Notes under the pieces: generated by a model
What the model was told of the DNA's origin: nothing
Databases searched by the model: none
The model's input: only the letters and a program-made list of their open reading frames with translations
In this document: piece after piece, positions 1 through 64,000 of the stretch
Layout of the letters: each line of letters opens with the position of its first letter
How positions within the stretch are numbered: position 1 is the first letter of the stretch
Program-made: the position numbers and the translations under genes
Source of the DNA: Rebecca billardiae RCC1528
Lineage: Eukaryota > Protista > Haptophyta
Assembly: GCA_965240325.2 (NCBI GenBank)
Contig: OZ251236.1
Location: 434,001-498,000, forward strand
Direction of reading: 5' to 3'
Length of the DNA stretch: 64,000 nucleotides

Positions 1-3000
1 GCGACGCGCGCGGCGAAGCATAAAACGGTTTTGTGCGGCGCACGGGGCGGCCGGTGGCGTCGGTCGAGTCGCGAGCGGTGCGGCCGGGGTCGGAGGAGGA
101 GGCGGAGTCGCGCGCGTCCGTGGTGAAGCGCAGCCGCGGCACCACGTCCGGCTCGGCCGCGCCGCCGCCCACCGGCGGCGGCGCGCGCGGCGGCGGCGCG
201 CGCGGCGGCGGCGGCGCGGGCGGCGGCGGCGGCGCGTCGGCACTCGCGCGCCCGTGCGGCGGCGTGGACGGCATTGCCACTGTCACGCCCTCGAGCTCGA
301 CGGGCGCGGCGGCCGCCGCGCCGCGCGATGCCCCGCGCGGCGCCGGCGCCGCGTCCGCCTCGCGCCCCCGCGCCGCCGGCGCCGCGCCGCGCCAGTCCGC
401 GGGCCACTGCGCGGGCGGGCAGCGCGACGCGCCGCCGCCGGCCCAGCCCTCGGAGCTGCGCCGGCTGGCGTCGCCGCCAGAGCTGCGCCGGCGCGCGTCC
501 GAGGGCGCGGCGCCGCCGTACGCGCCGCCGCTCCGCCGCTCCGCGCCCCGCTCGTACGCGTCCCGCCCGCCGGACGAGTAACGGTCCCGCTCGTCGGCGT
601 AACGGCCGTACACAATATTGCGCAGCCCCACCGCCAGCCGGTCCTCTGAGGAGAGTCGGCGCGGCTGTGAGACGGCCCAGACGAGGCGGAAGAAGAGGAG
701 GGCGGGCCACGCGATGAGCGCGCTGAGGACCCCCGCGACGAGGATCGGCACGCCGCCCGGCGCCGACGCCTCCAGCGCCGCGAACCGCGCGCCCGTCGCC
801 GCCGCCACCGCCATCGCGTCCGTCGGCTCGGGCACGTCCGCGAGATTGTAATCTCGGACGGCGTCGTGGAAGAAGAGGCACTGCAGCACGAGCTGCAGCG
901 CGAGGAGGTTGAAGACGAGCTGGACGAACTCGGTGCGGCGCAGCGCGGGCGCGCGCGCGAACACGCACGCCACCACCGAGTGCTGCTCCAGCAGCCAGCG
1001 GCCGACGTGCCGCCCGCAGCTCGGCTCGGCGCCGGCGCCGCGCGAGCGGTCGGCGGCGCCGCGCGGCGCAGCGCGCGGTACCTGCTGCGCCGGCGCGGGC
1101 GGCGGCGGCGAGGGCGGCGGCGAGGGCGGGGGCGACGGGTTCCGCGCGCGCGCGTGCCGCCGGTCGAGCTCCTCCACCAGCGTGCGCGACGGCCCCATCG
1201 CCGCCTCCTTCGCCGCCGCCGCCGCCGCCCGCCGCTCCTGCCGACGGTCCACCAAAAACGCCAGCAGCAGAAAGAGAAGATGGCACAGCACAAGCGCGAG
1301 GACGACGTAGAACATGGGCGAGCGGAGGAGGGCGGCGGGGTTGGCGACGGCGTCGTCCGAGTCGTCGTCGTCGTCGTCGCGAGCGCGCCCGCGAGACGCC
1401 GCCTCCACCTCCTCCGCAAACTCCTGCGCGCGCGCGGGCGGGCGGCGAGCGCGCGCATGCGCGCAGTGAGGGCGCGCGCGCGCGCGCATGCGCGCATGCG
1501 TTCGCGCGCGCGCGGCGCCCGGCTTGGCCCGGCGTGGGCGCGGCGTGGCGTGGCGCTCGGGCGCGCACCTCGGGCACCCCCGGGCTCTCCGCGAACCGCA
1601 GCCCGGCGAACGTCGTCAGGTGGTCGCACACGCACGCACGCTCGCCCGTCGCCGCATCCGTGCGCGCCTCGCACCCGTCCGTCGACCACGCGAGCTCGTC
1701 CTCGTCCCAGAAGACGCAGGTCCAGGCGGAGGCGGGCGTGGCGGGGTCGGCGGGCGGGAGGGCGATGCGCGCCGCGGTGCTCAGGTTGGACACGCCCAGC
1801 GCCGAGCCGCTCGCGCCGTCGGCGAGCTCGACCGCGACGAGCGCCGTCTCGACGACGCCATCGCCGAGTCCGGTCGACTCGTTGGCGAACGGGCCGCCGA
1901 GTCCGGGCGGCGCGTACAGGTTGCGCAGCGTGGCGTAGATCACGATGTCGACGCCCGCGCTGAGCCCGCCCGAGACGGCCGCCGCGGCGGCGTCGAGCGA
2001 GCCCGGCGGCAGCGCGAGCGCCACGCCCGAGCCCGCCGGCCCGCCGAGCGTCCCGTTCTCCGTCGCCGCCTGCGTCAGCCGCGTCGCGCGCAGCTGCACG
2101 TGCGCGCCGAGCGCGTCGCGCGACACCTCGCCCGTCACGCCGCCCGCGAGGAAGGAGAGGCCGAGCCGGCTCGCGCCGAGCGCGGCGCGCTCGCCGATCG
2201 TCCGGCTCAGCGCCTCACCCACCGCCGACGCGTTCGCGCCGAGCACCGTGCTCAGCGTGCCGAGCGCGCCGCTCGCGGTCGCGTCGTCCGAGCCCTCGGC
2301 TAGCGCGCCCGACAGGAGCACCGCGAGTAGTGTAAGGACGTCCGCCTGCGTCTGGCCGGCGAGCACGTCGACGCCCGCGCCGACGATGGCGGCGAGCGTG
2401 CGCGCGGCCTGCGCGCGGTTCGGCTCGGTGTTCGCCGACGCGCCGATCGCCAGCCCCGCCAGCTCGACCATCCGCGCGCCGACGGTCGCGTTGAAAGGCG
2501 CGCAGTCGGCGGCGGTGCCGTTGAGAAAGCCGCTGCTGCCGTTCAGCGCGAGCGCGCGCCGGTTGGCGGCGGTCGCGGCGGGGTCGGGCGCGCTCACGAG
2601 CGCGAGCGCGTGCAGCAGCTGCTGCGCCTTGTCCGTGTCGCCGAGCGCCACCGCCGCCTCCGCGCGCGCGAGCAGAGTCTCGAGGTCGGCGGCGGCCGCG
2701 TCGGCAACGTCGACGGCCGCGCTGCCCGCTGCGACGCCGGCGTGGACGTCGGCGACCGCGACGGTGGCGAGCCGCGCGCCGGAGGGGAGGAAGGCGGTGG
2801 CGCTCGTCGCGGCGAGCGCCTCGGTGAGCGGCTCGCGCGAGCCCGACCCGCCCTCGTACCCGAACGTGTACCGCAGCGGCAGGTCCTCCGGGTCGTCCGC
2901 CCAGCCGGGCGCCGAGAGCGAAAACAACGTCACGGCGGCGACGCCCGCGGCGGGCGAGGCGACGAGCGCGCCGCCGAACGGCGGCCGATTCATCTGCACG

Positions 3001-6000
3001 CGCACCTCGGCGGTGGCGGGCGCGTCGCCGCCGCGCACGGTGAGCTCGAACGCGTACAGCGTGCCCGCCGCCAGCGCGCCCGAGCGGAACGCGAGGTTGG
3101 GCTGCGCGTCGCCCGTGGTGGTGTCAGTGAGGTCGGCGCTGAGGTCGAGGCCGGCGTCGACGAGCGCGCCCGCGGCGCTCACGGCGCGCGCGCGCCACGC
3201 GTAGTTGTACGCGGCGAGGCCCTGCGCCTGGAGCAGCGCGGACGCGGCGTCGACGCTGCCGACGATCGCGACGCGCGCCGACGGCAGCGTCCACGTCGGG
3301 TTGTACTTGGCGCGCGCGAGCGGCTCGATCGAGAGCGTCGGAACGTTCGCGGAAAGTACCGACACGTCGACCGACGCCGCGCCGCTCGCCCCGGTGCTCG
3401 CCGTCACGGTGAGCGTGAAGCGATAGGTGGCGCCGCCGCTGAGGGCGCCCGCGCCCACGTCGAGCAGCGCGCTCGAGCCGCCCGTCGCGCCGAGCGAGCC
3501 CAGGCTCGCCGCGATCTCCGCGCCCGACGTCGCGTTCAGCCGCGCCGCCGCCCACGCGTACGCCGCCAGCCCTGCCGTGTCGCCGTCTGCGTCGACGGAA
3601 GCCGAGCCGTCGAGGCGGAGTGCGGAGGCCTCGGAGAGGGTGCGGTCGCCGCCGGCGATGAGCGCGCGCGGCGCGAGCTCGGAGACGGCCACGCGCACGC
3701 GCGCCACCGCGCTCGCCGACGGCAGCGCCGCCATGCTCGCGCGCACGGCGAACGTGTAAGACGCGCCCGCGCTGAGCGCGCCTGCGGGCAGCAACAGGGA
3801 CGGTTGCGCGGCCGAGCCGGCTGGCAGCGCGTCGAGCGGCGCGGTGGGGTCGGCGAGCGCGGCGCCGCTCGAGGTGCGCACGGCGGACTCGATCTGCCAC
3901 GCGAACGCCACCTCGCCGCTCAGCGCCGACGGCCAGCACTCCGCCAGCGCCGCGCGCGCCAGCAGCACCGTCGCCACGTCTGGCCGCGCCGCGCGCAGGA
4001 ACGGGCCGTCGACGTCGACGGCGGGCGAGGCGCCGCTGCCGCGCGTGACAGTCCAGCGGGTGGCGGCGGAGGTGGCGCCGAGGAAGGAGGTGACGCGCAG
4101 GAGGAAGACCATCGTGCCCGACGTGGGCAGCGCGCTGCTCAGGCTCACCACCGCCGACGTCTGCCCGAGCAGCGCCGCGCGCAGCGCCGCCGCGCCGTCC
4201 GATCGAGACGCGTCCACCCGCCAGCTGTACGTCAACGGCACGATGCCGCCGCCGGACGAGGCGGAGCCGTCGAGGCGGAGGGTCTCGCCCGCGCAGAGGG
4301 AGAGCTCGGCGACGGCGGAGATCGCGGCGACGGGCGTCGGGCACCCGCCCTCGCCGCACGGCGCGTCCTCGTCGATCACCGCCGTCGAGTTGGAGCAGAG
4401 CTCGTGACCCGGACACGAGCCGGCCGGCAGCGCGGCCGGTCCGATCGCGCCAGGCCGCAGCGCGACCGTGTCACCAGGGCGCAGGTCTGTGAGGTAGTTG
4501 AGCTCGGCGATGAGGGTGGAGTCGTCCTGCCAGAAGCAGTTGGGCGGCGTGCCGAACGAGCCCTGGATCCGCGCCACCGTCGCGTCGTCCAGCGCCGCCG
4601 CGCACGGCTGCAGCCCGATCATGCCCGCGCGGTCGGTCGGCTGGCCGTCGAGGACGATACGCAGGTCCGAGGCATCGTCTGCAAACGTGGCCGAGATCAC
4701 CTCGGGCGCGTGGATGCCGATGAAGTCGAAGGAGGCGCCGGTGCCGCCGCGCGCGGCGTCGTCGGCCGCGCTGTACTGCCGCCCGTTCAGGCTCACCAGC
4801 ACCGGCGCCACGCCCTCGCGCCCCCACGCCGTCGTGAGCGCGATCGCTGTGTCGTTCACCGCGCGCGCGCTGAGGGCCGGCTGCGAGCTGTCGCCAAGGC
4901 GCACGCGGAGCACGGCGGCGGCGGCGGCGCGCACGTCGGCGGGGTCGAGGCCGGGCGAGTCGGTGGCGTCCTCGCCCGTGCCCACCGCGCCCGCGCCGCC
5001 GTCATCGCGCGCGCGCGCCAGCGTGTGCGCCAGCGCGGTGAACCCCGAGCCGCGCACCACGACACGGTCGCCGCCGCTCGCGAGCCCGCTCGGCGGCGCG
5101 ACGGAGGTGACGGCGGGGGGCGCGTAGAGGGCGAAGGGGAGGCGCGCGCGCGTGAGGCTGCGCGGCGCGCCGGCGTTGAGCGAGAGCTCGAGGCTCGCGG
5201 AGAACGCGGCGAGCGAGAGGTTCGCCACCGCCTGCGCAGAGCCGTTCAGCGCGCCCACGGCCGAGGCGGCGGGCAGCGTGCACCGCGCGCGCGTCGAGCC
5301 GTCGGACGCGCGCGGCGGCAGCAGCGTCGCGGGCGCGGCGCACGGCGCGCCGCCCGCGTCGAGCGCGGCCTCGGCCGCGTCGTCGGCCGCGCTGCCGGCG
5401 GGCCAGCGGCGCAGCAGCACGCAGCACAGCGCGTCGCCGCCGTACGCCGCGAACCCCGCGCCGACGAGCGTCACCACCGCGCCGCCGGCCACGGGGCCGC
5501 CCGGCGGCGAGATTGCAATCACGCGGAGGCCGCTGGAGTTGTATAGGGAGAAGGTGGGCGCGTCGAAGAGCGGCTCGAGCGGCGTGGCGCCGTCGAGCGC
5601 GAGGCTCACGCTGTACGCGCCCACGCTCGCGCTCGCGGGCAGCGCGGCGCACACCGCCTCGCCCGTGCCCGTCACGTTCGCGCGCACGACATGCGCGCCG
5701 CCGCCGCCGCCCGCGGCCGTCGAGTTGAACGTGCACGACGCGACGCCGGCCCCGAGGTCGACGAAGCCTGAGCCGCTGAGCGTGACGGGGAGCGGCGCGC
5801 CCGCGGGCGCGCCGCTCGGCTCCGCCGCCTCCACCACCGCCGAGTAGAAGACGAACGGCGCGCCCCCGTCCGCGCCGCCCGTGCTGTACGCCTGCCCGTT
5901 GAGCGAGACTTCCACCGCCACCTGCGCGCCCGAGCCGTCGGCGGCGGTGAGCGCGGAAGGCGACACGCGGGGCGCTGAGCAGAGCAGCGCGTCCGCCGAG

Positions 6001-9000
6001 CCGGTCAGCGTGGCCTCGACGGTGCCGAACACGCCGAACTCGCAGCGCAGACCGCCGTAGTCCACGTACCCGCCCTCGGCCGCGACCAGCTCGGGCGGCG
6101 CGCGCACGCGCACAAGCTGAGGCGGGCTCTCGAGGCCGGCGGGCGCGCCCGCGGGCGACACGGCCGCGGGGCGCTGCGCGTCCGCGTCGTAGAAGACGAG
6201 CGGCGCGGGCGCGTCGGCGGACGCGGGCTCCTGCCCGGCGGGCGCGAGCACGCGCACGCGCACGTCGTCCGAGAGCACCGTCGGCGCGGCCGAGGCGGCG
6301 ATCTCGCAGACCAGCGAGGTGGCGGTTACGGCCGTTACGCTGCCGACGACCGGGTCGGCGACGACGTCGCGCGGCGCGAGCTCGCAGCTCATGCCCGCGG
6401 CGTGGTGCGCGGCGGGGAGGAAGCCGGTGCCGTTGAGGGTGAGGTTGGTCGGCCGGCCGAGCGCGGCGCCGAGCGGGGCGAACGAGGTGATCGAGATGAG
6501 GGCGAGCGCGGGCAGCGGCGGCGAGGGCGGCGCGGGCGGCGGGAACGGCTCCGTGCGCGGCGGCGGCGGCGGCAGCGGCGGCGGGCTGGGCGGCGGAGAG
6601 GGCGGCGGCGTCGGCGGCGGCGACGGCGGTGGCGAGGGCGGCGGGAACGGCGGCGGGCGCGGCGGCGGGCTGGGCGGCGGCGAGGGCGGCGGCGAGGGCG
6701 GCGGCGAGGGCGGCGGGCTTGGCGGCGGGCTTGGCGGCGGGCTTGGCGGCGGGCTGGGCGGCGGGCTGGGCGGCGGGCTGGGCGGCGGGCTGGGCGGCGG
6801 GCTGGGCGGCGGGCTGGGCGGCGGGCTGGGCGGCGGGCTGGGCGGCGGGCTCGGCGGCGGGCTCGGCGGCGGCGAGGGCGGTGGGCTGGGCGGCGGAGAG
6901 GGCGGCGGGCTGGGTGGTGGGCTGGGCGGCGGGCTTGGCGGCGGGCTGGGCGGCGGGCTGGGCGGCGGGCTGGGCGGCGGGCTGGGCGGCGGCGAGGGCG
7001 GTGGCGAAGGCGGCGGGCTGGGCGGCGGGCTGGGCGGCGGCGAGGGCGGCGGCGAGGGCGGCGGGCTGGGCGGCGGGCTGGGCGGCGGCGAGGGCGGCGG
7101 GCTGGGTGGTGGGCTGGGCGGCGGCGAGGGCGGCGGGCTGGGTGGTGGGCTGGGCGGCGGGCTGGGCGGCGGGCTGGGCGGCGGCGAGGGCGGCGGGGAC
7201 GGCGGCGGGCTCGGCGGCGGGCTTGGCGGCGGGCTTGGCGGCGGGCTGGGCGGTGGCGAGGGCGGCGGGCTGGGCGGCGGCGACGGCGGTGGGGAAGGCG
7301 GCGGGCTCGGCGGTGGCGAGGGCGGCGGGCTGGGTGGCGGGCTGGGTGGCGGGCTGGGCGGCGGGCTGGGCGGCGGCGAGGGCGGCGGGCTGGGCGGCGG
7401 AGATGGCGGCGGGCTCGGCGGCGGAGATGGCGGCGGGCTGGGCGGCGGCGAGGGCGGCGGGCTCGGCGGCGGGCTCGGCGGCGGGCGTGGCGGCGGGCTC
7501 GGCGGCGGCGACGGTGGCGGGCTCGGCGGCGGCGACGGCGGTGGGGAAGGCGGCGGGCTCGGCGGCGGGCTGGGCGGCGGGCTGGGCGGCGGGCTGGGCG
7601 GCGGGCTGGGCGGCGGGCTGGGCGGCGGGCGCGGCGGCGGCGACGGCGGCGGGCTGGGCGGTGGAAGTGGCGGTGGGCTGGGCGGCGGTGAAGGCGGTGG
7701 GCTCGGCGGCAGCGCGGGCGGCGGCGACGGTGGCGGCGACGGCGGCGGCGACGGCGGCCGGGCGGGCGGCGGCGACGGCGGCGGAGAGGGCGGCGGCAAT
7801 GGTGCGGTTGCGGGTGGCGGCGAGCTCGGCGGTGGAGACGGCGGCGGTGTGGGCGGCGGCGGTGAAGGCGGCGGTGAGGGCGGCGGGGAGGGCGGCGGCG
7901 GGCTAGGCGGCGGCGATGGCGGCGGGGAGGGCGGCGGCGGGCTCGGCGGCGGCGATGGCGGCGGGGAGGGCGGCGGCGGGCTCGGCGGCGGCGATGGCGG
8001 CGGTGACGGCGGCGGCGGGCTCGGCGGCGGCGATGGCGGCGGTGACGGCGGCGGCGGGCTCGGCGGCGGCGACGGCGGGGGCGACGGCGGCGGCGGGCTC
8101 GGCGGCGGGGATGGTGGCGGCGACGGCGGCGGCGGGCTCGGCGGTGGCGATGGCGGCGGGCTCGGCGGCGGGCTCGGCGGCGGCGACGGCGGGGGCGATG
8201 GTGGCGGGGATGGGGGCGGCGGACTCGGCGGTGGGGACGGCGGTGGGCTCGGCGGTGGCGGGCTTGGCGGCGGGCTCGGCGGCGGCGACGGCGGCGGCGG
8301 GGAGGGCGGCGGGGAAGGCGGGGGGCTCGGCGGCGGCGGGCTCGGCGGCGGGCTCGGCGGCGGGCTCGGCGGCGGCGGGCTCGGCGGCGGGCTCGGCGGT
8401 GGCGACGGCGGTGGGCGCGGCGGCGGACTGGGCGGCGGCGATGGTGGCGGCGACGGCGGTGGGCTTGGCGGTGGGCTGGGCGGCGGCGACGGCGGCGGCG
8501 ACGGCGGCGGCGCCGGTGGCGACGGTGGCGGGAACGGCAGCATGCGCGGCGGTGGCGGTGGCAGTGGAGGCGGCGATGGCGGTGGGCTGGGGGGGGGCGT
8601 CGGGGGCGGGGACGGCGGCGGGCTTGGCGGCGGCGGGCTGGGCGGCGGTGAAGGCGGTGGTGACGGCGGCGGCGGGCTGGGCGGCGGCAATGGCGGCGGG
8701 CTGGGCGGTGGCGGGCTCGGAGGGGGGCTCGGCGGCGGCGAGGGCGGCGGCGGGCTCGGTGGCGGGAGTGGCGGCGGCGAGGGTGGCGGCGGGCTCGGAG
8801 GCGGGCTCGGAGGAGGCGACGGCGGCGGCGGGCTGGGCGGCGGGGACGGTGGCGGGCTGGGCGGCGGCGGGCTCGGCGGCGGCAACGGTGGCGGCGAGGG
8901 CGGCGGTGGGCTCGGTGGAGGTGATGGCGGCGGGCTTGGCGGCGGCGGGCTCGGCGGCGGGGCGGGCGGCGGCGAGGGCGGCGGCAATGGCGCGGTTGCG

Positions 9001-12000
9001 GGTGGCGGCGGGCTCGGCGGTGGAGACGGCGGCGGCGTGGGCGGTGGCGGGCTGGGCGGCGGCGCAGGCGGTGGTGACGGTGGCGGCGGACTTGGCGGCG
9101 GCGATGGCGGCGGCGACGGCGGTGGCGGGCTCGGCGGTGGGCTCGGCGGCGGGCTCGGCGGCGGCGGGCTCGGCGGCGGCGATGGCGGCGGGCTCGGCGG
9201 CGGCGGGCTCGGCGGCGGGCTCGGCGGTGGTGACGGCGGCGGCGGGCTCGGCGGCGGTGATGGTGGCGGCGATGGTGGTGGGCTGGGCGGTGGGCTGGGC
9301 GGTGGCGACGGCGGCGGCGACGGCGGCGGCGCCGGTGGCGACGGCGGCGGGAACGGCAGCATGCGCGGCGGTGGCGGTGGCAGTGGAGGCGGCGATGGCG
9401 GTGGGCTGGGGGGCGGCGCCGGGGGCGGGGACGGCGGCGGAGACGGCGGCGGGGGGCTGGGCGGGGGGCTTGGCGGAGGTGACGGCGGCGGCGGACTCGG
9501 CGGCGGCGATGGCGGTGGTGATGGCGGCGGCGGACTCGGCGGCGGCGAAGGCGGCGGCGATGGCGGCGGCGGGCTCGGCGGCGGGCTTGGTGGGGGTGAC
9601 GGCGGCGGCGGGCTCGGCGGCGGGGATGGTGGCGGCGATGGCGGCGGCGGGCTCGGCGGCGGCGACGGTGGCGGCCTCGGAGGCGGGCTCGGCGGCAGCG
9701 AAGGCGGGGGTGACGGTGGCGGTGATGGTGGCGGCGGACTCGGCGGTGGGGACGGTGGCGGGCTCGGCGGTGGCGGGCTCGGCGGCGGGCTCGGCGGCGG
9801 CGAAGGCGGCGGCGGGGAGGGCGGCGGGGAAGGCGGCGGGCTCGGCGGCGGCGGGGAAGGCGGCGGGGAAGGCGGCGGGCTCGGCGGCGGCGGGCTCGGC
9901 GGCGGCGATGGCGGCGGGCTCGGCGGCGGCGGGCTCGGCGGCGGGCTCGGCGGTGGTGATGGCGGCGGCGGGCTCGGCGGCGGTGATGGTGGCGGCGATG
10001 GCGGTGGGCTGGGCGGTGGGCTGGGCGGTGGCGACGGCGGCGGCGACGGCGGCGGCGCCGGTGGCGACGGCGGCGGGAACGGCAGCATGCGTGGCGGTGG
10101 CGGTGGCAGTGGAGGCGGCGATGGCGGTGGGCTGGGGGGCGGCGCCGGGGGCGGAGACGGCGGCGGAGACGGCGGCGGCGGGCTGGGCGGGGGGCTTGGC
10201 GGAGGTGATGGCGGCGGCGGACTCGGCGGCGGCGATGGCGGTGGTGATGGCGGCGGCGGACTCGGCGGCGGCGAAGGCGGCGGCGATGGCGGCGGCGGGC
10301 TCGGCGGCGGGCTTGGTGGGGGCGAAGGCGGCGGCGGGCTCGGCGGCGGGGATGGTGGCGGCGACGGCGGCGGCGGGCTCGGCGGTGGCGATGGTGGCGG
10401 GCTCGGCGGCGGGCTCGGCGGCGGCGACGGCGGGGGCGACGGTGGCGGTGACGGTGGCGGCGGACTGGGCGGTGGGGACGGTGGCGGGCTTGGCGGTGGC
10501 GGGCTCGGCGGTGGCCTCGGTGGCGGCGACGGCGGTGGTGGGGAGGGCGGCGGAGTTGGCGGCGGGGAAGGCGGTGGCGGGCTCGGTGGGGGCGATGGCG
10601 GCGGGCTCGGCGGCGGCGGGCTCGGTGGTGGGGCGGGCGGCGGCGACGGCGGCGGAGAGGGCGGCGGCACTGGCGCGGTCGCGGGTGGCGGCGGTGAAGG
10701 CGGTGGAGACGGCGGCGGCGTGGGCGGTGGCGGGCTGGGCGGCGGCGCAGGCGGTGGTGACGGTGGTGGCGGACTTGGCGGCGGCGACGGCGGCGGCGAC
10801 GGCGGCGGCGGGCTCGGCGGCGGCGAAGGCGGCGGCGATGGCGGCGGCGGACTCGGCGGCGGGCTTGGCGGGGGCGACGGCGGCGGCGGGCTCGGCGGCG
10901 GGGACGGTGGCGGCGATGGCGGTGGCGGGCTCGGTGGTGGGCTTGGTGGCGGCGCCGGCGGCGGCGGGCTCGGCGGTGGCGACGGTGGCGGCCTCGGCGG
11001 CGGCCTCGGTGGCGGCGACGGCGGGGGCGACGGTGGCGGTGATGGTGGCGGCGGACTCGGCGGTGGGGACGGTGGCGGGCTCGGCGGTGGCGGGCTCGGT
11101 GGTGGGCTCGGCGGCGGGCTCGGCGGCGGCGGGCTCGGCGGCGGGCTCGGCGGTGGTGACGGCGGCGGCGGGCTCGGCGGCGGTGATGGTGGCGGCGACG
11201 GCGGTGGGCTGGGCGGTGGGCTGGGCGGTGGCGACGGCGGCGGCGACGGCGGCGGCGCCGGTGGCGAAGGCGGCGGGAAGGGCAGCATGCGTGGCGGTGG
11301 CGGTGGCAGTGGAGGCGGCGATGGCGGTGGGCTGGGGGGCGGCGCCGGGGGCGGATACGGCGGCGGAGACGGCGGCGGCGGGCTGGGCGGGGGGCTTGGC
11401 GGAGGTGATGGCGGCGGCGGACTCGGCGGCGGCGAAGGCGGAGGCGATGGCGGCGGCGGACTCGGCGGCGGGCTTGGTGGGGGCGACGGCGGCGGCGGGC
11501 TCGGCGGCGGGGATGGTGGCGGCGACGGCGGCGGCGGGCTCGGCGGTGGCGATGGTGGCGGGCTCGGCGGCGGGCTCGGCGGCGGCGACGGCGGGGGCGA
11601 CGGTGGCGGTGACGGTGGCGGCGGACTGGGCGGTGGGGACGGTGGCGGGCTTGGCGGTGGCGGGCTCGGCGGTGGCCTCGGTGGCGGCGACGGCGGTGGT
11701 GGGGAGGGCGGCGGAGTTGGCGGCGGGGAAGGCGGTGGCGGGCTCGGTGGGGGCGATGGCGGCGGGCTCGGCGGCGGCGGGCTCGGTGGTGGGGCGGGCG
11801 GCGGCGACGGCGGCGGAGAGGGCGGCGGCACTGGCGCGGTCGCGGGTGGCGGCGGTGAAGGCGGTGGAGACGGCGGCGGCGTGGGCGGTGGCGGGCTGGG
11901 CGGCGGCGCAGGCGGTGGTGACGGTGGTGGCGGACTTGGCGGCGGCGACGGCGGCGGCGACGGCGGCGGCGGGCTCGGCGGCGGCGAAGGCGGCGGCGAT

Positions 12001-15000
12001 GGCGGCGGCGGACTCGGCGGCGGGCTTGGCGGGGGCGACGGCGGCGGCGGGCTCGGCGGCGGGGACGGTGGCGGCGATGGCGGTGGCGGGCTCGGTGGTG
12101 GGCTTGGTGGCGGCGCCGGCGGCGGCGGGCTCGGCGGTGGCGACGGTGGCGGCCTCGGCGGCGGCCTCGGTGGCGGCGACGGCGGGGGCGACGGTGGCGG
12201 TGATGGTGGCGGCGGACTCGGCGGTGGGGACGGTGGCGGGCTCGGCGGTGGCGGGCTCGGTGGTGGGCTCGGCGGCGGGCTCGGCGGCGGCGGGCTCGGC
12301 GGCGGGCTCGGCGGTGGTGACGGCGGCGGCGGGCTCGGCGGCGGTGATGGTGGCGGCGACGGCGGTGGGCTGGGCGGTGGGCTGGGCGGTGGCGACGGCG
12401 GCGGCGACGGCGGCGGCGCCGGTGGCGAAGGCGGCGGGAAGGGCAGCATGCGTGGCGGTGGCGGTGGCAGTGGAGGCGGCGATGGCGGTGGGCTGGGCGG
12501 CGGCGCCGGGGGCGGAGACGGCGGCGGAGACGGCGGCGGCGGGCTGGGTGGGGGGCTTGGTGGAGGTGACGGCGGCGGCGGACTCGGCGGCGGCAATGGC
12601 GGTGGTGACGGCGGCGGCGGGCTCGGCGGCGGCGAAGGCGGCGGCAATGGCGGCGGCGGACTCGGCGGCGGGCTTGGTGGGGGCGACGGCGGCGGCGGGC
12701 TCGGTGGCGGGGATGGTGGCGGCGACGGAGGCGGCGGGCTCGGCGGTGGCGATGGTGGCGGTGTCGGCGGCAGGCTCGGCGGCGGCGACGGCGGAGGCGA
12801 CGGTGGCGGTGATGGTGGCGGCGGACTCGGCGGTGGGGACGGTGGCGGGCTCGGCGGTGGCGGGCTCGGCGGTGGGCTCGGCGGCGGCGACGGTGGCGGC
12901 GGGGAGGGCGGCGGGCTCGGCGGCGGGCTCGGCGGTGGCGGGCTCGGTGGGGGCGATGGCGGCGGGCTCGGCGGCGGCGGGCTCGGTGGCGGGTTGGGCG
13001 GCGGAGACGGCGGCGGAGACGGCGGGGGCAACGGCCCGGTCGCTGGCGGCGGCGGGCTCGGCGGTGGAGACGGCGGTGGCGTCGGCGGTGGCGGGCTTGG
13101 CGGCGGCGACGGCGGAGGGCTTGGCGGCGGGCTCGGCGGCGGCACAGGCGGTGGCAATGGCGGCGGCGAAGGTGGCGGCGGGCTTGGCGGTGGGCTCGGC
13201 GGCGGCGATGGCGGCGGCGGAGAAGGCGGCGGCGATGGCGGCGGCGATGGCGGTGGCGGGCTCGGCGGTGGGCTGGGTGGGGGGGATGGCGGTGGCGGGC
13301 TTGGCGGCGGTGACGGCGGTGGGCTGGGCGGCGGGCTCGGCGGCGGCCCGGGCGGTGGCGATGGTGGCGGCGACGGTGGCGGCGGGCTCGGCGGCGGGCT
13401 CGGCGGCGGCGACGGCGGCGGCGGAGATGGTGGCGGCGATGGCGGCGGCGATGGCGGCGGTGGGCTGGGCGGCGGCGACGGCGGTGGGATCGGCGGTGGG
13501 CTCGGCGGTGGCGGGCTAGGCGGCGGGCTCGGCGGCGGCGATGGCGGTGGCGATGGCGGCGGCGACGGAGGCGGCGGGCTTGGCGGCGGAGACGGTGGCG
13601 GGCTCGGCGGCGGCGGGCTCGGGGGCGGCGATGGTGGTGGCGAGGGCGGAGGCGGGCTCGGCGGGGGCGACGGCGGCGGGCTAGGCGGTGGGCTTGGCGG
13701 CGGCGCAGGCGGTGGTGATGGCGGCGGCGACGGAGGCGGCGGGCTTGGCGGCGGCGACGGTGGCGGGCTCGGTGGCGGTGGGCTGGGAGGCGGCGATGGT
13801 GGCGGCGAAGGCGGAGGCGGGCTCGGCGGGGGCGATGGAGGCGGGCTCGGCGGCGGCGGGCTCGGCGGCGGGCTTGGAGGTGGCCATGGCGGCGGCGGGC
13901 TCGGCGGTGGGGATGGCGGCGGGCTCGGCGGCGGGCTCGGCGGCGGCGCGGGCGGTGGCGACGGCGGCGGCGATGGCGGCGGTGCTGGCGGTGACGGTGG
14001 CGGGAACGGCTGCACGCGCGGAGGGGGAGGTGGCCGTGGAGGGGGCGATGGTGGCGGGCTGGGCGGTGGCGACGGTGGCGGACTCGGCGGCGGGCTCGGC
14101 GGCGGTGGGCTCGGGGGAGGGCTTGGCGGTGGGGACGGCGGCGGCGGGCTCGGTGGCGGGGACGGCGGCGGGCTGGGCGGCGGTGGGCTGGGCGGCGGGC
14201 TGGGCGGCGGCGAGGGCGGCGGCGAGGGCGGTGGCGAGGGTGGCGGGCTGGGCGGCGGGCTCGGCGGCGGCGGGCTTGGCGGCGGAGAAGGCGGCGGCGA
14301 AGGTGGTGGCGGGCTCGGCGGCGGAGCGGGTGGCGGTGATGGCGGCGGCGACGGCGGCGGAGCGGGCGGTGGCGATGGCGGCGGCGACGGAGGCGGCGGG
14401 CTTGGCGGCGGAGACGGCGGCGGGCTCGGCGGCGGCGGGCTCGGTGGCGGGGACGGTGGCGGGCTCGGCGGTGGCGGGCTCGGCGGTGGGCTGGGCGGCG
14501 GCGACGGTGGCGGCGGGCTTGGCGGCGGGCTCGGCGGCGGCGCAGGCGGTGGCGGGCTCGGCGGCGGGGATGGCGGCGTGCTCGGTGGCGGCGGGCTTGG
14601 TGGTGGGCTCGGCGGCGGGCTCGGCGGCGGCGCGGGCGGCGGGCTCGGCGGCGGCGAAGGAGGTGGTGATGGTGGCGGCGCCGGCGCAGACGCCGGCGGC
14701 GGCGGGCTCGGAGGCGGGCTCGGTGGCGGGCTCGGCGGCGGCGATGGCGGCGGCGATGGCGGCGGCGAAGGCGGCGGAGAAGGCGGCGGCGGGCTTGGCG
14801 GTGGCGACGGCGGCGGGCTCGGCGGCGGCGACGGTGGTGGCGCGGGCGGTGGCGACGGCGGCGGCGAAGGCGGCGGTGGCGACGGCGGAGGCGACGGCGG
14901 CGGCGATGGCGGCGGGCTGGGGGGCGGGCTCGGCGGTGGAGCGGGCGGCGGGCTCGGCGGCGGGCTCGGCGGCGGGCTCGGCGGCGGGACAGGGGGTGGC

Positions 15001-18000
15001 GGGCTCGGCGGCGGGCTCGGCGGCGGGCTCGGCGGCGGTGACGGCGGCGGCGAGGGCGGCGGCGAGGGCGGCGGTGACGGCGGCGACGAGGGCGGCGGCG
15101 ACGGCGGTGGGCTTGGGGGCGGGCTCGGCGGCGGTGACGGCGGCGGCGACGGCGGAGGCGATGGCGGCGGTGACGGCGGCGACGAGGGCGGCGGCGATGG
15201 CGGTGGGCTTGGGGGCGGGCTCGGCGGAGGCGACGGCGGCGGTGATGGCGGCGGACTCGGCGGCGGCGAAGGCGGCGGCGACGGAGGCGGCGACGGCGGA
15301 GGGCTCGGTGGTGGCGACGGCGGTGGCGACGGCGGCGACGGTGGAGGGAAGGGGAGCGTGCGGGGCGGCGGCGGCGGCGCGGGCGGCGGGGATGGCGGCG
15401 GGGAAGGTGGTGGCGACGGCGGCGGGGACGGCGGGCTTGGCGGCGGCGACGGTGGCGGAGAAGGCGGCGGTGGCGAGGGCGGCGGGCTCGGCGGGGGCAG
15501 AGGGGGCGGCGGGCTGGGCGGCGGGTTGGGCGGCGGCGAGGGTGGCGGGCCCGGCGGCGGGCTCGGCGGCGGCGAGGGCGGCGGCGAGGGCGGCGGGCTC
15601 GGCGGCGGGCCCGGCGGCGGGCTGGGCGGCGGCGAGGGCGGCGGCGATGGCGGCGGAGACGGCGGCGGCACCGGCGGCGGCGGGCTGGGCGGCGGGCTCG
15701 GCGGCGGGCTCGGCGGCGGGCTCGGCGGTGGGCTGGGCGGTGGGCTCGGCGGCGGGCTCGGCGGCGGGCTCGGCGGCGGGCTCGGCGGGCTCGGCGGCGG
15801 CGAGTAGTACTCGCACAGCCCGTCTGGGAAGTTGGCCGTCGACCAGAAGTTTTTCGCCGTCGAGTCCTGGCAGCCCGGGTAGCGGCACGAGCCGTCGTCG
15901 TCGGTGACGCTCGAGTCGTAGTTGGAGGCGAGCGTGTCCGCGCAGCCGAGCGTCGGCTCGACGCAGCTGCCGTCGTCCGTGTTGGCGGTGGAGTCGAAGT
16001 TGGTCGCCGTCGCGTTGGTGCAGCCAAAGTGTACGCAGCCGCCGTCGTCGGCGGTCGCGGCGGACACGTAGTTGGACGCAGCCGAGTCGGTGCAGCCAAG
16101 CTCCTCTTGCTGGCAGCTGCCGTCGTCGTCGGTCGCGCTCGAATCGTAGTTGGCCGCGCTCGACGACGTGCAGCCGCGCAGCACGCACGTGCCGTCGTCC
16201 ACCGTGGCGGAGGAGAGGTAGTTCTCGGCGAGGCTGTTCGCGCAGCCGTCCACGTCCGTGTACTCGCACGTCACGTCCAGCACGTCCGCGGTCGAGTCGA
16301 AGTTGCTTGCCGTCGAGTCGGTGCAGCCGGCGTACTCGCACGTGCCGTCGTCCGTGTCGGCGCCGGAGTCGTAGTTCTCAGCGGTCGAGTCGGTGCAGCC
16401 CTGCACGCTGAAGACGCACGAGCCGTCGTCCGAGTCAGCGGCCGAGTCGTAGTTGGCCGCGCTAGGCACGGTGCAGCCCGCGGCAAGCCGGCGGCCGTGT
16501 CGCGCGCTGAGCAGCCGCCTGCGCCCGGGCTTGGCGATGCAGCCGCCGTCGTCCAGCGTCGCGGCCTCGCGGTAGTTGTACGCGCTCGAGTCGGTGCAGC
16601 CGAGCACGGGCATGAGGCACGAGAACCACGTCTGGTGCGTCGCGACTGAGTCGTAGTTGAGCGCGTCCGTGAGCAGGCAGCCGCCCACCGGCACGATGCA
16701 GCCGCCGTCGTCCGCCGTCGCGGCCGAGCGGTAGTTGAGCGCGGTCGAGTCGGTGCAGCCGCGCACGGGGTACACGCAGCTGCCGTCGTCCACGTTGGCG
16801 CTCGAGTCGTAGTTGGTGGCGCGCGTCGCCATGCAGCCGCTGACGGCTGCGATGCAGCTGCCGTCGTCCACGTTCGCCGCTGCGCGGAAGTTGAGCGCCG
16901 TCGAGTCGGTGCAGCCGAGCACTGGGAAGACACAGGCCGACTGGCGCGTGGCCGTCGAGTTGTAGTTGAGCGCCCCCGTCGCCATGCACCCGAAGACGGG
17001 GAAGGTGCACTTGCCGTTGTCCACGTCCGCGCGCGAGTTGTAGTTGGACGCGCGCGGGGCGGTGCAGCCGCGCACGGCGTACACGCACGTGCCGGGCGCC
17101 GGGTCAAGCACGGTCGCCAGCGAGTCGTAGCTGAGCGAGACCGGGTCTGTGCAGCCAAAGTTGGGCGGCGGCGGGCTCGGGGGCGGCGCAGGTGGCGGCG
17201 GGGATGGCGGCGGCGAGGGCGGGGGCGGGCTCGGCGGCGGAGAGGGCGGCGGCGGAGAAGGGGGTGGGAGCGGGGGCGGCGGGCTGGGCGGCGGCGATGG
17301 GGGCGGCAACGGCGGCGGCCGCGACGGCGGAGGGGGGCTCGGCGGCGGAGAGGGCGGTGGCGGAGAGGGCGGTGGCGAGGGCGGCGGAGAGGGCGGCGGA
17401 TTCGGCGGTGGCGTTGGCGCCATGGGCGGCGGCGACGGCGGTGGCGACGGTGGAGGCAGTGGCAGAGGCGATGGCGGCGGTGATGGCAACGGCGGCGGTG
17501 GCGAAGGCGGCGGCGACGGCGGCGGCGACGGCGGCGGCGCGGGCGGCGGGCTTGGTGGCGAGCTCGGCGGCGGCCGGCTTGGCGGTGGGCTCGGCGGCCG
17601 CAAGGGTGGGGGCGAGGGTGGCGGCGAGGGCGGAGGTGACGGCGGTGGGGATGGCGGAGGCGACGGCGATGGGGGGCTCGGCGGTGGCGACGGTGGAGGC
17701 GGCGGAGGGGGGCTCGGTGGTGGCGGACTCGGCGGTGGAGTTGGCGGCGGTGATGGCGGTGGCGGTGGCGGCGGGCTCGGCGGTGGCGGAGAGGGAGGCG
17801 GGCTCGGCGGCGGGCTCGGCGGGGGCTGCTGCGTAGTCGGCGGAGGCGACGGCGGTGGCGAGGGTGGCGGGATCGGCGGCGGGATCGGCGGCGGAGGCGA
17901 CGGCGGCGGCGATGGCGGAGGCGACGGTGGTGGAGATGGCGGGGGGTTCGGCGGCGGAGACGGCGGTGGGCTTGGGGGTGGTGGGCTCGGCGGCGGGCTC

Positions 18001-21000
18001 GGCGGCGGGCTCGGCGGCGGGCTCGGCGGCGGCGAGGGCGGCGGCGACGGCGGCGGACTCGGCGGCGGGCTCGGCGGTGGCGAGGGCGGCGCACTCGGCG
18101 GCGGGCTGGGGGGCGGGCTCGGGGGCGGCGAGGGCGGCGGACTAGGCGGAGGACTGGGCGGCGGCGGGCTGGGCGGCGGGCTGGGTGGTGGGCTCGGCGG
18201 CGGCGATGGCGGCGGCGATGGCGGAGGTGACGGCGGAGGCGACGGCGGTGATGGCGGAGGCGACGGCGATGGTGGCGGAGGTGACGGCGATGGTGGCGGT
18301 GGCGACGCCAGAGGCGAAGGCGGCGGGCTCGGCGGGGGCTGCGGCGCAGTCGGCGGAGGCGACGGCGGTGGCGAGGGTGGCGGGCTCGGCGGCGGGATCG
18401 GCGGCGGAGGCGACGGCGGCGGCGATGGCGGAGGCGTTGGCGGGGGCGAAGGCGGGGGACTCGGCGGCGGTGACGGCGGTGGGCTTGGGGGTGGCGGGCT
18501 CGGCGGCGGGCTCGGCGGCGGGCTCGGCGGCGGGCTGGGCGGCGGCGAGGGCGGTGGCGACGGCGGAGGACTCGGCGGCGGGCTGGGCGGCGGCGAGGGC
18601 GGCGCACTCGGCGGCGGGCTGGGGGGCGGGCTCGGCGGCGGCGAGGGCGGCGGACTAGGCGGCAAACTGGGCGGCGGCGGGCTGGGCGGCGGGCTGGGTG
18701 GTGGGCTCGGCGGCGGCGATGGCGGCGGCGATGGCGGAGGTGACGGCGGAGGTGACGGCGGAGGCGACGGCGGTGATGGCGGAGGCGACGGCGATGGTGG
18801 CGGAGGTGACGGCGATGGTGGCGGTGGCGACGCCAGAGGCGAAGGCGGCGGGCTCGGCGGGGGCTGCGGCGCAGTCGGCGGAGGCGACGGCGGTGGCGAC
18901 GGTGGCGGGCTCGGCGGCGGGATCGGCGGCGGAGGCGACGGCGGCGGCGATGGCGGAGGCGTTGGCGGGGGCGAAGGCGGGGGACTCGGCGGCGGTGACG
19001 GCGGTGGGCTTGGGGGTGGTGGGCTCGGCGGCGGGCTCGGCGGCGGGCTCGGCGGCGGGCTGGGCGGCGGCGAGGGCGGTGGCGACGGCGGCCGACTCGG
19101 CGGCGGGCTCGGCGGTGGCGTGGGCGGCGCACTCGGCGGCGGGCTGGGGGGCGGGCTCGGCGGCGGCGAGGGCGGCGGACTAGGCGGCGGACTAGGCGGC
19201 GGCGGGCTGGGCGGCGGGCTGGGTGGTGGGCTCGGTGGCGGCCATGGCGGCGGCGATGGCGGAGGTGACGGCGGAGGCGACGGCGGTGATGGCGGAGGCG
19301 ACGGCGATGGTGGCGGAGGTGACGGCGATGGTGGCGGTGGCGACGCCAGAGGCGAAGGCGGCGGGCTCGGCGGGGGCTGCGGCGCAGTCGGCGGAGGCGA
19401 CGGCGGTGGCGAGGGTGGCGGGCTCGGCGGCGGGATCGGCGGCGGAGGCGACGGCGGCGGCGATGGCGGAGGCGTTGGCGGGGGCGAAGGCGGGGGACTC
19501 GGCGGCGGTGACGGCGGTGGGCTTGGGGGTGGCGGGCTCGGCGGCGGGCTCGGCGGCGGGCTCGGCGGCGGGCTGGGCGGCGGCGAGGGCGGTGGCGACG
19601 GCGGAGGACTCGGCGGCGGGCTCGGCGGTGGCGAGGGCGGCGCACTCGGCGGCGGGCTGGGGGGCGGGCTCGGCGGCGGCGAGGGCGGCGGACTAGGCGG
19701 CGGACTGGGCGGCGGCGGGCTGGGCGGCGGGCTGGGTGGTGGGCTCGGTGGCGGCGATGGCGGCGGCGATGGCGGAGGTGACGGCGGAGGCGACGGCGGT
19801 GATGGCGGAGGCGACGGCGATGGTGGCGGAGGTGACGGCGATGGTGGCGGTGGCGACGCCAGAGGCGAAGGCGGCGGGCTCGGCGGGGGCTGCGGCGCAG
19901 TCGGCGGAGGCGACGGCGGTGGCGACGGTGGCGGGCTCGGCGGCGGGATCGGCGGCGGAGGCGACGGCGGCGGCGATGGCGGAGGCGACGGTGGTGGAGA
20001 TGGCGGGGGACTCGGCGGCGGTGACGGCGGTGGGCTTGGGGGTGGTGGGCTCGGCGGCGGGCTCGGCGGCGGGCTCGGCGGCGGGCTGGGCGGCGGCGAG
20101 GGCGGTGGCGACGGCGGCCGACTCGGCGGCGGGCTCGGCGGTGGCGTGGGCGGCGCACTCGGCGGCGGGCTGGGGGGCGGGCTCGGCGGCGGCGAGGGCG
20201 GCGGACTAGGCGGCGGACTAGGCGGCGGCGGGCTGGGCGGCGGGCTGGGTGGTGGGCTCGGTGGCGGCGATGGCGGCGGCGATGGCGGAGGTGACGGCGG
20301 AGGCGACGGCGGTGATGGCGGAGGCGACGGCGATGGTGGCGGAGGTGACGGCGATGGTGGCGGTGGCGACGCCAGAGGCGAAGGCGGCGGGCTCGGCGGG
20401 GGCTGCGGCGCAGTCGGCGGAGGCGACGGCGGTGGCGAGGGTGGCGGGCTCGGCGGCGGGATCGGCGGCGGAGGCGACGGCGGCGGCGATGGCGGAGGCG
20501 TTGGCGGGGGCGAAGGCGGGGGACTCGGCGGCGGTGACGGCGGTGGGCTTGGGGGTGGCGGGCTCGGCGGCGGGCTCGGCGGCGGGCTCGGCGGCGGGCT
20601 GGGCGGCGGCGAGGGCGGTGGCGACGGCGGAGGACTCGGCGGCGGGCTCGGCGGTGGCGAGGGCGGCGCACTCGGCGGCGGGCTGGGGGGCGGGCTCGGC
20701 GGCGGCGAGGGCGGCGGACTAGGCGGCGGACTGGGCGGCGGCGGGCTGGGCGGCGGGCTGGGTGGTGGGCTCGGTGGCGGCGATGGCGGCGGCGATGGCG
20801 GAGGTGACGGCGGAGGCGACGGCGGTGATGGCGGAGGCGACGGCGATGGTGGCGGAGGTGACGGCGATGGTGGCGGTGGCGACGCCAGAGGCGAAGGCGG
20901 CGGGCTCGGCGGGGGCTGCGGCGCAGTCGGCGGAGGCGACGGCGGTGGCGAGGGTGGCGGGCTCGGCGGCGGGATCGGCGGCGGAGGCGACGGCGGCGGC

Positions 21001-24000
21001 GATGGCGGAGGCGTTGGCGGGGGCGAAGGCGGGGGACTCGGCGGCGGTGACGGCGGTGGGCTTGGGGGTGGCGGGCTCGGCGGCGGGCTCGGCGGCGGGC
21101 TCGGCGGCGGGCTGGGCGGCGGCGAGGGCGGTGGCGACGGCGGAGGACTCGGCGGCGGGCTCGGCGGTGGCGAGGGCGGCGCACTCGGCGGCGGGCTGGG
21201 GGGCGGGCTCGGCGGCGGCGAGGGCGGCGGACTAGGCGGCGGACTGGGCGGCGGCGGGCTGGGCGGCGGGCTGGGTGGTGGGCTCGGTGGCGGCGATGGC
21301 GGCGGCGATGGCGGAGGTGACGGCGGAGGCGACGGCGGTGATGGCGGAGGCGACGGCGATGGTGGCGGAGGTGACGGCGATGGTGGCGGTGGCGACGCCA
21401 GAGGCGAAGGCGGCGGGCTCGGCGGGGGCTGCGGCGCAGTCGGCGGAGGCGACGGCGGTGGCGACGGTGGCGGGCTCGGCGGCGGGATCGGCGGCGGAGG
21501 CGACGGCGGCGGCGATGGCGGAGGCGACGGTGGTGGAGATGGCGGGGGGTTCGGCGGCGGTGACGGCGGTGGGCTTGGGGGTGGTGGGCTCGGCGGCGGG
21601 CTCGGCGGCGGGCTCGGCGGCGGGCTGGGCGGCGGCGAGGGCGGCGGCGACGGCGGCGGACTCGGCGGCGGGCTCGGCGGTGGCGAGGGCGGCGCACTCG
21701 GCGGCGGGCTGGGGGGCGGGCTCGGCGGCGGCGAGGGCGGCGGACTAGGCGGCGGACTGGGCGGCGGCGGGCTGGGCGGCGGGCTGGGTGGTGGGCTCGG
21801 TGGCGGCGATGGCGGCGGCGATGGCGGAGGTGACGGCGGAGGCGACGGCGGTGATGGCGGAGGCGACGGCGATGGTGGCGGAGGTGACGGCGATGGTGGC
21901 GGTGGCGACGCCAGAGGCGAAGGCGGCGGGCTCGGCGGGGGCTGCGGCGCAGTCGGCGGAGGCGACGGCGGTGGCGACGGTGGCGGGCTCGGCGGCGGGA
22001 TCGGCGGCGGAGGCGACGGCGGCGGCGATGGCGGAGGCGACGGTGGTGGAGATGGCGGGGGGTTCGGCGGCGGTGACGGCGGTGGGCTTGGGGGTGGTGG
22101 GCTTGGCGGCGGGCTCGGCGGCGGGCTCGGCGGCGGGCTGGGCGGCGGCGAGGGCGGCGGCGACGGCGGCGGACTCGGCGGCGGGCTCGGCGGTGGCGAG
22201 GGCGGCCGACTTGGCGGCGGGCTGGGGGGCGGGCTCGGCGGCGGCGAGGGCGGCGGACTAGGCGGCAAACTGGGCGGCGGCGGGCTGGGCGGCGGGCTGG
22301 GTGGTGGGCTCGGTGGCGGCGATGGCGGCGGCGATGGCGGAGGTGACGGCGGAGGCGACGGCGGTGATGGCGGAGGCGACGGCGATGGTGGCGGAGGTGA
22401 CGGCGATGGTGGCGGTGGCGACGCCAGAGGCGAAGGCGGCGGGCTCGGCGGGGGCTGCGGCGCAGTCGGCGGAGGCGACGGCGGTGGCAAGGGTGGCGGG
22501 CTTGGCGGCGGGATCGGCGGCGGAGGCGACGGCGGCGGCGATGGCGGAGGCGTTGGCGGAGGCGAAGGCGGGGGACTCGGCGGCGGTGACGGCGGTGGGC
22601 TTGGGGGTGGCAGGCTCGGCGGCGGGCTCGGCGGCGGGCTCGGCGGCGGGCTGGGCGGCGGCGAGGGCGGTGGCGACGGCGGAGGACTCGGCGGCGGGCT
22701 GGGCGGCGGCGAGGGCGGCGCACTCGGCGGCGGGCTGGGGGGCGGGCTCGGGGGCGGCGAGGGCGGCGGACTAGGCGGCAAACTGGGCGGCGGCGGGCTG
22801 GGCGGCGGGCTGGGTGGTGGGCTCGGCGGCGGCGATGGCGGCGGCGATGGCGGAGGTGACGGCGGAGGCGACGGCGGTGATGGCGGAGGCGACGGCGATG
22901 GTGGCGGAGGTGACGGCGATGGTGGCGGAGGCGACGCCAGAGGCGAAGGCGGCGGGCTCGGCGGGGGCTGCGGCGCAGTCGGCGGAGGCGACGGCGGTGG
23001 CGACGGTGGCGGGCTCGGCGGCGGGATCGGCGGCGGAGGCGACGGCGGCGGCGATGGCGGAGGCGACGGTGGTGGAGATGGCGGGGGGTCCGGCGGCGGT
23101 GACGGCGGTGGGCTTGGGGGTGGTGGGCTCGGCGGCGGGCTCGGCGGCGGGCTCAGCGGCGGGCTGGGCGGCGGCGAGGGCGGCGGCGACGGCGGCGGAC
23201 TCGGCGGCGGGCTCGGTGGCGGCGAGGGCGGCCGACTTGGCGGCGGGCTGGGGGGCGGGCTCGGCGGCGGCGAGGGCGGCGGACTAGGCGGCAAACTGGG
23301 CGGCGGCGGGCTGGGCGGCGGGCTGGGTGGTGGGCTCGGTGGCGGCGATGGCGGCGGCGATGGCGGAGGTGACGGCGGAGGCGACGGCGGTGATGGCGGA
23401 GGCGACGGCGATGGTGGCGGAGGTGACGGCGATGGTGGCGGTGGCGACGCCAGAGGCGAAGGCGGCGGGCTCGGCGGGGGCTGCGGCGCAGTCGGCGGAG
23501 GCGACGGCGGTGGCGACGGTGGCGGGCTCGGCGGCGGGATCGGCGGCGGAGGCGACGGCGGCGGCGATGGCGGAGGCGACGGTGGTGGAGATGGCGGGGG
23601 ACTCGGCGGCGGTGACGGCGGTGGGCTTGGGGGTGGTGGGCTCGGCGGCGGGCTCGGCGGCGGGCTCGGCGGCGGGCTGGGCGGCGGCGAGGGCGGCGGC
23701 GACGGCGGCCGACTCGGCGGCGGGCTCGGCGGTGGCGAGGGCGGCGCACTCGGCGGCGGGCTGGGGGGCGGGCTCGGCGGCGGCGAGGGCGGCGGACTAG
23801 GCGGCAAACTGGGCGGCGGCGGGCTGGGCGGCGGGCTGGGTGGTGGGCTCGGTGGCGGCGATGGCGGCGGCGATGGCGGAGGTGACGGCGGAGGCGACGG
23901 CGGTGATGGCGGAGGCGACGGCGATGGTGGCGGAGGTGACGGCGATGGTGGCGGTGGCGACGCCAGAGGCGAAGGCGGCGGGCTCGGCGGGGGCTGCGGC

Positions 24001-27000
24001 GCAGTCGGCGGAGGCGACGGCGGTGGCGACGGTGGCGGGCTCGGCGGCGGGATCGGCGGCGGAGGCGACGGCGGCGGCGATGGCGGAGGCGACGGTGGTG
24101 GAGATGGCGGGGGGTTCGGCGGCGGTGACGGCGGTGGGCTTGGGGGTGGTGGGCTCGGCGGCGGGCTCGGCGGCGGGCTCGGCGGCGGGCTGGGCGGCGG
24201 CGAGGGCGGCGGCGACGGCGGCGGACTCGGCGGCGGGCTCGGTGGCGGCGAGGGCGGCCGACTTGGCGGCGGGCTGGGGGGCGGGCTCGGCGGCGGCGAG
24301 GGCGGCGGACTAGGCGGCGGAATGGGCGGCGGCGGGCTGGGCGGCGGGCTGGGTGGTGGGCTCGGTGGCGGCGATGGCGGCGGCGATGGCGGAGGTGACG
24401 GCGGAGGCGACGGCGGTGATGGCGGAGGCGACGGCGATGGTGGCGGAGGTGACGGCGATGGTGGCGGTGGCGACGCCAGAGGCGAAGGCGGCGGGCTCGG
24501 CGGGGGCTGCGGCGCAGTCGGCGGAGGCGACGGCGGTGGCGACGGTGGCGGGCTCGGCGGCGGGATCGGCGGCGGAGGCGACGGCGGCGGCGATGGCGGA
24601 GGCCACGGTGGTGGAGATGGCGGGGGGTTCGGCGGCGGTGACGGCGGTGGGCTTGGGGGTGGTGGGCTCGGCGGCGGGCTCGGCGGCGGGCTCGGCGGCG
24701 GGCTGGGCGGCGGCGAGGGCGGCGGCGACGGCGGCGGACTCGGCGGCGGGCTCGGTGGCGGCGAGGGCGGCCGACTTGGCGGCGGGCTGGGGGGCGGGCT
24801 CGGCGGCGGCGAGGGCGGCGGACTAGGCGGCGGAATGGGCGGCGGCGGGCTGGGCGGCGGGCTGGGTGGTGGGCTCGGTGGCGGCGATGGCGGCGGCGAT
24901 GGCGGAGGTGACGGCGGAGGCGACGGCGGTGATGGCGGAGGCGACGGCGATGGTGGCGGAGGTGACGGCGATGGTGGCGGAGGCGACGCCAGAGGCGAAG
25001 GCGGCGGGCTCGGCGGGGGCTGCGGCGCAGTCGGCGGAGGCGACGGCGGTGGCGACGGTGGCGGGCTCGGCGGCGGGATCGGCGGCGGAGGCGACGGCGG
25101 CGGCGATGGCGGAGGCGACGGTGGTGGAGATGGCGGGGGGTTCGGCGGCGGTGACGGCGGTGGGCTTGGGGGTGGTGGGCTCGGCGGCGGGCTCGGCGGC
25201 GGGCTCGGCGGCGGGCTGGGCGGCGGCGAGGGCGGCGGCGACGGCGGCGGACTCGGCGGCGGGCTCGGTGGCGGCGAGGGCGGCCGACTTGGCGGCGGGC
25301 TGGGGGGCGGGCTCGGCGGCGGCGAGGGCGGCGGACTAGGCGGCGGAATGGGCGGCGGCGGGCTGGGCGGCGGGCTGGGTGGTGGGCTCGGTGGCGGCGA
25401 TGGCGGCGGCGATGGCGGAGGCGACGGCGGAGGCGACGGCGGTGATGGCGGAGGCGACGGCGATGGTGGCGGAGGTGACGGCGATGGTGGCGGTGGCGAC
25501 GCCAGAGGCGAAGGCGGAGGGCTCGGCGGGGGCTGCGGCGCAGTCGGCGGAGGCGACGGCGGTGGCGAGGGTGGCGGGCTCGGCGGCGGGATCGGCGGCG
25601 GAGGCGACGGCGGCGGCGATGGCGGAGGCGACGGTGGTGGAGATGGCGGGGTGTTCGGCGGCGGTGACGGCGGTGGGCTTGGGGGTGGTGGGCTCGGCGG
25701 CGGGCTCGGCGGAGGGCTCGGCGGCGGGCTGGGCGGCGGCGAGGGCGGTGGCGACGGCGGCGGACTCGGCGGCGGGCTCGGCGGTGGCGAGGGCGGCGCA
25801 CTCGGCGGCGGGCTGGGGGGCGGGCTCGGCGGCGGCGAGGGCGGCGGACTAGGCGGCGGACTGGGCGGCGGCGGGCTGGGCGGCGGGCTGGGTGGTGGGC
25901 TCGGCGGCGGCGACGGCGGTGGCGATGGCGGAGGCGAGGGCGGAGAGCTCGGTGGCGGTGGCGACGGCGGCGGGGATGGTGGCGGCGAGGGCGGAGGCGA
26001 GGGCGGCGGTGAGGGCGGCGGTGACGGCGGTGGCGACGGTGGTAGCGACGGCGGAGGCGACGGTGGGGGCGAAGGCGATGGGCTTGGTGGCGGTGGCGAC
26101 GGCGGCGGGGATGGTGGCGGCGACGGCGGCGGACTGGGTGGCGGGCTCGGCGGCGGCGAGGGGGAATCAGGCGGCGGTGACGGCGGCGGACTCGGTGGCG
26201 GCGATGGCGGAGGCGACGGCGGCGGCAAAGGCGGCGGTGGTGATGGCGGTGGCGAGGGCGGCGGCGACGGTGGCGGCGAGGGCGGCGGCGAGGGCGGCGG
26301 CGAGGGCGGAGGCGTGGGCGGTGGAGATGGCGGCGGCGAGGGCGGAGGGCTCGGCGGCGGCGGCGAAGGCGGCGGCGACGGCGGTGGCGTCGGCGGCGGA
26401 CTAGGGGGCGGGCTCGGCGGTGGCGACGCCGCGGCCGGCGGTGGCGACGGCGGCGACGACGGCGGCGGCGACGGCGGCGGTGAGGGCGGTGGCACTGGTG
26501 GCGGGGGTGACGGTGGAGGTGACGGCGGCGGGCTTGGCGGCGGTGGTGATGGCGGAGGCGACGGCGGCGGCGACGGTGGCGGCGACGGCGGCGGCAAGGG
26601 CGGCGGAGTCGGTGGCGGCGGCGAAGGCGGCGGCGATGGCGGTGGCGATGGCGGTGGATTCGGTGGCGGGCTCGGCGGCGGCGCGGGCGACACTGGCGGC
26701 GGCGAGGGCGGCGGGCTCGGCGGCGGCGACGGCGGCGGAGACGGCGGCGGCGACGGCGGCGGCGACGGCGGCGGCATTGGCGGCGGGGGCGACGGCGGGG
26801 GCGATGGGGGCGACGAGGGCGGCGGCGAGGGCTGAGGCGACGGCGGAGGCGACGGTGGCGGTAACGGCGGAGGCGACGGCGGAGGCGACGGAGGCGGGCT
26901 CGGCGGCGGTGGCGACGGCGGCGGGGATGGTGGCGGCGATGGCGGCGGGCTCGGCGGCGGGCTCGGCGGCGGCGACGGTGGCGGTGACGGCGGCGGACTC

Positions 27001-28331
27001 GGTGGCGGCGACGGCGGCGGCAAGGGAGGCGGCATCGGCGGTGGGGGCGAGGGCGGAGGCGACGGCGGAGGCGACGGCGGCGGCGACGGTGGCGGTGATG
27101 GCGGAGGCGACGGCGGAGGCGACGGCGGCGGGCTGGGTGGCGGCGAGGGCGGCGGCACGGGAGGCAGCATCGGCGGTGGGGGCGATGGCGGAGGCGACGG
27201 CGGCGGCGATGGTGGCGGTGATGGCGGAGGCGACGGCGGAGGCGACGGCGGCGGGCTGGGTGGCGGCGAGGGCGGCGGCGAGGGAGGCGGCATCGGCGGT
27301 GGGGGCGACGGCGGGGGCGACGGCGGAGGCGACGGTGGCGGCGATGGTGGGGGCGACGGCGGGGGCGACGGCGGCGGGCTCGGCGGCGGTGGGGACGGCG
27401 GTGGGGATGGTGGCGGCGACGGCGGCGGGCTGGGTGGCGGGCTCGGCGGCGGCGACGGCGGCGGTGACGGCGGCGGACTCGGTGGCGGCGACGGCGGCGG
27501 CAAGGGAGGCGGCATCGGCGGTGGGGGCGACGGCGGAGGTGACGGCGGCGGCGATGGTGGCGGGCTCGGTGGCGGCGACGGCGGCGGTGACGGCGGCGGA
27601 CTCGGTGGCGGCGAGGGCGGCGGCGAGGGAGGCGGCATCGGCGGTGGGGGCGACGGCGGAGGCGACGGCGGCGGCGACGGTGGCGGTGATGGCGGAGGCG
27701 ACGGCGGAGGCGACGGCGGCGGGCTCGGCGGCGGTGGCGACGGCGGTGGGGATGGCGGCGGCGACGGCGGCGGCGACGGCGGCGGCGAGGGCGGCAGCGT
27801 TGGCGGTGGGGGTGATGGCGGCGGCGACGGCGGCGGCGGCGGCGACGGAGGCGGCGATGGCGGCGATGGCGGTGGCGAGGGCGGCGGGGGTGACGGTGGG
27901 GGCGACGGCGGCGGTGGGGATGGTGGCGGGTTTGGCGGGGGCAATGGCGGTGGCGTGGGAGGCGGCGGGCTGGGCGGCGGGCTGGGCGGCGGGCTGGGCG
28001 GCGGGCTGGGCGCCTCCTGCAAGCCGCGCCGAGGTGCGGCCGCTGTGGGCGCTGCGCGTCCAGGCCCATCGGCCGGCTCTGGGCGTGTGCGCGCTGCGCC
28101 CATACTCGCACCGGGCGCAAGGCCTGAGCTCGGCCCGCCATGGCCAGCCCATCCCACCGGAGCAGCTGTGGCGCGGGGCCGCTTGAGGTGCGCGGCGCTC
28201 TCAGCGCCGCGCGCCCAGGGCAATATCGAGCGTGCGTGCGGCGCGTGGACGAGGGTGCCGTGCAGCGCTATGACAAGCACGAGCGCCGCGTGCATCGGGG
28301 CGTACACGGGGCGGACGCGCTGCGCCCGCAT
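1..28331 (-). CDS. Giant polycystin-1/REJ-GPS-like cell-surface receptor with extensin-like Ser-Pro rods (>=~9,400 aa; 3' end runs off the window). Exon 1 28331-1569, exon 2 1423-<1
   Basis: Manual translation of the minus frame (codon first base = 2 mod 3) stays in register at 28331, 26879, 17159, 15839, 6599, 4499, 1979 and 1619; no stop found at the candidate positions checked. N-terminus MRAQRVRPVYAPMHAALVLVIALHGTLVHA (signal peptide; alternative ATG 28295), then SPPP blocks, Cys repeats, IPT, REJ and GPS. After the intron: TMs MFYVVLALVLCHLLFLLLAFLV, FVQLVFNLLALQLVLQCLFF and VPILVAGVLSALIAWPALLFFRLVW. Confidence 0.9.
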   Translation of the reverse strand, partial: MRAQRVRPVYAPMHAALVLVIALHGTLVHAPHARSILPWARGAESAAHLKRPRATAAPVGWAGHGGPSSGLAPGASMGAARTRPEPADGPGRAAPTAAAPRRGLQEAPSPPPSPPPSPPPSPPPPTPPPLPPPNPPPSPPPPSPPPSPPPPSPPPSPPSPPPSPPPPPSPPPSPPPPTLPPSPPPSPPPSPPPSPPPSPPPPSPPPSPPPSPPPSPPPSPPPSPPPSPPPPMPPPSPPPSPPPSPPPSPPPSPPPSPPPSPPPSPPPSPPPPMPPPLPPPSPPPSPPPSPPPSPPPSPPPSPPPSPPPSPPPSPPPPSPPPSPPPSPPPSPPPSPPPSPPPSPPPPMPPPSPPPSPPPSPPPSPPPSPPPSPPPSPPPSPPPSPPPPMLPPVPPPSPPPSPPPSPPPSPPPSPPPSPPPSPPPSPPPSPPPPMPPPLPPPSPPPSPPPSPPPSPPPSPPPSPPPSPPPSPPPSPPPPSPPPSPPPSPPPLPPPSPPPSPQPSPPPSSPPSPPPSPPPPMPPPSPPPSPPPSPPPSPPPSPPPSPPPVSPAPPPSPPPNPPPSPPPSPPPSPPPPTPPPLPPPSPPPSPPPSPPPSPPPPSPPPSPPPSPPPPVPPPSPPPSPPPSSPPSPPPAAASPPPSPPPSPPPTPPPSPPPSPPPPSPPPSPPPSPPPTPPPSPPPSPPPSPPPSPPPSPPPSPPPPLPPPSPPPSPPPSPPPSPPPDSPSPPPSPPPSPPPSPPPSPPPSPPPPSPSPSPPPSPPPSLPPSPPPSPPPSPPPSPPPSPPPSPPPSPPPPSSPPSPPPSPPPSPPPSPPPSPPPSPPPPSPPPSPPPSPPPSPPPSPPPSAPPSPPPSPPPSPPPSPPPSPPPSPPPSPPPSPPPSPPPPSPPPSPPPNTPPSPPPSPPPSPPPSPPPPIPPPSPPPSPPPSPPPTAPQPPPSPPPSPLASPPPPSPSPPPPSPSPPPSPPSPPPSPPPSPPPSPPPSPPPSPPPSPPPPIPPPSPPPSPPPSPPPSPPPSRPPSPPPSPPPSPPPSPPPSPPPSPPPSPPPSPPPSPPPPSPPPSPPPNPPPSPPPSPPPSPPPSPPPPIPPPSPPPSPPPSPPPTAPQPPPSPPPSPLASPPPPSPSPPPPSPSPPPSPPSPPPSPPPSPPPSPPPSPPPSPPPSPPPPIPPPSPPPSPPPSPPPSPPPSRPPSPPPSPPPSPPPSPPPSPPPSPPPSPPPSPPPSPPPPSPPPSPPPNPPPSPPPWPPPSPPPSPPPPIPPPSPPPSPPPSPPPTAPQPPPSPPPSPLASPPPPSPSPPPPSPSPPPSPPSPPPSPPPSPPPSPPPSPPPSPPPSPPPPIPPPSPPPSPPPSPPPSPPPSRPPSPPPSPPPSPPPSPPPSPPPSPPPSPPPSPPPSPPPPSPPPSPPPNPPPSPPPSPPPSPPPSPPPPIPPPSPPPSPPPSPPPTAPQPPPSPPPSPLASPPPPSPSPPPPSPSPPPSPPSPPPSPPPSPPPSPPPSPPPSPPPSPPPPSLPPSPPPSPPPSPPPSPPPSAPPSPPPSPPPSRPPSPPPSPPPSPPPSPPPSPPPSPPPPSPPPSPPPSPPPSPPPSPPPSPPPSPPPPIPPPSPPPSPPPSPPPTAPQPPPSPPPSPLASPPPPSPSPPPPSPSPPPSPPSPPPSPPPSPPPSPPPSPPPSPPPSPPPPSLPPSPPPSPPPSPPPSPPPSRPPSPPPSPPPSPPPSPPPSPPPSPPLSPPPSPPPSPPPPSPPPSPPPDPPPSPPPSPPPSPPPSPPPPIPPPSPPPSPPPSPPPTAPQPPPSPPPSPLASPPPPSPSPPPPSPSPPPSPPSPPPSPPPSPPPSPPPSPPPSPPPSPPPPSLPPSPPPSPPPSPPPSPPPSAPPSPPPSPPPSPPPSPPPSPPPSPPPSPPPSPPPSLPPPSPPPSPPPSPPPSPPPTPPPSPPPSPPPPIPPPSPPPLPPPSPPPTAPQPPPSPPPSPLASPPPPSPSPPPPSPSPPPSPPSPPPSPPPSPPPSPPPSPPPSPPPSPPPPSLPPSPPPSPPPSPPPSPPPSRPPSPPPSPPPSPPPSPPPSPPPSPPPSPPPSPPPSPPPPSPPPSPPPNPPPSPPPSPPPSPPPSPPPPIPPPSPPPSPPPSPPPTAPQPPPSPPPSPLASPPPPSPSPPPPSPSPPPSPPSPPPSPPPSPPPSPPPSPPPSPPPSPPPPSPPPSPPPSPPPSPPPSPPPSAPPSPPPSPPPSPPPSPPPSPPPSPPPSPPPSPPPSPPPPSPPPSPPPNPPPSPPPSPPPSPPPSPPPPIPPPSPPPSPPPSPPPTAPQPPPSPPPSPLASPPPPSPSPPPPSPSPPPSPPSPPPSPPPSPPPSPPPSPPPSPPPSPPPPSPPPSPPPSPPPSPPPSPPPSAPPSPPPSPPPSPPPSPPPSPPPSPPPSPPPSPPPSPPPPSPPPSPPPSPPPSPPPTPPPSPPPSPPPPIPPPSPPPSPPPSPPPTAPQPPPSPPPSPLASPPPPSPSPPPPSPSPPPSPPSPPPSPPPSPPPSPPPSPPPSPPPSPPPPSPPPSPPPSPPPSPPPSPPPSAPPSPPPSPPPSPPPSPPPSPPPSPPPSPPPSPPPSPPPPSPPPSPPPSPPPSPPPTPPPSPPPSPPPPIPPPSPPPSPPPSPPPTAPQPPPSPPPSPLASPPPPSPSPPPPSPSPPPSPPSPPPSPPPSPPPSPPPSPPPSPPPSPPPPSPPPSPPPSPPPSPPPSPPPSAPPTPPPSPPPSRPPSPPPSPPPSPPPSPPPSPPPSPPPPSPPPSPPPSPPPSPPPSPPPSPPPSPPPPIPPPSPPPSPPPSPPPTAPQPPPSPPPSPLASPPPPSPSPPPPSPSPPPSPPSPPPSPPPSPPPSPPPSPPPSPPPSPPPPSPPPSPPPSPPPSPPPSPPPSAPPSPPPSPPPSPPPSPPPSPPPSPPPSPPPSPPPSPPPPSPPPSPPPSPPPSPPPTPPPSPPPSPPPPIPPPSPPPSPPPSPPPTAPQPPPSPPPSPLASPPPPSPSPPPPSPSPPPSPPSPPPSPPPSPPPWPPPSPPPSPPPSPPPPSPPPSPPPSPPPSPPPSPPPSAPPTPPPSPPPSRPPSPPPSPPPSPPPSPPPSPPPSPPPPSPPPSPPPSPPPSPPPTPPPSPPPSPPPPIPPPSPPPSPPPSPPPTAPQPPPSPPPSPLASPPPPSPSPPPPSPSPPPSPPSPPPSPPPSPPPSPPPSPPPSPPPSPPPSPPPPSLPPSPPPSPPPSPPPSPPPSAPPSPPPSPPPSPPPSPPPSPPPSPPPSPPPSPPPSPPPPSPPPSPPPSPPPSPPPTPPPSPPPSPPPPIPPPSPPPSPPPSPPPTAPQPPPSPPPSPLASPPPPSPSPPPPSPSPPPSPPSPPPSPPPSPPPSPPPSPPPSPPPSPPPPSPPPSPPPSPPPSPPPSPPPSAPPSPPPSPPPSPPPSPPPSPPPSPPPSPPPSPPPSPPPPSPPPSPPPNPPPSPPPSPPPSPPPSPPPPIPPPIPPPSPPPSPPPTTQQPPPSPPPSPPPSPPPPSPPPPPPPSPPPTPPPSPPPPSPPPPPPPSPPPSPPSPSPPPSPPPSPPPSPPPSPPPLRPPSPPPSRPPPSSPPSPPPAPPPSPPPSPPPSPPPPLPSPPPSPLPLPPPSPPPSPPPMAPTPPPNPPPSPPPSPPPSPPPPSPPPSPPPPSRPPPLPPPSPPPSPPPPLPPPSPPPPSPPPSPPPPSPPPSPPPPAPPPSPPPPNFGCTDPVSLSYDSLATVLDPAPGTCVYAVRGCTAPRASNYNSRADVDNGKCTFPVFGCMATGALNYNSTATRQSACVFPVLGCTDSTALNFRAAANVDDGSCIAAVSGCMATRATNYDSSANVDDGSCVYPVRGCTDSTALNYRSAATADDGGCIVPVGGCLLTDALNYDSVATHQTWFSCLMPVLGCTDSSAYNYREAATLDDGGCIAKPGRRRLLSARHGRRLAAGCTVPSAANYDSAADSDDGSCVFSVQGCTDSTAENYDSGADTDDGTCEYAGCTDSTASNFDSTADVLDVTCEYTDVDGCANSLAENYLSSATVDDGTCVLRGCTSSSAANYDSSATDDDGSCQQEELGCTDSAASNYVSAATADDGGCVHFGCTNATATNFDSTANTDDGSCVEPTLGCADTLASNYDSSVTDDDGSCRYPGCQDSTAKNFWSTANFPDGLCEYYSPPPSPPSPPPSPPPSPPPSPPPSPPPSPPPSPPPSPPPSPPPPVPPPSPPPSPPPSPPPSPPPGPPPSPPPSPPPSPPPSPPPGPPPSPPPNPPPSPPPPLPPPSPPPSPPPPSPPPSPPPSPPSPPPSPPPSPPPSPPPAPPPPPRTLPFPPPSPPSPPPSPPPSPPPSPPPSPPPSPPPSPPPSPPPSPPPSPPPSPPPSPPPSSPPSPPPSPPPSPPPSPPPSPPPSPPPSPPPSSPPSPPPSPPPSPPPSPPPSPPPSPPPSPPPPVPPPSPPPSPPPSPPPAPPPSPPPSPPPSPPPSPPPSPPPPSPPPSPPPAPPPSPPPSPPPSPPPSPPPPSPPPSPPPSPPPSPPPSPPPSPPPSPPPPASAPAPPPSPPPSPPPSPPPAPPPSPPPSPPPSPPPPSTPPSPPPSPPPPAPPPSPPPSPPPPSPPPSPPPSPPPPSPPPSPPPSPPPPSPPPSPPPSPPPPSPPPSPPPAPPPSPPPSPPPAPPPSPPPPSPPPSPPPSPPPPSPPPSPPPSPPPSPPPSPPPSPPPSPPPPSPPPSPPPSPPPPSPPPSPPPSPPPPSPPPSPPPSPPPSPPPSPPPRPPPPPRVQPFPPPSPPAPPPSPPPSPPPAPPPSPPPSPPPSPPPSPPPPWPPPSPPPSPPPPSPPPSPPPSPPPPSPPPSPPPSPPPPSPPPSPPPSPPPPSPPPSPPPAPPPSPPPSPPPSPPPSPPPPSPPPSPPPSPPPPSPPPSPPPSPPPPSPPPSPPPSPPPSPPPSPPPPSPPPIPPPSPPPSPPPPSPPPSPPPSPPPPSPPPSPPPSPPPPSPPPSPPPGPPPSPPPSPPPSPPPSPPPPSPPPSPPPSPPPPSPPPSPPPSPPPPSPPPSPPPSPPPPSPPPLPPPVPPPSPPPSPPPSPPPSPPPPTPPPSPPPSPPPPATGPLPPPSPPPSPPPNPPPSPPPPSPPPSPPPSPPPPSPPPSPPPSPPPPSPPPSPPPSPPPPSPPPSPPPSPPPPSPPPSPPPSPPPSLPPTPPPSPPPSPPPPSPPPSPPPSPPPPSPPPSPPPSPPPPLPPPSPPPSPPPPSPPPLPPPSPPPPSPPPSPPPSPPPPSPPPSPPPAPPPSPPPSPPPLPPPPPRMLPFPPPSPPAPPPSPPPSPPPSPPPSPPPSPPPSPPPSPPPPSPPPSPPPSPPPPSPPPSPPPSPPPPSPPPSPPPSPPPPSPPPSPPPSPPPRPPPRPPPSPPPSPPPPAPPPSPPPSPPPPSPPPSPPPSPPPPSPPPSPPPSPPPPSPPPSPPPSPPPPSPPPSPPPSPPPPSPPPAPPPSPPPPTPPPSPPPSPPPPATAPVPPPSPPPSPPPAPPPSPPPPSPPPSPPPSPPPPSPPPTPPPSPPPPSPPPRPPPSPPPPSPPPSPPPSPPPPSPPPSPPPSPPPSPPPSPPPSPPPSPPPPSPPPSPPPSPPPPSPPPSPPPSPPPPSPPPSPPPSPPPPSPPPSPPPSPPPPSPPPYPPPAPPPSPPPSPPPLPPPPPRMLPFPPPSPPAPPPSPPPSPPPSPPPSPPPSPPPSPPPSPPPPSPPPSPPPSPPPPSPPPSPPPSPPPPSPPPSPPPSPPPPSPPPSPPPSPPPRPPPRPPPSPPPSPPPPAPPPSPPPSPPPPSPPPSPPPSPPPPSPPPSPPPSPPPPSPPPSPPPSPPPPSPPPSPPPSPPPPSPPPAPPPSPPPPTPPPSPPPSPPPPATAPVPPPSPPPSPPPAPPPSPPPPSPPPSPPPSPPPPSPPPTPPPSPPPPSPPPRPPPSPPPPSPPPSPPPSPPPPSPPPSPPPSPPPSPPPSPPPSPPPSPPPPSPPPSPPPSPPPPSPPPSPPPSPPPPSPPPSPPPSPPPPSPPPSPPPSPPPPSPPPSPPPSPPPPSPPPSPPPAPPPSPPPSPPPLPPPPPRMLPFPPPSPPAPPPSPPPSPPPSPPPSPPPSPPPSPPPSPPPPSPPPSPPPSPPPPSPPPSPPPSPPPPSPPPSPPPSPPPPSPPPSPPPSPPPPSPPPSPPPSPPPPSPPPSPPPSPPPPSPPPSPPPSLPPSPPPRPPPSPPPSPPPPSPPPSPPPSPPPPSPPPSPPPSPPPPSPPPSPPPSPPPPSPPPSPPPSPPPPSPPPSPPPSPPPPSPPPSPPPAPPPSPPPSPPPLPPPPPRMLPFPPPSPPAPPPSPPPSPPPSPPPSPPPSPPPSPPPSPPPPSPPPSPPPSPPPPSPPPSPPPSPPPPSPPPSPPPSPPPPSPPPSPPPSPPPPSPPPAPPPSPPPPTPPPSPPPSPPPPATAPLPPPSPPPAPPPSPPPPSPPPSPPPSPPPPSPPPLPPPSPPPPSPPPSPPPSPPPPSPPPSPPPSPPPPSPPPLPPPSPPPPSPPPSPPPSPPPPSPPPLPPPSPPPPSPPPSPPPSPPPPSPPPSPPPTPPPSPPPSPPPLPPPPPRMLPFPPPSPPAPPPSPPPSPPPSPPPSPPPSPPPSPPPSPPPRPPPSPPPSPPPSPPPPSPPPSPPPSPPPPSPPPSPPPSPPPPSPPPSPPPSPPPPSPPPSPPPSPPPPSPPPSPPPSPPPSPPPSPPPSPPPSPPPPSPPPSPPPSPPPPSPPPSPPPSPPPPSPPPSPPPSPPPPSPPPSPPPSPPPPSPPPSPPPSPPPPSPPPSPPPSPPPPSPPPSPPPSPPPPTPPPSPPPSSPPPATAPLPPPSPPPSPPPARPPSPPPSPPPSPPPALPPSPPPSPPPSPPPLPPPSPPPSPPPRPPPSPPPSPPPSPPPSPPPSPPPSPPPSPPPSPPPSPPPSPPPSPPPRPPPSPPPSPPPSPPPSPPPSPPPSPPPSPPPSPPPSPPPSPPPSPPPSPPPSPPPSPPPSPPPSPPPSPPPSPPPSPPPSPPPSPPPSPPPSPPPSPPPSPPPSPPPSPPPSPPPSPPPSPPPSPPPSPPPSPPPSPPPSPPPSPPPSPPPSPPPSPPPSPPPSPPPSPPPSPPPSPPPSPPPSPPPSPPPSPPPSPPPSPPPSPPPSPPPSPPPSPPPSPPPSPPPSPPPSPPPSPPPSPPPSPPPSPPPSPPPSPPPSPPPSPPPSPPPSPPPRPPPFPPPSPPPSPPPTPPPSPPPSPPPLPPPPPRTEPFPPPAPPSPPLPALALISITSFAPLGAALGRPTNLTLNGTGFLPAAHHAAGMSCELAPRDVVADPVVGSVTAVTATSLVCEIAASAAPTVLSDDVRVRVLAPAGQEPASADAPAPLVFYDADAQRPAAVSPAGAPAGLESPPQLVRVRAPPELVAAEGGYVDYGGLRCEFGVFGTVEATLTGSADALLCSAPRVSPSALTAADGSGAQVAVEVSLNGQAYSTGGADGGAPFVFYSAVVEAAEPSGAPAGAPLPVTLSGSGFVDLGAGVASCTFNSTAAGGGGGAHVVRANVTGTGEAVCAALPASASVGAYSVSLALDGATPLEPLFDAPTFSLYNSSGLRVIAISPPGGPVAGGAVVTLVGAGFAAYGGDALCCVLLRRWPAGSAADDAAEAALDAGGAPCAAPATLLPPRASDGSTRARCTLPAASAVGALNGSAQAVANLSLAAFSASLELSLNAGAPRSLTRARLPFALYAPPAVTSVAPPSGLASGGDRVVVRGSGFTALAHTLARARDDGGAGAVGTGEDATDSPGLDPADVRAAAAAVLRVRLGDSSQPALSARAVNDTAIALTTAWGREGVAPVLVSLNGRQYSAADDAARGGTGASFDFIGIHAPEVISATFADDASDLRIVLDGQPTDRAGMIGLQPCAAALDDATVARIQGSFGTPPNCFWQDDSTLIAELNYLTDLRPGDTVALRPGAIGPAALPAGSCPGHELCSNSTAVIDEDAPCGEGGCPTPVAAISAVAELSLCAGETLRLDGSASSGGGIVPLTYSWRVDASRSDGAAALRAALLGQTSAVVSLSSALPTSGTMVFLLRVTSFLGATSAATRWTVTRGSGASPAVDVDGPFLRAARPDVATVLLARAALAECWPSALSGEVAFAWQIESAVRTSSGAALADPTAPLDALPAGSAAQPSLLLPAGALSAGASYTFAVRASMAALPSASAVARVRVAVSELAPRALIAGGDRTLSEASALRLDGSASVDADGDTAGLAAYAWAAARLNATSGAEIAASLGSLGATGGSSALLDVGAGALSGGATYRFTLTVTASTGASGAASVDVSVLSANVPTLSIEPLARAKYNPTWTLPSARVAIVGSVDAASALLQAQGLAAYNYAWRARAVSAAGALVDAGLDLSADLTDTTTGDAQPNLAFRSGALAAGTLYAFELTVRGGDAPATAEVRVQMNRPPFGGALVASPAAGVAAVTLFSLSAPGWADDPEDLPLRYTFGYEGGSGSREPLTEALAATSATAFLPSGARLATVAVADVHAGVAAGSAAVDVADAAAADLETLLARAEAAVALGDTDKAQQLLHALALVSAPDPAATAANRRALALNGSSGFLNGTAADCAPFNATVGARMVELAGLAIGASANTEPNRAQAARTLAAIVGAGVDVLAGQTQADVLTLLAVLLSGALAEGSDDATASGALGTLSTVLGANASAVGEALSRTIGERAALGASRLGLSFLAGGVTGEVSRDALGAHVQLRATRLTQAATENGTLGGPAGSGVALALPPGSLDAAAAAVSGGLSAGVDIVIYATLRNLYAPPGLGGPFANESTGLGDGVVETALVAVELADGASGSALGVSNLSTAARIALPPADPATPASAWTCVFWDEDELAWSTDGCEARTDAATGERACVCDHLTTFAGLRFAESPGVPEVRARAPRHAAPTPGQAGRRARANACAHARARAPSLRACARSPPARARAGVCGGGGGGVSRARSRRRRRRLGRRRRQPRRPPPLAHVLRRPRACAVPSSLSAAGVFGGPSAGAAGGGGGGEGGGDGAVAHAGGGARPAARARAEPVAPALAAALAAAARAGAAGTARCAARRRRPLARRRRRAELRAARRPLAAGAALGGGVRVRARARAAPHRVRPARLQPPRAAARAAVPLLPRRRPRLQSRGRARADGRDGGGGGDGRAVRGAGGVGAGRRADPRRGGPQRAHRVARPPLLPPRLGRLTAAPTLLRGPAGGGAAQYCVRPLRRRAGPLLVRRAGRVRAGRGAAERRRVRRRRALGRAPAQLWRRRQPAQLRGLGRRRRVALPARAVARGLARRGAGGAGARGGRGAGAARGIARRGGRRARRARGRDSGNAVHAAARARECRRAAAAARAAAAARAAAARAAAGGRRRGRAGRGAAAALHHGRARLRLLLRPRPHRSRLDRRHRPPRAPHKTVLCFAARV
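1424..1568 (-). other. Spliceosomal intron (145 nt) between the GPS motif and TM1 of the giant gene
   Basis: Donor GAG|GTGCGC at 1568, acceptor CGCAG|GAG at 1424, (GC)n-rich interior. Splicing shifts the frame into the TM-encoding exon (EFAEEVEAASRGRARDDDD...). Confidence 0.8.
1599..1718 (-). other. GPS (GAIN-domain autoproteolysis) motif
   Basis: CVFWDEDELAWSTDGCEARTDAATGERACVCDHL|TTFAGL matches the C-x-F-W...W...GC...C-x-C-x-H-L-T-x-F consensus. Confidence 0.92.
2740..4330 (-). other. REJ domain region of the giant protein (boundaries approximate)
   Basis: LRLDGSASxDxD, YxW and LxxGxxYxFxLxV modules, plus NRPPFGGALVASPAAGVAAVTLFSLSAPGWADDPEDLPLRYTFGY, typical of the REJ C-terminal part. 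Confidence 0.85.
5110..6500 (-). other. About four tandem IPT/TIG-like Ig domains (boundaries approximate)
   Basis: ITSFAPLGAALGRPTNLTLNGTGF; VEVSLNGQAYS..PFVFY; AEPSGAPAGAPLPVTLSGSGF; VIAISPPGGPVAGGAVVTLVGAGF. Confidence 0.75.
6505..15804 (-). repeat. Ser-Pro3/Pro4 extensin-like block B (~3,100 codons) with higher-order 0.7-1.2 kb duplications
   Basis: Continuous SPPP/SPPPP coding. Anchor motif R-[MTV]-[LEQ]-P-F-P recurs near 6545, 8536, 9355, 10081, 11281, 12442, 14005 and 15350; 10081-11280 and 11281-12441 are near-copies. Confidence 0.9.
15810..17159 (-). repeat. 17 Cys-rich GC(T/M)DxxAxN(Y/F)xxxAxxDDGSC repeats
   Basis: Translated units such as GCTDSTALNYRSAATADDGGC and GCTDSTAENYDSGADTDDGTC; 8 units, then RRRLLSARHGRRLA, then 9 units. 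Confidence 0.9.
17162..28010 (-). repeat. Ser-Pro extensin-like block A (~3,600 codons) containing a 513-bp (171-aa) tandem array, 15 full units at ~18185-25891
   Basis: Anchor gacgccagaggcgaa and the + strand shadow ORF starts recur every 513 bp (one 525-bp unit); units are near-identical. Confidence 0.93.
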
Positions 28332-28584
28332 CTGCGATAGTCGGCGCGCGACGAGGAGACGCGGCAGCTGCGCTGCTCCTTGCGGCTGACCGCTGTGTTC
28401 AGCGCCGTGGCGCAGTGGAGGCGCCGCTGGATTGTGATGGAGTTTGCGGCACCGGCGAGAATCAATCTCGGTCCTGCGGCGGACCCAGGTCAGGCGCAGA
28501 ACCGCCCGGACTTCGCCGCGGCAAACGGCCGCCCCGGCTGTGCTCAACATTTGCGGCTGCTGGCTTGAGCAGTGGCTTTATTTC

Positions 28585-29280
28585 CAGGTGCATCTAATCT
28601 CCCGTAACGGTCGAGCACCCCTCGCTAGGCGAGGGGTGCGGCGGAAACGACAGTGGAAACCCGGGGACTTTGTCCCCGCGCCCCTATCGCGGGCTCTGGC
28701 GCGCGAACGCTTTGTCACTACTGGCTCCCCGAGGTGGAGAGCGGCGCTCCGTGCACCAACAAAGACATCCCCAGCCGCATGTTGCCACTCGACACCTCGT
28801 CTCGCCTCGCGCGGAGCCAACTTGTCGTGTGCGGGAGCCACCCGTAGCACACTGGGCCGTGTAGCGACGCGCGTGGCGGGTCAACAGTGCATCGCGAAGG
28901 CGTCGCACGCGCAATCCGTTGAGTACATACTCATGTCTGTCCCATGGCACGTCGTGCGCCGCCGTGTGCGCCGAGGCACTCCCGACTCGCGACGCGCCGC
29001 GTGCAGCACACAGCCTGTGCTTCGGGTAGCTCCCGCACACCACAAGTTGGCTCCGCGCGAGGCGAGACGAGGTGTCGAGTGGCAACATGCGGCTGGGGAT
29101 GTCTTTGTTGGTGCACGGAGCGCCGCTCTCCACCTCGGGGATCCAGTAGTGACAAAGCGTTCGCGCGCCAGAGCCCGCGATAGGGGCGCGGGGACAAAGT
29201 CCCCGGGTTTCCACTGTTGTTTCTGTTGGCGGTGTCGCAGAGCGACCCGCCGGCCGTTACAGGGCCATTAGAAGGCGGTG
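28585..29280. mobile_element. Non-autonomous foldback/MULE-like TIR element (696 bp) just upstream of the giant gene
   Basis: ~200-bp near-perfect inverted arms 28650-28851 / 29016-29217; imperfect outer TIR (CA..TCTAAT..GTAACGG); 9-bp direct repeat ctttatttc at 28576-28584 and 29281-29289. Confidence 0.8.
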
Positions 29281-29579
29281 CTTTATTTCGCTTTTTATTG
29301 CGCTGCTGGTTTTATCGCGCGTCATCTGCCAGCTAATTTATTTCGCGCTGCTGTGGACTGCATCTGAGTGCATGGACTGTGGTGGACGTCGACACATCAG
29401 TGAGGCCCCGGCGCCCGTGGAGGCTGGCTTCCTAAGTCTATCATGCCAGCAGGTACTTGCCCAGGTGAGGCAGAACCACGTTGCCACCACCAGCCGCCCG
29501 CGCCGCCGCTCGCCCGTCAGGCAGCCCGTCAGGCAATAAGGCATCACCCCGATTCGCCGTCCGCTGACTGCGTGGCTGA

Positions 29580-30013
29580 TCATGCCGAGGAGGCGTCCGA
29601 GAGCCGAGCAAGCGACTTTGCGCGGTCCATCAGCGGCCGCGGCTTCTTGAACGCGGGCTTGGACGCGATCGCCGCGGCCAGCGAGCCGCGCCGCCCGGAC
29701 GCGCAGCTGCTCGTCGACGCGCGGCGCGTCGAGCCGCTTTGCTCGACGCTGTCGCCGCCCGCGCCCGCCTCGACGTCGGCCGGCGGACCGCGCGCGCGCC
29801 ACGCGCCGCGCGCCCCATCCTCGCCCTTCTGCACGATCGCGGTGAATGCGTGGAAGATGACGGGGTTGAACGTGTCGAGGGGGCCGTAGCCCTGCTCGAT
29901 CATCGCGAGGAGGCGCGACTTGTCGTCGGCGAGCGCGCACTTGCAATCGCGCACGTCGAAGTTGCGCACGCGCTCGAGCCAGACATCGTGCCGCGTGGAC
30001 GCGCGCGAGAGCT

Positions 30014-30048
<35 letters not shown>

Positions 30049-31575
30049 TCGCCCATGTCGAAGAGGTGGGTGAGGGAGATGCGGTCGACGGTGCCGCCCA
30101 TCTCGAGGTAGGTGAACACCTCGAGCACGCTGCGCCGAGGGGGCGGCGGCCGCGTGCGCGGCGTGCGCGTGTCAGCGCGCGCGCGCGGAGGCGGCGCCGA
30201 GCGGCGGGGCGTGTCGCGCGCGCTCATCGCTCGCGCGCTCGGCACGGCGGGCGCGCACGGCGCGCGTGCTCGCGCGCACCACCACAAGCGGTCGAGGTAC
30301 GTCTCGCCGACGAAGGCGAGCAGCCCCTCGCACCCGGCGAGGAAGACGGGCAGGCACGAGAGCGTCTCCTCGATGTGCGTCCGGCTCTCCTGCGAGATGC
30401 ACGCCTTGTCCAGCCAGACGACAGGCTCTCGCCCGTGTGAGGCGACAAAGCCTGCGCGCCACGCCTGCAGCGCGCGCCACTTGGCGTCCGCGTCGTCGTG
30501 CCAGCTGCGCGCGCAAGGGCGGGGGGCGCACGGTGTCGGCGGAGGGCCGGCGCGCACGCCGCGCACGCCGCGCACGCCGCGCACGCCGCGCGCACGAGTG
30601 AGTGACGAAGGCGTCCACCTCTCCGAACGCGCGCGGCAGCGAGCGCTCGTGCAGCGCGGGGTCGGGCGCCGGGTTGGTCAGGTCGGCCTTGCTCAGCCGG
30701 TCGAGCGGGAGGCCGCGGAAGAGGCGGCGCGCGCGCTCCTGGATGGTCTCGGGGTCGTCGCCACCGAGCAGCGAGGCGATGCACAGCGCGGCGGACATCG
30801 CCTCCCCGCGCGCCGCCACGTACGCCTGCGCGCGCACGCGCACCGACGGGTAGAGGGCAAGAGCACCCGCGAGGCACTCGAGTGCGCTGCCGCCGTGCGC
30901 GGCGTAGTAGGCGGCAGCGGGCGGCGCGACGCCGACGCCGAGCTCGATCGCGCGCGTGATCGTCTCCGACGCGCCGTCGAGCATGAACGCCAGGCCGAGC
31001 GCGTTCCACAGCGCGTCGAGCTGCGCGCGCGGTGTGCGCAGCCGCGCGAGCGTCGCCGAGAGCCGGAGGGCGAGCACGAGCGCGCTCAGCGCCTGCGCGA
31101 GCCGGCACGACCAGTGCAGGAGCAGCAGCCAGCAGGGGGGCGCGCCGGCGGGCGCGTCGGCCGAGCACGCCGCCGGGCGCATCGCCTCGAGCCGCGCGAA
31201 GAGCAGCCCGAACGTCGCCGTGACGCCGAGCGCGGCAAACGTGACGACCATCACGCCGTAGCACACGAGCGCCGCGTCCATCGGCGTGAGGGCGAGGAGC
31301 AGGAGCATCGCGCCGGGGGCGAGGCCGTAGTGCATCGCAGACACGCCCATGGGGAGGCGCATCGCGAGCGCGATGCCCGCGCCGGTGGAGAGCACCACCA
31401 GCGTCGCGCCCGCCGCCGCGAGCGGGAGCTGCACGCGCCGCCGGAAGTTGAGGCCGCACGCGTGCGCGCCGTCGAGCTTCTCGCGGATGCTCAACGCGCG
31501 CTTCGCGAGGGTCTGCGCGTCCGCGGGCTCGTCCTTCGACGTGCGCCGCCACGGCAAGACGTGGGGCGCAAGCAT
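29580..31575 (-). CDS. 6-TM membrane protein with cytosolic TIR-like domain (~584 aa; introns 30505-30595 and 30130-30279)
   Basis: Spliced product DAFVTHSWHDDADAKW...VWLDKACISQ...LPVFLAGCEGLLAFVGETYLDRLWCVLEVF. Both introns are GTGCG...GCAG and their removal restores the HSW and WCVLE motifs; six hydrophobic segments upstream. Start codon is the most plausible ATG. Confidence 0.82.
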
Positions 31576-31943
31576 GGCGCCGAGCGCGAGCACCTTGCTC
31601 GGCGGCCGAGCAGCTGCTTCAAGCTGCCCTGCCCACCTCTGCACCTCTACCCATCAAGCCCGCCTGGCCGGGCGCGCGCCTGCCCACCCGTTCGTACTCT
31701 CGACTCGATCGGCGTCTCGTCGTCGTCAGAATCCAATAGAGGGTGGGTATTGCTGGCCGCCTGGCCACTTCGTGGCTATGGTATCAATCAATCATCATGA
31801 TGAGGCCGCCGCCGTTCATCAGCGCTCATATCATATTATTATGAGCCCGCTCCGGGCTGGTATCTGAACCCGCGCCTGGGTAAACATTGTTCGCGGACAC
31901 GCACGGGGCTCCAATTCAGCGCAGCGCCCCAGCCCACCGCAGC

Positions 31944-33830
31944 ATGCGGCGGGCCGGCGCTGACGCTGGCGCCGAGCGCCTGCCACCCGTGTCGAGAGCG
32001 ATGCCTGACCCCGTGCCGCCGAGCCTGCCGCCTAGTCGGACGGCCGCGGGCAGGCTGCCCCGCATCGGCGCCGCAGAGCACTCGCACTCGCACTCGCCCG
32101 CGCGCGGGGCGCGCAGATCGTCCGGCGCGCACTTTGAGCGCGCCGGCGATGGCGAGCGCGTGGGCGAGGAGCGCGTGAAGCAGCTCCTGCTCGGCGTGCA
32201 GTTCTTCCGCTCCGCGTTGGCGTCCGAGCTCGGCGCGCTCCTGCAGCACGTCGACCAGATCGTCGTCGAGCGCTACGCCCAGCTGCTGCGCGAAGGCACG
32301 CTCGGGCACGTCGCGCACTTCTTCTTTGTGATCGTCTCGGGCGAGGTGGAGGTGTGGAACGCGCGGGGCTTCTCGATCCACCTGGGCGCGGGGCGGTGCT
32401 TCGGCGAGTCCGCCCTCTCCGAGAACCCGTACCCGCGCAGCCACTCCGTCACCGTCACGCGCCGCGCGCTGCTGCTCCGGCTCAACTCGCTCGAGCTGTG
32501 CGCGAGCGCGACGCTCCGGCGGCTGCTCAAGCGCGAGCGGCCGAAGATCGAGCGCAGGATCATCGGCAACCTGCTGTTCAGCCTGCCCTTCTTCGGCGGG
32601 CTCGCGCCCGAGGTCGTCGACGAGATCTGCCACCTCTTCACCTGCCGCGACGAGATCGGCGGCGTCGCGCTCTGCACCGAGGGCGACGCGGACTCGCGCG
32701 AGATGTTCTTTGTCGCGAACGGCGCGGTGGGCGTGTTCAAGCACGGCGCGCGCGTCTCGACGATTCGGCACACGGACTCGACGCCGTGGGTGGGCGAGCG
32801 CGCGCTGCTGGTGCACAAGCCGCGCGCGGCGTCGCTCGTCACCGTCGAGCCCACGCGCCTCCTCGCCCTGCACGCCGACCAGCTGCCCGAGCTGCTGCGC
32901 GCCGTGCCGACCATCCACGGCATCTTCCGCACGCAGGACCGCTTCTACGCGGTGAGCAGCGTGGACATGCTCGGCGAGAGGGCGGCGCCGCCGGACATCG
33001 AGGCGCAGGCGACGTCGTTCAGCCGGCGGCGGGGCCAGGTGCTCGTCGCGGCTGCGCTCGGGGACCGCGCGGACGCCGCGGGCGGCGCCGCCGCGGCGAA
33101 GGGCGGCGGCGCGCGCCGGCCGAGCGAGGCGCGCACGGAGGGCAGGCCGCGCCGCGCCGCTGCGCAGCGCGCGACCCACGCGCCCGCGCGCGCGACCCAC
33201 CCCGTCGGACGCCGGCGGCCCGGCCAGCCGAGATCCACGGCCGCCGACCGACTGCTGGACGAGCTCGAGCTGCTGGAGCCTGAGCCGCAGCCGCTGCCAG
33301 CGGACGCGGAGCAGGCGGCGGCCATGCTGGCACCGGTCGTCTCCTCCACCCTGCTGGCCAGCGCGCGCAGCTGGAGGCCGGGCGGAGAGGGAACGCCGAT
33401 CGAGGGTGGCGGCGCGCAGCCGAGCGGGCTGCGTGCTCCGCGCTCCGCCCTGTTCGAGCTCGCGACCACCGACGCGTTCGACCCGGCCGAGGCGATCCGA
33501 CAGGGCCCGGATGCGCACGAGGGCTGGCACGTCGCGCTCGAGAGCAACTTCTTCGCACGGCGCGAGGCCTTCCGCGTGGACCAGGAGGCGCGCGTGACGC
33601 GCGAGGCCACCGAGCGGAGCCTGTGGCTCCACAGCACGCGGCCCTCGCGACACGCCGCCGGCGACGGTGGTACTCGGCCGCACGTCGGCGCGAGCCCGGT
33701 GGCCGCCGCTGCGTCGAAGCAGGCGACGCTGCCGCCGCTGCCGCCACTCGCAGCGGCAGCATCGTTGTCGCCCTCCGTGGGTCAGCCGGGCGGCGCGCGG
33801 CACGGCCGTCGGTTCCGCCAAGCCGGTTAA
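31944..33830 (+). CDS. Protein with two cyclic-nucleotide-binding (CNB) domains and a low-complexity C-terminus
   Basis: FFFVIVSGEVEV..LGAGRCFGESALSENPYPRSHSV and MFFVANGAVGV..WVGERALLVHKPRAASLV phosphate-binding cassettes; start ATG 31944 or 32001. Confidence 0.85.
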   Translation: MRRAGADAGAERLPPVSRAMPDPVPPSLPPSRTAAGRLPRIGAAEHSHSHSPARGARRSSGAHFERAGDGERVGEERVKQLLLGVQFFRSALASELGALLQHVDQIVVERYAQLLREGTLGHVAHFFFVIVSGEVEVWNARGFSIHLGAGRCFGESALSENPYPRSHSVTVTRRALLLRLNSLELCASATLRRLLKRERPKIERRIIGNLLFSLPFFGGLAPEVVDEICHLFTCRDEIGGVALCTEGDADSREMFFVANGAVGVFKHGARVSTIRHTDSTPWVGERALLVHKPRAASLVTVEPTRLLALHADQLPELLRAVPTIHGIFRTQDRFYAVSSVDMLGERAAPPDIEAQATSFSRRRGQVLVAAALGDRADAAGGAAAAKGGGARRPSEARTEGRPRRAAAQRATHAPARATHPVGRRRPGQPRSTAADRLLDELELLEPEPQPLPADAEQAAAMLAPVVSSTLLASARSWRPGGEGTPIEGGGAQPSGLRAPRSALFELATTDAFDPAEAIRQGPDAHEGWHVALESNFFARREAFRVDQEARVTREATERSLWLHSTRPSRHAAGDGGTRPHVGASPVAAAASKQATLPPLPPLAAAASLSPSVGQPGGARHGRRFRQAG

Positions 33831-34525
33831 TTAGTATAACAACTCCGCCTGTGGCAGCGGCGCGGAGTCATCGCGCGCGAATGAATCTCGCCTATCTCTC
33901 TCTATCTCTCTTATTATTAATATTAGTATTACAGCACAGATGACTAGCCTATTGAAATATATTACTGCTTAGCTGCCAGCTGCGGCCGATATTATAATCC
34001 GATATATATCGGCGGTGGCGTTATAGGGTCGTATATATATGTCTAGCCGTCCTCGTGAACGCCGAAAGATGTTGGTCGGTGCACGCGACGCGCCACCCGC
34101 GTGCGAGCCGCCGCCGCCGGCGACGCAGGACGAGCTTGGCTGGAGCCATCTCGCACGCCGCGCCTGGCGAAGCAGGCGGCAGAGGCCGGCGCCGGAAATC
34201 GATCTCCTGGGCGGCAGAACAACCCGGACAGACTGTTTGTCCGGGAGCAGCGCCCTTTGAGGCGATGGTCTGGTAGAGGGCGATGTGGCTGATGAGTGAT
34301 GAGCGGCGCTGGCGCCCGGCGTTCTTGTCGTCCTCTTAGACAATCAGTTATTGTACCAATAACCCCACATATATATATAGCTCTCTCTGCTCTCTCTCTA
34401 CTCTCTCTCTACATTCTCCGAGGCGGGCCGTCCGCGGGCGGGGTGTCGGCGGCGGCTGCCACATGTGACATCCGGCGCGCAGTTGTCACTTGCCACTTCG
34501 CCAGTTGTGCTGCCAATCATCACCA

Positions 34526-35686
34526 TCAGCGAAGCCAGCGCAAGTTCTCCTTGTCCTGCAGCCCGTTCCAGAACGAGCGCGCGTCAACGCGCTTGCGCCC
34601 CGCAGCCTGCAGCTCCTTGATGTGAAGGACGCTTCCGTCACCGCACTCGGCGGCCAGCGCGTCGCCATCGAACCACAGCGTGCGCGAGCCGGCGCCGCCG
34701 CCGCCCACCTCGACAGGCGCCGCCGGCACGCCCGTCATGCACAGCTTGACCTCGGTCGCAGTGCCGCTCACCTCGAGGCTGGCCGTCGTACCGGGCCACT
34801 CGGCGAATGCGCGCACCTTGTTGTGCACCTCGCGCGCCGACGAGCTGTCGAGAGACACGGCCGCCTCGTCCTTCCCCACCTTGGGCGCATGCGTCGCGCT
34901 CGCGTCGTCCTGCCCCTTGGCCGAGCTGGCGGCGTCGCCCGCCCACACGGACGGCAGCGCGCCGAGCAGGTCGGCCGTGCCCTGCTCGAAGAGCTCGAGC
35001 AGCAGCTCGGGGGCCTGCTCGTCGCCGGTGAGCTCGCGGCTGGTCTGCGAGACGATCGGCCCCGCGTCCATCTGCAGCACGGTGAAGAGCACGCTCACGC
35101 CCGTGCGCGCGTCGCCCGCCTCCAGGCAGCGCTGCACGGGCGCGGCGCCGCGGTACAGCGGCAGGAGCGAAGGGTGGATGTTGAGGGTGCCGTGCGCGGG
35201 GATGGCGAGGAAGCGCTTCGGAAGGAAGCACCCGTACGCGGCGGTCACGCAGAGGTCGGGCGCGAGCTCCTCAAGCTCGGCGAGGAAGCCCTCGTCCTTG
35301 GCCGACGGCGGCGTGAGCACGGGCACGCCCCGCTCGTCTGCGAGCGCGTGCACCGGAGAGGGCGTGAGCACCTTCTTGCGGCCGACGGGCGCGGGGGGCT
35401 GCGAGACGACTCGGATGATCTCGAACGACGACGCCGGATCGGATGTGGCCGACGCGTCGAGCATCAGGTCGAGCGAGCGCGCGGCGACCGCAGGCGTTCC
35501 CAAGAAGACGACTCGCTTCGGGCCAGTGGCGCTGCCGGCGCCACTGGTCGACATGCGGAGCGCACAGCGCCAGGGCCGACGTGCGAGGGGCACACGCGCC
35601 ATGCACGCCATGGGTGACGCCCCGCGGAGCGGGCTGGGCGCTGCGGCGGCACAGCAGCCCGCGCCGAGCAGCGCGAAGATCGCCAT
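34526..35686 (-). CDS. fmt: Methionyl-tRNA formyltransferase, probably plastid-targeted
   Basis: VVFLGTP, VVSQPPAPVGRKKVLTPSPV, TAAYG, LNIHPSLLPLYRGAAPVQR, MDAGPI, HNKVRAFAEWPG. N-terminal MAIFALLGAGCCAAA signal followed by an Arg-rich transit-like peptide. Confidence 0.95.
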   Translation of the reverse strand: MAIFALLGAGCCAAAAPSPLRGASPMACMARVPLARRPWRCALRMSTSGAGSATGPKRVVFLGTPAVAARSLDLMLDASATSDPASSFEIIRVVSQPPAPVGRKKVLTPSPVHALADERGVPVLTPPSAKDEGFLAELEELAPDLCVTAAYGCFLPKRFLAIPAHGTLNIHPSLLPLYRGAAPVQRCLEAGDARTGVSVLFTVLQMDAGPIVSQTSRELTGDEQAPELLLELFEQGTADLLGALPSVWAGDAASSAKGQDDASATHAPKVGKDEAAVSLDSSSAREVHNKVRAFAEWPGTTASLEVSGTATEVKLCMTGVPAAPVEVGGGGAGSRTLWFDGDALAAECGDGSVLHIKELQAAGRKRVDARSFWNGLQDKENLRWLR

Positions 35687-35827
35687 CGCTCGTCGTGATT
35701 GCGTCTGCTTCATCATCGCCCACCCACCCGGCGAGGAGATTTTCCTTTCCGTCACGGAACTACGATGGCAGTACGTGGGCGTGCCTTCACCTTCGGAACC
35801 AGACGTGGCGCGAAGCGGTCATCCTTG

Positions 35828-36979
35828 ATGACGACGCTCGTCGTGCTAGCGCTCGCGCGCCTGTCGATGGTATCGGCCTGCACGACAGCGATGCCATAGG
35901 TCTTGCGCGCCTTAGGCTCCGGGTCCGCATCCGACGCCGAGCTGCGTTGCCAGACGCCGGCGCTCACAGGCTACTCGAAGGACTACTGCGTCTCCGATAC
36001 TCATCTGCGTCTCCTGCTGTGCGGCACGCCGAAGGCATCGGCGACCACCACCTTGAGGCTCATGATCATGTAGCTCGGCCTTCAGGATGAAGTGCGCGCG
36101 TTCAATGCCGCACGAGGGCTCGCATCAGGCACTTGGCCTCACCATTACATTCACGAGGTGTTCTACTTGCAGCCCGAGCACCGGCTGCAGCTGCAGTCTC
36201 AGGAAAACGGCACACTACTGTGCCGGCAGGAAGGCTGGCTGTGCATCAAGTTCGTGCGCAACCCGTTTGACCGCGCGGTCTCATCCTTCCTCGCTACCGT
36301 ACAGAAGTTTAACATGCCAGCCGGGCAGGTGGAGCAAACTTGGGCGTGGCCGGCGCTCACCGACACGGTCGGCGAAGCAGCGCTGCGCGCGGGCGACTGG
36401 TCGTTCGCTGACTTCGTGCGGGCACTCGAGGTGACCGGTACCGCAGCGAGGCGTGCGGGGAGACCTACCGCCTCCCTCATGGGGAACGGGGTTGCACTGC
36501 ATGTGTTGCCGCAGTCGCCGCAGTCGTCGGCGCGCTGGAAGGCCCGGCCAAGCGCGCACACCCCTGGCGACGAGCAGCAGGAGGATTCGAAGAGCGGCGA
36601 TGGGGACGGCGGCATGCACCTCGTGCCTATCGAGAGCTTGGCGACAAGGCTGCGCGCACTGGAGAAGCAGTTCCGGCCCGATCTGCGCCTGTCCGCACAC
36701 GCGCTCAACCTGAGCTCCGGGCACTGGAATTCAAGGTCGCACCTGCCGAAGAGCGAGGCAGCTGCCACTGCCATGCTGCCACCAGTCAACGTGACCACCG
36801 CCGCAGTGCAGCTGTGCTCTGGTTTCACGCGAGGCCACTCGTGCTCGAAATTTCCTGCGGGCGCATACGATGCGATGCAGCACAGCGGGTGGGCCAGTGT
36901 CTGGAGTAAGGTTGGCTGTCTCTTCGCGCATGACGTTGAGCTCTTTGCAAGGTCCTGCGTGGCGCAGCAACCTGAATAA
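35828..36979 (+). pseudogene. Carbohydrate sulfotransferase (Sulfotransfer_2-like) interrupted by two in-frame TAG codons
   Basis: One frame: MTTLVVLALARLSMVSA (signal/anchor), TAG 35897, LLCGTPKASATT (5'-PSB), TAG 36071, KFVRNPFDRAVSSF (3'-PB), HVLPQ, LFAHDVELF. Confidence 0.8.
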
Positions 36980-37443
36980 CATATGGCGATTGACCGCCGG
37001 CCGCGCCGGGGGCTGGCGTCAGGCGGTGCTGCCGCCGCTGCCGTGCGTTGACGACGCCGCAGGCCCGCGTGCGGCCGTGCAGACGTGGCAGCAGCGGGCG
37101 GCGCACGTAACCGTGCACGTGGTCGTTATCTGAGACTGCGCCACCCGCTCCCACCCGGCCGCTGGCGCCTACCCGCGCCGCCCGACCTCGGGACCGTCAT
37201 TCAGGCGTCCGCTCAGAATATATCGTCACTATGACTATCCGGTCCATCGTTGGATCGTCCGGGCCTCACTGCTATATTGTCATCTTCGATCATCGTCATA
37301 TCACACTCATCAGACATCACTGGATGTGATGTCATGTTGTCATAATAAGTGTTATTAGTGACAAGTTACGGCCGGCGGACAGAGTAGTACGTGACGTGAC
37401 CTGCTATACTCAGATCACATCAGACGATGAGGCGGACGAGCCA

Positions 37444-38575
37444 TCATCGATCATCAGAGTCCAACTGCTTCAAGGACAGCGATGGCCATCTCTTCGATAA
37501 CATATATATACTCACCCGGCTGGCAGACTGGCGGCCCAGTGTAGTATGTGGATTGCAATCAGGGTGGTCGGAGCAGGGCCCAACATATCGTGACACCAGT
37601 GGGTACAGCTCGTACCCAGATACCTTATATAATTCAGTGACGCTGAGAAGCCAGAGATGTGCGAGTTTGTGTACTCCACTATCTTGTTCAGCACAGTCGA
37701 GGTATACGCCCAAGAATTCACGACAAGTACGCCCTGCAGAGTGGCCTGGGAGGCCTCCATGAGCGCGAGAAGAGCGCGACTGGCCAGCAGAATGGCCTCT
37801 GGAACATCGCTGCCACTCAGCTGAACCCCTGTTGCTGTCAACAGCGAGTCAACCGGGTGCAACGCGGAGAAATTGAGGCAGTACTCTGCATGTTTGTGTA
37901 GCCACTGTCGTTTGGCCGCTGGGTCCAACGCATTGAAGGTGAAGAAACAAATTGGGTGGGGTCTCATGAAGACGATATGTGTGAAGTTGTGTGCGGCACC
38001 CAATGCGCGCAGGTTCTGCTCAGTGACAAGCGGCTGCCCAAGGTTTTGAAGGCTCTCGACATTGGACGCCGTCACAATCATTGCACCTGTGTGCATCTCC
38101 ACGAGCAACGGAATCGACAACCATGATGGCCAGTTTTCGCGCAGCCTCGTGTACTCTCGCATAGTTGTGTGTTGTGAGGGTTGCCATCATGACGAAATGT
38201 CTCTGTTCTGCACATGGTCTTGCGCTCGAGGTTTCCATGTCGGTTCGGCATACCATTTCGCACCCTGAACCTGGGCGTATTGCACAACATAGACTAGGTC
38301 AGCTGGTCTAGGTGCGACGTCCCGTACATCAGCAGTCGTGTTCCAGGCGCAAGCTCAAAGCGCGAGCGGTTGATGGGCGGCAGTCCTTCCAGCCGGCGTT
38401 TGGTGATATTCGGGCCGCAACCGTACCTCGCGTATGGACACTCCAGCTCCATCACCGTCCGTGAAGAGGAAAATTCGAGCGGATTGAACCCGCCTGCCAA
38501 CAGCAGCGCTACAGCCGGCATCGTGATCGCCCAGGCCTGCTGCGGTATTTTTTTTACAAGACCGTAATTCATCAT
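37444..38575 (-). pseudogene. Degraded secreted SGNH/PC-esterase-like (O-acyltransferase/esterase) gene
   Basis: Fragments in three frames: hydrophobic N-terminus, RLLMYGTSHLDQLT*SMLC (G-x-S block), NFTHIVFMRPHPICFF, C-terminal PCSDHPDCNPHTTLG. Visibly lower GC than neighbouring genes. Confidence 0.45.
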
Positions 38576-38708
38576 CGGCTATTCGGCTCTCAAATCGGTT
38601 CGCGGACCCACCCGGCACGGTGTCAAAGGGACCGCGAGCGCGCCCAGCGGTCGCGGGGGCAGCCATTGACTCTTGGCTTGGCATGCCCCGCCGGGGCGCC
38701 ATCGGAGC

Positions 38709-40136
38709 ATGATGTGCACCATGCTAGCCGTGGCGTGCTCCCTCGTGCCCGCCCTGAGTGGCGCGGCGCCCGCCCCAGCCCCCGGCAGCACGGCCATCGT
38801 GTACACGCGCGCGATGGACGAGGCACCGTTCATCACCAGGTGGGTCGAGTGGTACCTCGACCTCGGCTTCCGCTCGATCCTGATCCTGGACACGTCGCGG
38901 ACGCCCGAGGCCAAGCGCGAGCTCCGGCAGCAGGCCATGGCGGCGAGGGGCGCGTCGTCGGCCGTGCGCGTGCTCTCGCAGCCGACAGACGTGCACCCTG
39001 ACATGCTGCTCGCACAGGCGGCGAGCGTGGTCGAGCAGGAGCGGCGGCGGGTGGGCGCGGCGTGGGCGCTGGGTGTCGACCTGGACGAGTACCTGCTGCT
39101 CGACGGCGGCGCCACCATTGAGGCGCACATCGAGCGCGCGACGCGTGCGTGCGACGGTCTGCGCCCGCACGTGATCCAGTTCCGCTGGGTGATGGTGCAG
39201 CACCTCAAGCAGTCGTGCGCGTCCTTCGGCGGGCCGGGCGTGCTGCGCCGCGCGTTCGTCAGCCACTTTGTCAAGTCGATGACGCGCCCGGTCGACGGGC
39301 TCGTCACGCTCGACTCGGTGAACGCGCACTTCCCGCGCGTGCACAACAGCTCGGCCACGGGGCCGCGCGGCGTGCGCGCCTTCCGCGACAACACGTGCCA
39401 CGACAACGTGGCCGGCCGGGTGCGGATCGGGGAGCTGTTCCGCGACAAGGAGGGGCTGTACGCGGACAGCGTGCTCGTGCACGTGCACACGCGCTCGGTG
39501 CGCGACCTGCTGCGCAAGGCCGCGCTCACGGGCGTGGGCCTGAAGCAGATGCGCAACACGACGCAGATGGCGGCCATGCTGCTCAACGCGTCCGCCACCG
39601 CCGAGCTGCCGACCGACATCGACGCGCTCACGGCGGTGATCGGCTGGAAGGCCTCCAAGCCGCTGCAGGACATGAGCGTGGGCTGTAAGCTCACCGACAT
39701 GCTCGAGCGATCGACGGGCGCGCGCAACGGCGAGGCCGGCCTGTCGAGCAGGCGGCTCGCTGCGCGCGTGCGCGCGCTTGCCCGCGCGCGGCACACCAAG
39801 TTGGTGACGGTGCCGGCGCGCGCCAAGTCCCCCCTCTGCAATGACACGCTCGAAGCGGAGGGCTTCCTGCGCACGATGGCCGACCTGTTCCGGGCAGCTG
39901 GCCTCGCGCCATCGGACCCCGCCGTGCTGCGCAGCCTCGTGGCCAAGCCCACCACCAGGCTCGTGGTGGCGATGGCGAAAATCTACGCGGCGGAGACGCG
40001 TCGGCTGTTGCTCGGCGGGTCGCCGTCCGAGCTGCCGTCGGGGTGCGCGCGGAATGTGTACCGCGCGTGGCTCTCGCAGCTCAAGAAAATGGGCCGCGGC
40101 TGCGTTGGCACCGTCAACCCGCACTTGTGCAGATGA
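38709..40136 (+). CDS. Secretory-pathway GT-A glycosyltransferase (GT92 / Glyco_tranf_2_4-like)
   Basis: Signal MMCTMLAVACSLVPALSGA; DEAPFITRWVEWYLDLGFRSILILD; WALGVDLDEYL (DxD); VKSMTRP; HVHTRSVRDLLRK. Confidence 0.82.
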   Translation: MMCTMLAVACSLVPALSGAAPAPAPGSTAIVYTRAMDEAPFITRWVEWYLDLGFRSILILDTSRTPEAKRELRQQAMAARGASSAVRVLSQPTDVHPDMLLAQAASVVEQERRRVGAAWALGVDLDEYLLLDGGATIEAHIERATRACDGLRPHVIQFRWVMVQHLKQSCASFGGPGVLRRAFVSHFVKSMTRPVDGLVTLDSVNAHFPRVHNSSATGPRGVRAFRDNTCHDNVAGRVRIGELFRDKEGLYADSVLVHVHTRSVRDLLRKAALTGVGLKQMRNTTQMAAMLLNASATAELPTDIDALTAVIGWKASKPLQDMSVGCKLTDMLERSTGARNGEAGLSSRRLAARVRALARARHTKLVTVPARAKSPLCNDTLEAEGFLRTMADLFRAAGLAPSDPAVLRSLVAKPTTRLVVAMAKIYAAETRRLLLGGSPSELPSGCARNVYRAWLSQLKKMGRGCVGTVNPHLCR

Positions 40137-40314
40137 CGTCAGCATAATGCTGACGATGTCCGGCTTAGGGAACCGGCGCACGAAAATAATATGATGATGA
40201 TGATGATGACGAAATCTGCCATTGAGATTACGACGCGAATCGTCGTGGTGCAATCGGCCATCGGGACGAGACTACCGAGAGGCCGACAACGACACGGAGC
40301 CCGTTCACGATCCG

Positions 40315-42117
40315 ATGGCGGAGCAGACGACGGAGCTGCTGAGCGGGATCCTGCGCCCGCTCCAGCCGGCGCGCGACACGCTGCTGCGCGGCGTGCTCGT
40401 GCCCGAGGTCGAGGGCGGCTACTCGCGGCGCGACGTGCTGCTGGCCGGGGGCAAGATCGAGGCGATCGAGCCGGCGGGCTCCATCGAGCGCGCGCGCGCC
40501 GCGGAGGTGCTCGAGTGCGAGGAGCGCATGCTCCTGCCCGGCTTCGTCAACGGGCACACGCACTCGAGCGAGCACTGGGTGCGCGGGCTGATCCAGCCGC
40601 TGCCGCTCGAGCTGTGGGTGCTCCAGCTGCTGCGGCACGAGGCGCGCGGCGACGCGGGCTGGCACGGCGAGGCGAGCTTCGCGCAGACGCCCGCGTTCGC
40701 CATCGGCGTCTCGGCGCTGCACTGCGGGATCGAGGCGGTCGCGTCGGGGTGCACGGCGCTGCTCGACCACCTCTTCTCGCGCAGCGCCGACGACGTCGCC
40801 GCGGCCGTCGCCGTGTACAAGGCGCTCGGCGTGCGCGCGTTCATCGCGCCGATGGTGAGCGACGACGCGGAGATGTACCACAACTACGTGCCGCTGTGCG
40901 CGTCGGCGGAGGCGCGCAACGCCGAGTGCGGCTGCGCGGGGTGCGGCGGGCTGGGGCCGGGCGGCGCGCTGCGCACCGAGCCCTGCCCGCGCGACCCCGC
41001 CAAGACGCAGGCCGCGCTCGAGCTGTGGGAGGAGTGCATCCGGCGCTTCCACCGGCCGGACGAGGGCATCGAGATTGTGGTCGGGCCCGTCACCGCGTTC
41101 TCCGCGTCGGCCGAGCTGCTCAGGGGGGCGGCGGCGCTGCGCGAGAAGCACGGCGTGTGCGGGCACACGCACCTGCTCGAGACGCGCGCGCAGGCGCTGC
41201 AGTCCCGCCAGTGGTTCGAGCACGGCTCGTCGGTGCGCCGGCTGCACGAGTCGGGCTTCTTGCAGCTGCCGGGCACGTCGTGCGCGCACGCGGTCTGGCT
41301 CTCGGAGGAGGAGGCGGGGCTGATGGCGGCGAGCGGCGCGTCGGTCTCGCACTGCCCGTGGTCCAACCTGCGCCTCGGCTCGGGCGTCTGCCCGCTCGCC
41401 GCGTACGAGGCCGCCGGCGTCAACGTTTGCCTCGGGTGCGACGGCACCGCCTCCTCGGACGGGCAGGACATGCTCGAGGTGCTCAAGCTGAGCGCGTACC
41501 TGCCGCGCGTCGCTACCGCCGAGTACCGCGCGTGGCCGGACGCGCGCAAGGTGGCGCTCACGCTCGCGTCGAAGAACGGGTACAAGGCTCTCAACATGGC
41601 GGGCCGCGCGGGCGAGCTCAAGCCCGGCCACGCCGCCGACCTCTCCCTGTGGGACCTCTCGGCGCTCTCGATGCTGCCGCGCACAGACCCGCTGTCCACG
41701 CTCGTGTACGGCTCGCGCACGCAGGCGCGGGGCGCGGGGGCCGCGCTCGCCGCGCTGTGGGTGCGGGGCGTGCAGGTGGTGGACGACGGCTCGCCGTGCG
41801 CCGTCGACCTGCCCAAGTTCCGAGACCTCTTGCGCAAGCTCCAGCCGGAGTACCGCGACCCTGCCGACAGCGCGCCCAGCACCACGCCCGCCACGGCGGC
41901 CGCCGAGGTCGAGTACCGCGCCGCGCTCTGCCTCGACGATGACGCGGCCCGCGCGGCGGGCGTCCCAGAGGCGCACGCCAAGTACCCGGCGGGGCGCGCG
42001 CTGTACGACCCGTCGCTGCCGCTCGCACCAGGCCGCGAGCCCTCGAGCCAGGCGGCAGGCGGCGAGGGCGCAGACGAGGCGGGGAGACCCAAGCGCGCGC
42101 GTCGCGGGCCTGCATGA
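40315..42117 (+). CDS. Metal-dependent amidohydrolase (MtaD/AtzA/TrzA-like deaminase family)
   Basis: LLPGFVNGHTH, HTHLLET, AHAVWL, SHCPWSNLRLGSG, LGCDGTASSDGQDM, GELKPGHAADL. Confidence 0.92.
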   Translation: MAEQTTELLSGILRPLQPARDTLLRGVLVPEVEGGYSRRDVLLAGGKIEAIEPAGSIERARAAEVLECEERMLLPGFVNGHTHSSEHWVRGLIQPLPLELWVLQLLRHEARGDAGWHGEASFAQTPAFAIGVSALHCGIEAVASGCTALLDHLFSRSADDVAAAVAVYKALGVRAFIAPMVSDDAEMYHNYVPLCASAEARNAECGCAGCGGLGPGGALRTEPCPRDPAKTQAALELWEECIRRFHRPDEGIEIVVGPVTAFSASAELLRGAAALREKHGVCGHTHLLETRAQALQSRQWFEHGSSVRRLHESGFLQLPGTSCAHAVWLSEEEAGLMAASGASVSHCPWSNLRLGSGVCPLAAYEAAGVNVCLGCDGTASSDGQDMLEVLKLSAYLPRVATAEYRAWPDARKVALTLASKNGYKALNMAGRAGELKPGHAADLSLWDLSALSMLPRTDPLSTLVYGSRTQARGAGAALAALWVRGVQVVDDGSPCAVDLPKFRDLLRKLQPEYRDPADSAPSTTPATAAAEVEYRAALCLDDDAARAAGVPEAHAKYPAGRALYDPSLPLAPGREPSSQAAGGEGADEAGRPKRARRGPA

Positions 42118-42450
42118 CGGTTGCTGCATGACCGACCCCCCGGGGTGGCGGTGGACTGCGACCAGGCGGGCGCCCGCCGAGTGCGAGTCTGAGCTCTTGT
42201 CGGCTGGCGGCTCCGTATCGGATGAATCTCTTCTAATGAGCCCGCTCACAGCTGCCGGCGCCCGCTGGTCACGTGGATGACTTCTTTCTAGATCTAGCGC
42301 ACTCTGGCCGACTCTGCTCCGTTGACCGTTCACCATGTCGATCCGTGGGTACGCGCCCACCTTGAAATCTGATCGCGGTTGGGTGAGTTGGGGTCGCTCG
42401 TCGTGACTACGACCGGCAGTGCAAAACGAGCTCCCGGAGTGCTTTCCGGC

Positions 42451-43577
42451 AAGGGCGGTAAGGGCTGTCAACTCCCAGTGGCGGCGGTGGCAGAGGTTGG
42501 TCGCCGCTTCGTCGCTGCGCGGCCTCGCTCCAGCGACTAACTCTCGTGGGCGCCCGCCCTGGGGGGCGAGTGGGGCGCGCACGGCGCGAGCTCCTGTGGC
42601 CGTGTACGCGCGCGCGGAGGCGGCGCGCGTGGCTGGGCAGGTGCTAAGGAGTGTATGTCGCCCTCCCACGCCGCGCGCCTTGCTCGCCGCCGCTTTCGCC
42701 GCGCCTCAGGCCAGCGCGCACGCGTGCGCCGCCTCCAGAGCCAGCCTCGGGCAATCGGCAGCCGCCCGCGCATGTGTGGTGCGCGGTCTGGTCGGCGCGA
42801 GTCGGTCGGGGCCATCGGGCGAGGCTCGCATACTATAGACGCGCGCCATGCTGCCTCGCGCCGCCGCGCGTGGGCCCGGTCCCATCCCGTGAAGCTGTTG
42901 AAGGAAGCTGATCGATGAATGCACGACAAGCAGAAATGAGCTCGAATACGTGACAGTGAGCGCACATGCGCGTGATAGGCGGCCGCATTGGGCGCGTGTA
43001 CGGCGTCCTATGAGTGCATTGCCCCGCTCTTCATCGCCTGCGCGCGTCTATTGTGCTCTCCAGCGTCTCCATGAGCGTCCAAACATGAGCATTTTCGCAT
43101 TCGTGCTGCAGTTCGTGTCAGACCTAAGATGCTTGCGTGTCGACCCATGACAACCCACGCGCGGCGGCGCGAGGCAGCATGGCGCGCGTCTATAGTATGC
43201 GAGCCTCGCCCGATGGCCCCGACCGACTCGCGCCGACCAGACCGCGCACCACACATGCGCGGGCGGCTGCCGATTGCCCGAGGCTGGCTCTGGAGGCGGC
43301 GCACGCGTGCGCGCTGGCCTGAGGCGCGGCGAAAGCGGCGGCGAGCAAGGCGCGCGGCGTGGGAGGGCGACATACACTCCTTAGCACCTGCCCAGCCACG
43401 CGCGCCGCCTCCGCGCGCGCGTACACGGCCACAGGAGCTCGCGCCGTGCGCGCCCCACTCGCCCCCCAGGGCGGGCGCCCACGAGAGTTAGTCGCTGGAG
43501 CGAGGCCGCGCAGCGACGAAGCGGCGACCAACCTCTGCCACCGCCGCCACTGGGAGTTGACAGCCCTTACCGCCCTT
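42451..43577. mobile_element. Non-autonomous foldback/MULE-like element with ~424-bp TIRs
   Basis: Arms 42451-42874 and 43154-43577 read as reverse complements with no mismatch noticed; 279-bp core; flanking ctttccggc / gtttccggc (8 of 9 identical) target-site duplication. Confidence 0.88.
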
Positions 43578-43701
43578 GTTTCCGGCCTGCTTCCGAGTTC
43601 CGAAGAGAGCCCCGGCCGCGAAGTGCGCGGCGATGGATGAGCACAGGCGGCCGCGCGCGAGGCGACGACGGCGAAGCTGGGGCGACGTATGGCCCGGGCA
43701 G

Positions 43702-44506
43702 ATGCGTGCGCGTGAGGGCATAGGCACGCCCGCTTGGGCCGTGGGAGTGCTCGCGCTGGCTAGTGGCCTGCAACCGGCCGCCGCGTACGTGAGCGACTAT
43801 CGCGTGCACTACACGGCGAGGATGGCTGGTGGTGATGGCGGGCGGGCGATGACGCTGCTCATCTCGAACATGACCGTCTCGGAAGCTGAGAGCTGGTGTG
43901 CGATCAAGCACATCCCAGACTGCGCTGGCTTCACCTTCTACGATCCATATGGCCAAGATGTGCCATACGTGAACGGGACGTGCACGGGAAAGGTCCCGGA
44001 GACGTGTGAGCAGCGCGCTGTCATCATGTACTTCAAGACCGTGCCCAGCATGCAGGAGGTGGATAACTGGTATTCATACGTGAAAGCATCGCCTATTCAG
44101 ACGACCCCTGGCCTGCAGGCGGCCATCAGCGTCACGGTGATTGTTCTCGTCGGCTTCGCGCTCGGGATTGGACTCGGTGTGGGTCTCTCTCCGCATCCCG
44201 CCGACGCGAGTGGTGTCACCATCATGTCAGGATGACCGCGTGCACGACGACGACACGGTGGTTCTCAAGGTGAAGGCGCCACCGCCGCGGGGTACGGTTT
44301 CGGAGCAGCAGGCGTTAGACGTGCATGGCGCATCAATTACGTACGATGCGGCCACTGGTCCCATCGATGATGCCGAATTGCAGCTCGCGCGTCGTCGGCG
44401 ACAATCATCGACGAACTACTCCGGCCGCGGAACCATACGTGCGGACCAGGTGGCGCCGGTGACGGCTTCGGTGACCGTGTCGGTGACGGCCGCGGGCCAA
44501 GTGTAG
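43702..44506 (+). CDS. Small single-pass membrane protein with Cys-containing (PAN/apple-like) ectodomain; putative intron 44179-44230
   Basis: Signal AWAVGVLALASGLQPAAA; AESWCAIKHIPDCAGFTFY; TM AAISVTVIVLVGFALGIGLG. A GTGGGT...TCAG intron joins in frame to DDRVHDDDTVVLKV. Confidence 0.6.
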
Positions 44507-44778
44507 CAGACGGCCGCTGGGTGCCACGCCCACGATCACGGTGTGTGACGAGTGATGTCCGATCGGAGAGTGACGCCCGCTGACGGCGGCGGGCCACTAC
44601 TCCCGCCGACAGTCTACTCCGCAGGCTCCCAGATCCAGCTACCCGGTGCGCGGGCGGTGCCACTGGCAGTGACTGGCACTGGGACCAGGCGCCGAGGGCG
44701 CCGGCCGAGGCGGCGGGCGTTCGCGACGGCGAGTGATCTCACTGACGATAACTGTCTGCTGCCTCCGCGGACGACGTA

Positions 44779-45422
44779 CAGGTCGCGGGATCACGGGTGA
44801 TCTGGACAGTGCTCAGTGGCCGACCCAACTCACGCGGAAGCCTCCCTGGGAGCATTGGGGTCGAAGGGGCGCCAGGGACGGACTTCAGGGGGTCCCTGGA
44901 GTTCCGCCGCAGCGCGCTTTCTGCGCTGCGGGCCCGTCTGGCCTCGCGTGGCGGCCGCAATGGCACTCAGTCCAATTAGCCCCTGGCACTGGCTGAGGGC
45001 GAGGTCCATGGATGCCTGAGGATGGGAATCGAGCTCAGAGACGCGCGCGCGGAGGAAAAGCGTGTGCAGCGGCTCGGACGGTTGCTCTGGGACCTACGAC
45101 CCACGCCAGCGCAACCGCGCCTTGCCTCGGAGTCCGCCCTTCCTGAGTCCGCGCACGCGCCTTGCGCGGCTTGAAACGCTGGCGTTCGCCCGTGTGCGCG
45201 GGACTCACTGAAACAAGGCGAAGGCGGCGAGAAGCCGCGACCTGGCGTCGCGTGCGCAGACGACGTCTCACGACCAGGTGAGTTCAGCGAACATCGTGCG
45301 CCGTCGTGGCGACCCGCCAGTGGGCGCTCGTGCTCGTTCGCCCACGAGCCCTCGCCACGAGGCCCGCCGCCCGCTGAGTGTCCAGATAGCCCCTGTGTCC
45401 AGTTAGCCCGTATCCCGACCTG
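44779..45422. mobile_element. Tc1/mariner(pogo)-like MITE, 644 bp, diverged TIRs
   Basis: TA|caggtcgcgggatcacgggtgatctggaca at left versus reverse complement of the right end TA|caggtcgggatacgggctaactggaca; subterminal gtgtccag.tagccc duplicated at ~45378-45410. Confidence 0.65.
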
Positions 45423-45667
45423 TACTCATCGGACTTTCACTGTAATTCTGTATCACTACACTGTATGTCTAATAACGCGGCTGATCAAATAACGGTTCAT
45501 CCTCGGAGTAGCAGTCTGAAATCGTCAGTCACACTCATCATCTGCTACTGCATTCAGCTGCAGCATATATTCGACGATCTGCGGCCTTGATCACAAGTCA
45601 CAGACAGACAGCATCACTGCACATCCGACGACTCAATATCAGATTTATAGTCTAGATGCTGACTCTA

Positions 45668-46191
45668 CAGGCAATCGCGGGCAATAAGAAGTCAGAGATC
45701 TCACGGCTAGCCTCGGTTTCTTAGCCGTTCGGTAGGCCGAGCGCCTACGGAGGCTCAGTTTCTTAGCTAGGTCCGCCCGCCGCGCAGGCGCGGGGGGCGC
45801 AGGGGGGCAGAGCCCCCCGCTGAGTCTTTAGGCCCGGCCGGCGAGGCCGACGAAAATTTTGGGCCCTTTTGGAGCAAATCTGGCATGATGTGAGCAAATC
45901 TGGCATGATGTTGCATGGATGCTGCGGTGCACTGGCCAGGAGTCAGTCATCAGGAGAAGTCGGGACTTGGCCTGTACTCGTAGTCGGGCCGCGCGCCTCG
46001 TCCCCGACGGGCCGACTGCGCCTCGCCCTCGGCGGACCACTCGTCAGCCGGGACGACGTAGTCCCGGTTTCTTAGTGTGACTATGCGTATAGCGAACCAG
46101 CCAATCGCTAGTCTCAGTTTCTAGGCCAGATCCGCAGATAGCAAGCCCCAGTTTCTTAACGTGACAGCTCCTTATTGCCCGCGATTGCCTG
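45668..46191. mobile_element. Tc1/mariner-type MITE, 524 bp
   Basis: Perfect 21-bp TIR caggcaatcgcgggcaataag flanked by TA on both sides; about five internal gtttct(t/a) motifs; ggggggcagagccccc hairpin; 20-bp tandem duplication gagcaaatctggcatgatgt. Confidence 0.88.
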
Positions 46192-46509
46192 TACGACATC
46201 AGGCATCAGCATCGCGTCTGCATCACATCATCAGTGTTCGGACTGCACCCTCGGAGCCTCGCCGATGTTATGCGGACTATACGGATGATGATGTATAGTT
46301 ATTCAGTCAGCAGTAGTCTGCATCATCACTCATCAGCCTCCGATCACGGACCGAGTAGTATACTTACATATCAGCAGCTCCGGGACCGGAGGGTCAGGCG
46401 GACTGATTCAGTGATCTCACGGTAGAGAGTAGAGCAGTACAGTCGGAATAGCATACGCAGTGATGGTCCGCGGCCGGATATCTGATATGATGATCCGTCG
46501 TGATGATGA

Positions 46510-48446
46510 TAGCCTGGTCCAAACGCACTGGAGCACTTTCGGGGATTTTATCGCCAAATGAATGCGGGCCCCTAGGCGCGCGCTCACACCCGGAAACAGC
46601 GTAGCAAATGGGCCCAGCCCGGGCGGAGCAAAAGTTTCGGCCTAAAAATCGCATCCGCGGCCCGTCGTGAGCGTGCGCGCGCGCGCCGCGGACAACTACG
46701 GACACATAGAGAATCGTCAGTCTGAATGTGGGTAAGTACTTAGCCGAAATGAGCCCAAACGCACGAACTTACTTATTGGCGTACGTCGAGGCGAGCATGA
46801 ACCTTGGTACAGGCCATTAGGATGGGCTGTGGTCTGTGCGCAAGTGGCCGTACTCAACTACTGCAAGATCGACTATATTACCCATTTGTACCCGCATAGT
46901 ATGGACAATGTACCCGCATAAATATGCGTTCTGAGTCTGTATAATTAAATGCCACTATGTCGTTACATATTCGCCATAGGTGGGTAGCTGTCCCAGGCTG
47001 CACGATTAGTGCGGCGCTCGGGGTGCAGTGGTCGGACGAGGCTCCGCCTGGCCTTCCGCGCACTCCTGCAGACAAGAAGAGGGCCGGGCTCCCACCCGGC
47101 CAGGCGTGCGGCAGTCGGTCAGGTGCTGGACCTGGTCTGGAGACCATCTCCTGCGTGGCGACTGGCCGATCTGCGGCACAACGCGCGCCGCCGTGAGCCA
47201 CACGGCAGGTTCGCAACGGATCCGGATCGCGTGTCCATGGCGGCGTGCATCGAGTCATTCAAGCTGTCAAGTCGCGTGCCACGCCCGCCCTTTCACTTGG
47301 GGCATCCGTACTGCCTACAACGACGACATGTGCGTCCTTAGACGAGGCATAATCGCGGTTCTAGCTGCTCGTCCAAGGGTCAGATCGCACGTCCTTGCTC
47401 GCCCGACAGCCTCAACGGCGGACTGATGTGATCCGCGGGTGACGATGCGACCGCTTCGAGTGCGCCTACGGCCACCACCGGGGTGGGGATCGTTCATGGG
47501 CACCCTCCGCGTGCCATGACATGCTCTGGCCGTGCGTGGTGACTTGACCCACCGCACGTAAACGGGGAAGACACCCGAGCACGTGCTTCCGAGCCACCCG
47601 AATGGCACAATGTGCCACCCATGGACACCAAACACGTGCCAAAGCGCGAGCCTTGCGTGCTGGAGTAGCCGCACGACACCAAGGAAGACGTATGAGCGCT
47701 CTCAACCATCTTCAAGCGACGACTCCGTCGACTCTGCCTCGCGGACCGCGGTACGATCCTCGACCTTGTGCTCGCAGCAAAGGCCACGACGGTAAAGCAG
47801 CACCCAGGGGATGGGAGTCAGCCGGCAGCCACTACAATGTAACTGTACATACCCAGCCCCGCAAGGCGAGCCGTCCTGATCGCCCCCAGCCCGTCATACA
47901 GCTCCACGAGAAGCACAAATCGACTGCCGCCGCCTTGGGCGACCCATGCGCAAACGTGACGGGACTGGCCGGATGAAGCGTTGGCGATGCGCAGCGCGCC
48001 CAACGCTGGTGGTGGCATCGAGTACATGCTAGGGGTAGGCGGTGCCCCATGCGAGCCGTCGCGTGCCGCGCATATTCCCGGAGGTGCCCCTTCTCGAAGG
48101 CGCAGCGCAACCCAGCAGCTGAGCGTTCGACGCGCGCCGTCGGGCGAGAAGTCGACCTGGCGACGGACCGCGGGCGGCGGAAGCAACGCAGACATGTCGC
48201 TCAAGGTGTGCACGCACACCGCCGGGGCACCCGAACGATGTGTCCAGCACTACACCTGACATGAGGCGGCGCAGTCGTCCAGTCGAGGCTCTCGAGCCCC
48301 TTCCGACCTTCGTCGCGGCGAGCCGTCGGACGGCCGGTGGCGATTTTTGACGAGCGCGACGAGCGACGAGAAAAATCGGGAGAAATGAGGCGCCCAAAAT
48401 CCGAAAAAGGCTTTTTCAGTGGCGAAAATCGGGATGGACCAGGCTA
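46510..48446. mobile_element. Non-autonomous DNA transposon, ~1.9 kb, short TIRs
   Basis: 12-bp TIR tagcctggtcca at 46510-46521 / 48435-48446; 7-bp direct repeat atgatga on both sides; clustered subterminal GATTTT/AAAATC motifs at both ends; stop-ridden interior. Confidence 0.7.
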
Positions 48447-48880
48447 ATGATGACGAGAACTCGCGGATATTAAATACATACTCGGTCTGCTCGGCGGATA
48501 CTAAAAGTAGTAAGTCCGAGCCGAGCGCGCGCATATATTAACGCGCATATATATATAATAATTATTTATTATATCCGGCCAGCCATCTCCGCAGAATCTG
48601 ATCACTGGCGGTCCGGAGCGGAGCCCGATGTCCGCGACGCGGCGACGCGGCGACGAGGCCCAGGCGGCACTAACTAGTCCGACACGGCCGAGTCCGCGAA
48701 TGTCTGTCCGAATCCGAAACATGAAACGGCCGCGCGCCGAGAAGCCCGAGTAGCAGCTCGCGCGAGGAGCAGCGCTGGCCGTGGGATGCGCGCTCGCGCG
48801 CGAGCACCATCGCCATCGGGAGACAACGGAAGGCGCGGCACCAACTGCCAACACCGTCATTCCCGACGCGCCGACGAGTG

Positions 48881-49886
48881 CTAGAGCGCGGTCGAGAAGC
48901 CTTGCGGCGGGCGCTTCGCCCCGGCGGACGACGCCTGCTTGCGGCATTCCTTGTTCGTGCAGTAGCCCGCGCCAAAGCCGCGCATCCTCGAGCCGCACCG
49001 CTCACACAGCCCCTTGTCCACCTTCCCGCGGCACCGGAGTGCCTTGGTGGAGTTGGGACGCGAGTTTGGCCGCCCGGGCGTTTCAGAGCCAGAGCCGTAC
49101 TCGCTGCTGTCCCCGTAGAGGGCGGACGAGCCGGCCGGGTGCATGCCGGGCGGCGGCGCCGGGACCAGGCTGGCCGCCGCGGAGCCGTGCGCGTGGTGGC
49201 CGTGGCCGCTGGTGTCGTTCACGGAGAGGTTGCCGAGGGACTGCGCGACCGCGCCCGGCGAGGAGGAGCGCACGTCGAAGCCGCCGAACTGATCGATCTG
49301 CCACGGCTGCGTCGGCAGCTGCCCGTCCACGCTCTGCCCCGTGATGGATGCTGCCGCCGCAGCGACGGCCGCCGCGGCCATGCGCGAGGACTGCAGCCCG
49401 GACACGCCCACGCCAAGCTCCTCGTCGTGCAGCATCATCGGCCACGACGCCCTGTGCGCACGCATCGGCGCACCGCCGCCGCTGCCGTTCAGCACGCCGG
49501 CGTGCACGTGCGCGCCCGCCGCCGCTTGCATGGCGAGCTTGCGCAGGTCGGTGGTGCCGTTCGCGTCCGTGCCGAGCTGCGCGCGCAGCGCACTCATCTG
49601 CACCGCCTCGAAGCGGCTCGCGGTGTGCGGCGAGAGCTCGATGCCCGCGGGCAGCTGCGGCGGCGGCGGCACGGACACATCCATCGACAGCCCGAGGCCG
49701 GCGAAGAGCTCCTGTGCGCGCGCGTCCGTGGCGCTCACGCCCTGCCGCGCCAGGTTGGCCGCGAGCTGCCTGGCGACCACGTCGGGTGGGGGCGGCTGCA
49801 GCATGTGCGAGCGCGGGTTCTGCGCCCAGGGTGCCTGCTGCGCCGGAGGACGCGCGTACGCGGACGACGTGTGCGGCATCGCGCTG

Positions 49887-49952
<66 letters not shown>

Positions 49953-50935
49953 AGCAGCAGCTGCTGCTGCTGCTGCTGGCTGATGGCCAGCGCGCGCTGC
50001 GACACAGACGCAGCCGCCAGCTCGTCCGGCGTGAGTGGATTTACGAGTCCCTGCTCGCGCGACACCCCGAAGCGCGCCTGCGCCTCGGCGCGGGCAAGGA
50101 AGGCGGCGGCCGCTTCGATCGCCGTCTCGGGCACCTCGGCCGCGCTCCCTATCGGCACCGTCGGCCCCGACGCCTCTGTCGAGCCGCGCGAGCCACGCGG
50201 CCACCGAGCGGCACTGCTGCTGTCCCCGCGGTCGTCCGATGCCGCGTCGTTGTACAGGCCGGGGACGGAGTGCGAGGGGCCAGCCGAGGCGCTCTCGCCG
50301 TCGTCCACGTACCCGCGCATCGCCGCCATCGGCCCCGAGAGCGGCGGCGGCAGCTGCGTCTTGCCGCCGCCGAGCAGAGCAGCCGCGCCGCCGAACGCGG
50401 CGCTCGCGGGCTCGGCGCCGTTTGCATTCAGCGTGGTGAAGTGGTCCTCGGCCGAAGAGCGGCGCACGCGACGGCCGGTGTCCAGCGCGTTCTGCGCGGC
50501 GCGCTTGTTCGGCGACGACGTGGGGGCCAGCGACGACGTGTGCATCTGCAAAGGCGGCTTCTGGTGCGGCGAAGACGCGGCCGCATACGTCGCGTTCGGG
50601 ACGGCCGCGCCACTCACCGGGCTCGAGCCCGAGCCGCCGCCGTCGGAGTACGCATTGGAGGCAGCGCCACCCGAGCCGCTGTGCGGACCGGCGGAGGCCG
50701 AGCCGTCGAGCTCCGCCGATTGCGACGGCGCGGTCGAGTCCAGCGTCACTGTGAGTGGCGGCGCCGCCGCCTTCTTTGCCGCCGCGGCCGCCGCGACCTC
50801 CGGCGCATTCATCGCGGCCTCGATCTCGGCGGCTGACATGTCATCGAGGTCAGCGAAGAGTCCGAGCAGCTCGGTGCCTTGGAGCACGGATTCCTCCCCG
50901 GCCGCTCTCGCGCCGCCCTGCTCCTCCTTCACCAT
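48881..50935 (-). CDS. Low-complexity polyQ protein with C-terminal Cys4 zinc-finger-like motif (putative transcriptional regulator); start uncertain
   Basis: Long ORF with host-like codon use, Q6-L3-Q21 tract, C-terminal LRCRGKVDKGLCERCGSRMRGFGAGYCTNKECRKQ. Confidence 0.7.
49889..49978. repeat. (CTG)21(CAG)3(CTG)6 trinucleotide repeat
   Basis: Read directly; encodes Q6 L3 Q21 on the minus strand. Confidence 0.95.
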
Positions 50936-52155
50936 GCGCGCACCAGCAACACGCCCGGTGAGCACATGATCGCTGCCTTGCGATGTCAGCGGCAGCGGCT
51001 GCTGCGCCTCACGAGCAAGCTCCTCGGGGTGCCCTGCGAGAGCCATACGCGCTGGGCTCAAAGCCACGTGCGAGCGCGCTCTTCGAGCCGCGCTGCGTGC
51101 GGTGCTGCCCGACGCTTGGTGGGGGGGTGAGGGGTTGTTCGTGGGTCCACCACAGCCTCCCTCCCACGAGTGTCTGTCGCAGCCCCTCCCCGTTGAGCCG
51201 CCTTGGTCAGGTGCGGCGGGTAGATCACAGCCCGGGTGCACTGCCGGGCGCTGCAAGACGTGCTGTTTGTCCCGTTTGGGCCGTGAGATCGCGATCTCCA
51301 TCGACGTGCCCACGAGCTAAACATGCTCAAACCCAAACTTCTACCCCCCTGTCCCGGACCGCAAAACAATCTGAATAGCATCTCTTTCACCTGGACGTTC
51401 AGAACGTTGCGGGTATTTTACTACTTGGAGGAGAAATGCGAACTAGAATTTGAATTCGAAGTGATTGGGAGGGGTAACCGCAACTTATAAGATTCATTAT
51501 CAAGCACTCACCATGTAATCAGGTCCGCCCAGACGACGAGTGGCCATGTCTTCCAGCGCCTCGCGTTCGCGAGGCGTGCCCGAAACAGCTACACACTCAC
51601 CGGTGCCCTGGGGCACCGGCGCAACCCGCATCCAACACTCCGCATATCGCAGACACGACATATCCACCCGCGCTTGCACACGCACGCCCCCCCCCCGCCT
51701 GCTTGCTGACCATGAAAGGACTGGCCCCGGGTGCGGACGCCAAGCGCATGCTCATCCCGACACGACGGCGAACACCTGCGGTGTGCCTGTGCGGAGGCAC
51801 TGGGGAGCGACACGCGGAGTGTGGGCCGCCCTCCTTCCTGAGCAGCGCCCGGCCCTCAGGTGGAGACCGCGCCCGTCCCGGCCTCCCCGCGGCGGCCGCG
51901 AGCCCCCCCCCCCCCCCCCCCCCCCTTTTCCCCATCCTGCCCGTTTCGCGACAAACCCCTCTCCCCCCGAAACGCACGACGGGCCGCCGTGGTCCGGGGG
52001 ACCGGCGGGGCCACTCCGGACCTGGGTTTTGAAATTTGATTTCAACCCCGCGCGCCGAAATGCCTTTGGCACCAGCACCGACCTCGCTCGCACCGCAGTG
52101 CTTCCGCACCCGCCCCCCGGCCCTCCGCAGCCCCGCGCCCGCCACACCGGCCACC

Positions 52156-53226
52156 ATGCCCCCTTACCAGCACGGCTTTTTCCGCGACCGTCTCAACAGC
52201 AGGAGCGCCTTGAGCTTCTTCCCCTCTTCCAACAACTTCGAGCGCGGGCTGCAGGTGGAACGGCCGAGCACCCCCACCGCCAGGCGGGATGCGGGCCAGC
52301 AGATGTGCACGACGATGATCAAGCTGAGCGCGCGCTGCCTGAGCGACGTGGCGCCCAACTCGCAAGGCGGGCGACTGCTCTCAGGACTCACCCAGGACCC
52401 CAAAGGCAATAAGCACGTTTTCTCCTTCACCGGCTCGGTGCTCGAGAACATGACCATCTGCCGCCGCCTGGCCACCAGCCTGTGCATGCCGAACATTCTC
52501 ACGGCGTGCACCACGGAGCTCACGCAGGAGATGCTCGCGCTGTCGGCGGCCGACCTCGCAACCCAGGCGAAGGACGTGTCCCTCACGCTCCCGGTTAGCC
52601 CCACGATGACGCTCGTGCAGTTTCACAGGGCCCTCTACGAGCAGATCGTGCCCGACATCAACAAGTACGTGACCAACGGTGAGCACGTCGAGACCAACAT
52701 CTACTCCGGCGGTGTGAACCTGATCTTCCTCCGCCTGCGTTTCATGCCCATCGACCCCGAGCACCCCATCTTCTTCGCGCCGCTCAAGCCGAGCCGCCGC
52801 ATCGCCGGCGCCGCCCGCGTCCCACACAACCTGTGGGGCGTGCCGCCCGCGCCGCCTGTGCCGCCCGCGCCGCCCGCCGCTGCGCGCCGCCCTGCTCCTC
52901 AGCCGGCCGACCAACAGGCGGCGGACCCCGCCGGCCCGGAGGCGGAGGAGCCCGAGGGGGAGGGTTCGGACGATGCCATCCCGCCACCCCAGCCACCAAC
53001 CGCGGCCGCGCCGTCGGACGGGCCCGAGGTGCAACAGGCCAGGCCGGCGCTCGGGGAGTCCAACTACCGCCTGGTCCTGCCCCCCGGCGCCGCGGCAGCC
53101 GGCAAGCGCGCGGCGACCGAGCCGTCCACGCCGGCGGAGGAGGATGGGCCCTCCTCCGCTGGCGGGAGCGACGCCAAGCCGGCCAAGCAGGCTCGCACCG
53201 CGTCCCTCGGCGACCCCCCCCCGTGA
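52156..53226 (+). CDS. Uncharacterised 356-aa ORF, possibly ORF1 of a decayed non-LTR retrotransposon
   Basis: Globular N-terminal half (VSLTLPVSPTMTLVQFHRAL..TNIYSGGVNLIFLRLRFMP) then a Pro/Ala-rich tail; poly-C tracts upstream; broken coding-like sequence downstream. Confidence 0.5.
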   Translation: MPPYQHGFFRDRLNSRSALSFFPSSNNFERGLQVERPSTPTARRDAGQQMCTTMIKLSARCLSDVAPNSQGGRLLSGLTQDPKGNKHVFSFTGSVLENMTICRRLATSLCMPNILTACTTELTQEMLALSAADLATQAKDVSLTLPVSPTMTLVQFHRALYEQIVPDINKYVTNGEHVETNIYSGGVNLIFLRLRFMPIDPEHPIFFAPLKPSRRIAGAARVPHNLWGVPPAPPVPPAPPAAARRPAPQPADQQAADPAGPEAEEPEGEGSDDAIPPPQPPTAAAPSDGPEVQQARPALGESNYRLVLPPGAAAAGKRAATEPSTPAEEDGPSSAGGSDAKPAKQARTASLGDPPP

Positions 53227-53320
53227 CCTGGCTGCCGCCGCGCCGCAGTCGCTGGCGTAGAGCCGCGCGCGGCGCTGGCGCGCCAGACGCGCCCGGTTGG
53301 GCAGCGCAGGCACCCTCAGC

Positions 53321-53440
53321 GGCCAGGACGACGACTTCCTCAACGGCAAGGGCGACGACTTCCTCTGCGGCCAGGGCGACGACTTCCTCAACGGCAAGGA
53401 CGACGACTTCCTCAACGGCAAGGGCGACTACTCCCTCAAC
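53321..53440 (+). repeat. Five copies of a 24-bp tandem repeat
   Basis: Unit ggc(c/a)agg(a/g)cgacgacttcctcaac; reads GQDDDFLN-GKGDDFLC-GQGDDFLN-GKDDDFLN-GKGDYSLN in one frame. Confidence 0.92.
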
Positions 53441-53812
53441 TCGGCAAGGCCACCAGGCCGCGCACACCGGCCCGGGCGACCACATCCACTACCTGCACTA
53501 CGGCATCAACTTGAACAGCCTCGGACGACGACGACACGGGCAACTACATGATGACCAAGGCCGACGACGACTGCAAAACAGCGGCATCCCCGGGCGCCTA
53601 CTACCTCAGTGACCGTGTGATCAGCATCGGTTACGACGACTCCCTCACCCGCGGCCAACGCGCTCCGACATCCTCCATTAACTCCATTCAGTACTTCGAC
53701 AGACGAATCAGGAGAGCTGCGCCCTCGTGCCTGTGTCTTTAAATCATAGAATTGGTCTATCTCACGGAACGGCCCGACATTGGTCGCCGCGTCAAGTGGC
53801 AAGGCCAAGGGC

Positions 53813-56800
53813 TTAGGGCGCGCCGCCCGCCCGCGGCCGCTCTGGGTCTGGCGCCACCGTCGCGCCGCGCTCGCACACATACGCGAAGGCGTAGGCAAAG
53901 TCGAAGTCGCAGCGCTCGTCAAACCAGCCGCCGACGCCGATGCGCGCGCAGTTCTCGCCGTGGTCGCGCGCGCCCAGCGCCCCGAGCGGCGTTGTCGCCC
54001 CGTGGTCGGGCATGCCCGCCGCCCAGTTCACGTGCGACGCGCCGCCCTCGCCGAGCGCGCGCCCGTCCTCCCACCGCCAGCCCGCGCTCGGCTGGGCGCT
54101 GCCGCTGGGCTGGCTGAGGCCGATCCACACGCCGAGCGCGTAGTCGCCGATCAGGCAGCGCACCGTCGCCTCCTCGCGCGCCGAGCCGAGCGAGACCAGG
54201 CGCGCGCCCTCCGCGGCGCACGCCTGGCGCGCGCCCGCGAACGACGTCGGCTCCTCGCCGAGCCGCCGACCTCGCCGCCCGCTGAACCGGTACTGCCGGC
54301 CGTCGCGCGTCGTCCAGCCGCGCGCGTCCGTGGGCAGCCCGCCCAGCAGCTGCGCGCACGCCGCGCAGTCGGCGTCGGCGGGCACGGCGATGATCCAGCC
54401 GGCGGCGAAGAGGATGAGCACGCCGGCCACGATCGCACCCGCGGCGCGGCGCGCACGGCGGGTCCGGTGCAGGAGGGCGCCGCGGGCGGCCGCGCCGCCG
54501 TCGGCCGCCGGCGCGCGCGCCGAGGGGCTGCTCGGACTCAGCGCGTGCGCGGCGCCGTCGGGCGCGGCGGCGCCTCTCGCCGCCGGCGGCGTGGCCGCGC
54601 CGTGGCCTGCGCCCCACTCCACGTCGACGCCTGCGCGCCCGGCCGCGGCGTCGTCGCCGCCGCGCGCCGGGCTGGGCGTCACCGCCGCGTAGCCCATGCC
54701 CCGCACGCCGCCGCCGCCGGGCGGCTTGAGCCCGGCGCCCTCCGCCGACGGCCGCCACGCGCGCTTGGGCAGCTTGGCCCTGAGCGGCGAGGGCGAGGCC
54801 ACGACGCCCGCGCTGCCCGTGCTCTCGCACGCGCGGAGGCTCGGCGGCGCGGCAGCGCCCGACTCGCGCCTCGACACGCTCTGCATGTGCGCGCGCACGA
54901 GCAGCTGGCGTGCGCTCTCGTTGAAGCTCTCGAGCGAGCCGCACGCCGCCTCAATACACGCGAGCAGCCGGTCCTCGTCCTCCCGCTTCGCGCAGCGCGA
55001 CGCCTGCACCGCAAACGCCGAGAAGGCGGCGGCGTCCCCGCCCGGCAGCATGATCATCTCCACGCTCCCCTCGCGCGTCGAGCCGACCGAGGGCGCGCGG
55101 GCCGAGCCGACCGAGCGCTCCAGCTCGGGCTGGCGGGCGGCGCCGGCGGCGGCGGCGCTGGCATGCGAGCCGCTGGACGAGCGCGAGCCGAGGGTCCGCG
55201 CGCTCCAGCCGCGCTTCGCCGCGCACGCCGCCGCCGCGCCCGCACCCGGCGGCGGCGGCGGCCAGCCCGCCGCGCCGCGCCGGCGCGTGTGCGCGCGGTG
55301 CATCTGCTCGAACACGAAGAGCTCCGTCACGCACCAGAGCCTCTCGAGGTACGTGGGGCCTGCGAGGATGAGCAGCTTCTTGCACCCCGCGAGGTACACG
55401 GGCAGGAAGGGCAGGTCGGCGGACACGTCCTGCTGGTCGATGCACGCGCGGTCAAACCACAGCCGCGGCTCGCGCCCGCTGTGCTCGCGCCGGAACTGCG
55501 CGCACCACGCGAGCAGCGCGGAGTACTTCGGGCCGGCCGGGTCGTGCCACTGCGGGCGCGCGGCGCGCGGCGCGAGCGGGCGGCGCGCGCGCGCGCGGGC
55601 GGGCGGGCGGCTCAGCGCGCGGCGCCCCGCGCCCCGCCAGCCCCCAGCCCCACCTGCCCCCGCGCCCGCACCCGACCTCGACCTCGACCTCGCGCGGCCG
55701 CGCGGCCGCGCGGCCGCACCGAGTGGCTGACAAACGCGTCGACGCTGTCGAGGTCGGCCGAGAGCGAGCGGCGGTACCAGTCGTTGTTGCCGGGCTGGTT
55801 CTGGGCGAAGAGGCTCGCGTCGAGCCGGTCGGCCGGGATCGCGCGCATGCGCGAGCGCCCGCGCGCGATGGCCTCCTCCGCGCTGATGCCGCCGATCAGC
55901 GACGCGACGCCCGCCGCGGCCGACACGCCCTCGCCCCTCGCCGCCAGGATGGCGTGCACGCGCGAGCGCACGGCCGGCGTGAGCGCGAGCGCCGTGCACA
56001 GCGCGAAGTTGGCGCAGATGGAGAGCTCGGCCCAGAAGTTGCTGCTCCGGTGGTACGGCGGGAACGCCACGCCCAGGTACACGAACCAGTACGCCATCAG
56101 CAGCCCGAAGATGGCGTTCACGCGCCCGATGGCGAGCCACAGACTCTCGAGCAGCGAGCGCGTCGTGAGCCGGCGCGCGCGCAGGCCGAGGCAGCGCTGC
56201 GCGAGCCGCGTGGAGCTCGAGAGCACGGCGTGCCAGACGAACGCCACCGTGCCGAGCGCCGTGCCCGCCAGCGCGAGCAGCACGAGCACGAGCGTGCGCG
56301 CCTGCACGCGCGAGATGCACTCCGCCGCCCACACGCTCGACGCGGCGATCGGCACGGCGACGTAGCTCGCGGCGCCCGCGAAGAGGGAGAGGCCGCCGGT
56401 CCAGAAGATGCCGAACGCACGCACGAGGAACGCGTCGGTCGGGCGCAGCGCCATCAGGAGGAAGGGCACGGCGATGACGCCCATGTGGAAGCCGAGCCAG
56501 AAGAGCGGCGTGCCCCACGTGTTCGACACAAACAGCGCGAGGCCGACGGAGCAGAAGGCGCAGCCGAGCATGAAGGGCGGGCCGGACACGCGCATGCGGT
56601 AGCCCTTGCCCGCGGCCTGCGCCTCGAGCAGCGCGCTGCGCAGCTCGGCGGCCTGCGCGCCGCTGTGCGCGAGCGTCGGCGTCGAATGGGAGCAAGCGCG
56701 GATCTGCGGCTCGGTGCTGTCAGGTGCCACCCGCTCGAGCGCCAGCGGCCTCGGCGACGAGGCTACCGCCTGTGATGATGGGCCATGCGCCGCGCAGGCC

Positions 56801-56814
56801 GACGCAGAGGGCAT
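53813..56814 (-). CDS. 6-TM + TIR-like domain + TM + C-type lectin domain protein (~943 aa; intron 55550-55719)
   Basis: Six TM segments; DAFVSHS|WHDPAGPKY..LWFDRACIDQ..LPVYLAGCKKLLILAGPTYLERLWCVTELF; TM AAGAIVAGVLILFAAGWIIAV; CTLD SFAGARQACAAEGARLVSL..VWIGL..WRWEDG..NWAAGMPD..ENC..WFDERC..YVCE. Confidence 0.87.
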
Positions 56815-57700
56815 GCTCGTGGGCCCGACCTTCTTTACTTTGCGTCGTCGTGAGTCGCAGAGTCCCCTTTGATCGAAAACGCGCGTACAGATTGTCGTCG
56901 TGGGTGAGTCTCCTCGTAATCTTGATACCGCCACCAAAGGAATCATCCAAGAGAAGCCGTTCGTAACGACGTTATTGTCGAAGATGTTGGACGAGATTTT
57001 TACTACAGGCTGAGATACGGTACCGGCACCATCAATAAAAGATGAGCGATACTCAATCAAGGGCCCTTGACTCTCAATGAACAGGGGCCGGCGTTGCGCC
57101 AAGCTGGACAACGCCTTCCGGTGTTTTCAGATCATTCTATACATACGCTTTTAAAAAAAAGAAATGTTCCGCGCTCTGTCCGACTGTCCCGCGGCAAAGC
57201 GCGGCGGATGGCGGCTTGGCCGCGGCATGGGCAGGCGAGTCGCCGCTGCCCGCAGAAAACGTGCGTCAGAGGCAAGGAAGCGGGCAGATGGCGCGTCGCA
57301 CGCGTCGTGGAATTCGGTCGCGACGCTCGCCAGCCTCAGCGCGCGCGGCAAAGCCACGTCCATGGGCGCCCAGCGTGCAGGCGGCATGGCCACGCCGCTC
57401 GGCCGCGGCGACCGCTCTCGCACGCGTCCTTGCGGCGCGAAAGGGCATCCCAGCTGCGGTCATTCGCCTTGTGCGTCGGGAGACGTGTGCCAGCTAGCCA
57501 ATGCACACCGCGCGGCCGGGCGTGCGCCGAAAGCGGCACAGCGAGAGAGGGCCCCGATCCGAGTGCAGGTCTCGCCGGGGCCCTCCACAAGTCCAAGGAT
57601 CCTGGGTCTCGGGTCCTTCGCGTTTGTCCAGCTGGCGCAACGCTCCGAATACCCTCATCACCTGCTTCTCACCAGGCGACGGGAGGCACCGCGTCTGGCG

Positions 57701-57783
57701 AGCCATCTTTGGGCGCGGTGCCTCCTCGCCGTCGCGAGCACGGCGCGGTGCCTGGCGAGGAGGCACCGCGCCCAAAGATGGCT
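57701..57783. repeat. Perfect 30-bp inverted repeat with 23-nt loop
   Basis: agccatctttgggcgcggtgcctcctcgcc (57701-57730) versus its reverse complement (57754-57783). Confidence 0.9.
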
Positions 57784-58102
57784 GGACTGTCACCGCTGAT
57801 GATTGAGTGTATACGGTCAATAAAGGTACGGTTCCGAGTCCGATTACGAGCGTGCTGACGGTCCCGGGCCCCGGGCACTGGCGGGCCACGGCGACCGGCG
57901 TCGGGCGACGCGTTTCAAAGTTGAGCACGGACTGTTGACGAGACTGTAACTAACGGTTATTCGTTATACCGTACTCCGTAGCATTCATTACGGCATGGCG
58001 CCCCGGGCTCATCAGGATCGGAGGGCCATTCCGCATCGGCCGCCATGATGCCGCGTATACTGTCATCACGCCTTAATCAAGTGTGCACGTTGAAGCATAT
58101 AT

Positions 58103-58126
58103 AGAGAGAGAGAGAGAGAGAGAGAG
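58103..58126. repeat. (AG)12 microsatellite
   Basis: Read directly. Confidence 0.9.
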
Positions 58127-58459
58127 TGGCAGCTAATGACGAATAACTGTAAACACTCAAGCTGTTTTAAATTCCCCTTTATTATATATATATATAATAA
58201 TAACGGGCGCTCCGGGTCGGATCAGGCTGGCGGCCGAAGCCTCCAGCCCTACCCTGGCCAGCCCCCAACCAACCACCGCCCTCACCCAACCTCAAACCAC
58301 GACTGACCATTAACGGGCACTCGCTACCAGGCTCATGGCTCATGACGGGCCGCATGCACGTGCGGACTTAGTCTTACTCCCGGAGCGCGGTGCCGGCGGG
58401 CCGCGTCGTCGCACCCAGTCGAGACCCGGCGGGACGAACGACACGCGAGCTGCGCACAC

Positions 58460-59116
58460 CTACTGCGGCGCGGACGAGGCCGCGCCGAACTCGTCGCGGT
58501 ACGCGCGCACCGCAGCGAGATGCGCGGCGCTGTCCGGCCGCGACTCGAGCAGCTCGACGAGCGCAGAGAGCGTCGCGAGCGAGACGACGCGTACGCCGTA
58601 CTCGCGCTCGACCTCCTGGATAGCGGAGGTGCCGCCCGCCTGGCCACGTTCTTGTCGGTCGAGCGAGACGACCACGGACGTGAACGTCGCTCCGGCTGCC
58701 TTGATGATGCCGACGGCCTCGCGAATCGCCGTGCCGGCGGTGATGACGTCGTCGATCACGAGCACGCGGCCGGCGAGGGGCGCACCGACGACGACGCCGC
58801 CCTCGCCGTGGTCCTTGGCCTCCTTGCGATTGTAGCACCACGCCACGTCGCGCCCGTGGTGCGTCGCCAACGCCGCCGCCGTCGCTGTCACGAGCGGGAT
58901 CCCCTTGTACGCCGGGCCGAAGAGCACGTCAAACTCGATGCCCGAGGCGACGATGGCGGCGGCGTAATGGCGGCCGAGCTCGGCGATGGCGGAGCCGGTG
59001 TTGAAGAGGCCGGCGTTGAAGAAGTACGGGGACGAACGCCCGCTCTTCAGCGTGAACTGCCCGAACTTCAGCACGTCGCGCGCGATGCAGAACTCGAGGA
59101 AGTCCTTCGACGCCAT
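58460..59116 (-). CDS. pyrE: Orotate phosphoribosyltransferase (monofunctional)
   Basis: [68 protein letters not shown]. Confidence 0.97.
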
Positions 59117-59253
59117 CGTGCGCTTTCGGGCGACGCGCCAGCGGTGGCGAGTACTGGCGACTGCTGACTGGACGACCGACCGCTCGCTGAAGCGCGCCGG
59201 AACCGCTCGCGCAGCGGCCGTTGGGGCAAGGCCGCGGCGCCAGCGGGCGGCCG

Positions 59254-61638
59254 ATGAGGCTCACGCAGGTCATCCAGGTCGTGCTCGTGGTCCTTGGCGG
59301 CATCTCCTTCGCCTTCAACCTGTGGCAGGTCTACGAGCTCTCGGGCCCGTACGCGGGCGCGCGGCGCGCCGCGCGCCGCCGCGCGACTGGGGCCGACGGC
59401 AGCGGCGCCGCTGGCCGTGGCCGGGCGCGGCGCGGCGGCCTCGACCCGGGCGTGCTGGCCGCGCTGGCGCCGATCGACGCCACCCGCCGGCGCGTCGCGC
59501 GTGTGTCCTCCGCCCGCCGCCGCGACCTCAAGCTCTTCCAGTACCTCGGGCTCGCGGTGCAGTCGCTGCTCGACGACGCGGCGCTCACCGCGACGGCCGG
59601 CGGCGCGAGGGGCAAGTTCCTCGACCCGACGGACCTGCTGCGCGCGCAGTGGGTCGTGCACGGCGAGTCGTCCACGACGCCCGGCGAGATCGCCGACGTC
59701 GACGTGCTCTGGGGCATGTGGGTCACCAACGCCGAGTTCTTTGACGCGCGGCTGCACGACGGCGTGCTCGTCAACTCGCTGCTCGGCCTCGAGCACGACG
59801 CGCTCGGCACGCCGGCGACGTTCGCGAGCGCGCACCGGCGGTGCGTGCTCGCGCACGGGTACCGCCGGTGCGACCACGCCTCGCCCTCGCTCTTCATCCA
59901 CGCGCACACCGACCCGTCGCGCTTCGAGTCCGTGTTTGGCGAGGACACGCTCGCCGACCTCGCGACGTGGCGCGACCTCGCGCGCAACGACGTGCGCGCG
60001 ATCTGGGTGGCGAAGCCGGCGAGCTACGCGCGCTCGCAGGTGCACCGCGCGGCCGAGCTGTTCGGCGCGACGCAGCTGCTCGCCTCGAACGACAAGCTGC
60101 CCACGGGCATCTGGGCGCTCTCGCCGTACGTCACCTCGCCGCTCATGTGGAAGGCGTTCCGGTTCGTCGCGCGCGCGTGGGTGGCGGTCACGTCGGTCGT
60201 GCCGCTGCGCGTGTACGTGCTGCAGGACGCGTGGGCGCACCTCGCGGCGGAGCCGTACAAGGAGGAGCAGCTCTCGACAAACTACAAGACGCGGTGCATG
60301 CACTTCCACTCGCCCGACAACTGCCGCTACTTCGTCGACAAGCCCACGCTGCGCGCGAACACGCAGGAGTTCCAGGGCGACCTGAGCGTGCGGCGCGGCG
60401 ACCTGCACCCGTACAGCTTCTGGGCGGAGAGCGTCTGGCCGTCGATCGAGAGCGCGGCGACGCGCACGGTGCTGATGGCGTGGCCGCAGCTCGCGGCGTA
60501 CGAGCTGATCCTCCGCCGCGAGGGCTTCAACTACAAGCGCGTCGCGCTGCTCGACGTGCTGCTGCTCGTCGACGAGAAGGCGACCGCCACCGTGCACGAC
60601 GTCGACGTGGCGGGCGGCGCAGCGGACGAGTCGCTCGAGTGCTCGCTCACGTACGAGCTGGACGCGCTGATGCTCACCGGCGTGAACGGCTTCCCGTCGC
60701 GGCCGTACTACCGCGACGAGCTCGCGCGGCAGCTCAGCGGCTTCTGCGCCTCGCGCGCCGCCGGCGGCGTAGGCGGCGGCGCGGCGGGCGGCGCGGGCGG
60801 CGCGGGCGGCGGCGGAAGCGGCGGCTGCACGCAGGAGGAGGCCGCGCCGCTCGTCGCGCTGTACGACGAGCTGCAGCACGCGGGGAATTTCAAGCTCACC
60901 TTCCCCGTGGTCGAGCACAGCCAGCCCGCCGCCGCGGCGGGCGCGGACGCGGGCAGCGCGGCGGAAGGCGCCGCAGGGGAGAGCGAGGGCGCCGCGGCCG
61001 AGGGCGCGGCAGGCGGGGAGGGCCCCGCGGAGGGCGGCGGCGCGCGCCCACGGCCGCTGAGCGCGAAGGCGGGGTGCGCGCCCTACTGCCACTTCTTCAG
61101 GGGCGGCCCGACGCTCGCGTCGGCGGAGAGCAGCCGACCGGCGGAGGGCTCGGAGGCGGCCGAGACGGCAGCTGCGGACGCGATGCTCGCGAGAAGGTGC
61201 GCGCATGCGCGCCGAGCAGCGCGCTCGCGGTGCCCGCTCGGCCGCCGCGCGCGACGCGCGATGGCCAAACAGGCCGGCGCTGACGCCCCCGCCATGTGTG
61301 CGCGCGCGCGCCGACTTCCGATCCGCGCGCACAGGGCCAACGAGCTCACGTGGGCCTACCTGCGCGCCTTCCCGCCGAGGCCGCACCGCGGCCCCCAGTT
61401 CTCGCGCGACGGCTCGTGCAAGAGCACGACGTCCGAGGACGCCTCCTTCCTGCGAGACACCGAGGCGGCGAGGGCACGCGGCGGGGAGGCGGACGCGGGG
61501 CCGCAGGCGGAGGCGGCGGGCGCGGATCTCGTCGCCCAGGCGCGCGCGCAGAACCGCACGGCGTCAACGTACGCTGGGCAACGCTTCACCATCGACCGGC
61601 CCGTTGAGCCAGAGCACGTGCACGCTGGCGGGCTGTGA
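59254..61638 (+). CDS. Type II membrane-anchored tubulin-tyrosine-ligase-like (ATP-grasp) protein; putative in-frame intron 61197-61334
   Basis: Anchor [22 protein letters not shown]; [72 protein letters not shown]. Intron GTGCGC...ACAG. Confidence 0.72.
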
Positions 61639-62606
61639 AGACTGAAGTGTCGTGAGTGTGATAATATATGTGGCGTTATAGGGAACCTATAACTGAGTGT
61701 CTATGAGCGACGCCAAGAATCCGGCTCGCACGGCATTCCTGCGTTCTATCCCGCGCGCACCGCCGCGCGCAGGAGCGTCCTGGTGCGCTGCCAATCTGGC
61801 CCACAGCGGCGCACCTGCAGGACTCGGTAGTTGGTTACCGCTCACATCGGATCGATCAGGCTTCGCTCTCGGGGGCGCCATGGGGCTGCTCGCGACGAAG
61901 GCGCCGAGCTGGGCAAGGGAATCGCCTGCATCGAGCACTGCCGGGTGCACTCTCCGCTGCAGGAGGTGCACCGCAGTCGCCGCAGCCCCTCTGCTCGGTA
62001 AGGTCGCTGGCTGTCTGTGTGGCCCGGCTCCCCGCCTGATCGTTCGGCGGCGCGACGACATCATCTACTGTCTTCGCCGCGTCGCCCCTCATGCAATATG
62101 GTCTCTTGCTCTCGCCGCTGTCGCGTCAACCCGCACGCTTCATCGTTCTGCTCGCCGCGCGTCGCGATCGATCGTATATATATAGTGTTAGCATCAGTGA
62201 CGATCGACGAATCATCGTCATATACGTACATCGACATCGTCGCTGCTGATGACATCGCGCGTCGCCAATATAAATATATGTGTAAACTTTTCTGAGGATA
62301 GCGCACCAGCAAAATCCCTTGACCGCCATCCGGATTTTACGGAGGCCGCGTTTGGACGCAGAAACGCGCGATGGCGAGGCCCGCCCTCGCACCACCGCTC
62401 TCGCGAGATCGCGACCGTGCGACCTGCGGCGTTGCGCTCGAGACGCTCTTTCTGCTCGGAGGCCGCGAGGTCTCCCAGGTGCGCCAGCTCGCGAGCGCGC
62501 ACCTTCCTCCTCGCCGCGCTCGCCGAGCACGAGCCGATCTGCAGCAGATGTGCAAGGAGCCGCATGTGGCCTTCCTCGCGCGCGCGGCACGGCTGCACAC
62601 GAAAAT

Positions 62607-62683
62607 CGTTAGAGGGCACTTCTCCGCGCATTCTACATTTTGGGGAAAGAACGCCTGAACTGCACAAAAAGTGCCCTCTAACG
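62607..62683. repeat. 15-bp perfect inverted repeat with 47-nt AT-richer spacer
   Basis: cgttagagggcactt / aagtgccctctaacg. Confidence 0.75.
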
Positions 62684-64000
62684 CTTCCGCTCCTCGCCGT
62701 TGCGTGCACGCGCAAAGGAGCACTGCAAAGGGTGCGACTGGGAGCATTCCTTCTCCCGGGCGGCCACCACGGCCTCGGAGGTGGTGAGGATCGCGTCGGC
62801 GACCACGGCGTGGACCACCTCCGTCGCGCCGGACACTCCGGTCGCCCCTCGCCGGACTCCATCCTCGCTGCGCGCTGACCGTTTGCCGAGCGGGCTGCCC
62901 CCGCCGCCTGCCCGGCGTGTGCCCGCGTGGTGACACAAGATGGTCGAAGGCGTGGCAGCGCGGTGGTGCGTGCGATCGGGGGACCCCACCTGAGCTACGA
63001 CACGGGCGCGCGCGCTCATCCGTGCTCATCACGGTGGTGCACGCGCGCGTCGCGCGCTCGCCGGCTGTCGCGCGCTGACGGCTGGGCTGCTTTGGGGTGT
63101 CGGCGGCGGCCACAGCTCGCTGGTACGGGCGCGATGGTGGCTGCGAGTGGTACGCGGCGTTGCACCAGGTCCATGTGCGTCACGCACGACGCTCGGCCGG
63201 CTCGCCCTCGGACCATTGGCTGAGTTCTACTCGCCGCGCGCGCCGCGCGCGGGAGCAGCTCGGCAGCTGCTCGAGGCGCAAAGTGCGCCCCGCGCGCTGA
63301 ACGTGGGCACGACGAGGTGGTGCGGCGAGCGTGCGCGGGTGTGTGTGCGTGATGGGCACCCCCATTGCGCTACTTGCCATGCACATCTGCCTCTCGCCAA
63401 GCCTTCGACACGATTGCTGCAAGCGCTGCTCGGAGGCGCGCTCGCGGGCTCGCGCGCGTTTGAATCTGGGCTCGGCGGCGATCGCGTGGACGAGGGGCAG
63501 CGCGGTGCACGGTGGCGGAGCGCGTGCGGAGCGCAGCCTCCACCTCATACACGCTCCATCCAGACACATCGCGCATGCTCGCGCGACCTCCTCGGTCCAT
63601 CACGCGCGCGTGCGCGCGCGAGCAGGTGTGCATTCGCCGGGCGCGTTCACGGCGCGCCGCGTTGGCGCGCGCGCACCGATACCCGTGCGCAGCTCGACGA
63701 GCGAGCGCGGTGTGTTTCGATGCGTATGGGGAGGCTCGAATTTACGCGCGCGCACGCGCCGGCCCTCGCCGCCCCTTCGCTCGCCCACGCCTCATCTGCG
63801 CGCTCGGCGTTTGCAGGCAGCTGCGCATTCTTTCCGACACGTGCGCAAACGAGCAGATGGCGCTGGGCGAGGTCGATTGGTGCGTCAGATATTCGGCAAC
63901 GATCAGGCCCGCGCGTGTGCCGCCACTCGTGCTACTCTCGGCGACCACCTCTGGCTCGGTCGCGCGCACGAGGCTGCTCGCGGCCGAATCGTGCCGTGTA

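Follow-up and report, generated by a model that had tools for sequence, protein, structure and literature searches.

A putative giant Ser-Pro rod protein with a REJ, GAIN and polycystin-1-type membrane base in a pavlovophyte haptophyte

The question raised by this locus of Rebecca billardiae is whether a very long open frame, rich in Ser-Pro codons and lying in GC-rich DNA, is a gene at all and, if it is, what kind of protein it encodes. The window, meaning the whole stretch of 64,000 nucleotides that was analysed, carries on its minus strand a frame (28577..3) with 0 stops across 9,525 codons. Openness alone says little here: stop-free frames elsewhere in the window reach 3,000 codons, and open frames are therefore cheap at 84% GC. 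Only the minus frame 28577..3, however, joins a signal peptide, two Ser-Pro rods and all the domains. This linkage and the protein-level constraint described below led us to reject the frame as a mere GC artefact. Judged by its sequence, the locus is a real and apparently intact gene of a GC-rich pavlovophyte haptophyte. Its predicted product is a membrane protein with 9,395 residues or more, of which the first ~8,900 would be extracellular.

Gene structure and predicted layout

Exon 1 (28331-1569, minus strand) is one exon of 26,763 nt and 8,921 codons. The preliminary description of this DNA had placed a ~26.8-kb exon on the minus strand, ending at 1569, and the donor does follow directly after that base. 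Translation of 28331-1569 gave no in-frame stop and 0 N bases, and GC goes down to 0.68 upstream of the start codon. With exon 2, the coding length inside the window is 8,921 + 474 = 9,395 codons, or ~909 kDa unmodified. The spliced junction, ...SPGVPE|EFAEEVEAA..., agrees with the conserved VPTSAEELEEE stalk of relatives. From the N-terminus on, the features are as follows.

28242..28331, minus strand: start codon and putative signal peptide MRAQRVRPVYAPMHAALVLVIALHGTLVHA, from the translation (ATG at 28331, alternative ATG at 28295)
28014..28241, minus strand: N-terminal tip of 76 residues, non-repetitive, low-complexity, with 0 Cys in the translation
17160..28013, minus strand: rod 1, 3,618 residues (frame residues 189-3806) of SPPP/SPPPP-type repeats, with 2,625 Pro and 799 Ser
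17838..25544, minus strand: higher-order repeat within rod 1, in which a 171-residue (513-bp) unit stands 15 times in tandem, traced by marker motifs
15792..17159, minus strand: Cys module between rods 1 and 2, 17 two-cysteine repeats with the consensus GCTDSxAxNYDSxATxDDGxC
6543..15791, minus strand: rod 2, 3,083 residues (frame residues 4263-7345) of SPPP/SPPPP-type repeats, with the terminus ...PPPPPRTEPFPPPAPPSPP
4653..6542, minus strand: 4-5 IPT/TIG-type Ig-like domains, counted by eye, with recurrent G-x-G-F motifs (Pfam TIG 1.1e-14)
2673..4580, minus strand: PKD-like Ig domains and a REJ domain (Pfam PKD_4 2.4e-8, K319L-like PKD 2.1e-9, REJ 7.2e-40)
1569..2672, minus strand: GAIN-type region with the GPS CVFWDEDELAWSTDGCEARTDAATGERACVCDHL|TTFAGL (Pfam GPS 4.7e-9), running to the end of exon 1 at 1569
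1424..1568, minus strand: intron of 145 nt, GT-AG, phase 0, with donor GAG|GTGCGC after base 1569 and acceptor CAG| directly ahead of 1423, where exon 2 begins
590..1423, minus strand: conserved part of exon 2 with the stalk, TM1-TM3 and a YGRY tail, from a multiple alignment with relatives
1250-1315, 869-928 and 671-751, minus strand: TM1, TM2 and TM3, hydrophobic helices aligned with TM1-TM3 of relatives
1097-1135, minus strand: SPPPSPPPSPPPP, a short SPPP insert in the cytoplasmic loop after TM1, at the place of an IQ motif in relatives
2..589, minus strand: low-complexity continuation of the open frame, putatively coding, which runs to the window edge; relatives are disordered at the same place

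The signal peptide call on MRAQRVRPVYAPMHAALVLVIALHGTLVHA is a by-eye reading of the translation, in which a basic n-region precedes a hydrophobic core and V-H-A stands ahead of the predicted cut. For the 76-residue tip, no Pfam family that could form a head domain was found, even at E<=10. The parts listed in the preliminary description (signal peptide, Cys repeats, IPT, REJ and GPS with HL|T, then TMs) are all present in the translation read by eye, the Pfam results or the exon 2 alignment, and the Pfam scan that it proposed returned each of REJ, GPS and TIG. It had also called the gene “hidden”. Its absence from the ORF track follows from an ORF list that omits ORFs running off the window end, and the public annotation is repeat-masked; the label reflects no biology.

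Ser-Pro rods and the Cys module

Both rods have nearly the same composition, with ~73% Pro and 21-22% Ser each. SPPP units (581 in rod 1, 482 in rod 2) and SPPPP units (92 and 134) predominate, which bears out the SP3-4 repeats noted earlier, and the two rods sum to 6,701 residues, in line with the ~6,700 residues of Ser-Pro(n) first proposed. Tyr is absent from rod 1 (0) and occurs once in rod 2.

Within the rods, few stops interrupt any of the three frames and GC-rich introns are difficult to see, which would suit a gene model that is too long, with the Ser-Pro blocks partly introns or untranslated, or with the rods and the REJ-GPS part on separate transcripts. The codons point the other way. 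Ser is written with both AGY and TCN codons (317 and 482 in rod 1, 319 and 317 in rod 2), and SPPP is spelled by 60 distinct 12-mers in rod 1 and by 86 distinct DNA versions in rod 2; the rods are thus kept as protein. Amino-acid entropy is 1.1-1.2 bits in the coding frame vs 2.0-2.8 in the other two, and there are 0 frameshifts over 20 kb of repeat. The rods are under protein-level constraint. Codon usage and synonymous diversity show that the SPPP reading is under selection throughout, on which grounds rods as introns were rejected. Moreover, a single frame runs through the signal peptide, the two rods, the Cys module and the base, and rod-to-REJ continuity is in-frame in both Diacronema lutheri and Pavlovales sp. 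CCMP2436. We consider an overlong model improbable.

The higher-order repeat of rod 1 raises a second doubt. Its markers TAP, QPPP, LASPPPP and IPPP return each 171 residues, and the 513-bp copies have 95-100% DNA identity, with 3 of them identical and one carrying a 4-residue insertion. Because of these 15 near-identical copies, the length of rod 1 is sensitive to assembly errors, and it is probably variable. The same copies, along with the lack of a close protein in public collections, are what one would expect if repeat misassembly had inflated or collapsed the length, or if the locus were an unexpressed relic. Such an artefact of assembly or decay is, in our judgement, very improbable, given 0 N bases and 0 frameshifts or stops in 26.8 kb, diverse units outside the higher-order repeat, and flanking single-copy domains that are intact and conserved.

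An unglycosylated Ser-Pro chain would be a loose flexible coil and not a 2-um rod, and the stiffness of the rods would therefore depend on hydroxylation and glycosylation. Plants and green algae are the established cases of hydroxyproline glycosylation; in haptophytes neither this modification nor its enzymes are established. As a fully extended polyproline-II chain, the rods would measure 6,701 x 0.31 nm = 2.08 um, with contour lengths of ~1.1 micrometre for rod 1 and ~1.0 micrometre for rod 2. The ~2 micrometre ectodomain suggested earlier is correct arithmetic for that full extension. Figures for Mstax give 0.30 nm per residue, in agreement with the 0.31 nm used here (bioRxiv 2024.12.24.630281).

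The Cys repeats between the rods have 24-29 residues each (one has 41), and repeat 8 holds the basic insert GRRRLLSARHGRRL. An AF2 model of the module (pLDDT 82.7, pTM 0.32) suggests a string of small beta units. The repeat belongs to no Pfam (E<=10) or NCBIfam family; it has >6,000 relatives, the named ones coming from marine Flavobacteriales. The whole module matched nothing in the PDB by sequence, and only a profile built from the 17 single repeats located one copy of the repeat, in residues 332-353 of MPEG-1.

Membrane base and relatives in Pavlovales

Below the rods, the REJ domain (Pfam PF02010) scores 137 bits, where the cut-off is 25, with E 7.2e-40, and the PKD/REJ part has 2,374 relatives at E<=0.001. 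The GPS reads CVCDHLTTF (1608-1634), with HL|T at 1608-1622 and the Cys/Trp pattern. From this motif, the HL|T site is predicted to be cleavage-competent.

Pavlovales sp. CCMP2436 and Diacronema lutheri have relatives, which are 35-42% identical, and both have the same rod-on-REJ layout. In D. lutheri, whose assembly is PacBio (PMC8379373), a 5,921-codon open frame runs from a signal peptide through an SPPP rod of ~1,900 residues and a single Cys repeat to REJ-GPS-TM; the public model KAG8459354.1 leaves out the first ~1,980 residues. An SPPP frame of CCMP2436 continues in-frame into the REJ gene over assembly gaps, and the motif that ends rod 2 here, PPPPPRTEPFPPPAPPSPP, also precedes the REJ part. 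On these sequences, the rod-REJ layout is conserved in two other Pavlovales. Public annotation shortens the models of such genes by ~2,000 residues or more through repeat masking. Further relatives lie on two genomic Logan contigs (L004 and L005).

The membrane base of the relatives has five helices, and the proteins end shortly after TM5. An IQ-type motif lies in their TM1-TM2 loop and an EF-hand pair in their TM3-TM4 loop (calmodulin match 1e-25 to 1e-35). Exon 2 is nearly insignificant in BLASTP vs the C-termini of relatives, and its alignment to TM1-TM3 comes from the multiple alignment. There it has the family-invariant D (after TM1), H, R-x-E and P residues, and the IQ motif is absent from the TM1-TM2 loop of the window's copy. 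Counterparts of the relatives' EF-hand pair and TM4-TM5 would map beyond the window, and the continuation at 2..589 has no Pfam match at E<=10.

The fold of the base was approached through relative P0009, whose AF2 model (pLDDT 62) stands in place of the window's own protein. This model matches polycystin-1 residues 3063-3610 in 8z6b_A over 197 residues, with Z 17.9 and rmsd 2.8 A, well above the next rows of the exhaustive structural aligner. Foldseek with the base model found calmodulin only and no polycystin-1, and PDB profile searches with the membrane base returned EF-hand and IQ proteins only, with no polycystin. Going by the model of P0009, the family shares the polycystin-1 TM1-TM5 fold in its membrane base. 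No PLAT domain was matched by Pfam in exon 2 (E<=10) or in the four relatives, and no seven-helix class B domain (7tm) in exon 2 or relatives. Neither PKD_channel nor the TM6-TM11 half had a match in the relatives; the C-terminus of the window's protein lies beyond the window. The polycystin-1-like receptor of the preliminary description is thus upheld for REJ, GPS and TM, and for the TM1-TM5 fold in a relative. It is not a full polycystin-1: the PLAT domain is absent from exon 2 and from the relatives, and the TM6-TM11 half from the relatives.

Possible role and comparison with known systems

Taken together, the sequence lays out two rods (~1.1 and ~1.0 micrometre) joined by 17 small putative disulfide beads and standing on TIG/PKD and REJ, then GAIN, then a polycystin-1-type helix bundle, and we find it slightly more probable than not that this protein is a surface filament or tether on a cleavable base. 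We counted against this reading that no protein at least 50% identical to the REJ-GPS part was found among 1.84 billion representatives. With such a layout, a surface or flagellar hair made from one gene is a role for which this locus is a strong candidate. The hydroxylation, glycosylation and stiffness of the rods, their location (flagellum vs cell body), the cleavage and the signalling are points that we infer from this layout. The rods would extend from the surface as a long filament or tether that is probably glycosylated, and the GAIN domain would cut the chain and hold both halves together. A pull on the filament could then strain or remove the outer half and expose the TTFAGL stalk. A signal might pass to the helix bundle and the calcium/calmodulin-type cytoplasmic loops, or the event might be a simple shedding of the filament.

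The rods could instead be a flexible, mucin-like spacer or brush in the cell coat, or a tether for knob scales or other surface material, with the REJ-GAIN base as an anchor and release point and no sensing. This agrees with a tip that has no head domain, with the lack of Tyr cross-link motifs, with a variable and recently amplified rod length, with the missing IQ motif of the window's copy and with a glycosylation not established in haptophytes. Yet the family keeps a cleavage-competent GPS (by motif), the stalk, a polycystin-1-like bundle and EF-hand/IQ elements, which exceeds the needs of a passive anchor, and we regard the spacer or tether as possible but rather unlikely.

A broader proposal, which we put forward as speculative, takes up the hair again: the fine hairs or surface filaments of pavlovophytes would each be one giant polypeptide, a Ser-Pro rod held in a self-cleaving GAIN joint on a channel-less polycystin-1-type bundle that reads tension through calcium/calmodulin-type loops. 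If so, the front half of polycystin-1 would ancestrally have sensed force where an extracellular filament is anchored, a task that arose or was kept separately from MST3-PKD2 in green algae, and the Cys bead module would be a built-in marker ~1 micrometre from the membrane. A literature search gave no dimensions for pavlovophyte flagellar hairs and no paper linking haptophytes with polycystin-type, REJ or hydroxyproline-rich proteins. We know of no protein identified from the hairs and coats of haptophytes, for which this gene and its relatives would be candidate genes if they are expressed at the surface. The use of hydroxyproline-rich-type rods may not be limited to plants and green algae.

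In humans, polycystin-1 is of major importance in disease, and there is debate on what its huge ectodomain senses. Its family includes human PKD1, PKD1L1-3 and PKDREJ, the sea-urchin suREJ proteins and C. elegans LOV-1. Like them, the protein of the window has a very large ectodomain with REJ, PKD/Ig-like domains and GAIN/GPS, and a stalk and TM1 come next after the HL|T site. The base of the window's protein and of its relatives, in contrast, has no PLAT in the TM1-TM2 loop, where an IQ-type motif (relatives) or an SPPP insert (window's copy) is found, and the relatives have an EF-hand pair in the TM3-TM4 loop and no TM6-TM11 half. The 6,700-residue Ser-Pro rod has no polycystin-1 counterpart. 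The REJ-GAIN-TM1-5 front half is here without the channel half, on a filament of gene-encoded length, and the alga can be cultured and has a small genome. Expressed at the surface, it would be a simple system for asking how force on the ectodomain is read through a GAIN joint together with the N-terminal bundle of polycystin-1.

Adhesion GPCRs also place a long adhesive ectodomain above a cleavable junction. The GAIN region aligns with the GAIN domains of ADGRG3 and ADGRG6 at E 1e-4, and the TTFAGL stalk is like the start of a tethered agonist. Their seven-helix class B domain is replaced here by a five-helix bundle of polycystin-1 type (in relatives).

With extensin-type HRGPs the rods share the Ser-Pro3-4 repeat unit, which in plants and green algae is a signal for Hyp-arabinosylation and Ser-galactosylation (PMC11015965). 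Unlike them, the rods have no Tyr cross-link motifs (YxY, VYK), and the protein is membrane-anchored, ~ten to a hundred times longer and from a haptophyte host. The only protein of the TLP-4 glycofibril from pond water is a single linear chain of tetrapeptide repeats with Pro and Ser/Thr; each repeat adds 12.4 A, and a glycan coat keeps the fibril straight (PMC11725842). It is an analogy only, which shows that single-chain repeat rods of this sort exist in nature; its repeat has one (dihydroxy)proline (P-S/T-x-x) and is not SPPP.

Finally, the preliminary description had likened the protein to the Chlamydomonas mastigoneme-PKD2 arrangement, but in one polypeptide. This is not new: Chlamydomonas MST3/Mstax is a precedent (PMC11015965). 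MST3/Mstax is one hydroxyproline-rich chain, ~8,000 residues long, whose N-terminus lies at the distal tip and which has its own PKD2-like membrane domain; in this chain, hydroxyproline-rich polyproline-II segments set the filament length (PMC11015965; bioRxiv 2024.12.24.630281). The channel domain of MST3 lacks S1 and is completed by SIP, and the protein has lectin domains and no REJ or GPS (PMC11015965). Mstax has 34 Hyp11-(X2Hyp)n-Hyp12 repeats that bind MST1 (bioRxiv 2024.12.24.630281). The PDB mastigoneme chains gave no sequence match at E<=0.01. Here the units are plain SPPP with a 171-residue higher-order repeat, there is no lectin, no channel domain was found, and the base is REJ-GAIN-5TM (5TM from relatives), in a different eukaryotic supergroup. 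MST3/Mstax is the best functional analogue of the protein described here.

A single long frame on the minus strand

The window has a G+C content of 74%, in agreement with the 73.25% of the Diacronema lutheri genome (PMC8379373). Between positions 6,001 and 28,000 the value is 75-86%, with a strong skew of G over C on the plus strand. On the minus strand, one frame runs from 28577 to the window start, 9,525 codons long and free of stops. Its openness is little proof by itself, because the composition is GC-rich and competing frames over the same stretch likewise extend up to 3,300 codons without a stop. A mechanical ORF list for positions 1-28600 contains six spurious ORFs of 1,600-3,200 amino acids, in wrong frames or strands of the rods. 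The true frame is indeed absent from it, as the preliminary description had pointed out, and the only cause is that it exits at the window end, since the list leaves out ORFs crossing that end.

Translation of the minus frame from 28331 to 1569 gives an ordered protein with no in-frame stop. The signal peptide, both rods, the cysteine module and the base share one common frame:

From ATG 28331, minus strand: signal-peptide-like start MRAQRVRPVYAPMHAALVLVIALHGTLVHA, recognised by eye in the translation
After the signal peptide, minus strand: low-complexity N-terminal tip, 76 residues (translation)
28013-17160, minus strand: rod 1, 3,618 residues (translation)
17159-15792, minus strand: cysteine module between the rods, 456 residues (translation)
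15791-6543, minus strand: rod 2, 3,083 residues (translation)
After rod 2, minus strand: globular domains, about 1,660 residues (translation)
After base 1569, minus strand: phase-0 intron of 145 nt, donor GAG/GTGCGC, acceptor CAG/, exon 2 starting at base 1423
1250-1315, 869-928 and 671-751, minus strand: three hydrophobic helices of exon 2

The window includes 9,395 codons of the predicted protein (about 909 kDa unmodified), with the C-terminus lying beyond it. Pfam found no domain in the N-terminal tip, down to weak matches. In the globular part it assigned TIG (1.1e-14; the number of copies was counted by eye), PKD-like (2e-9), REJ (7.2e-40) and GPS (4.7e-9). The GPS reads CVCDHL/TTFAGL, in a region alignable with the ADGRG3 and ADGRG6 GAIN domains. 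The coordinates and domain list first proposed are thus correct. Across the splice, the peptide ...SPGVPE/EFAEEVEAA... rebuilds the acidic post-GPS stalk known from relatives. The exon 2 helices align with TM1-TM3 of these relatives, including the invariant Asp, His, Arg-x-Glu and Pro, and after the third helix the frame is low-complexity up to the window edge.

Proline rods and cysteine module

Pro makes up about 73% of the rod residues and Ser 21-22%, mostly arranged as SPPP (581 units in rod 1 and 482 in rod 2) and SPPPP (92 and 134). Both unrelated Ser codon families are used, with AGY 317 and TCN 482 in rod 1, and AGY 319 and TCN 317 in rod 2. SPPP is encoded by 60 distinct 12-mers in rod 1 and 86 in rod 2, and amino-acid entropy is 1.1-1.2 bits in the coding frame against 2.0-2.8 in the remaining two. 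These three observations show that selection acts on the SPPP protein reading and not on a DNA repeat. Variation is greatest at the third codon position, and no frameshift occurs across 20 kb of rod repeat.

In rod 1 a 171-residue (513-bp) unit is repeated 15 times in tandem with 95-100% DNA identity, forming a higher-order repeat. Part of rod 1 is thus of recent origin, and because the copies are nearly identical, rod length is probably variable. This is also the part of the gene most prone to assembly error. In rod 2 (6543-15791, minus strand) the higher-order repeat is irregular, with a marker pair RMLP/FPPP every 242-400 residues, together with which APPP and RPPP marker groups recur.

The cysteine module (15792-17159, minus strand) is built from 17 two-cysteine repeats, 24-29 residues long apart from a single one of 41, with the consensus GCTDSxAxNYDSxATxDDGxC. 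No Pfam or NCBIfam model matched the repeat. It is found in more than 6,000 proteins, where the named matches are marine Flavobacteriales, many with a type IX secretion sorting domain. Its only copy in a solved structure is residues 332-353 of MPEG-1/perforin-2 (profile E-value 0.022; 24 Foldseek columns, 0.5-0.6 A rmsd, 54% identity). The repeat seems to be a mini-domain of wide distribution, not described before and common to bacteria, an alga and animals. The AlphaFold2 model of the module (pLDDT 82.7, pTM 0.32) is locally firm and globally undefined, as expected of beads on a string. The module is best read as a candidate jointed spacer or binding site, about midway along the filament. Repeat 8 carries a 15-residue basic insert, GRRRLLSARHGRRL (around 16479-16526, minus strand; frame residues 4019-4034), with low model confidence, which could be a protease-sensitive hinge.

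Relatives and the membrane base

An exhaustive protein search with the REJ-GPS part returned 2,374 relatives, the best being 38-42% identical over the full query. None reaches 50% identity, so the gene has no public protein model. Named relatives are KAJ1635852.1 of Pavlovales sp. CCMP2436, and KAG8459354.1 and KAG8462819.1 of D. lutheri. They mark the source of the window as a pavlovophyte haptophyte, in line with its GC-rich composition. Their common layout is [TIG]-REJ-GPS-TM1-IQ-type motif-TM2-TM3-disordered loop-EF-hand pair-TM4-TM5.

The rod, too, is conserved in both species. In the PacBio-based D. lutheri assembly, a locus on JAGTXO010000041.1 has an uninterrupted open frame of 5,921 codons (locus positions 4051-21813, plus strand). 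It starts with a signal peptide and an SPPP rod of about 1,900 residues, followed by a small domain in which the Cys repeat occurs once, a second, short proline block and REJ-GPS-TM. KAG8459354.1 (3,751 amino acids) begins at locus position 10001, about 1,980 residues downstream of the frame start. This public model probably lacks those N-terminal residues, presumably because repeats were masked before gene prediction (PMC8379373). In CCMP2436 an SPPP frame, interrupted by assembly gaps, continues in phase into the REJ gene and terminates in a PPPRFLPFPPPAPP-type motif, as does rod 2 of R. billardiae. The other D. lutheri relative has no rod, so the family comprises rod-bearing and rod-less members.

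Some local features of these loci were also recorded. KAJ1635852.1 starts directly after an in-frame SPPP-rich stretch broken by N runs (positions 8400-10030, plus strand, of a locus on MU631364.1). Upstream of this stretch, a small non-repeat domain, DVDGPALACKLAVFL..., occurs twice, flanking a gap, and this points to misassembly or duplication of the segment. In D. lutheri, the rod-REJ gene is followed some 4 kb downstream by a gene for a glycosyltransferase of family 29 (sialyltransferase-type; positions 26110-27509 of the same locus, plus strand), noted here for its position alone.

No polycystin was found among PDB matches to the helix sequence profiles, which returned only EF-hand and IQ proteins, nor by Foldseek with the membrane-base model, which matched calmodulin alone. 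The fold was then compared using an AlphaFold2 model of residues 1028-1609 of a compact relative (P0009; pLDDT 62) against 48,161 representative chains. The best match was 8z6b_A, the polycystin-1 chain of a complex with polycystin-2 (197 residues aligned at 2.8 A rmsd, Z 17.9), followed by EF-hand proteins with Z of 12.9 or less. Model residues 14-537 superpose on PKD1 3063-3610, the post-GPS stalk and N-terminal bundle TM1-TM5. With REJ, GAIN/GPS and TM1-TM5 present, the family thus has the front half of polycystin-1, the fold being taken from a relative and a moderate model. Unlike polycystin-1, the relatives have gained an IQ-type motif at the PLAT site, and their TM3-TM4 loop holds an EF-hand pair. 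Pfam gave no PLAT match in exon 2 or in relatives, and the TM6-TM11 channel half is absent from relatives, whose chains finish soon after TM5. The proposal of a polycystin-1-like receptor therefore stands for REJ, GPS and a TM1-TM5-like fold, and does not extend to PLAT and the channel half.

From the signal peptide and TM order, about 8,900 residues are predicted to be extracellular, with the TM1-TM2 and TM3-TM4 loops cytoplasmic. Relatives carry IQRxxRGxxxR, a calmodulin-binding-type motif, in the TM1-TM2 loop, where this copy has a short SPPPSPPPSPPPP stretch (1097-1135, minus strand). A rod-type repeat on the predicted cytoplasmic side is unexpected, and may be an insertion or conversion derived from the rod. 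The EF-hand region of this copy, if present, falls outside the window.

A putative surface filament and known systems

As fully extended polyproline II, the rods would measure 6,701 x 0.31 nm = 2.08 um, or about 2.0 um with the rise of 0.30 nm per residue derived from Mstax (2,173 residues over about 660 nm; bioRxiv 2024.12.24.630281), so the arithmetic agrees with the 2 micrometres suggested earlier. Hydroxylation and glycosylation of SP3-4 motifs are established for plants and green algae; in MST1 and MST3 they have been observed directly (PMC11015965). By analogy, rod straightness in a haptophyte would depend on the same modifications; we estimate that the unglycosylated chain would form a flexible coil with a diameter of a few hundred nanometres.

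The GPS has all consensus residues for autoproteolysis, and the stalk, TTFAGL..., is similar to the tethered agonists found in adhesion GPCRs and in polycystin-1. For the latter, agonism by the stalk has been reported (PMC11458180, PMC9672506). The main rival reading gives the rod protein a passive coat or tether role. Because of the complete GPS consensus and the agonist-like stalk, the reading we consider most likely is that of a surface filament or tether outside the cell, whose tension would be read, or release controlled, at the GAIN joint, with output through the five-helix bundle and calcium/calmodulin-type cytoplasmic loops.

Our literature search found no paper linking haptophytes to polycystin, REJ or hydroxyproline-rich proteins. 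In function, the nearest analogue is the Chlamydomonas mastigoneme axial protein MST3/Mstax, one hydroxyproline-rich chain of about 8,000 residues along the mastigoneme with its own PKD2-like membrane domain (PMC11015965). The idea of a mastigoneme-PKD2 arrangement in one polypeptide holds here as regards the single chain, but is not new in principle, since MST3/Mstax already realises it. The rod protein differs substantially, in having a REJ-GAIN-TM1-5 base where MST3 has a PKD2-type channel domain, in its plain SPPP units and bead module without lectins, and in a host that belongs to a different eukaryotic supergroup.

Follow-up and report, generated by a model that had tools for sequence, protein, structure and literature searches.

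A lectin-less member of a lineage-expanded algal family joining a predicted six-helix membrane module to a TIR/HET-like domain, with an intron in its signature motif

The gene at 29580–31575 of the window (the whole stretch of 64,000 nucleotides of Rebecca billardiae RCC1528 DNA that was analysed) is an unremarkable member, in a very GC-rich alga, of an algal gene family that is very large and lineage-expanded and in which a membrane module of six predicted helices is joined to a TIR/HET-like domain. The account of this gene that we hold to be quite probable is that it is an intact copy of the lectin-less default form, that its second intron is inherited and of a constitutive type, that the open reading frame through this intron is a product of chance, and that the protein has a signalling role of the TIR/HET-like kind.

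The gene model comprises the following features, in window coordinates:

31575..29580, minus strand: whole gene, with three exons and two introns
31575..30596, minus strand: exon 1, from the ATG at 31575–31573, 326 codons plus 2 nt
31431..30853, minus strand: six-helix membrane bundle in the model of exon 1, residues ~49–241
30595..30505, minus strand: intron 1, 91 nt, GTGCGCG...GCGCAG, GTGCGCGCGG...GCGCGCAG
30504..30280, minus strand: exon 2, the TIR/HET-like core, WHDDADAKW...GREPVVWLDKACISQ...LPVFLAGC...YLDRLW, followed by the TG of a Cys codon
30284..30120, minus strand: W-x-x-x-E signature, with W at 30284–30282, C at 30281–30280 plus 30129, V-L at 30128–30123 and E at 30122–30120
30279..30130, minus strand: intron 2, 150 nt, 86% GC, GT..AG, GTGCGCG...GGCGCAG, GTGCGCGCGA...CGGCGCAG
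30129..29580, minus strand: exon 3, opening with the third base of the Cys codon and continuing with VLEVFTYLEMGG..., the remainder of the domain to FNPVIFHAFTAIV, a tail, and the TGA at 29582–29580

Exon 1 codes for an N-terminal amphipathic helix, the six membrane helices, three short helices bearing the ARGE..SAA..ASL.GG motif and, at its end, VDAFVTHS, the first strand of the TIR-like domain. Intron 1 is in phase 2 and splits the Ser codon of H-S|W; the paralogues lacking it read ...DAFVSHSWHDD in a single frame. Exon 2 ends in ...CGC TTG TGG TG and exon 3 begins with C GTG CTC GAG, and because the Cys codon is thereby split between the two, R-L-W-C-V-L-E is joined only by splicing. The spliced product has a predicted length of ~584 residues, including a low-complexity, probably disordered exon 3 tail of 85 residues (29583–29840) with no Pfam match. 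An earlier note on this DNA had described a layout shared with a lectin-bearing gene at 53.8–56.8 kb, and every motif that it listed was found, namely LALTPMDA, ARGEAMSAALCIASLLGG, HS|WHD (spanning intron 1), WLDKACISQ and FDVRDCKCALADDKSRLLAMIEQGYGPLDTFN, the set agreeing with that of the 53.8–56.8 kb gene. Equally sound were its statements that the 150-nt second intron splits the Cys codon of W-C-V-L-E in frame and without a stop, and that the gene ends after the TIR-like domain with no lectin: 3' of the stop codon neither a lectin nor a seventh helix was found, all three minus-strand frames being closed by stops in the stretch from about 29000 to 29580, and a tblastn search in which the lectin paralogue's C-terminal half was compared with this region returned nothing significant.

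In a very large family with turnover, the locus might conceivably be an unexpressed or decaying copy, and copies with in-frame stops do occur in this genome (five TGA codons in C7:3805837 and one each in C7:129264 and C3:4078327). Against this stand the three open exons, the canonical intron signals, the retention of all the near-invariant residues of the family (L, W, R, P, W-D-C, P, L, G, R-W-E, G, F) and an exon 1 model with a pLDDT of 89; a pseudogene is thus very unlikely. To judge from its sequence, the gene is structurally intact, with open exons, canonical splice signals and the family sequence in register once the introns are removed.

The AF2 model of exon 1, built on the A2 alignment of 35 paralogue rows (pLDDT 89.3, pTM 0.83), places the predicted helices of the membrane bundle at residues 49–73, 75–95, 101–136, 148–177, 182–214 and 220–241, and the hydropathy profile of the exon has four strong and two weaker segments. 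Stretches rich in Arg and Lys precede helix 1 and follow helices 4 and 6, which by the positive-inside rule suggests that both ends of the module are cytosolic. No solved relative of the module stood out: the best Foldseek match had an E-value of 0.28, and the best matches by VIA, at Z 8.8, were designed or generic helical bundles, a score below the level that is meaningful for helical proteins. A protein word-index search with exon 1 (residues 1–326) likewise gave no match at E<=0.001.

The fold of the C-terminal domain was modelled on the intron-free paralogue L025 with a 29-row alignment, not on the gene's own sequence. In this model (pLDDT 87.1, pTM 0.81) strands and helices follow one another in TIR order, and a Foldseek search of the PDB returned TIR domains almost exclusively, with a probability of 0.97–1.0 and TM 0.40–0.49. 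At the top stood RUN1 (E 7.5e-4), then RPP1, RPS4, SPARTA and TLR10 (top E-values ranging to 4e-3, probability ~1.0), with TRAM, ThsB, AbTir and SARM1 as further TIR matches. The VIA search, which is independent of Foldseek, gave TIR matches of Z 8.0–9.5 over 105–131 aligned residues (RPP1 9.5, SARM1 9.4, IL-18Rbeta 9.2, TIR-1 9.1, ThsB 9.0, MyD88 8.3), and next after these came the nucleoside 2-deoxyribosyltransferases, which have a related flavodoxin-like fold, at Z 7–8. The TIR fold on which the earlier note had staked its reading was thus found in the family model by both structure searches. In absolute terms the structural scores are moderate (Z 8–9.5, TM ~0.48). The nearest clusters in the ESM Atlas are haptophyte ones auto-named 'heterokaryon incompatibility domain-containing' and 'TIR domain-containing'; canonical TIR clusters match at TM 0.55–0.61 and a fungal NLR-like cluster at TM 0.63.

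The domain is not filed here under either Pfam TIR or Pfam HET, since neither curated threshold is reached. The Pfam HET profile scored 13.7 bits on exon 2 (E 0.079; cut-off 22.5), over profile positions 44–66, and the Pfam TIR families gave no match on the gene's exons; a Pfam search covering the exons and the read-through frame of exon 2, intron 2 and exon 3 yielded only this sub-threshold HET hit. Among 29 family members, sub-threshold HET matches occurred in nine (best E 0.0011) and a TIR_2 match in one (E 0.0017). Across the whole genome the HET profile had no match, control genomes being equally without one, and the TIR_2 profile picked out nine other loci, none of them from the TIR/HET-like family. 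When the family was aligned by hhalign with eight of the canonical TIR_2 domains of the genome, the probability was 16% (E 0.0016), and in this weak register the W-L-D and the Glu of the family fall on the canonical invariant D and E. Among PDB sequences the closest match, a weak one at E 0.68, was the TIR domain of TLR15/TLR2, in which D-A-F-V-x-H-S aligns with DAFISYS and L-W-C-x-x-E-L with CWCQYEL. The Trp and Glu of the signature (W94 and E98), four residues apart, are conserved at >=90% in the family alignment; the Glu is also present in all 152 motif-bearing public relatives, there by construction of the search pattern. The two blocks characteristic of HET, W-I-D-x-x-C-I-N-Q and R-x-W-x-x-Q-E, have their counterparts in WLDKACISQ and RLWCVLE. 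Taken together, the model and the sequence blocks support a predicted domain of TIR-type fold with HET-like sequence blocks.

Set beside the TIR domains of PF01582/PF13676 (e.g., RUN1, RPP1, RPS4, SARM1, ThsB), the family domain has the same predicted beta-alpha sandwich and order of elements, its first strand D-A-F-V-x-H-S resembling D-x-F-I-S-Y and its W-C-x-x-E at the start of helix C resembling the W-C-x-x-E-L of plant and Toll-like TIRs. It differs from them in that no member of the family rises above a Pfam TIR threshold, the nine canonical TIR_2 domains of the genome being separate genes, and in that known TIRs are coupled to NB-ARC/LRR or SAM/ARM regions or sit in single-pass receptors, whereas the partner here is a predicted six-helix membrane module. 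The fungal HET domain (PF06985), a cell-death effector of heterokaryon incompatibility, shares the succession of a W-[ILF]-D-x-x-C-I-x-Q block and an R-x-W-x-x-x-E block; it is, however, soluble or NLR-linked, whereas the family protein is predicted to be membrane-anchored and lies below the Pfam cut-off in every tested member. We know of no heterokaryon biology in the host alga. Homologues of HET in Haptophyceae and a relationship between HET and TIR have been reported (PMC4986451), and the fold and sequence results agree with both. Mentions of the domain type in the literature go back to 2014.

On the account preferred here, the membrane module would anchor the protein and probably gate or cluster it, with the TIR/HET-like domain probably on the cytosolic side. 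Activation may come about when the membrane module clusters or changes its conformation, and in clustered proteins the TIR/HET-like domains would be drawn close to one another. The output could then be the cleavage of NAD(P)+ or a related nucleotide by way of the conserved Trp...Glu pair, or else the assembly of a platform or scaffold, the end result in either case being a putative defence or cell-death signal. A reading confined to the second of these outputs, in which the domain is no enzyme but only a homotypic adaptor or death-fold scaffold and the conserved Glu has a structural part, is a tentative possibility that deserves to be weighed. The W-x-D-x-x-C-I-x-Q block is closer to HET than to catalytic TIRs; the best PDB sequence match is a non-enzymatic TLR TIR; and MyD88, TRAM, TRIF and TIRs of the IL-1R family are among the structural matches. 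Vertebrate TLR and MyD88 TIRs act as adaptors or scaffolds, and HET itself has been proposed as an adaptor-type domain (PMC4986451). However, nearly all members retain the Trp...Glu pair and the four-residue spacing within it, and the catalytic TIRs RUN1, RPP1, SARM1 and ThsB are among the top structural matches. Moreover, many TIRs once taken for adaptors have reportedly proved to be catalytic.

A further idea, which we consider unlikely, is that the six-helix module is itself a sensor or a pore-forming effector, so that a lectin-less protein of six helices and a TIR/HET-like domain would be a self-contained membrane device for immunity or cell death. If so, eukaryotes would possess an equivalent of those bacterial abortive-infection proteins in which a TIR is coupled to a membrane effector, and haptophytes would have diversified it on a massive scale against their giant viruses.

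The closest comparison within the haptophytes is with Gephyrocapsa huxleyi, in which TIR-domain genes are induced by EhV infection and in resistant cells (PMC12489294). Those proteins resemble the present family in their haptophyte provenance, a predicted intracellular TIR fold, a conserved Glu and the absence of NBS/LRR partners, and some of them have membrane or extracellular regions; they were chosen by HHsuite matches to the Pfam TIR families and come with expression data (PMC12489294). Since the TIR genes of G. huxleyi are virus-induced, an antiviral role is plausible, though not tied to the gene at 29580–31575.

The size of the family bears directly on how this gene is to be placed. Its core exon, of 74 residues, has at least 152 matches in its own assembly of 72 Mb, of which about 95 are full-length, the E-values of other copies reaching 2e-26, and exon 1 with the membrane module has homologues at 68 places. 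The description of the gene as a second paralogue, given by the earlier note, therefore stands as to paralogy and falls as to number, since the copies number well over a hundred. For the C-type lectin of the 53.8–56.8 kb paralogue there are 21 matches in the genome, 19 of them on the same strand as a family domain and 0.7–2.7 kb downstream of it. With 68 copies of the module to 19 of the lectin domain, some 30% of the six-helix members would carry a lectin and some 70% would not.

A profile made from 29 family domains (A1), searched against a library of 1.84 billion proteins, retrieved 5,898 cluster representatives at E<=0.001 and 1,127 at E<=1e-30. In a sample for architecture consisting of the best 150 profile matches and four cluster members, 152 relatives bear R-x-W-x-x-x-E, with a median of 120 residues between the RLW motif and the C-terminus. 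Of these, 150 have no hydrophobic helix C-terminal to the domain, so that the lectin-less state is to be seen as the default form and not as that of a special helper. One public relative has a Lectin_C domain, and a cluster in the ESM Atlas shows a fusion to HNOB, an alternative to the lectin as a sensor-type fusion. The lectin fusion is a minority derivative in the family, which is large and diversifying and has several alternative sensor-type fusions. The earlier proposal of a membrane TIR family with sensor-fused and sensor-less members thus held, with the qualification that the sensor-less members are the majority form and not helpers.

The two genes of the window illustrate this relationship. 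They share the six-helix module, the TIR/HET-like domain and the position of intron 1; the gene at 29580–31575 differs in having neither the seventh helix nor the C-type lectin (PF00059, E 1.4e-9 in the window paralogue), and the lectin paralogue in turn lacks the Cys-codon intron. It had been suggested that the lectin-less gene acts as helper to the 53.8–56.8 kb lectin sensor and that regulated retention of intron 2 gives a full-length but catalytically dead isoform serving as an off switch, a combination that we regard as highly improbable. TIR domains do generally act through self-association, which counts in favour of the suggestion. Against the particular pairing, the two genes are separated by 25 kb that holds other genes; they are 55% identical over the core exon and 31% over exon 1; and the lectin gene ranks only about 37th among the core-exon matches of its supposed partner. 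In the core-exon tree the two are not sisters, the lectin gene grouping with L026 and L018, and the lectin-bearing copies are scattered. This tree, of 66 segments and 76 columns, has many unresolved forks, and the order of events is not readable from it. Neither linkage nor sisterhood thus bears out a specific one-to-one pairing of sensor and helper, and among the six-helix members at least 45 lectin-less copies face about 19 lectin-fused ones.

The off-switch half of the same suggestion draws on real properties of intron 2, which interrupts the signature between Trp and Glu, is in frame and stop-free and, if retained, would lengthen the protein by 50 residues rich in Arg, Pro and Ala. It is reasonable as structural logic that a putative retained isoform would have its Trp split from its Glu and a domain probably inactivated. 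The history of the site in the family was surveyed at the codon after the conserved R-L-W in 68 paralogue loci. In 49 of them there is no intron, and the frame runs on as [C/A/T/P]-x-x-E; at least 11, the present gene included, have a GT...AG intron right after the TG of the Cys codon, all 11 resuming as V-[VIML]-E-[LV]-F. In the few remaining loci the intron is one codon off or was not resolved. In 150 of the 152 public relatives, Cys follows Trp and the motif is contiguous.

These observations converge on 30130–30279 being a real intron: its splice signals are canonical and identical to those of intron 1; its removal restores the family motif in register; no similar insertion occurs in the 49 intron-free paralogues or the 150 public relatives; and the ten other intron-bearing copies need a removal at this point for the sake of frame or stop. 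The 11 introns measure 150, 119, 119, 187, 120, 132, 137, 90, 98, 100 and 225 nt, and five of these lengths are multiples of three. Three of the five begin with GTGAGC and would therefore, if retained, read TGG-TGA, an immediate stop. That leaves the present gene and L016 (90 nt) as the two in-frame and stop-free cases. The second case might be counted for a switch, but the peptides of the two have in common only what the splice consensus imposes, and in the other nine of the 11 retention would bring a frameshift or a stop. The retained open frame is thus kept in two of 11 relatives, which speaks against regulated retention.

An open frame of this kind is, moreover, readily had by chance. When the 150-nt, 86% GC intron was shuffled, 79% of the shuffles were stop-free in the relevant frame, and with one in three lengths divisible by three the chance of an intron that is both in frame and open comes to ~0.26 (1/3 x 0.79), or about one in four. 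The extreme GC content thus accounts for the stop-free 150 nt as a matter of chance. In the core-exon tree the intron-bearing copies are likewise scattered, 3–6 changes being needed, and a single clade (support 98/97) contains L007, L012 and L016 with the intron alongside the near-identical L009–L011 and L013 without it. This scatter suggests an inherited intron that was repeatedly lost or occasionally gained, and not a conserved regulatory element. On its sequence, intron 2 would be a normal GT-AG intron of constitutive type at an inherited, family-wide position. An in-frame, stop-free intron at 86% GC offers no evidence for a regulatory isoform, and the same caution applies to other 'retention switch' readings in this genome.

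The family is dominated by haptophyte-like marine algae, with more than a hundred copies in this genome and thousands of public cluster representatives, and to our knowledge it has never been studied experimentally. It may form part of the innate antiviral immunity of bloom-forming algae, about which little is known, and the gene at 29580–31575 by itself adds little beyond this significance of the family. What is new here is the census, which makes the lectin-less form the default, together with the history of the Cys-codon intron across the family and the calculation of the chance of an open frame. The sampled public relatives are mostly unnamed metagenome or run-assembly sequences, and they include one Trinity transcript, from the dinoflagellate Gymnodinium smaydae.

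The HET-like family, to which the window's TIR-like gene belongs, is separate from the canonical TIR genes of the same genome, in which nine canonical TIR_2 matches lie above the Pfam cut-off (L071-L079), each sitting within a very long open frame of 888-1869 codons. Part of the nine lie as follows:

C13:293189, TIR_2 match
C5:1949398, TIR_2 match
C34:1015527, TIR_2 match
C13:1545865, TIR_2 match
C10:3069773, TIR_2 match

Within the HET-like family, near-identical paralogues of one well-supported clade differ solely in the presence or absence of the intron inside the Cys codon of W-C-V-L-E, which points to a recent loss (or gain) of this intron. The paralogues contrasted, on contigs C3, C8, C38, C27 and C12, are:

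L016 versus L013
L007 and L012 versus L009-L011

On contig C11, two family copies separated by 3.6 kb are inverted relative to each other:

C11:494020-494232, minus strand, copy with a 119-nt intron (L002)
C11:497863-498075, plus strand, copy with a 119-nt intron (L003)

Both their core exons (exon 2) and their introns are identical, and the pair goes back to a palindromic duplication, or to a gene conversion, that happened very recently.

The TIR-like gene itself carries a coding microsatellite in a loop of the TIR-like domain, and most paralogues are without one at that position:

30019-30048, exon 3, GCGCCC hexamer run encoding (Gly-Ala)5

Among relatives elsewhere, a heme NO-binding domain (HNOB, PF07700) and the TIR/HET-like domain of this family (TM 0.79) are fused in a haptophyte cluster of the ESM Atlas (774 aa), and one metagenomic protein, P0001 (1110 aa), contains the TIR/HET-like domain twice.

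The neighbour arranged head-to-head with the TIR-like gene, roughly 300 bp away from that gene's start codon, is:

31887-33830, plus strand, open reading frame encoding two cyclic-nucleotide-binding domains (PF00027, E 2.4e-18)

Sensing of cNMP is coupled to TIR or membrane modules in bacterial Pycsar effectors; the adjacency seen here may have arisen by chance. Directly downstream of the TIR-like gene, positions 6000-28100 form a tract of about 22 kb with a GC content of roughly 83% and a strong GC skew (+0.42), both strands of which hold open ORFs of more than 3,000 codons; because its minus-strand frame reads as proline-rich repeats of the SPPPP/PSPPP type, the tract resembles a giant gene of the extensin or HRGP type.

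Follow-up and report, generated by a model that had tools for sequence, protein, structure and literature searches.

Several groups of described proteins come closest to the locus reported here. In Toll-like receptors (TLRs), an extracellular binding domain is linked across the membrane to a cytosolic TIR-superfamily domain, in the order N-terminal leucine-rich repeats (LRRs), one transmembrane (TM) helix and C-terminal TIR, and clustering is presumed. In the type II C-type lectin receptors of animals (Dectin-1, DC-SIGN, CLEC10A), the N-terminal part lies in the cytosol and signals, and a TM helix connects it to an extracellular C-type lectin-like domain (CTLD) at the C-terminus. Their cytosolic motifs are short and ITAM-like or serve internalisation, and their CTLDs carry the canonical EPN or QPD together with WND. 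Fungal HET proteins (PF06985) are soluble, either stand-alone or with the HET domain N-terminal on NLRs, and the HET consensus blocks are YxALSYxWG, WIDxxCINQ and RxWTxQE. Finally, the variable proteins of cyanobacterial diversity-generating retroelements (DGRs) combine a TIR-like signalling domain with a C-terminal binding domain of C-type-lectin fold (PMC7517822), and a bacterial cluster of the ESM Atlas named 'Lectin C-type/TIR domain-containing protein' may have a similar combination, a weak lead with a score of 0.68. HET homologs in the Haptophyceae, and a remote homology between HET and TIR, were reported in 2014 (PMC4986451). The gene described here, from the haptophyte Rebecca billardiae RCC1528, is predicted to encode six TM helices, an internal TIR/HET-like domain, a seventh helix and an external CTLD in one protein, and because of this combination it looks like a surface receptor.

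The window (the whole stretch of 64,000 nucleotides that was analysed) has a G+C content of 0.744. At 75-80% GC the length of an open reading frame is weak evidence, because an 861-aa ORF also lies antisense to the gene (plus strand, 53780-56365; rejected as an artefact of GC composition), and codon-position GC rather than ORF length was taken as the deciding test of coding status. The sequence points to a single functional two-exon gene on the minus strand (CDS 56814-55720 plus 55549-53816), predicted to encode a multi-pass membrane protein of 943 aa, since the third-position GC (GC3) periodicity is unbroken, the splice site is canonical and the intron position is common to a paralog. Exon 1 (55720..56814, 365 aa), delimited with the ORF and ATG list, GC3 and the homolog contig L002, encodes a disordered N-terminus and six TM helices, followed by an amphipathic segment in the cytosol and, with ..DAFVSHS, the first strand of the TIR/HET-like domain, while exon 2 (53813..55549, 578 aa plus the stop codon at 53813-53815), delimited by translation and GC3, encodes the remainder of that domain, a linker, the seventh TM helix (TM7) and the CTLD. 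The two are separated by an intron of 170 nt (55550..55719, GTGCGG...CGCAG, with GT..AG borders), which splits FVSHS|W: the minus-strand ORF 55612..57111 has ...DAFVSHS at its end followed by GTGCGG, and in the minus-strand ORF 53813..56695 the residues WHDPAGPKY come directly after ...CGCAG.

Removal of 55550-55719 yields a contiguous FVSHSW, and the corresponding F[VLI]SHSW is unbroken in the transcript-derived homologs P0005, P0006 and P0024; the paralog within the same 64-kb window has its intron at the identical SHS|W codon boundary. In the exon-2 frame GC3 is 0.92-1.00 without a break from 55573 to 53850, and in the exon-1 frame it is 0.96-1.00 from about 56700 to 55724; codon-position GC is flat in the intron, with no periodicity, and the overall GC drops to 0.5-0.6 beyond the limits of the gene. 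The one-intron model and single frame of the original prediction are thereby upheld. Translation likely starts at ATG 56814. The alternative ATG 56595, which aligns with the called start of P0129, is less likely because in contig L002 the open frame and the homology both continue upstream of the Met matching 56595, and because periodicity extends from about 56770 on the start side of exon 1, where GC3 climbs to 0.88-0.96.

The six-helix domain (aa 79-282; 55969..56580, minus strand, as are all features below) is the conserved chassis of a protein family. Hydropathy and an AlphaFold model (m90125330d95a, pLDDT 84) agree on its six helices, across which the pLDDT of the model exceeds 90. A fold search of this domain against the PDB found no relative, and no channel-like or transporter-like structural match; the PDB entries returned were generic helical bundles, designed proteins and GPCRs (E>=0.09, TM<=0.28), which we regard as meaningless, and the AFDB matches were family members only. 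Downstream of the TIR/HET-like domain lies a low-complexity linker rich in Ala, Gly, Pro and Arg (aa 581-726; 54467..54904), read from the translation with an in-frame GC3 of 0.92-1.00 and predicted to be cytosolic, which ends in RTRRARR ahead of TM7 (AIVAGVLILFAAGWIIAV; 54383..54436). TM7 reaches a hydropathy peak of 2.52 and is homologous to the TM helix of P0129 and of other tails. The ectodomain that follows is Cys-rich, with six Cys. The distribution of Lys and Arg, 22 on the predicted cytosolic side versus 2 outside, puts the TIR/HET-like domain in the cytosol and the CTLD outside. The topology foreseen from the letters alone, with six plus one helices, the TIR-like domain inside and the lectin outside, thus agrees with hydropathy, the AlphaFold model, the charge distribution, the RTRRARR stretch and the Cys-rich ectodomain.

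The TIR/HET-like domain (aa ~355-580; 54905..55752, intron included) contains FVSHSW, WFDRACIDQ and RLWCVTE (55322-55342). It is interrupted in the aC-bD loop by a low-complexity insertion of about 78 aa (55067..55300; alignment A1; GC3 0.96-0.98), and P0129, encoded by an intronless, transcript-like contig, has a similar insertion at the same site; for this reason two weak candidates for an in-frame intron inside the insertion, of 54 and 69 nt, were dropped. Structural evidence comes from an AlphaFold model of residues 362-540 of P0005 (pLDDT 92.1, pTM 0.85), a homolog of about 45% identity modelled in place of the window's own spliced domain from an alignment of 66 sequences that includes the window's piece. 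Its matches in the PDB are almost exclusively TIR domains, with enzymatic plant TIRs at the top, and the TIRs of MyD88, TLRs and SIGIRR rank among the best by both structure and sequence; a PDB profile search returned five weak matches, four of them TIRs. The model argues for a TIR-superfamily fold in the middle domain, and a TIR-like domain was indeed what had been proposed.

The further label of a TIR domain proper fits the fold and not the Pfam definition. Pfam TIR, TIR_2 and HET gave no match to the window's own pieces, in which the domain is split by the intron. Among the 66 aligned relatives, 37 match TIR_2 (PF13676; best E 2.6e-6, with individual relatives at 13-16 bits, below the gathering cutoff of 28 bits), nine match TIR (PF01582), and 43 weakly match HET (best E 9.4e-4), the last confined to the WxDxxCIxQ block and in no relative reaching the gathering threshold of 22.5 bits; the family's Pfam matches lie mostly under the gathering scores. 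Judged by its sequence, the domain is placed between HET and TIR_2 and is not a canonical Pfam TIR. Its three motifs resemble the fungal HET blocks (F-x-S-H-S-W and YxALSYxWG, W-x-D-x-x-C-I-D-Q and WIDxxCINQ, R-L-W-C-x-x-E and RxWTxQE), whereas fungal HET proteins have neither the six-helix domain nor a CTLD fusion. With the enzymatic TIRs (plant TNL and TIR-only proteins such as RUN1 and RPP1; SARM1; bacterial AbTir, ThsB and SPARTA) it shares the fold, the WCxxE-type Glu at the start of helix aC and a Ser-containing bA motif, but identity is only about 12-17%, the algal domain has two extra C-terminal helices, and its WxDxxCIDQ block is absent from canonical TIRs.

Glu441 of RLWCVTE (55322..55324) stands where TIR NADases have their catalytic Glu. 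It corresponds to E89 of alignment A2, which is invariant in 66/66 sequences, as are W15, D17, W44, D46, R83, W85 and C86, and in the P0005 model the equivalent residue follows strand bC directly, within the N-terminal portion of helix aC; in a weak HMMER alignment (E 0.5), RLWCvvE is paired with SSWCLDE of AtTIR 3jrn. Motif and model together suggest that a Glu stands at the WCxxE catalytic position, as originally predicted and at exactly the coordinates given; the equivalence is one of motif and secondary-structure position. NADase activity is here something we infer, since the biochemistry of HET domains is still undetermined and enzyme activity of the HET type is not demonstrated (PMC12881547). 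An algal TIR has been found to make 3'cADPR in a Glu-dependent manner (bioRxiv 10.64898/2026.04.20.719644).

The extracellular part comprises an ADCxxC motif and the CTLD (53867..54373), delimited by Pfam Lectin_C, PDB matches and alignment A4. Lectin_C (PF00059) matches 53870-54250 with E 1.8e-9 and 38.7 bits against a cutoff of 22.6, spanning profile positions 2-106 of 107, and the PDB sequence matches are CTLDs of the mannose-receptor family (PLA2R, DEC-205, MRC2), down to E 7.8e-14; there is also sequence similarity to CLEC10A, DC-SIGN and Dectin-1. With the WIGL (54116-54127) and ENC (53948-53956) motifs and all four canonical Cys (C809, C899, C912, C924), the sequence indicates a true and, as had been claimed, complete C-type lectin-like domain. 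The pattern expected of a Ca2+-dependent carbohydrate-binding lectin, EPN or QPD plus WND, is by contrast incomplete: MPD (54005-54013) has M in place of E/Q and WFD (53918-53926) has F in place of N, so that two of the five ligands of Ca2+ site 2 are absent. The same site reads QPD/WHD in P0129 and EPN/WFG in P0049, the whole binding loop is absent in P0053, P0024 and L001, and the loop is strongly variable among paralogs. The proposal that the protein senses glycans is consequently not supported, because these ligands are missing and the site is not conserved in the closest relatives.

Relatives were compared by a motif survey of 155 proteins and the family alignments A1, A2 and A3. By its six-helix N-terminal domain followed by F[VLI]SHSW, WxDxxCxxQ and RLWCxxE, the predicted protein belongs to an algal family of 6TM + TIR/HET proteins. 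This family is very large, with 5,798 cluster representatives (E<=1e-3), and is algal and protist in distribution; its core is the six-helix domain followed by the cytosolic HET-like TIR-superfamily domain. The present gene falls within a subfamily of the Pavlovales that has gained a linker, an additional TM helix and, at the C-terminus, an extracellular CTLD. Homologous TM + CTLD tails were found by phmmer on fetched proteins in P0129, P0049, P0001 and the clusters of P0024 and P0053, while a word-based search with TM7 + CTLD gave no match, probably from saturation of the candidates by low-complexity words. P0129 aligns across all modules at 39-43% identity. In a sister species, the JGI contig L003 is without four genomic introns of locus L005 and contains the entire ORF; this spliced transcript has the whole architecture. 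The MMETSP transcript P0024 likewise runs from TIR/HET through a TM helix to a CTLD. Other relatives differ in their ectodomains: P0036 has LRRs instead of a CTLD (LRR, TM, multi-TM, TIR/HET), and some AFDB relatives named as C-type lectin proteins have the TM domain in mid-protein. The architecture had been thought undescribed, and a search, partly loosely targeted, of the literature on CTLD + TIR and on algal HET/TIR found no paper describing it; the claim nevertheless holds only in part, given the Haptophyceae HET homologs and the HET-TIR link noted above, and relatives in UniProt and AFDB already bear automatic HET, TIR or C-type lectin names.

We propose that the protein is a surface receptor whose ligand is bound outside by the CTLD, and probably not through the canonical Ca2+/sugar site. 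Ligand-driven clustering would bring the cytosolic TIR/HET-like domains together, and the site around their invariant Glu would then give rise to a signal or to the death of the cell; if they behave like enzymatic TIRs, the output may be NAD+ cleavage or a cyclic ADPR-type signal. The six-helix domain would anchor the TIR/HET-like domain at the membrane and probably aid oligomerisation, and the extra TM helix would bring the ectodomain to the outer side; in relatives whose LRR or CTLD is N-terminal, this problem of topology has presumably been solved at the opposite end. The protein may act at the plasma membrane or at an endomembrane. Taken as a whole, we give this receptor reading a slightly better than even chance. 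The description as a Toll-like-receptor analogue can be kept as a functional analogy, the logic of an outer binding domain and an inner TIR-superfamily domain being alike; unlike TLRs, the protein has no LRRs (although its relative P0036 does have them), spans the membrane with seven helices, and bears the TIR-like domain internally and the CTLD at the C-terminus, and the two architectures do not share a common descent. The topology is nearer to that of a type II C-type lectin receptor, yet those receptors have no TIR/HET domain on a six-helix anchor, and the algal sugar site is incomplete where theirs is canonical. The bacterial TIR-like proteins with a C-type-lectin fold are without the six-helix membrane chassis, and the DGR fold belongs to a different subfamily, diversified by retrohoming.

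The domain might instead be a non-enzymatic interaction module, like the TIRs of animal TLRs and MyD88 or the first proposal for fungal HET, in a protein for self/non-self or mating-type recognition, cell-cell or cell-scale adhesion, or contact with prey or symbionts, with a CTLD that binds protein or matrix. The TIRs of MyD88, TLRs and SIGIRR among its best matches, the CTLD without a canonical sugar site and the strong variation of its binding loop between paralogs would all suit such a role, as would the part played in fungal allorecognition by HET domains of undetermined biochemistry (PMC12881547). However, the polar residues D17, D46, R83 and E89 do not vary across the 66 diverged sequences, a pattern more in keeping with a catalytic site than with a scaffold surface, the best structural matches are enzymatic plant TIRs, and algal TIRs can be active enzymes (bioRxiv 10.64898/2026.04.20.719644); we therefore consider a purely interacting domain unlikely, at about one chance in four.

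Most of the top 150 relatives have no ectodomain; the core must therefore function in its absence, and the actual sensor or effector may be the six-helix domain. On that account it would form a channel, disrupt the membrane or do the true sensing. Its activity would be controlled by the TIR/HET-like domain, and the CTLD would serve as no more than an attachment to the cell covering or to a lumenal glycan (e.g. in the Golgi or a scale-forming compartment). That the core is the conserved unit, and its TM domain confidently folded, conserved and unlike any known family, speaks for this; the fold search gave nothing channel-like or transporter-like, however, and independent LRR or CTLD ectodomains at either end, each with a compensating TM helix, are the pattern expected of receptors, which leaves this account improbable. 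An artefact of the gene model, with the TIR/HET and TM7-CTLD parts as separate genes or alternative transcripts or with product-changing introns hidden in the linker, is highly improbable: the model of this locus does rest on genomic sequence and homologs, a query for sequencing runs (RNA for the whole gene, any kind for exon 2) having listed none, long ORFs arise by chance at such GC content and periodicity is weaker at 54673-54449 (GC1/GC2 ~0.86/0.80-0.86 vs GC3 0.92-0.94), but one and the same frame has the highest GC3 from end to end, the domains are separated by neither a GC trough nor a stop, homologs including the spliced and MMETSP transcripts have the same module order, no in-frame intron in the TIR insertion is plausible and one in the linker would still leave the domains joined.

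Extended beyond this gene, the receptor reading becomes tentative, and we hold the following to be possible rather than probable. A large class of transmembrane TIR/HET receptors, so far undescribed, may exist in marine algae (haptophytes, dinoflagellates and others), built on a common six-helix chassis, with interchangeable C-type lectin or LRR ectodomains at either end and one compensating TM helix each. This class would be an independent form of surface-to-TIR signalling, in which clustering leads to Glu-dependent NAD+ consumption or a nucleotide signal and possibly to infection-triggered cell death in bloom-forming phytoplankton.

In fungi the HET branch is known genetically and not biochemically. 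The family of the present locus counts thousands of diverged members among marine protists; in it the HET-like branch is firmly coupled to the membrane and, in sub-families, also to extracellular recognition modules of classic type. Should the receptor reading hold, the family would offer a concrete way into the question of how phytoplankton cells recognise viruses, bacteria, prey or kin at their surface and decide on death, would bear on bloom termination, and would provide soluble, expressible domains for settling whether HET-type domains are NADases; it would also represent a convergent assembly of TLR-like logic from different parts.

The DNA around the gene, from a Pavlovales-like haptophyte, has a GC content of 75-80% (0.744 for the whole window, on a par with the 0.74 of a Diacronema lutheri locus) and carries long ORFs in every frame, so that ORF length is no evidence of coding here; coding status was tested through GC by codon position in 150-nt windows. 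On the minus strand, an ORF with hydrophobic segments (55612..57111) ends in ...DLDSVDAFVSHS followed by GTGCGG, and a second ORF (53813..56695) takes up the reading after ...CGCAG with WHDPAGPKY..., its stop codon being at 53813-53815. Excision of a 170-nt GT..AG intron (55550-55719, minus strand) joins the two as FVSHS|W, and the resulting CDS (56814-55720 plus 55549-53816, minus strand) encodes 943 aa, with the Glu of RLWCVTE at 55322-55324; a position check on the sequence confirmed the coordinates first proposed, those of this Glu among them. The exon-1 frame displays a GC3 of 0.96-1.00 from about 56700 to 55724, and the exon-2 frame one of 0.92-1.00 in all of these windows between 55573 and about 53850, a stretch spanning the TIR-like part, the linker, the seventh transmembrane (TM) segment and the lectin domain. 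Codon-position GC is flat in the intron (0.84/0.94/0.90), and total GC falls to 0.5-0.65 past both gene ends. This pattern is that of a single intron with one unbroken coding region before it and one after it. A plus-strand ORF of 861 aa that overlaps the gene in antisense (53780-56365) was rejected as a composition artefact of the 75-80% GC, the GC3 periodicity being that of the minus-strand frames. Very long ORFs also cover both strands of a highly repetitive GC-rich stretch at 23153-28200 (a 1662-aa Arg/His-rich ORF on the minus strand, and Ala/Thr/Val-rich ORFs of 583-588 aa in other frames), which has the look of a repeat array, tandem or low-complexity. Beside the receptor-like gene, a 218-aa ORF (58460-59116, minus strand) with a phosphoribosyltransferase-like look (a 13-letter motif) is probably a housekeeping gene of the orotate-PRTase type.

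A query for public sequencing runs of this DNA listed none. Four indirect lines (GC3, the closest homolog, shared tails and sister-species transcripts) agree in pointing to a single gene from the TIR/HET-like domain to the C-type lectin domain (CTLD). The closest homolog, P0129 (833 aa), is encoded by an intronless 2,896-nt JGI contig with UTR-like ends and aligns over every module, with 39% identity in the six-helix domain, 42% in the TIR/HET domain (including an insertion in the same aC-bD loop), and 43% in the seventh TM segment (TM7) plus CTLD. Tails homologous to this last part of the window's protein (E 1e-11 to 4e-43) occur in at least five different members of the family, among them three loci of Pavlovales sp. 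CCMP2436. A JGI contig of that alga (L003) codes for P0053 (688 aa), which has all parts of the architecture; the contig is collinear with the genomic locus L005 minus four genomic segments of 80-372 nt, whose absence identifies the contig as a spliced mRNA. The MMETSP transcript P0024, from the same alga, covers everything from FVSHSW to the last part of the CTLD, TM helix included. Thus, the architecture is conserved and transcribed in relatives. At a further CCMP2436 locus (L001, MU631316.1; 7100-7657 of L001), the straight ORF ends in ...WGWGVADCAGTFPYFCQRE..., an ordinary CTLD C-terminus. The annotated protein P0001 is there spliced from ...ADCAG to a far-off exon; since the end of the uninterrupted ORF, ...ADCAGTFPYFCQREEEGRNPN and a stop, makes the CTLD complete and shows full identity with the P0024 tail, the 3' end of this public gene model is probably wrong.

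The middle domain pieces of the window have no Pfam match. With exon-2 residues 1-215 as the query, a search recovered several ORFs from transcriptomes as well as proteins from Pavlovales sp. CCMP2436 and from Symbiodinium natans, all of which have the multi-TM N-terminus of this gene and uninterrupted F[VL]SHSW, WxDxxCIDQ and RLWCxxE motifs. A seven-sequence profile, scored against 1.84 billion representatives, matched 5,798 proteins at E<=1e-3, of which 1,069 also pass E<=1e-30, mostly of about 450-600 aa with the domain C-terminal. Nine positions are invariant in an alignment of 66 sequences (W15, D17, K22, W44, D46, R83, W85, C86 and E89). The fold was modelled on P0005:362-540, a homolog known from a transcript, using an alignment that included the window's piece, rather than on the window's own spliced domain; this model (pLDDT 92.1, pTM 0.85) has the order bA, aA, bB, aB, bC, aC, bD, aD plus two C-terminal helices, with the invariant Glu at the start of aC. 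In a Foldseek search of the PDB its first 26 places were all taken by TIR domains (best E 7e-5), including those of RUN1, RPP1, RPS4, L6, SNC1, SPARTA, AbTir, ThsB and SARM1, which bears out the TIR-like domain of the original prediction. At the sequence level the PDB gave five weak profile matches, four of them TIRs. AtTIR aligns weakly, its SSWCLDE pairing with RLWCvvE. Weak Pfam matches among the 66 relatives were to HET (43), TIR_2 (37) and TIR (9). Based on these matches and the fold of the homolog model, we assign the middle domain to a HET-like branch of the TIR superfamily. According to Dyrka et al. 2014 (PMC4986451), HET homologs occur in Haptophyceae and HET is remotely related to TIR; HET biochemistry is given as not determined in reviews up to 2025 (PMC10197012, PMC12881547). 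A paralog within the window (29580-31644, minus strand) comprises the six TM segments and TIR/HET only; both TM7 and the CTLD are missing from it. Here too, an intron (about 30513-30594) separates SHS from W on the same codon boundary, and a second intron apparently lies within RLW|C, near an intron position of a Pavlovales CCMP2436 gene.

The C-terminal domain matches Pfam Lectin_C over nearly its full length (E 1.8e-9; 38.7 bits against a cutoff of 22.6), and its best PDB sequence matches are the CTLDs of PLA2R, DEC-205, MRC2, the mannose receptor, CLEC10A and DC-SIGN; by sequence it is, as first proposed, a bona fide CTLD. In Ca2+-dependent sugar-binding CTLDs, Ca2+ site 2 is held by five side chains, which EPN/QPD, WND and a Glu contribute. 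The window CTLD carries MPD and WFD at the EPN/QPD and WND positions, and therefore lacks two of these ligands. Its closest homolog, P0129, has a canonical QPD with WHD, the family member P0049 has EPN/WFG, and in P0053, P0024 and L001 the entire long-loop region is absent; the sugar-site triplet differs in each paralog or ortholog examined. Since the site is incomplete here and variable or deleted in relatives, the proposed glycan sensing is not supported. Invariant among the tails are the fold core (C1, C3, C4 and Trp residues) and ADCxxC just outside TM7; a scaffold that is conserved while its binding loop varies would be compatible with diversified ligand recognition.

By hydropathy, exon 1 contains six TM segments, and a seventh, strong one lies at aa 737-754. 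The AlphaFold model of exon 1, built on an alignment of 47 homologous N-termini, consists of six long helices (pLDDT 84, >90 over helices). On the side that carries the N-terminus, the post-TM6 segment and loops 2-3 and 4-5, Lys plus Arg number 22, versus 2 on the opposite side; RTRRARR stands ahead of TM7, and PADADCAAC and a six-Cys domain come after it. These features predict a cytosolic TIR-like domain and a lectin domain on the extracellular or lumenal side, in agreement with the polarity originally proposed. A fold search found no PDB relative of the six-helix domain, and its convincing matches in AlphaFold DB clusters were family members only, automatically named "Heterokaryon incompatibility domain-containing", "TIR domain-containing" or "C-type lectin domain-containing" protein. 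Two of the C-type lectin proteins have the membrane domain mid-protein (residues 224-561 of 798 and 268-750 of 1005), which in these models leaves room for a further domain before it. P0036 (901 aa, JGI contig), with N-terminal plant-type LRRs, one TM helix, a multi-helix domain and a TIR/HET-like domain, is an LRR-ectodomain version of the same chassis. As a recurring rule, each ectodomain comes with one extra TM helix, whichever end carries it, and a receptor whose TIR/HET output is cytosolic would require just that.

Both the domain family and its occurrence in haptophytes have been reported before (PMC4986451), and database entries with automatic names exist; what stands of the claimed novelty is the architecture, as our literature searches found no paper describing either the membrane-embedded 6TM-TIR/HET family or its receptor-like members with a CTLD or LRRs. 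Combinations of TIR-like domains with C-type-lectin folds exist in bacteria (PMC7517822). In the ESM Atlas, a Bacillota cluster goes by the automatic name 'Lectin C-type/TIR domain-containing protein' (51 proteins; weak feature match, 0.68; Lectin_C in 100%, TIR_2 in 98%), which may be an independent combination of CTLD and TIR.

The analysis shows the structure of the gene and its order of domains, the topology as predicted, a TIR fold with an invariant Glu, the CTLD and the size of the family. A mechanism can be proposed in which the CTLD would bind an extracellular ligand, clustering would switch on the TIR/HET domain, and its output, NAD+ cleavage or a nucleotide signal, would lead to cell death or defence. 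Two findings from elsewhere favour this possibility: an algal TIR produces 3'cADPR in a Glu-dependent manner (bioRxiv 10.64898/2026.04.20.719644), and HET suffices to induce death in fungi (PMC10197012). Alternatively, the protein could be a non-enzymatic adaptor or a factor in allorecognition or adhesion, its CTLD and TIR fold retained, or the six-helix domain could itself act as a channel or effector. A gene-model artefact, against which the concurring lines for a single gene stand, is now unlikely. As a putative receptor with TIR/HET output, the protein would be relevant to the fields of TIR evolution and phytoplankton cell death.
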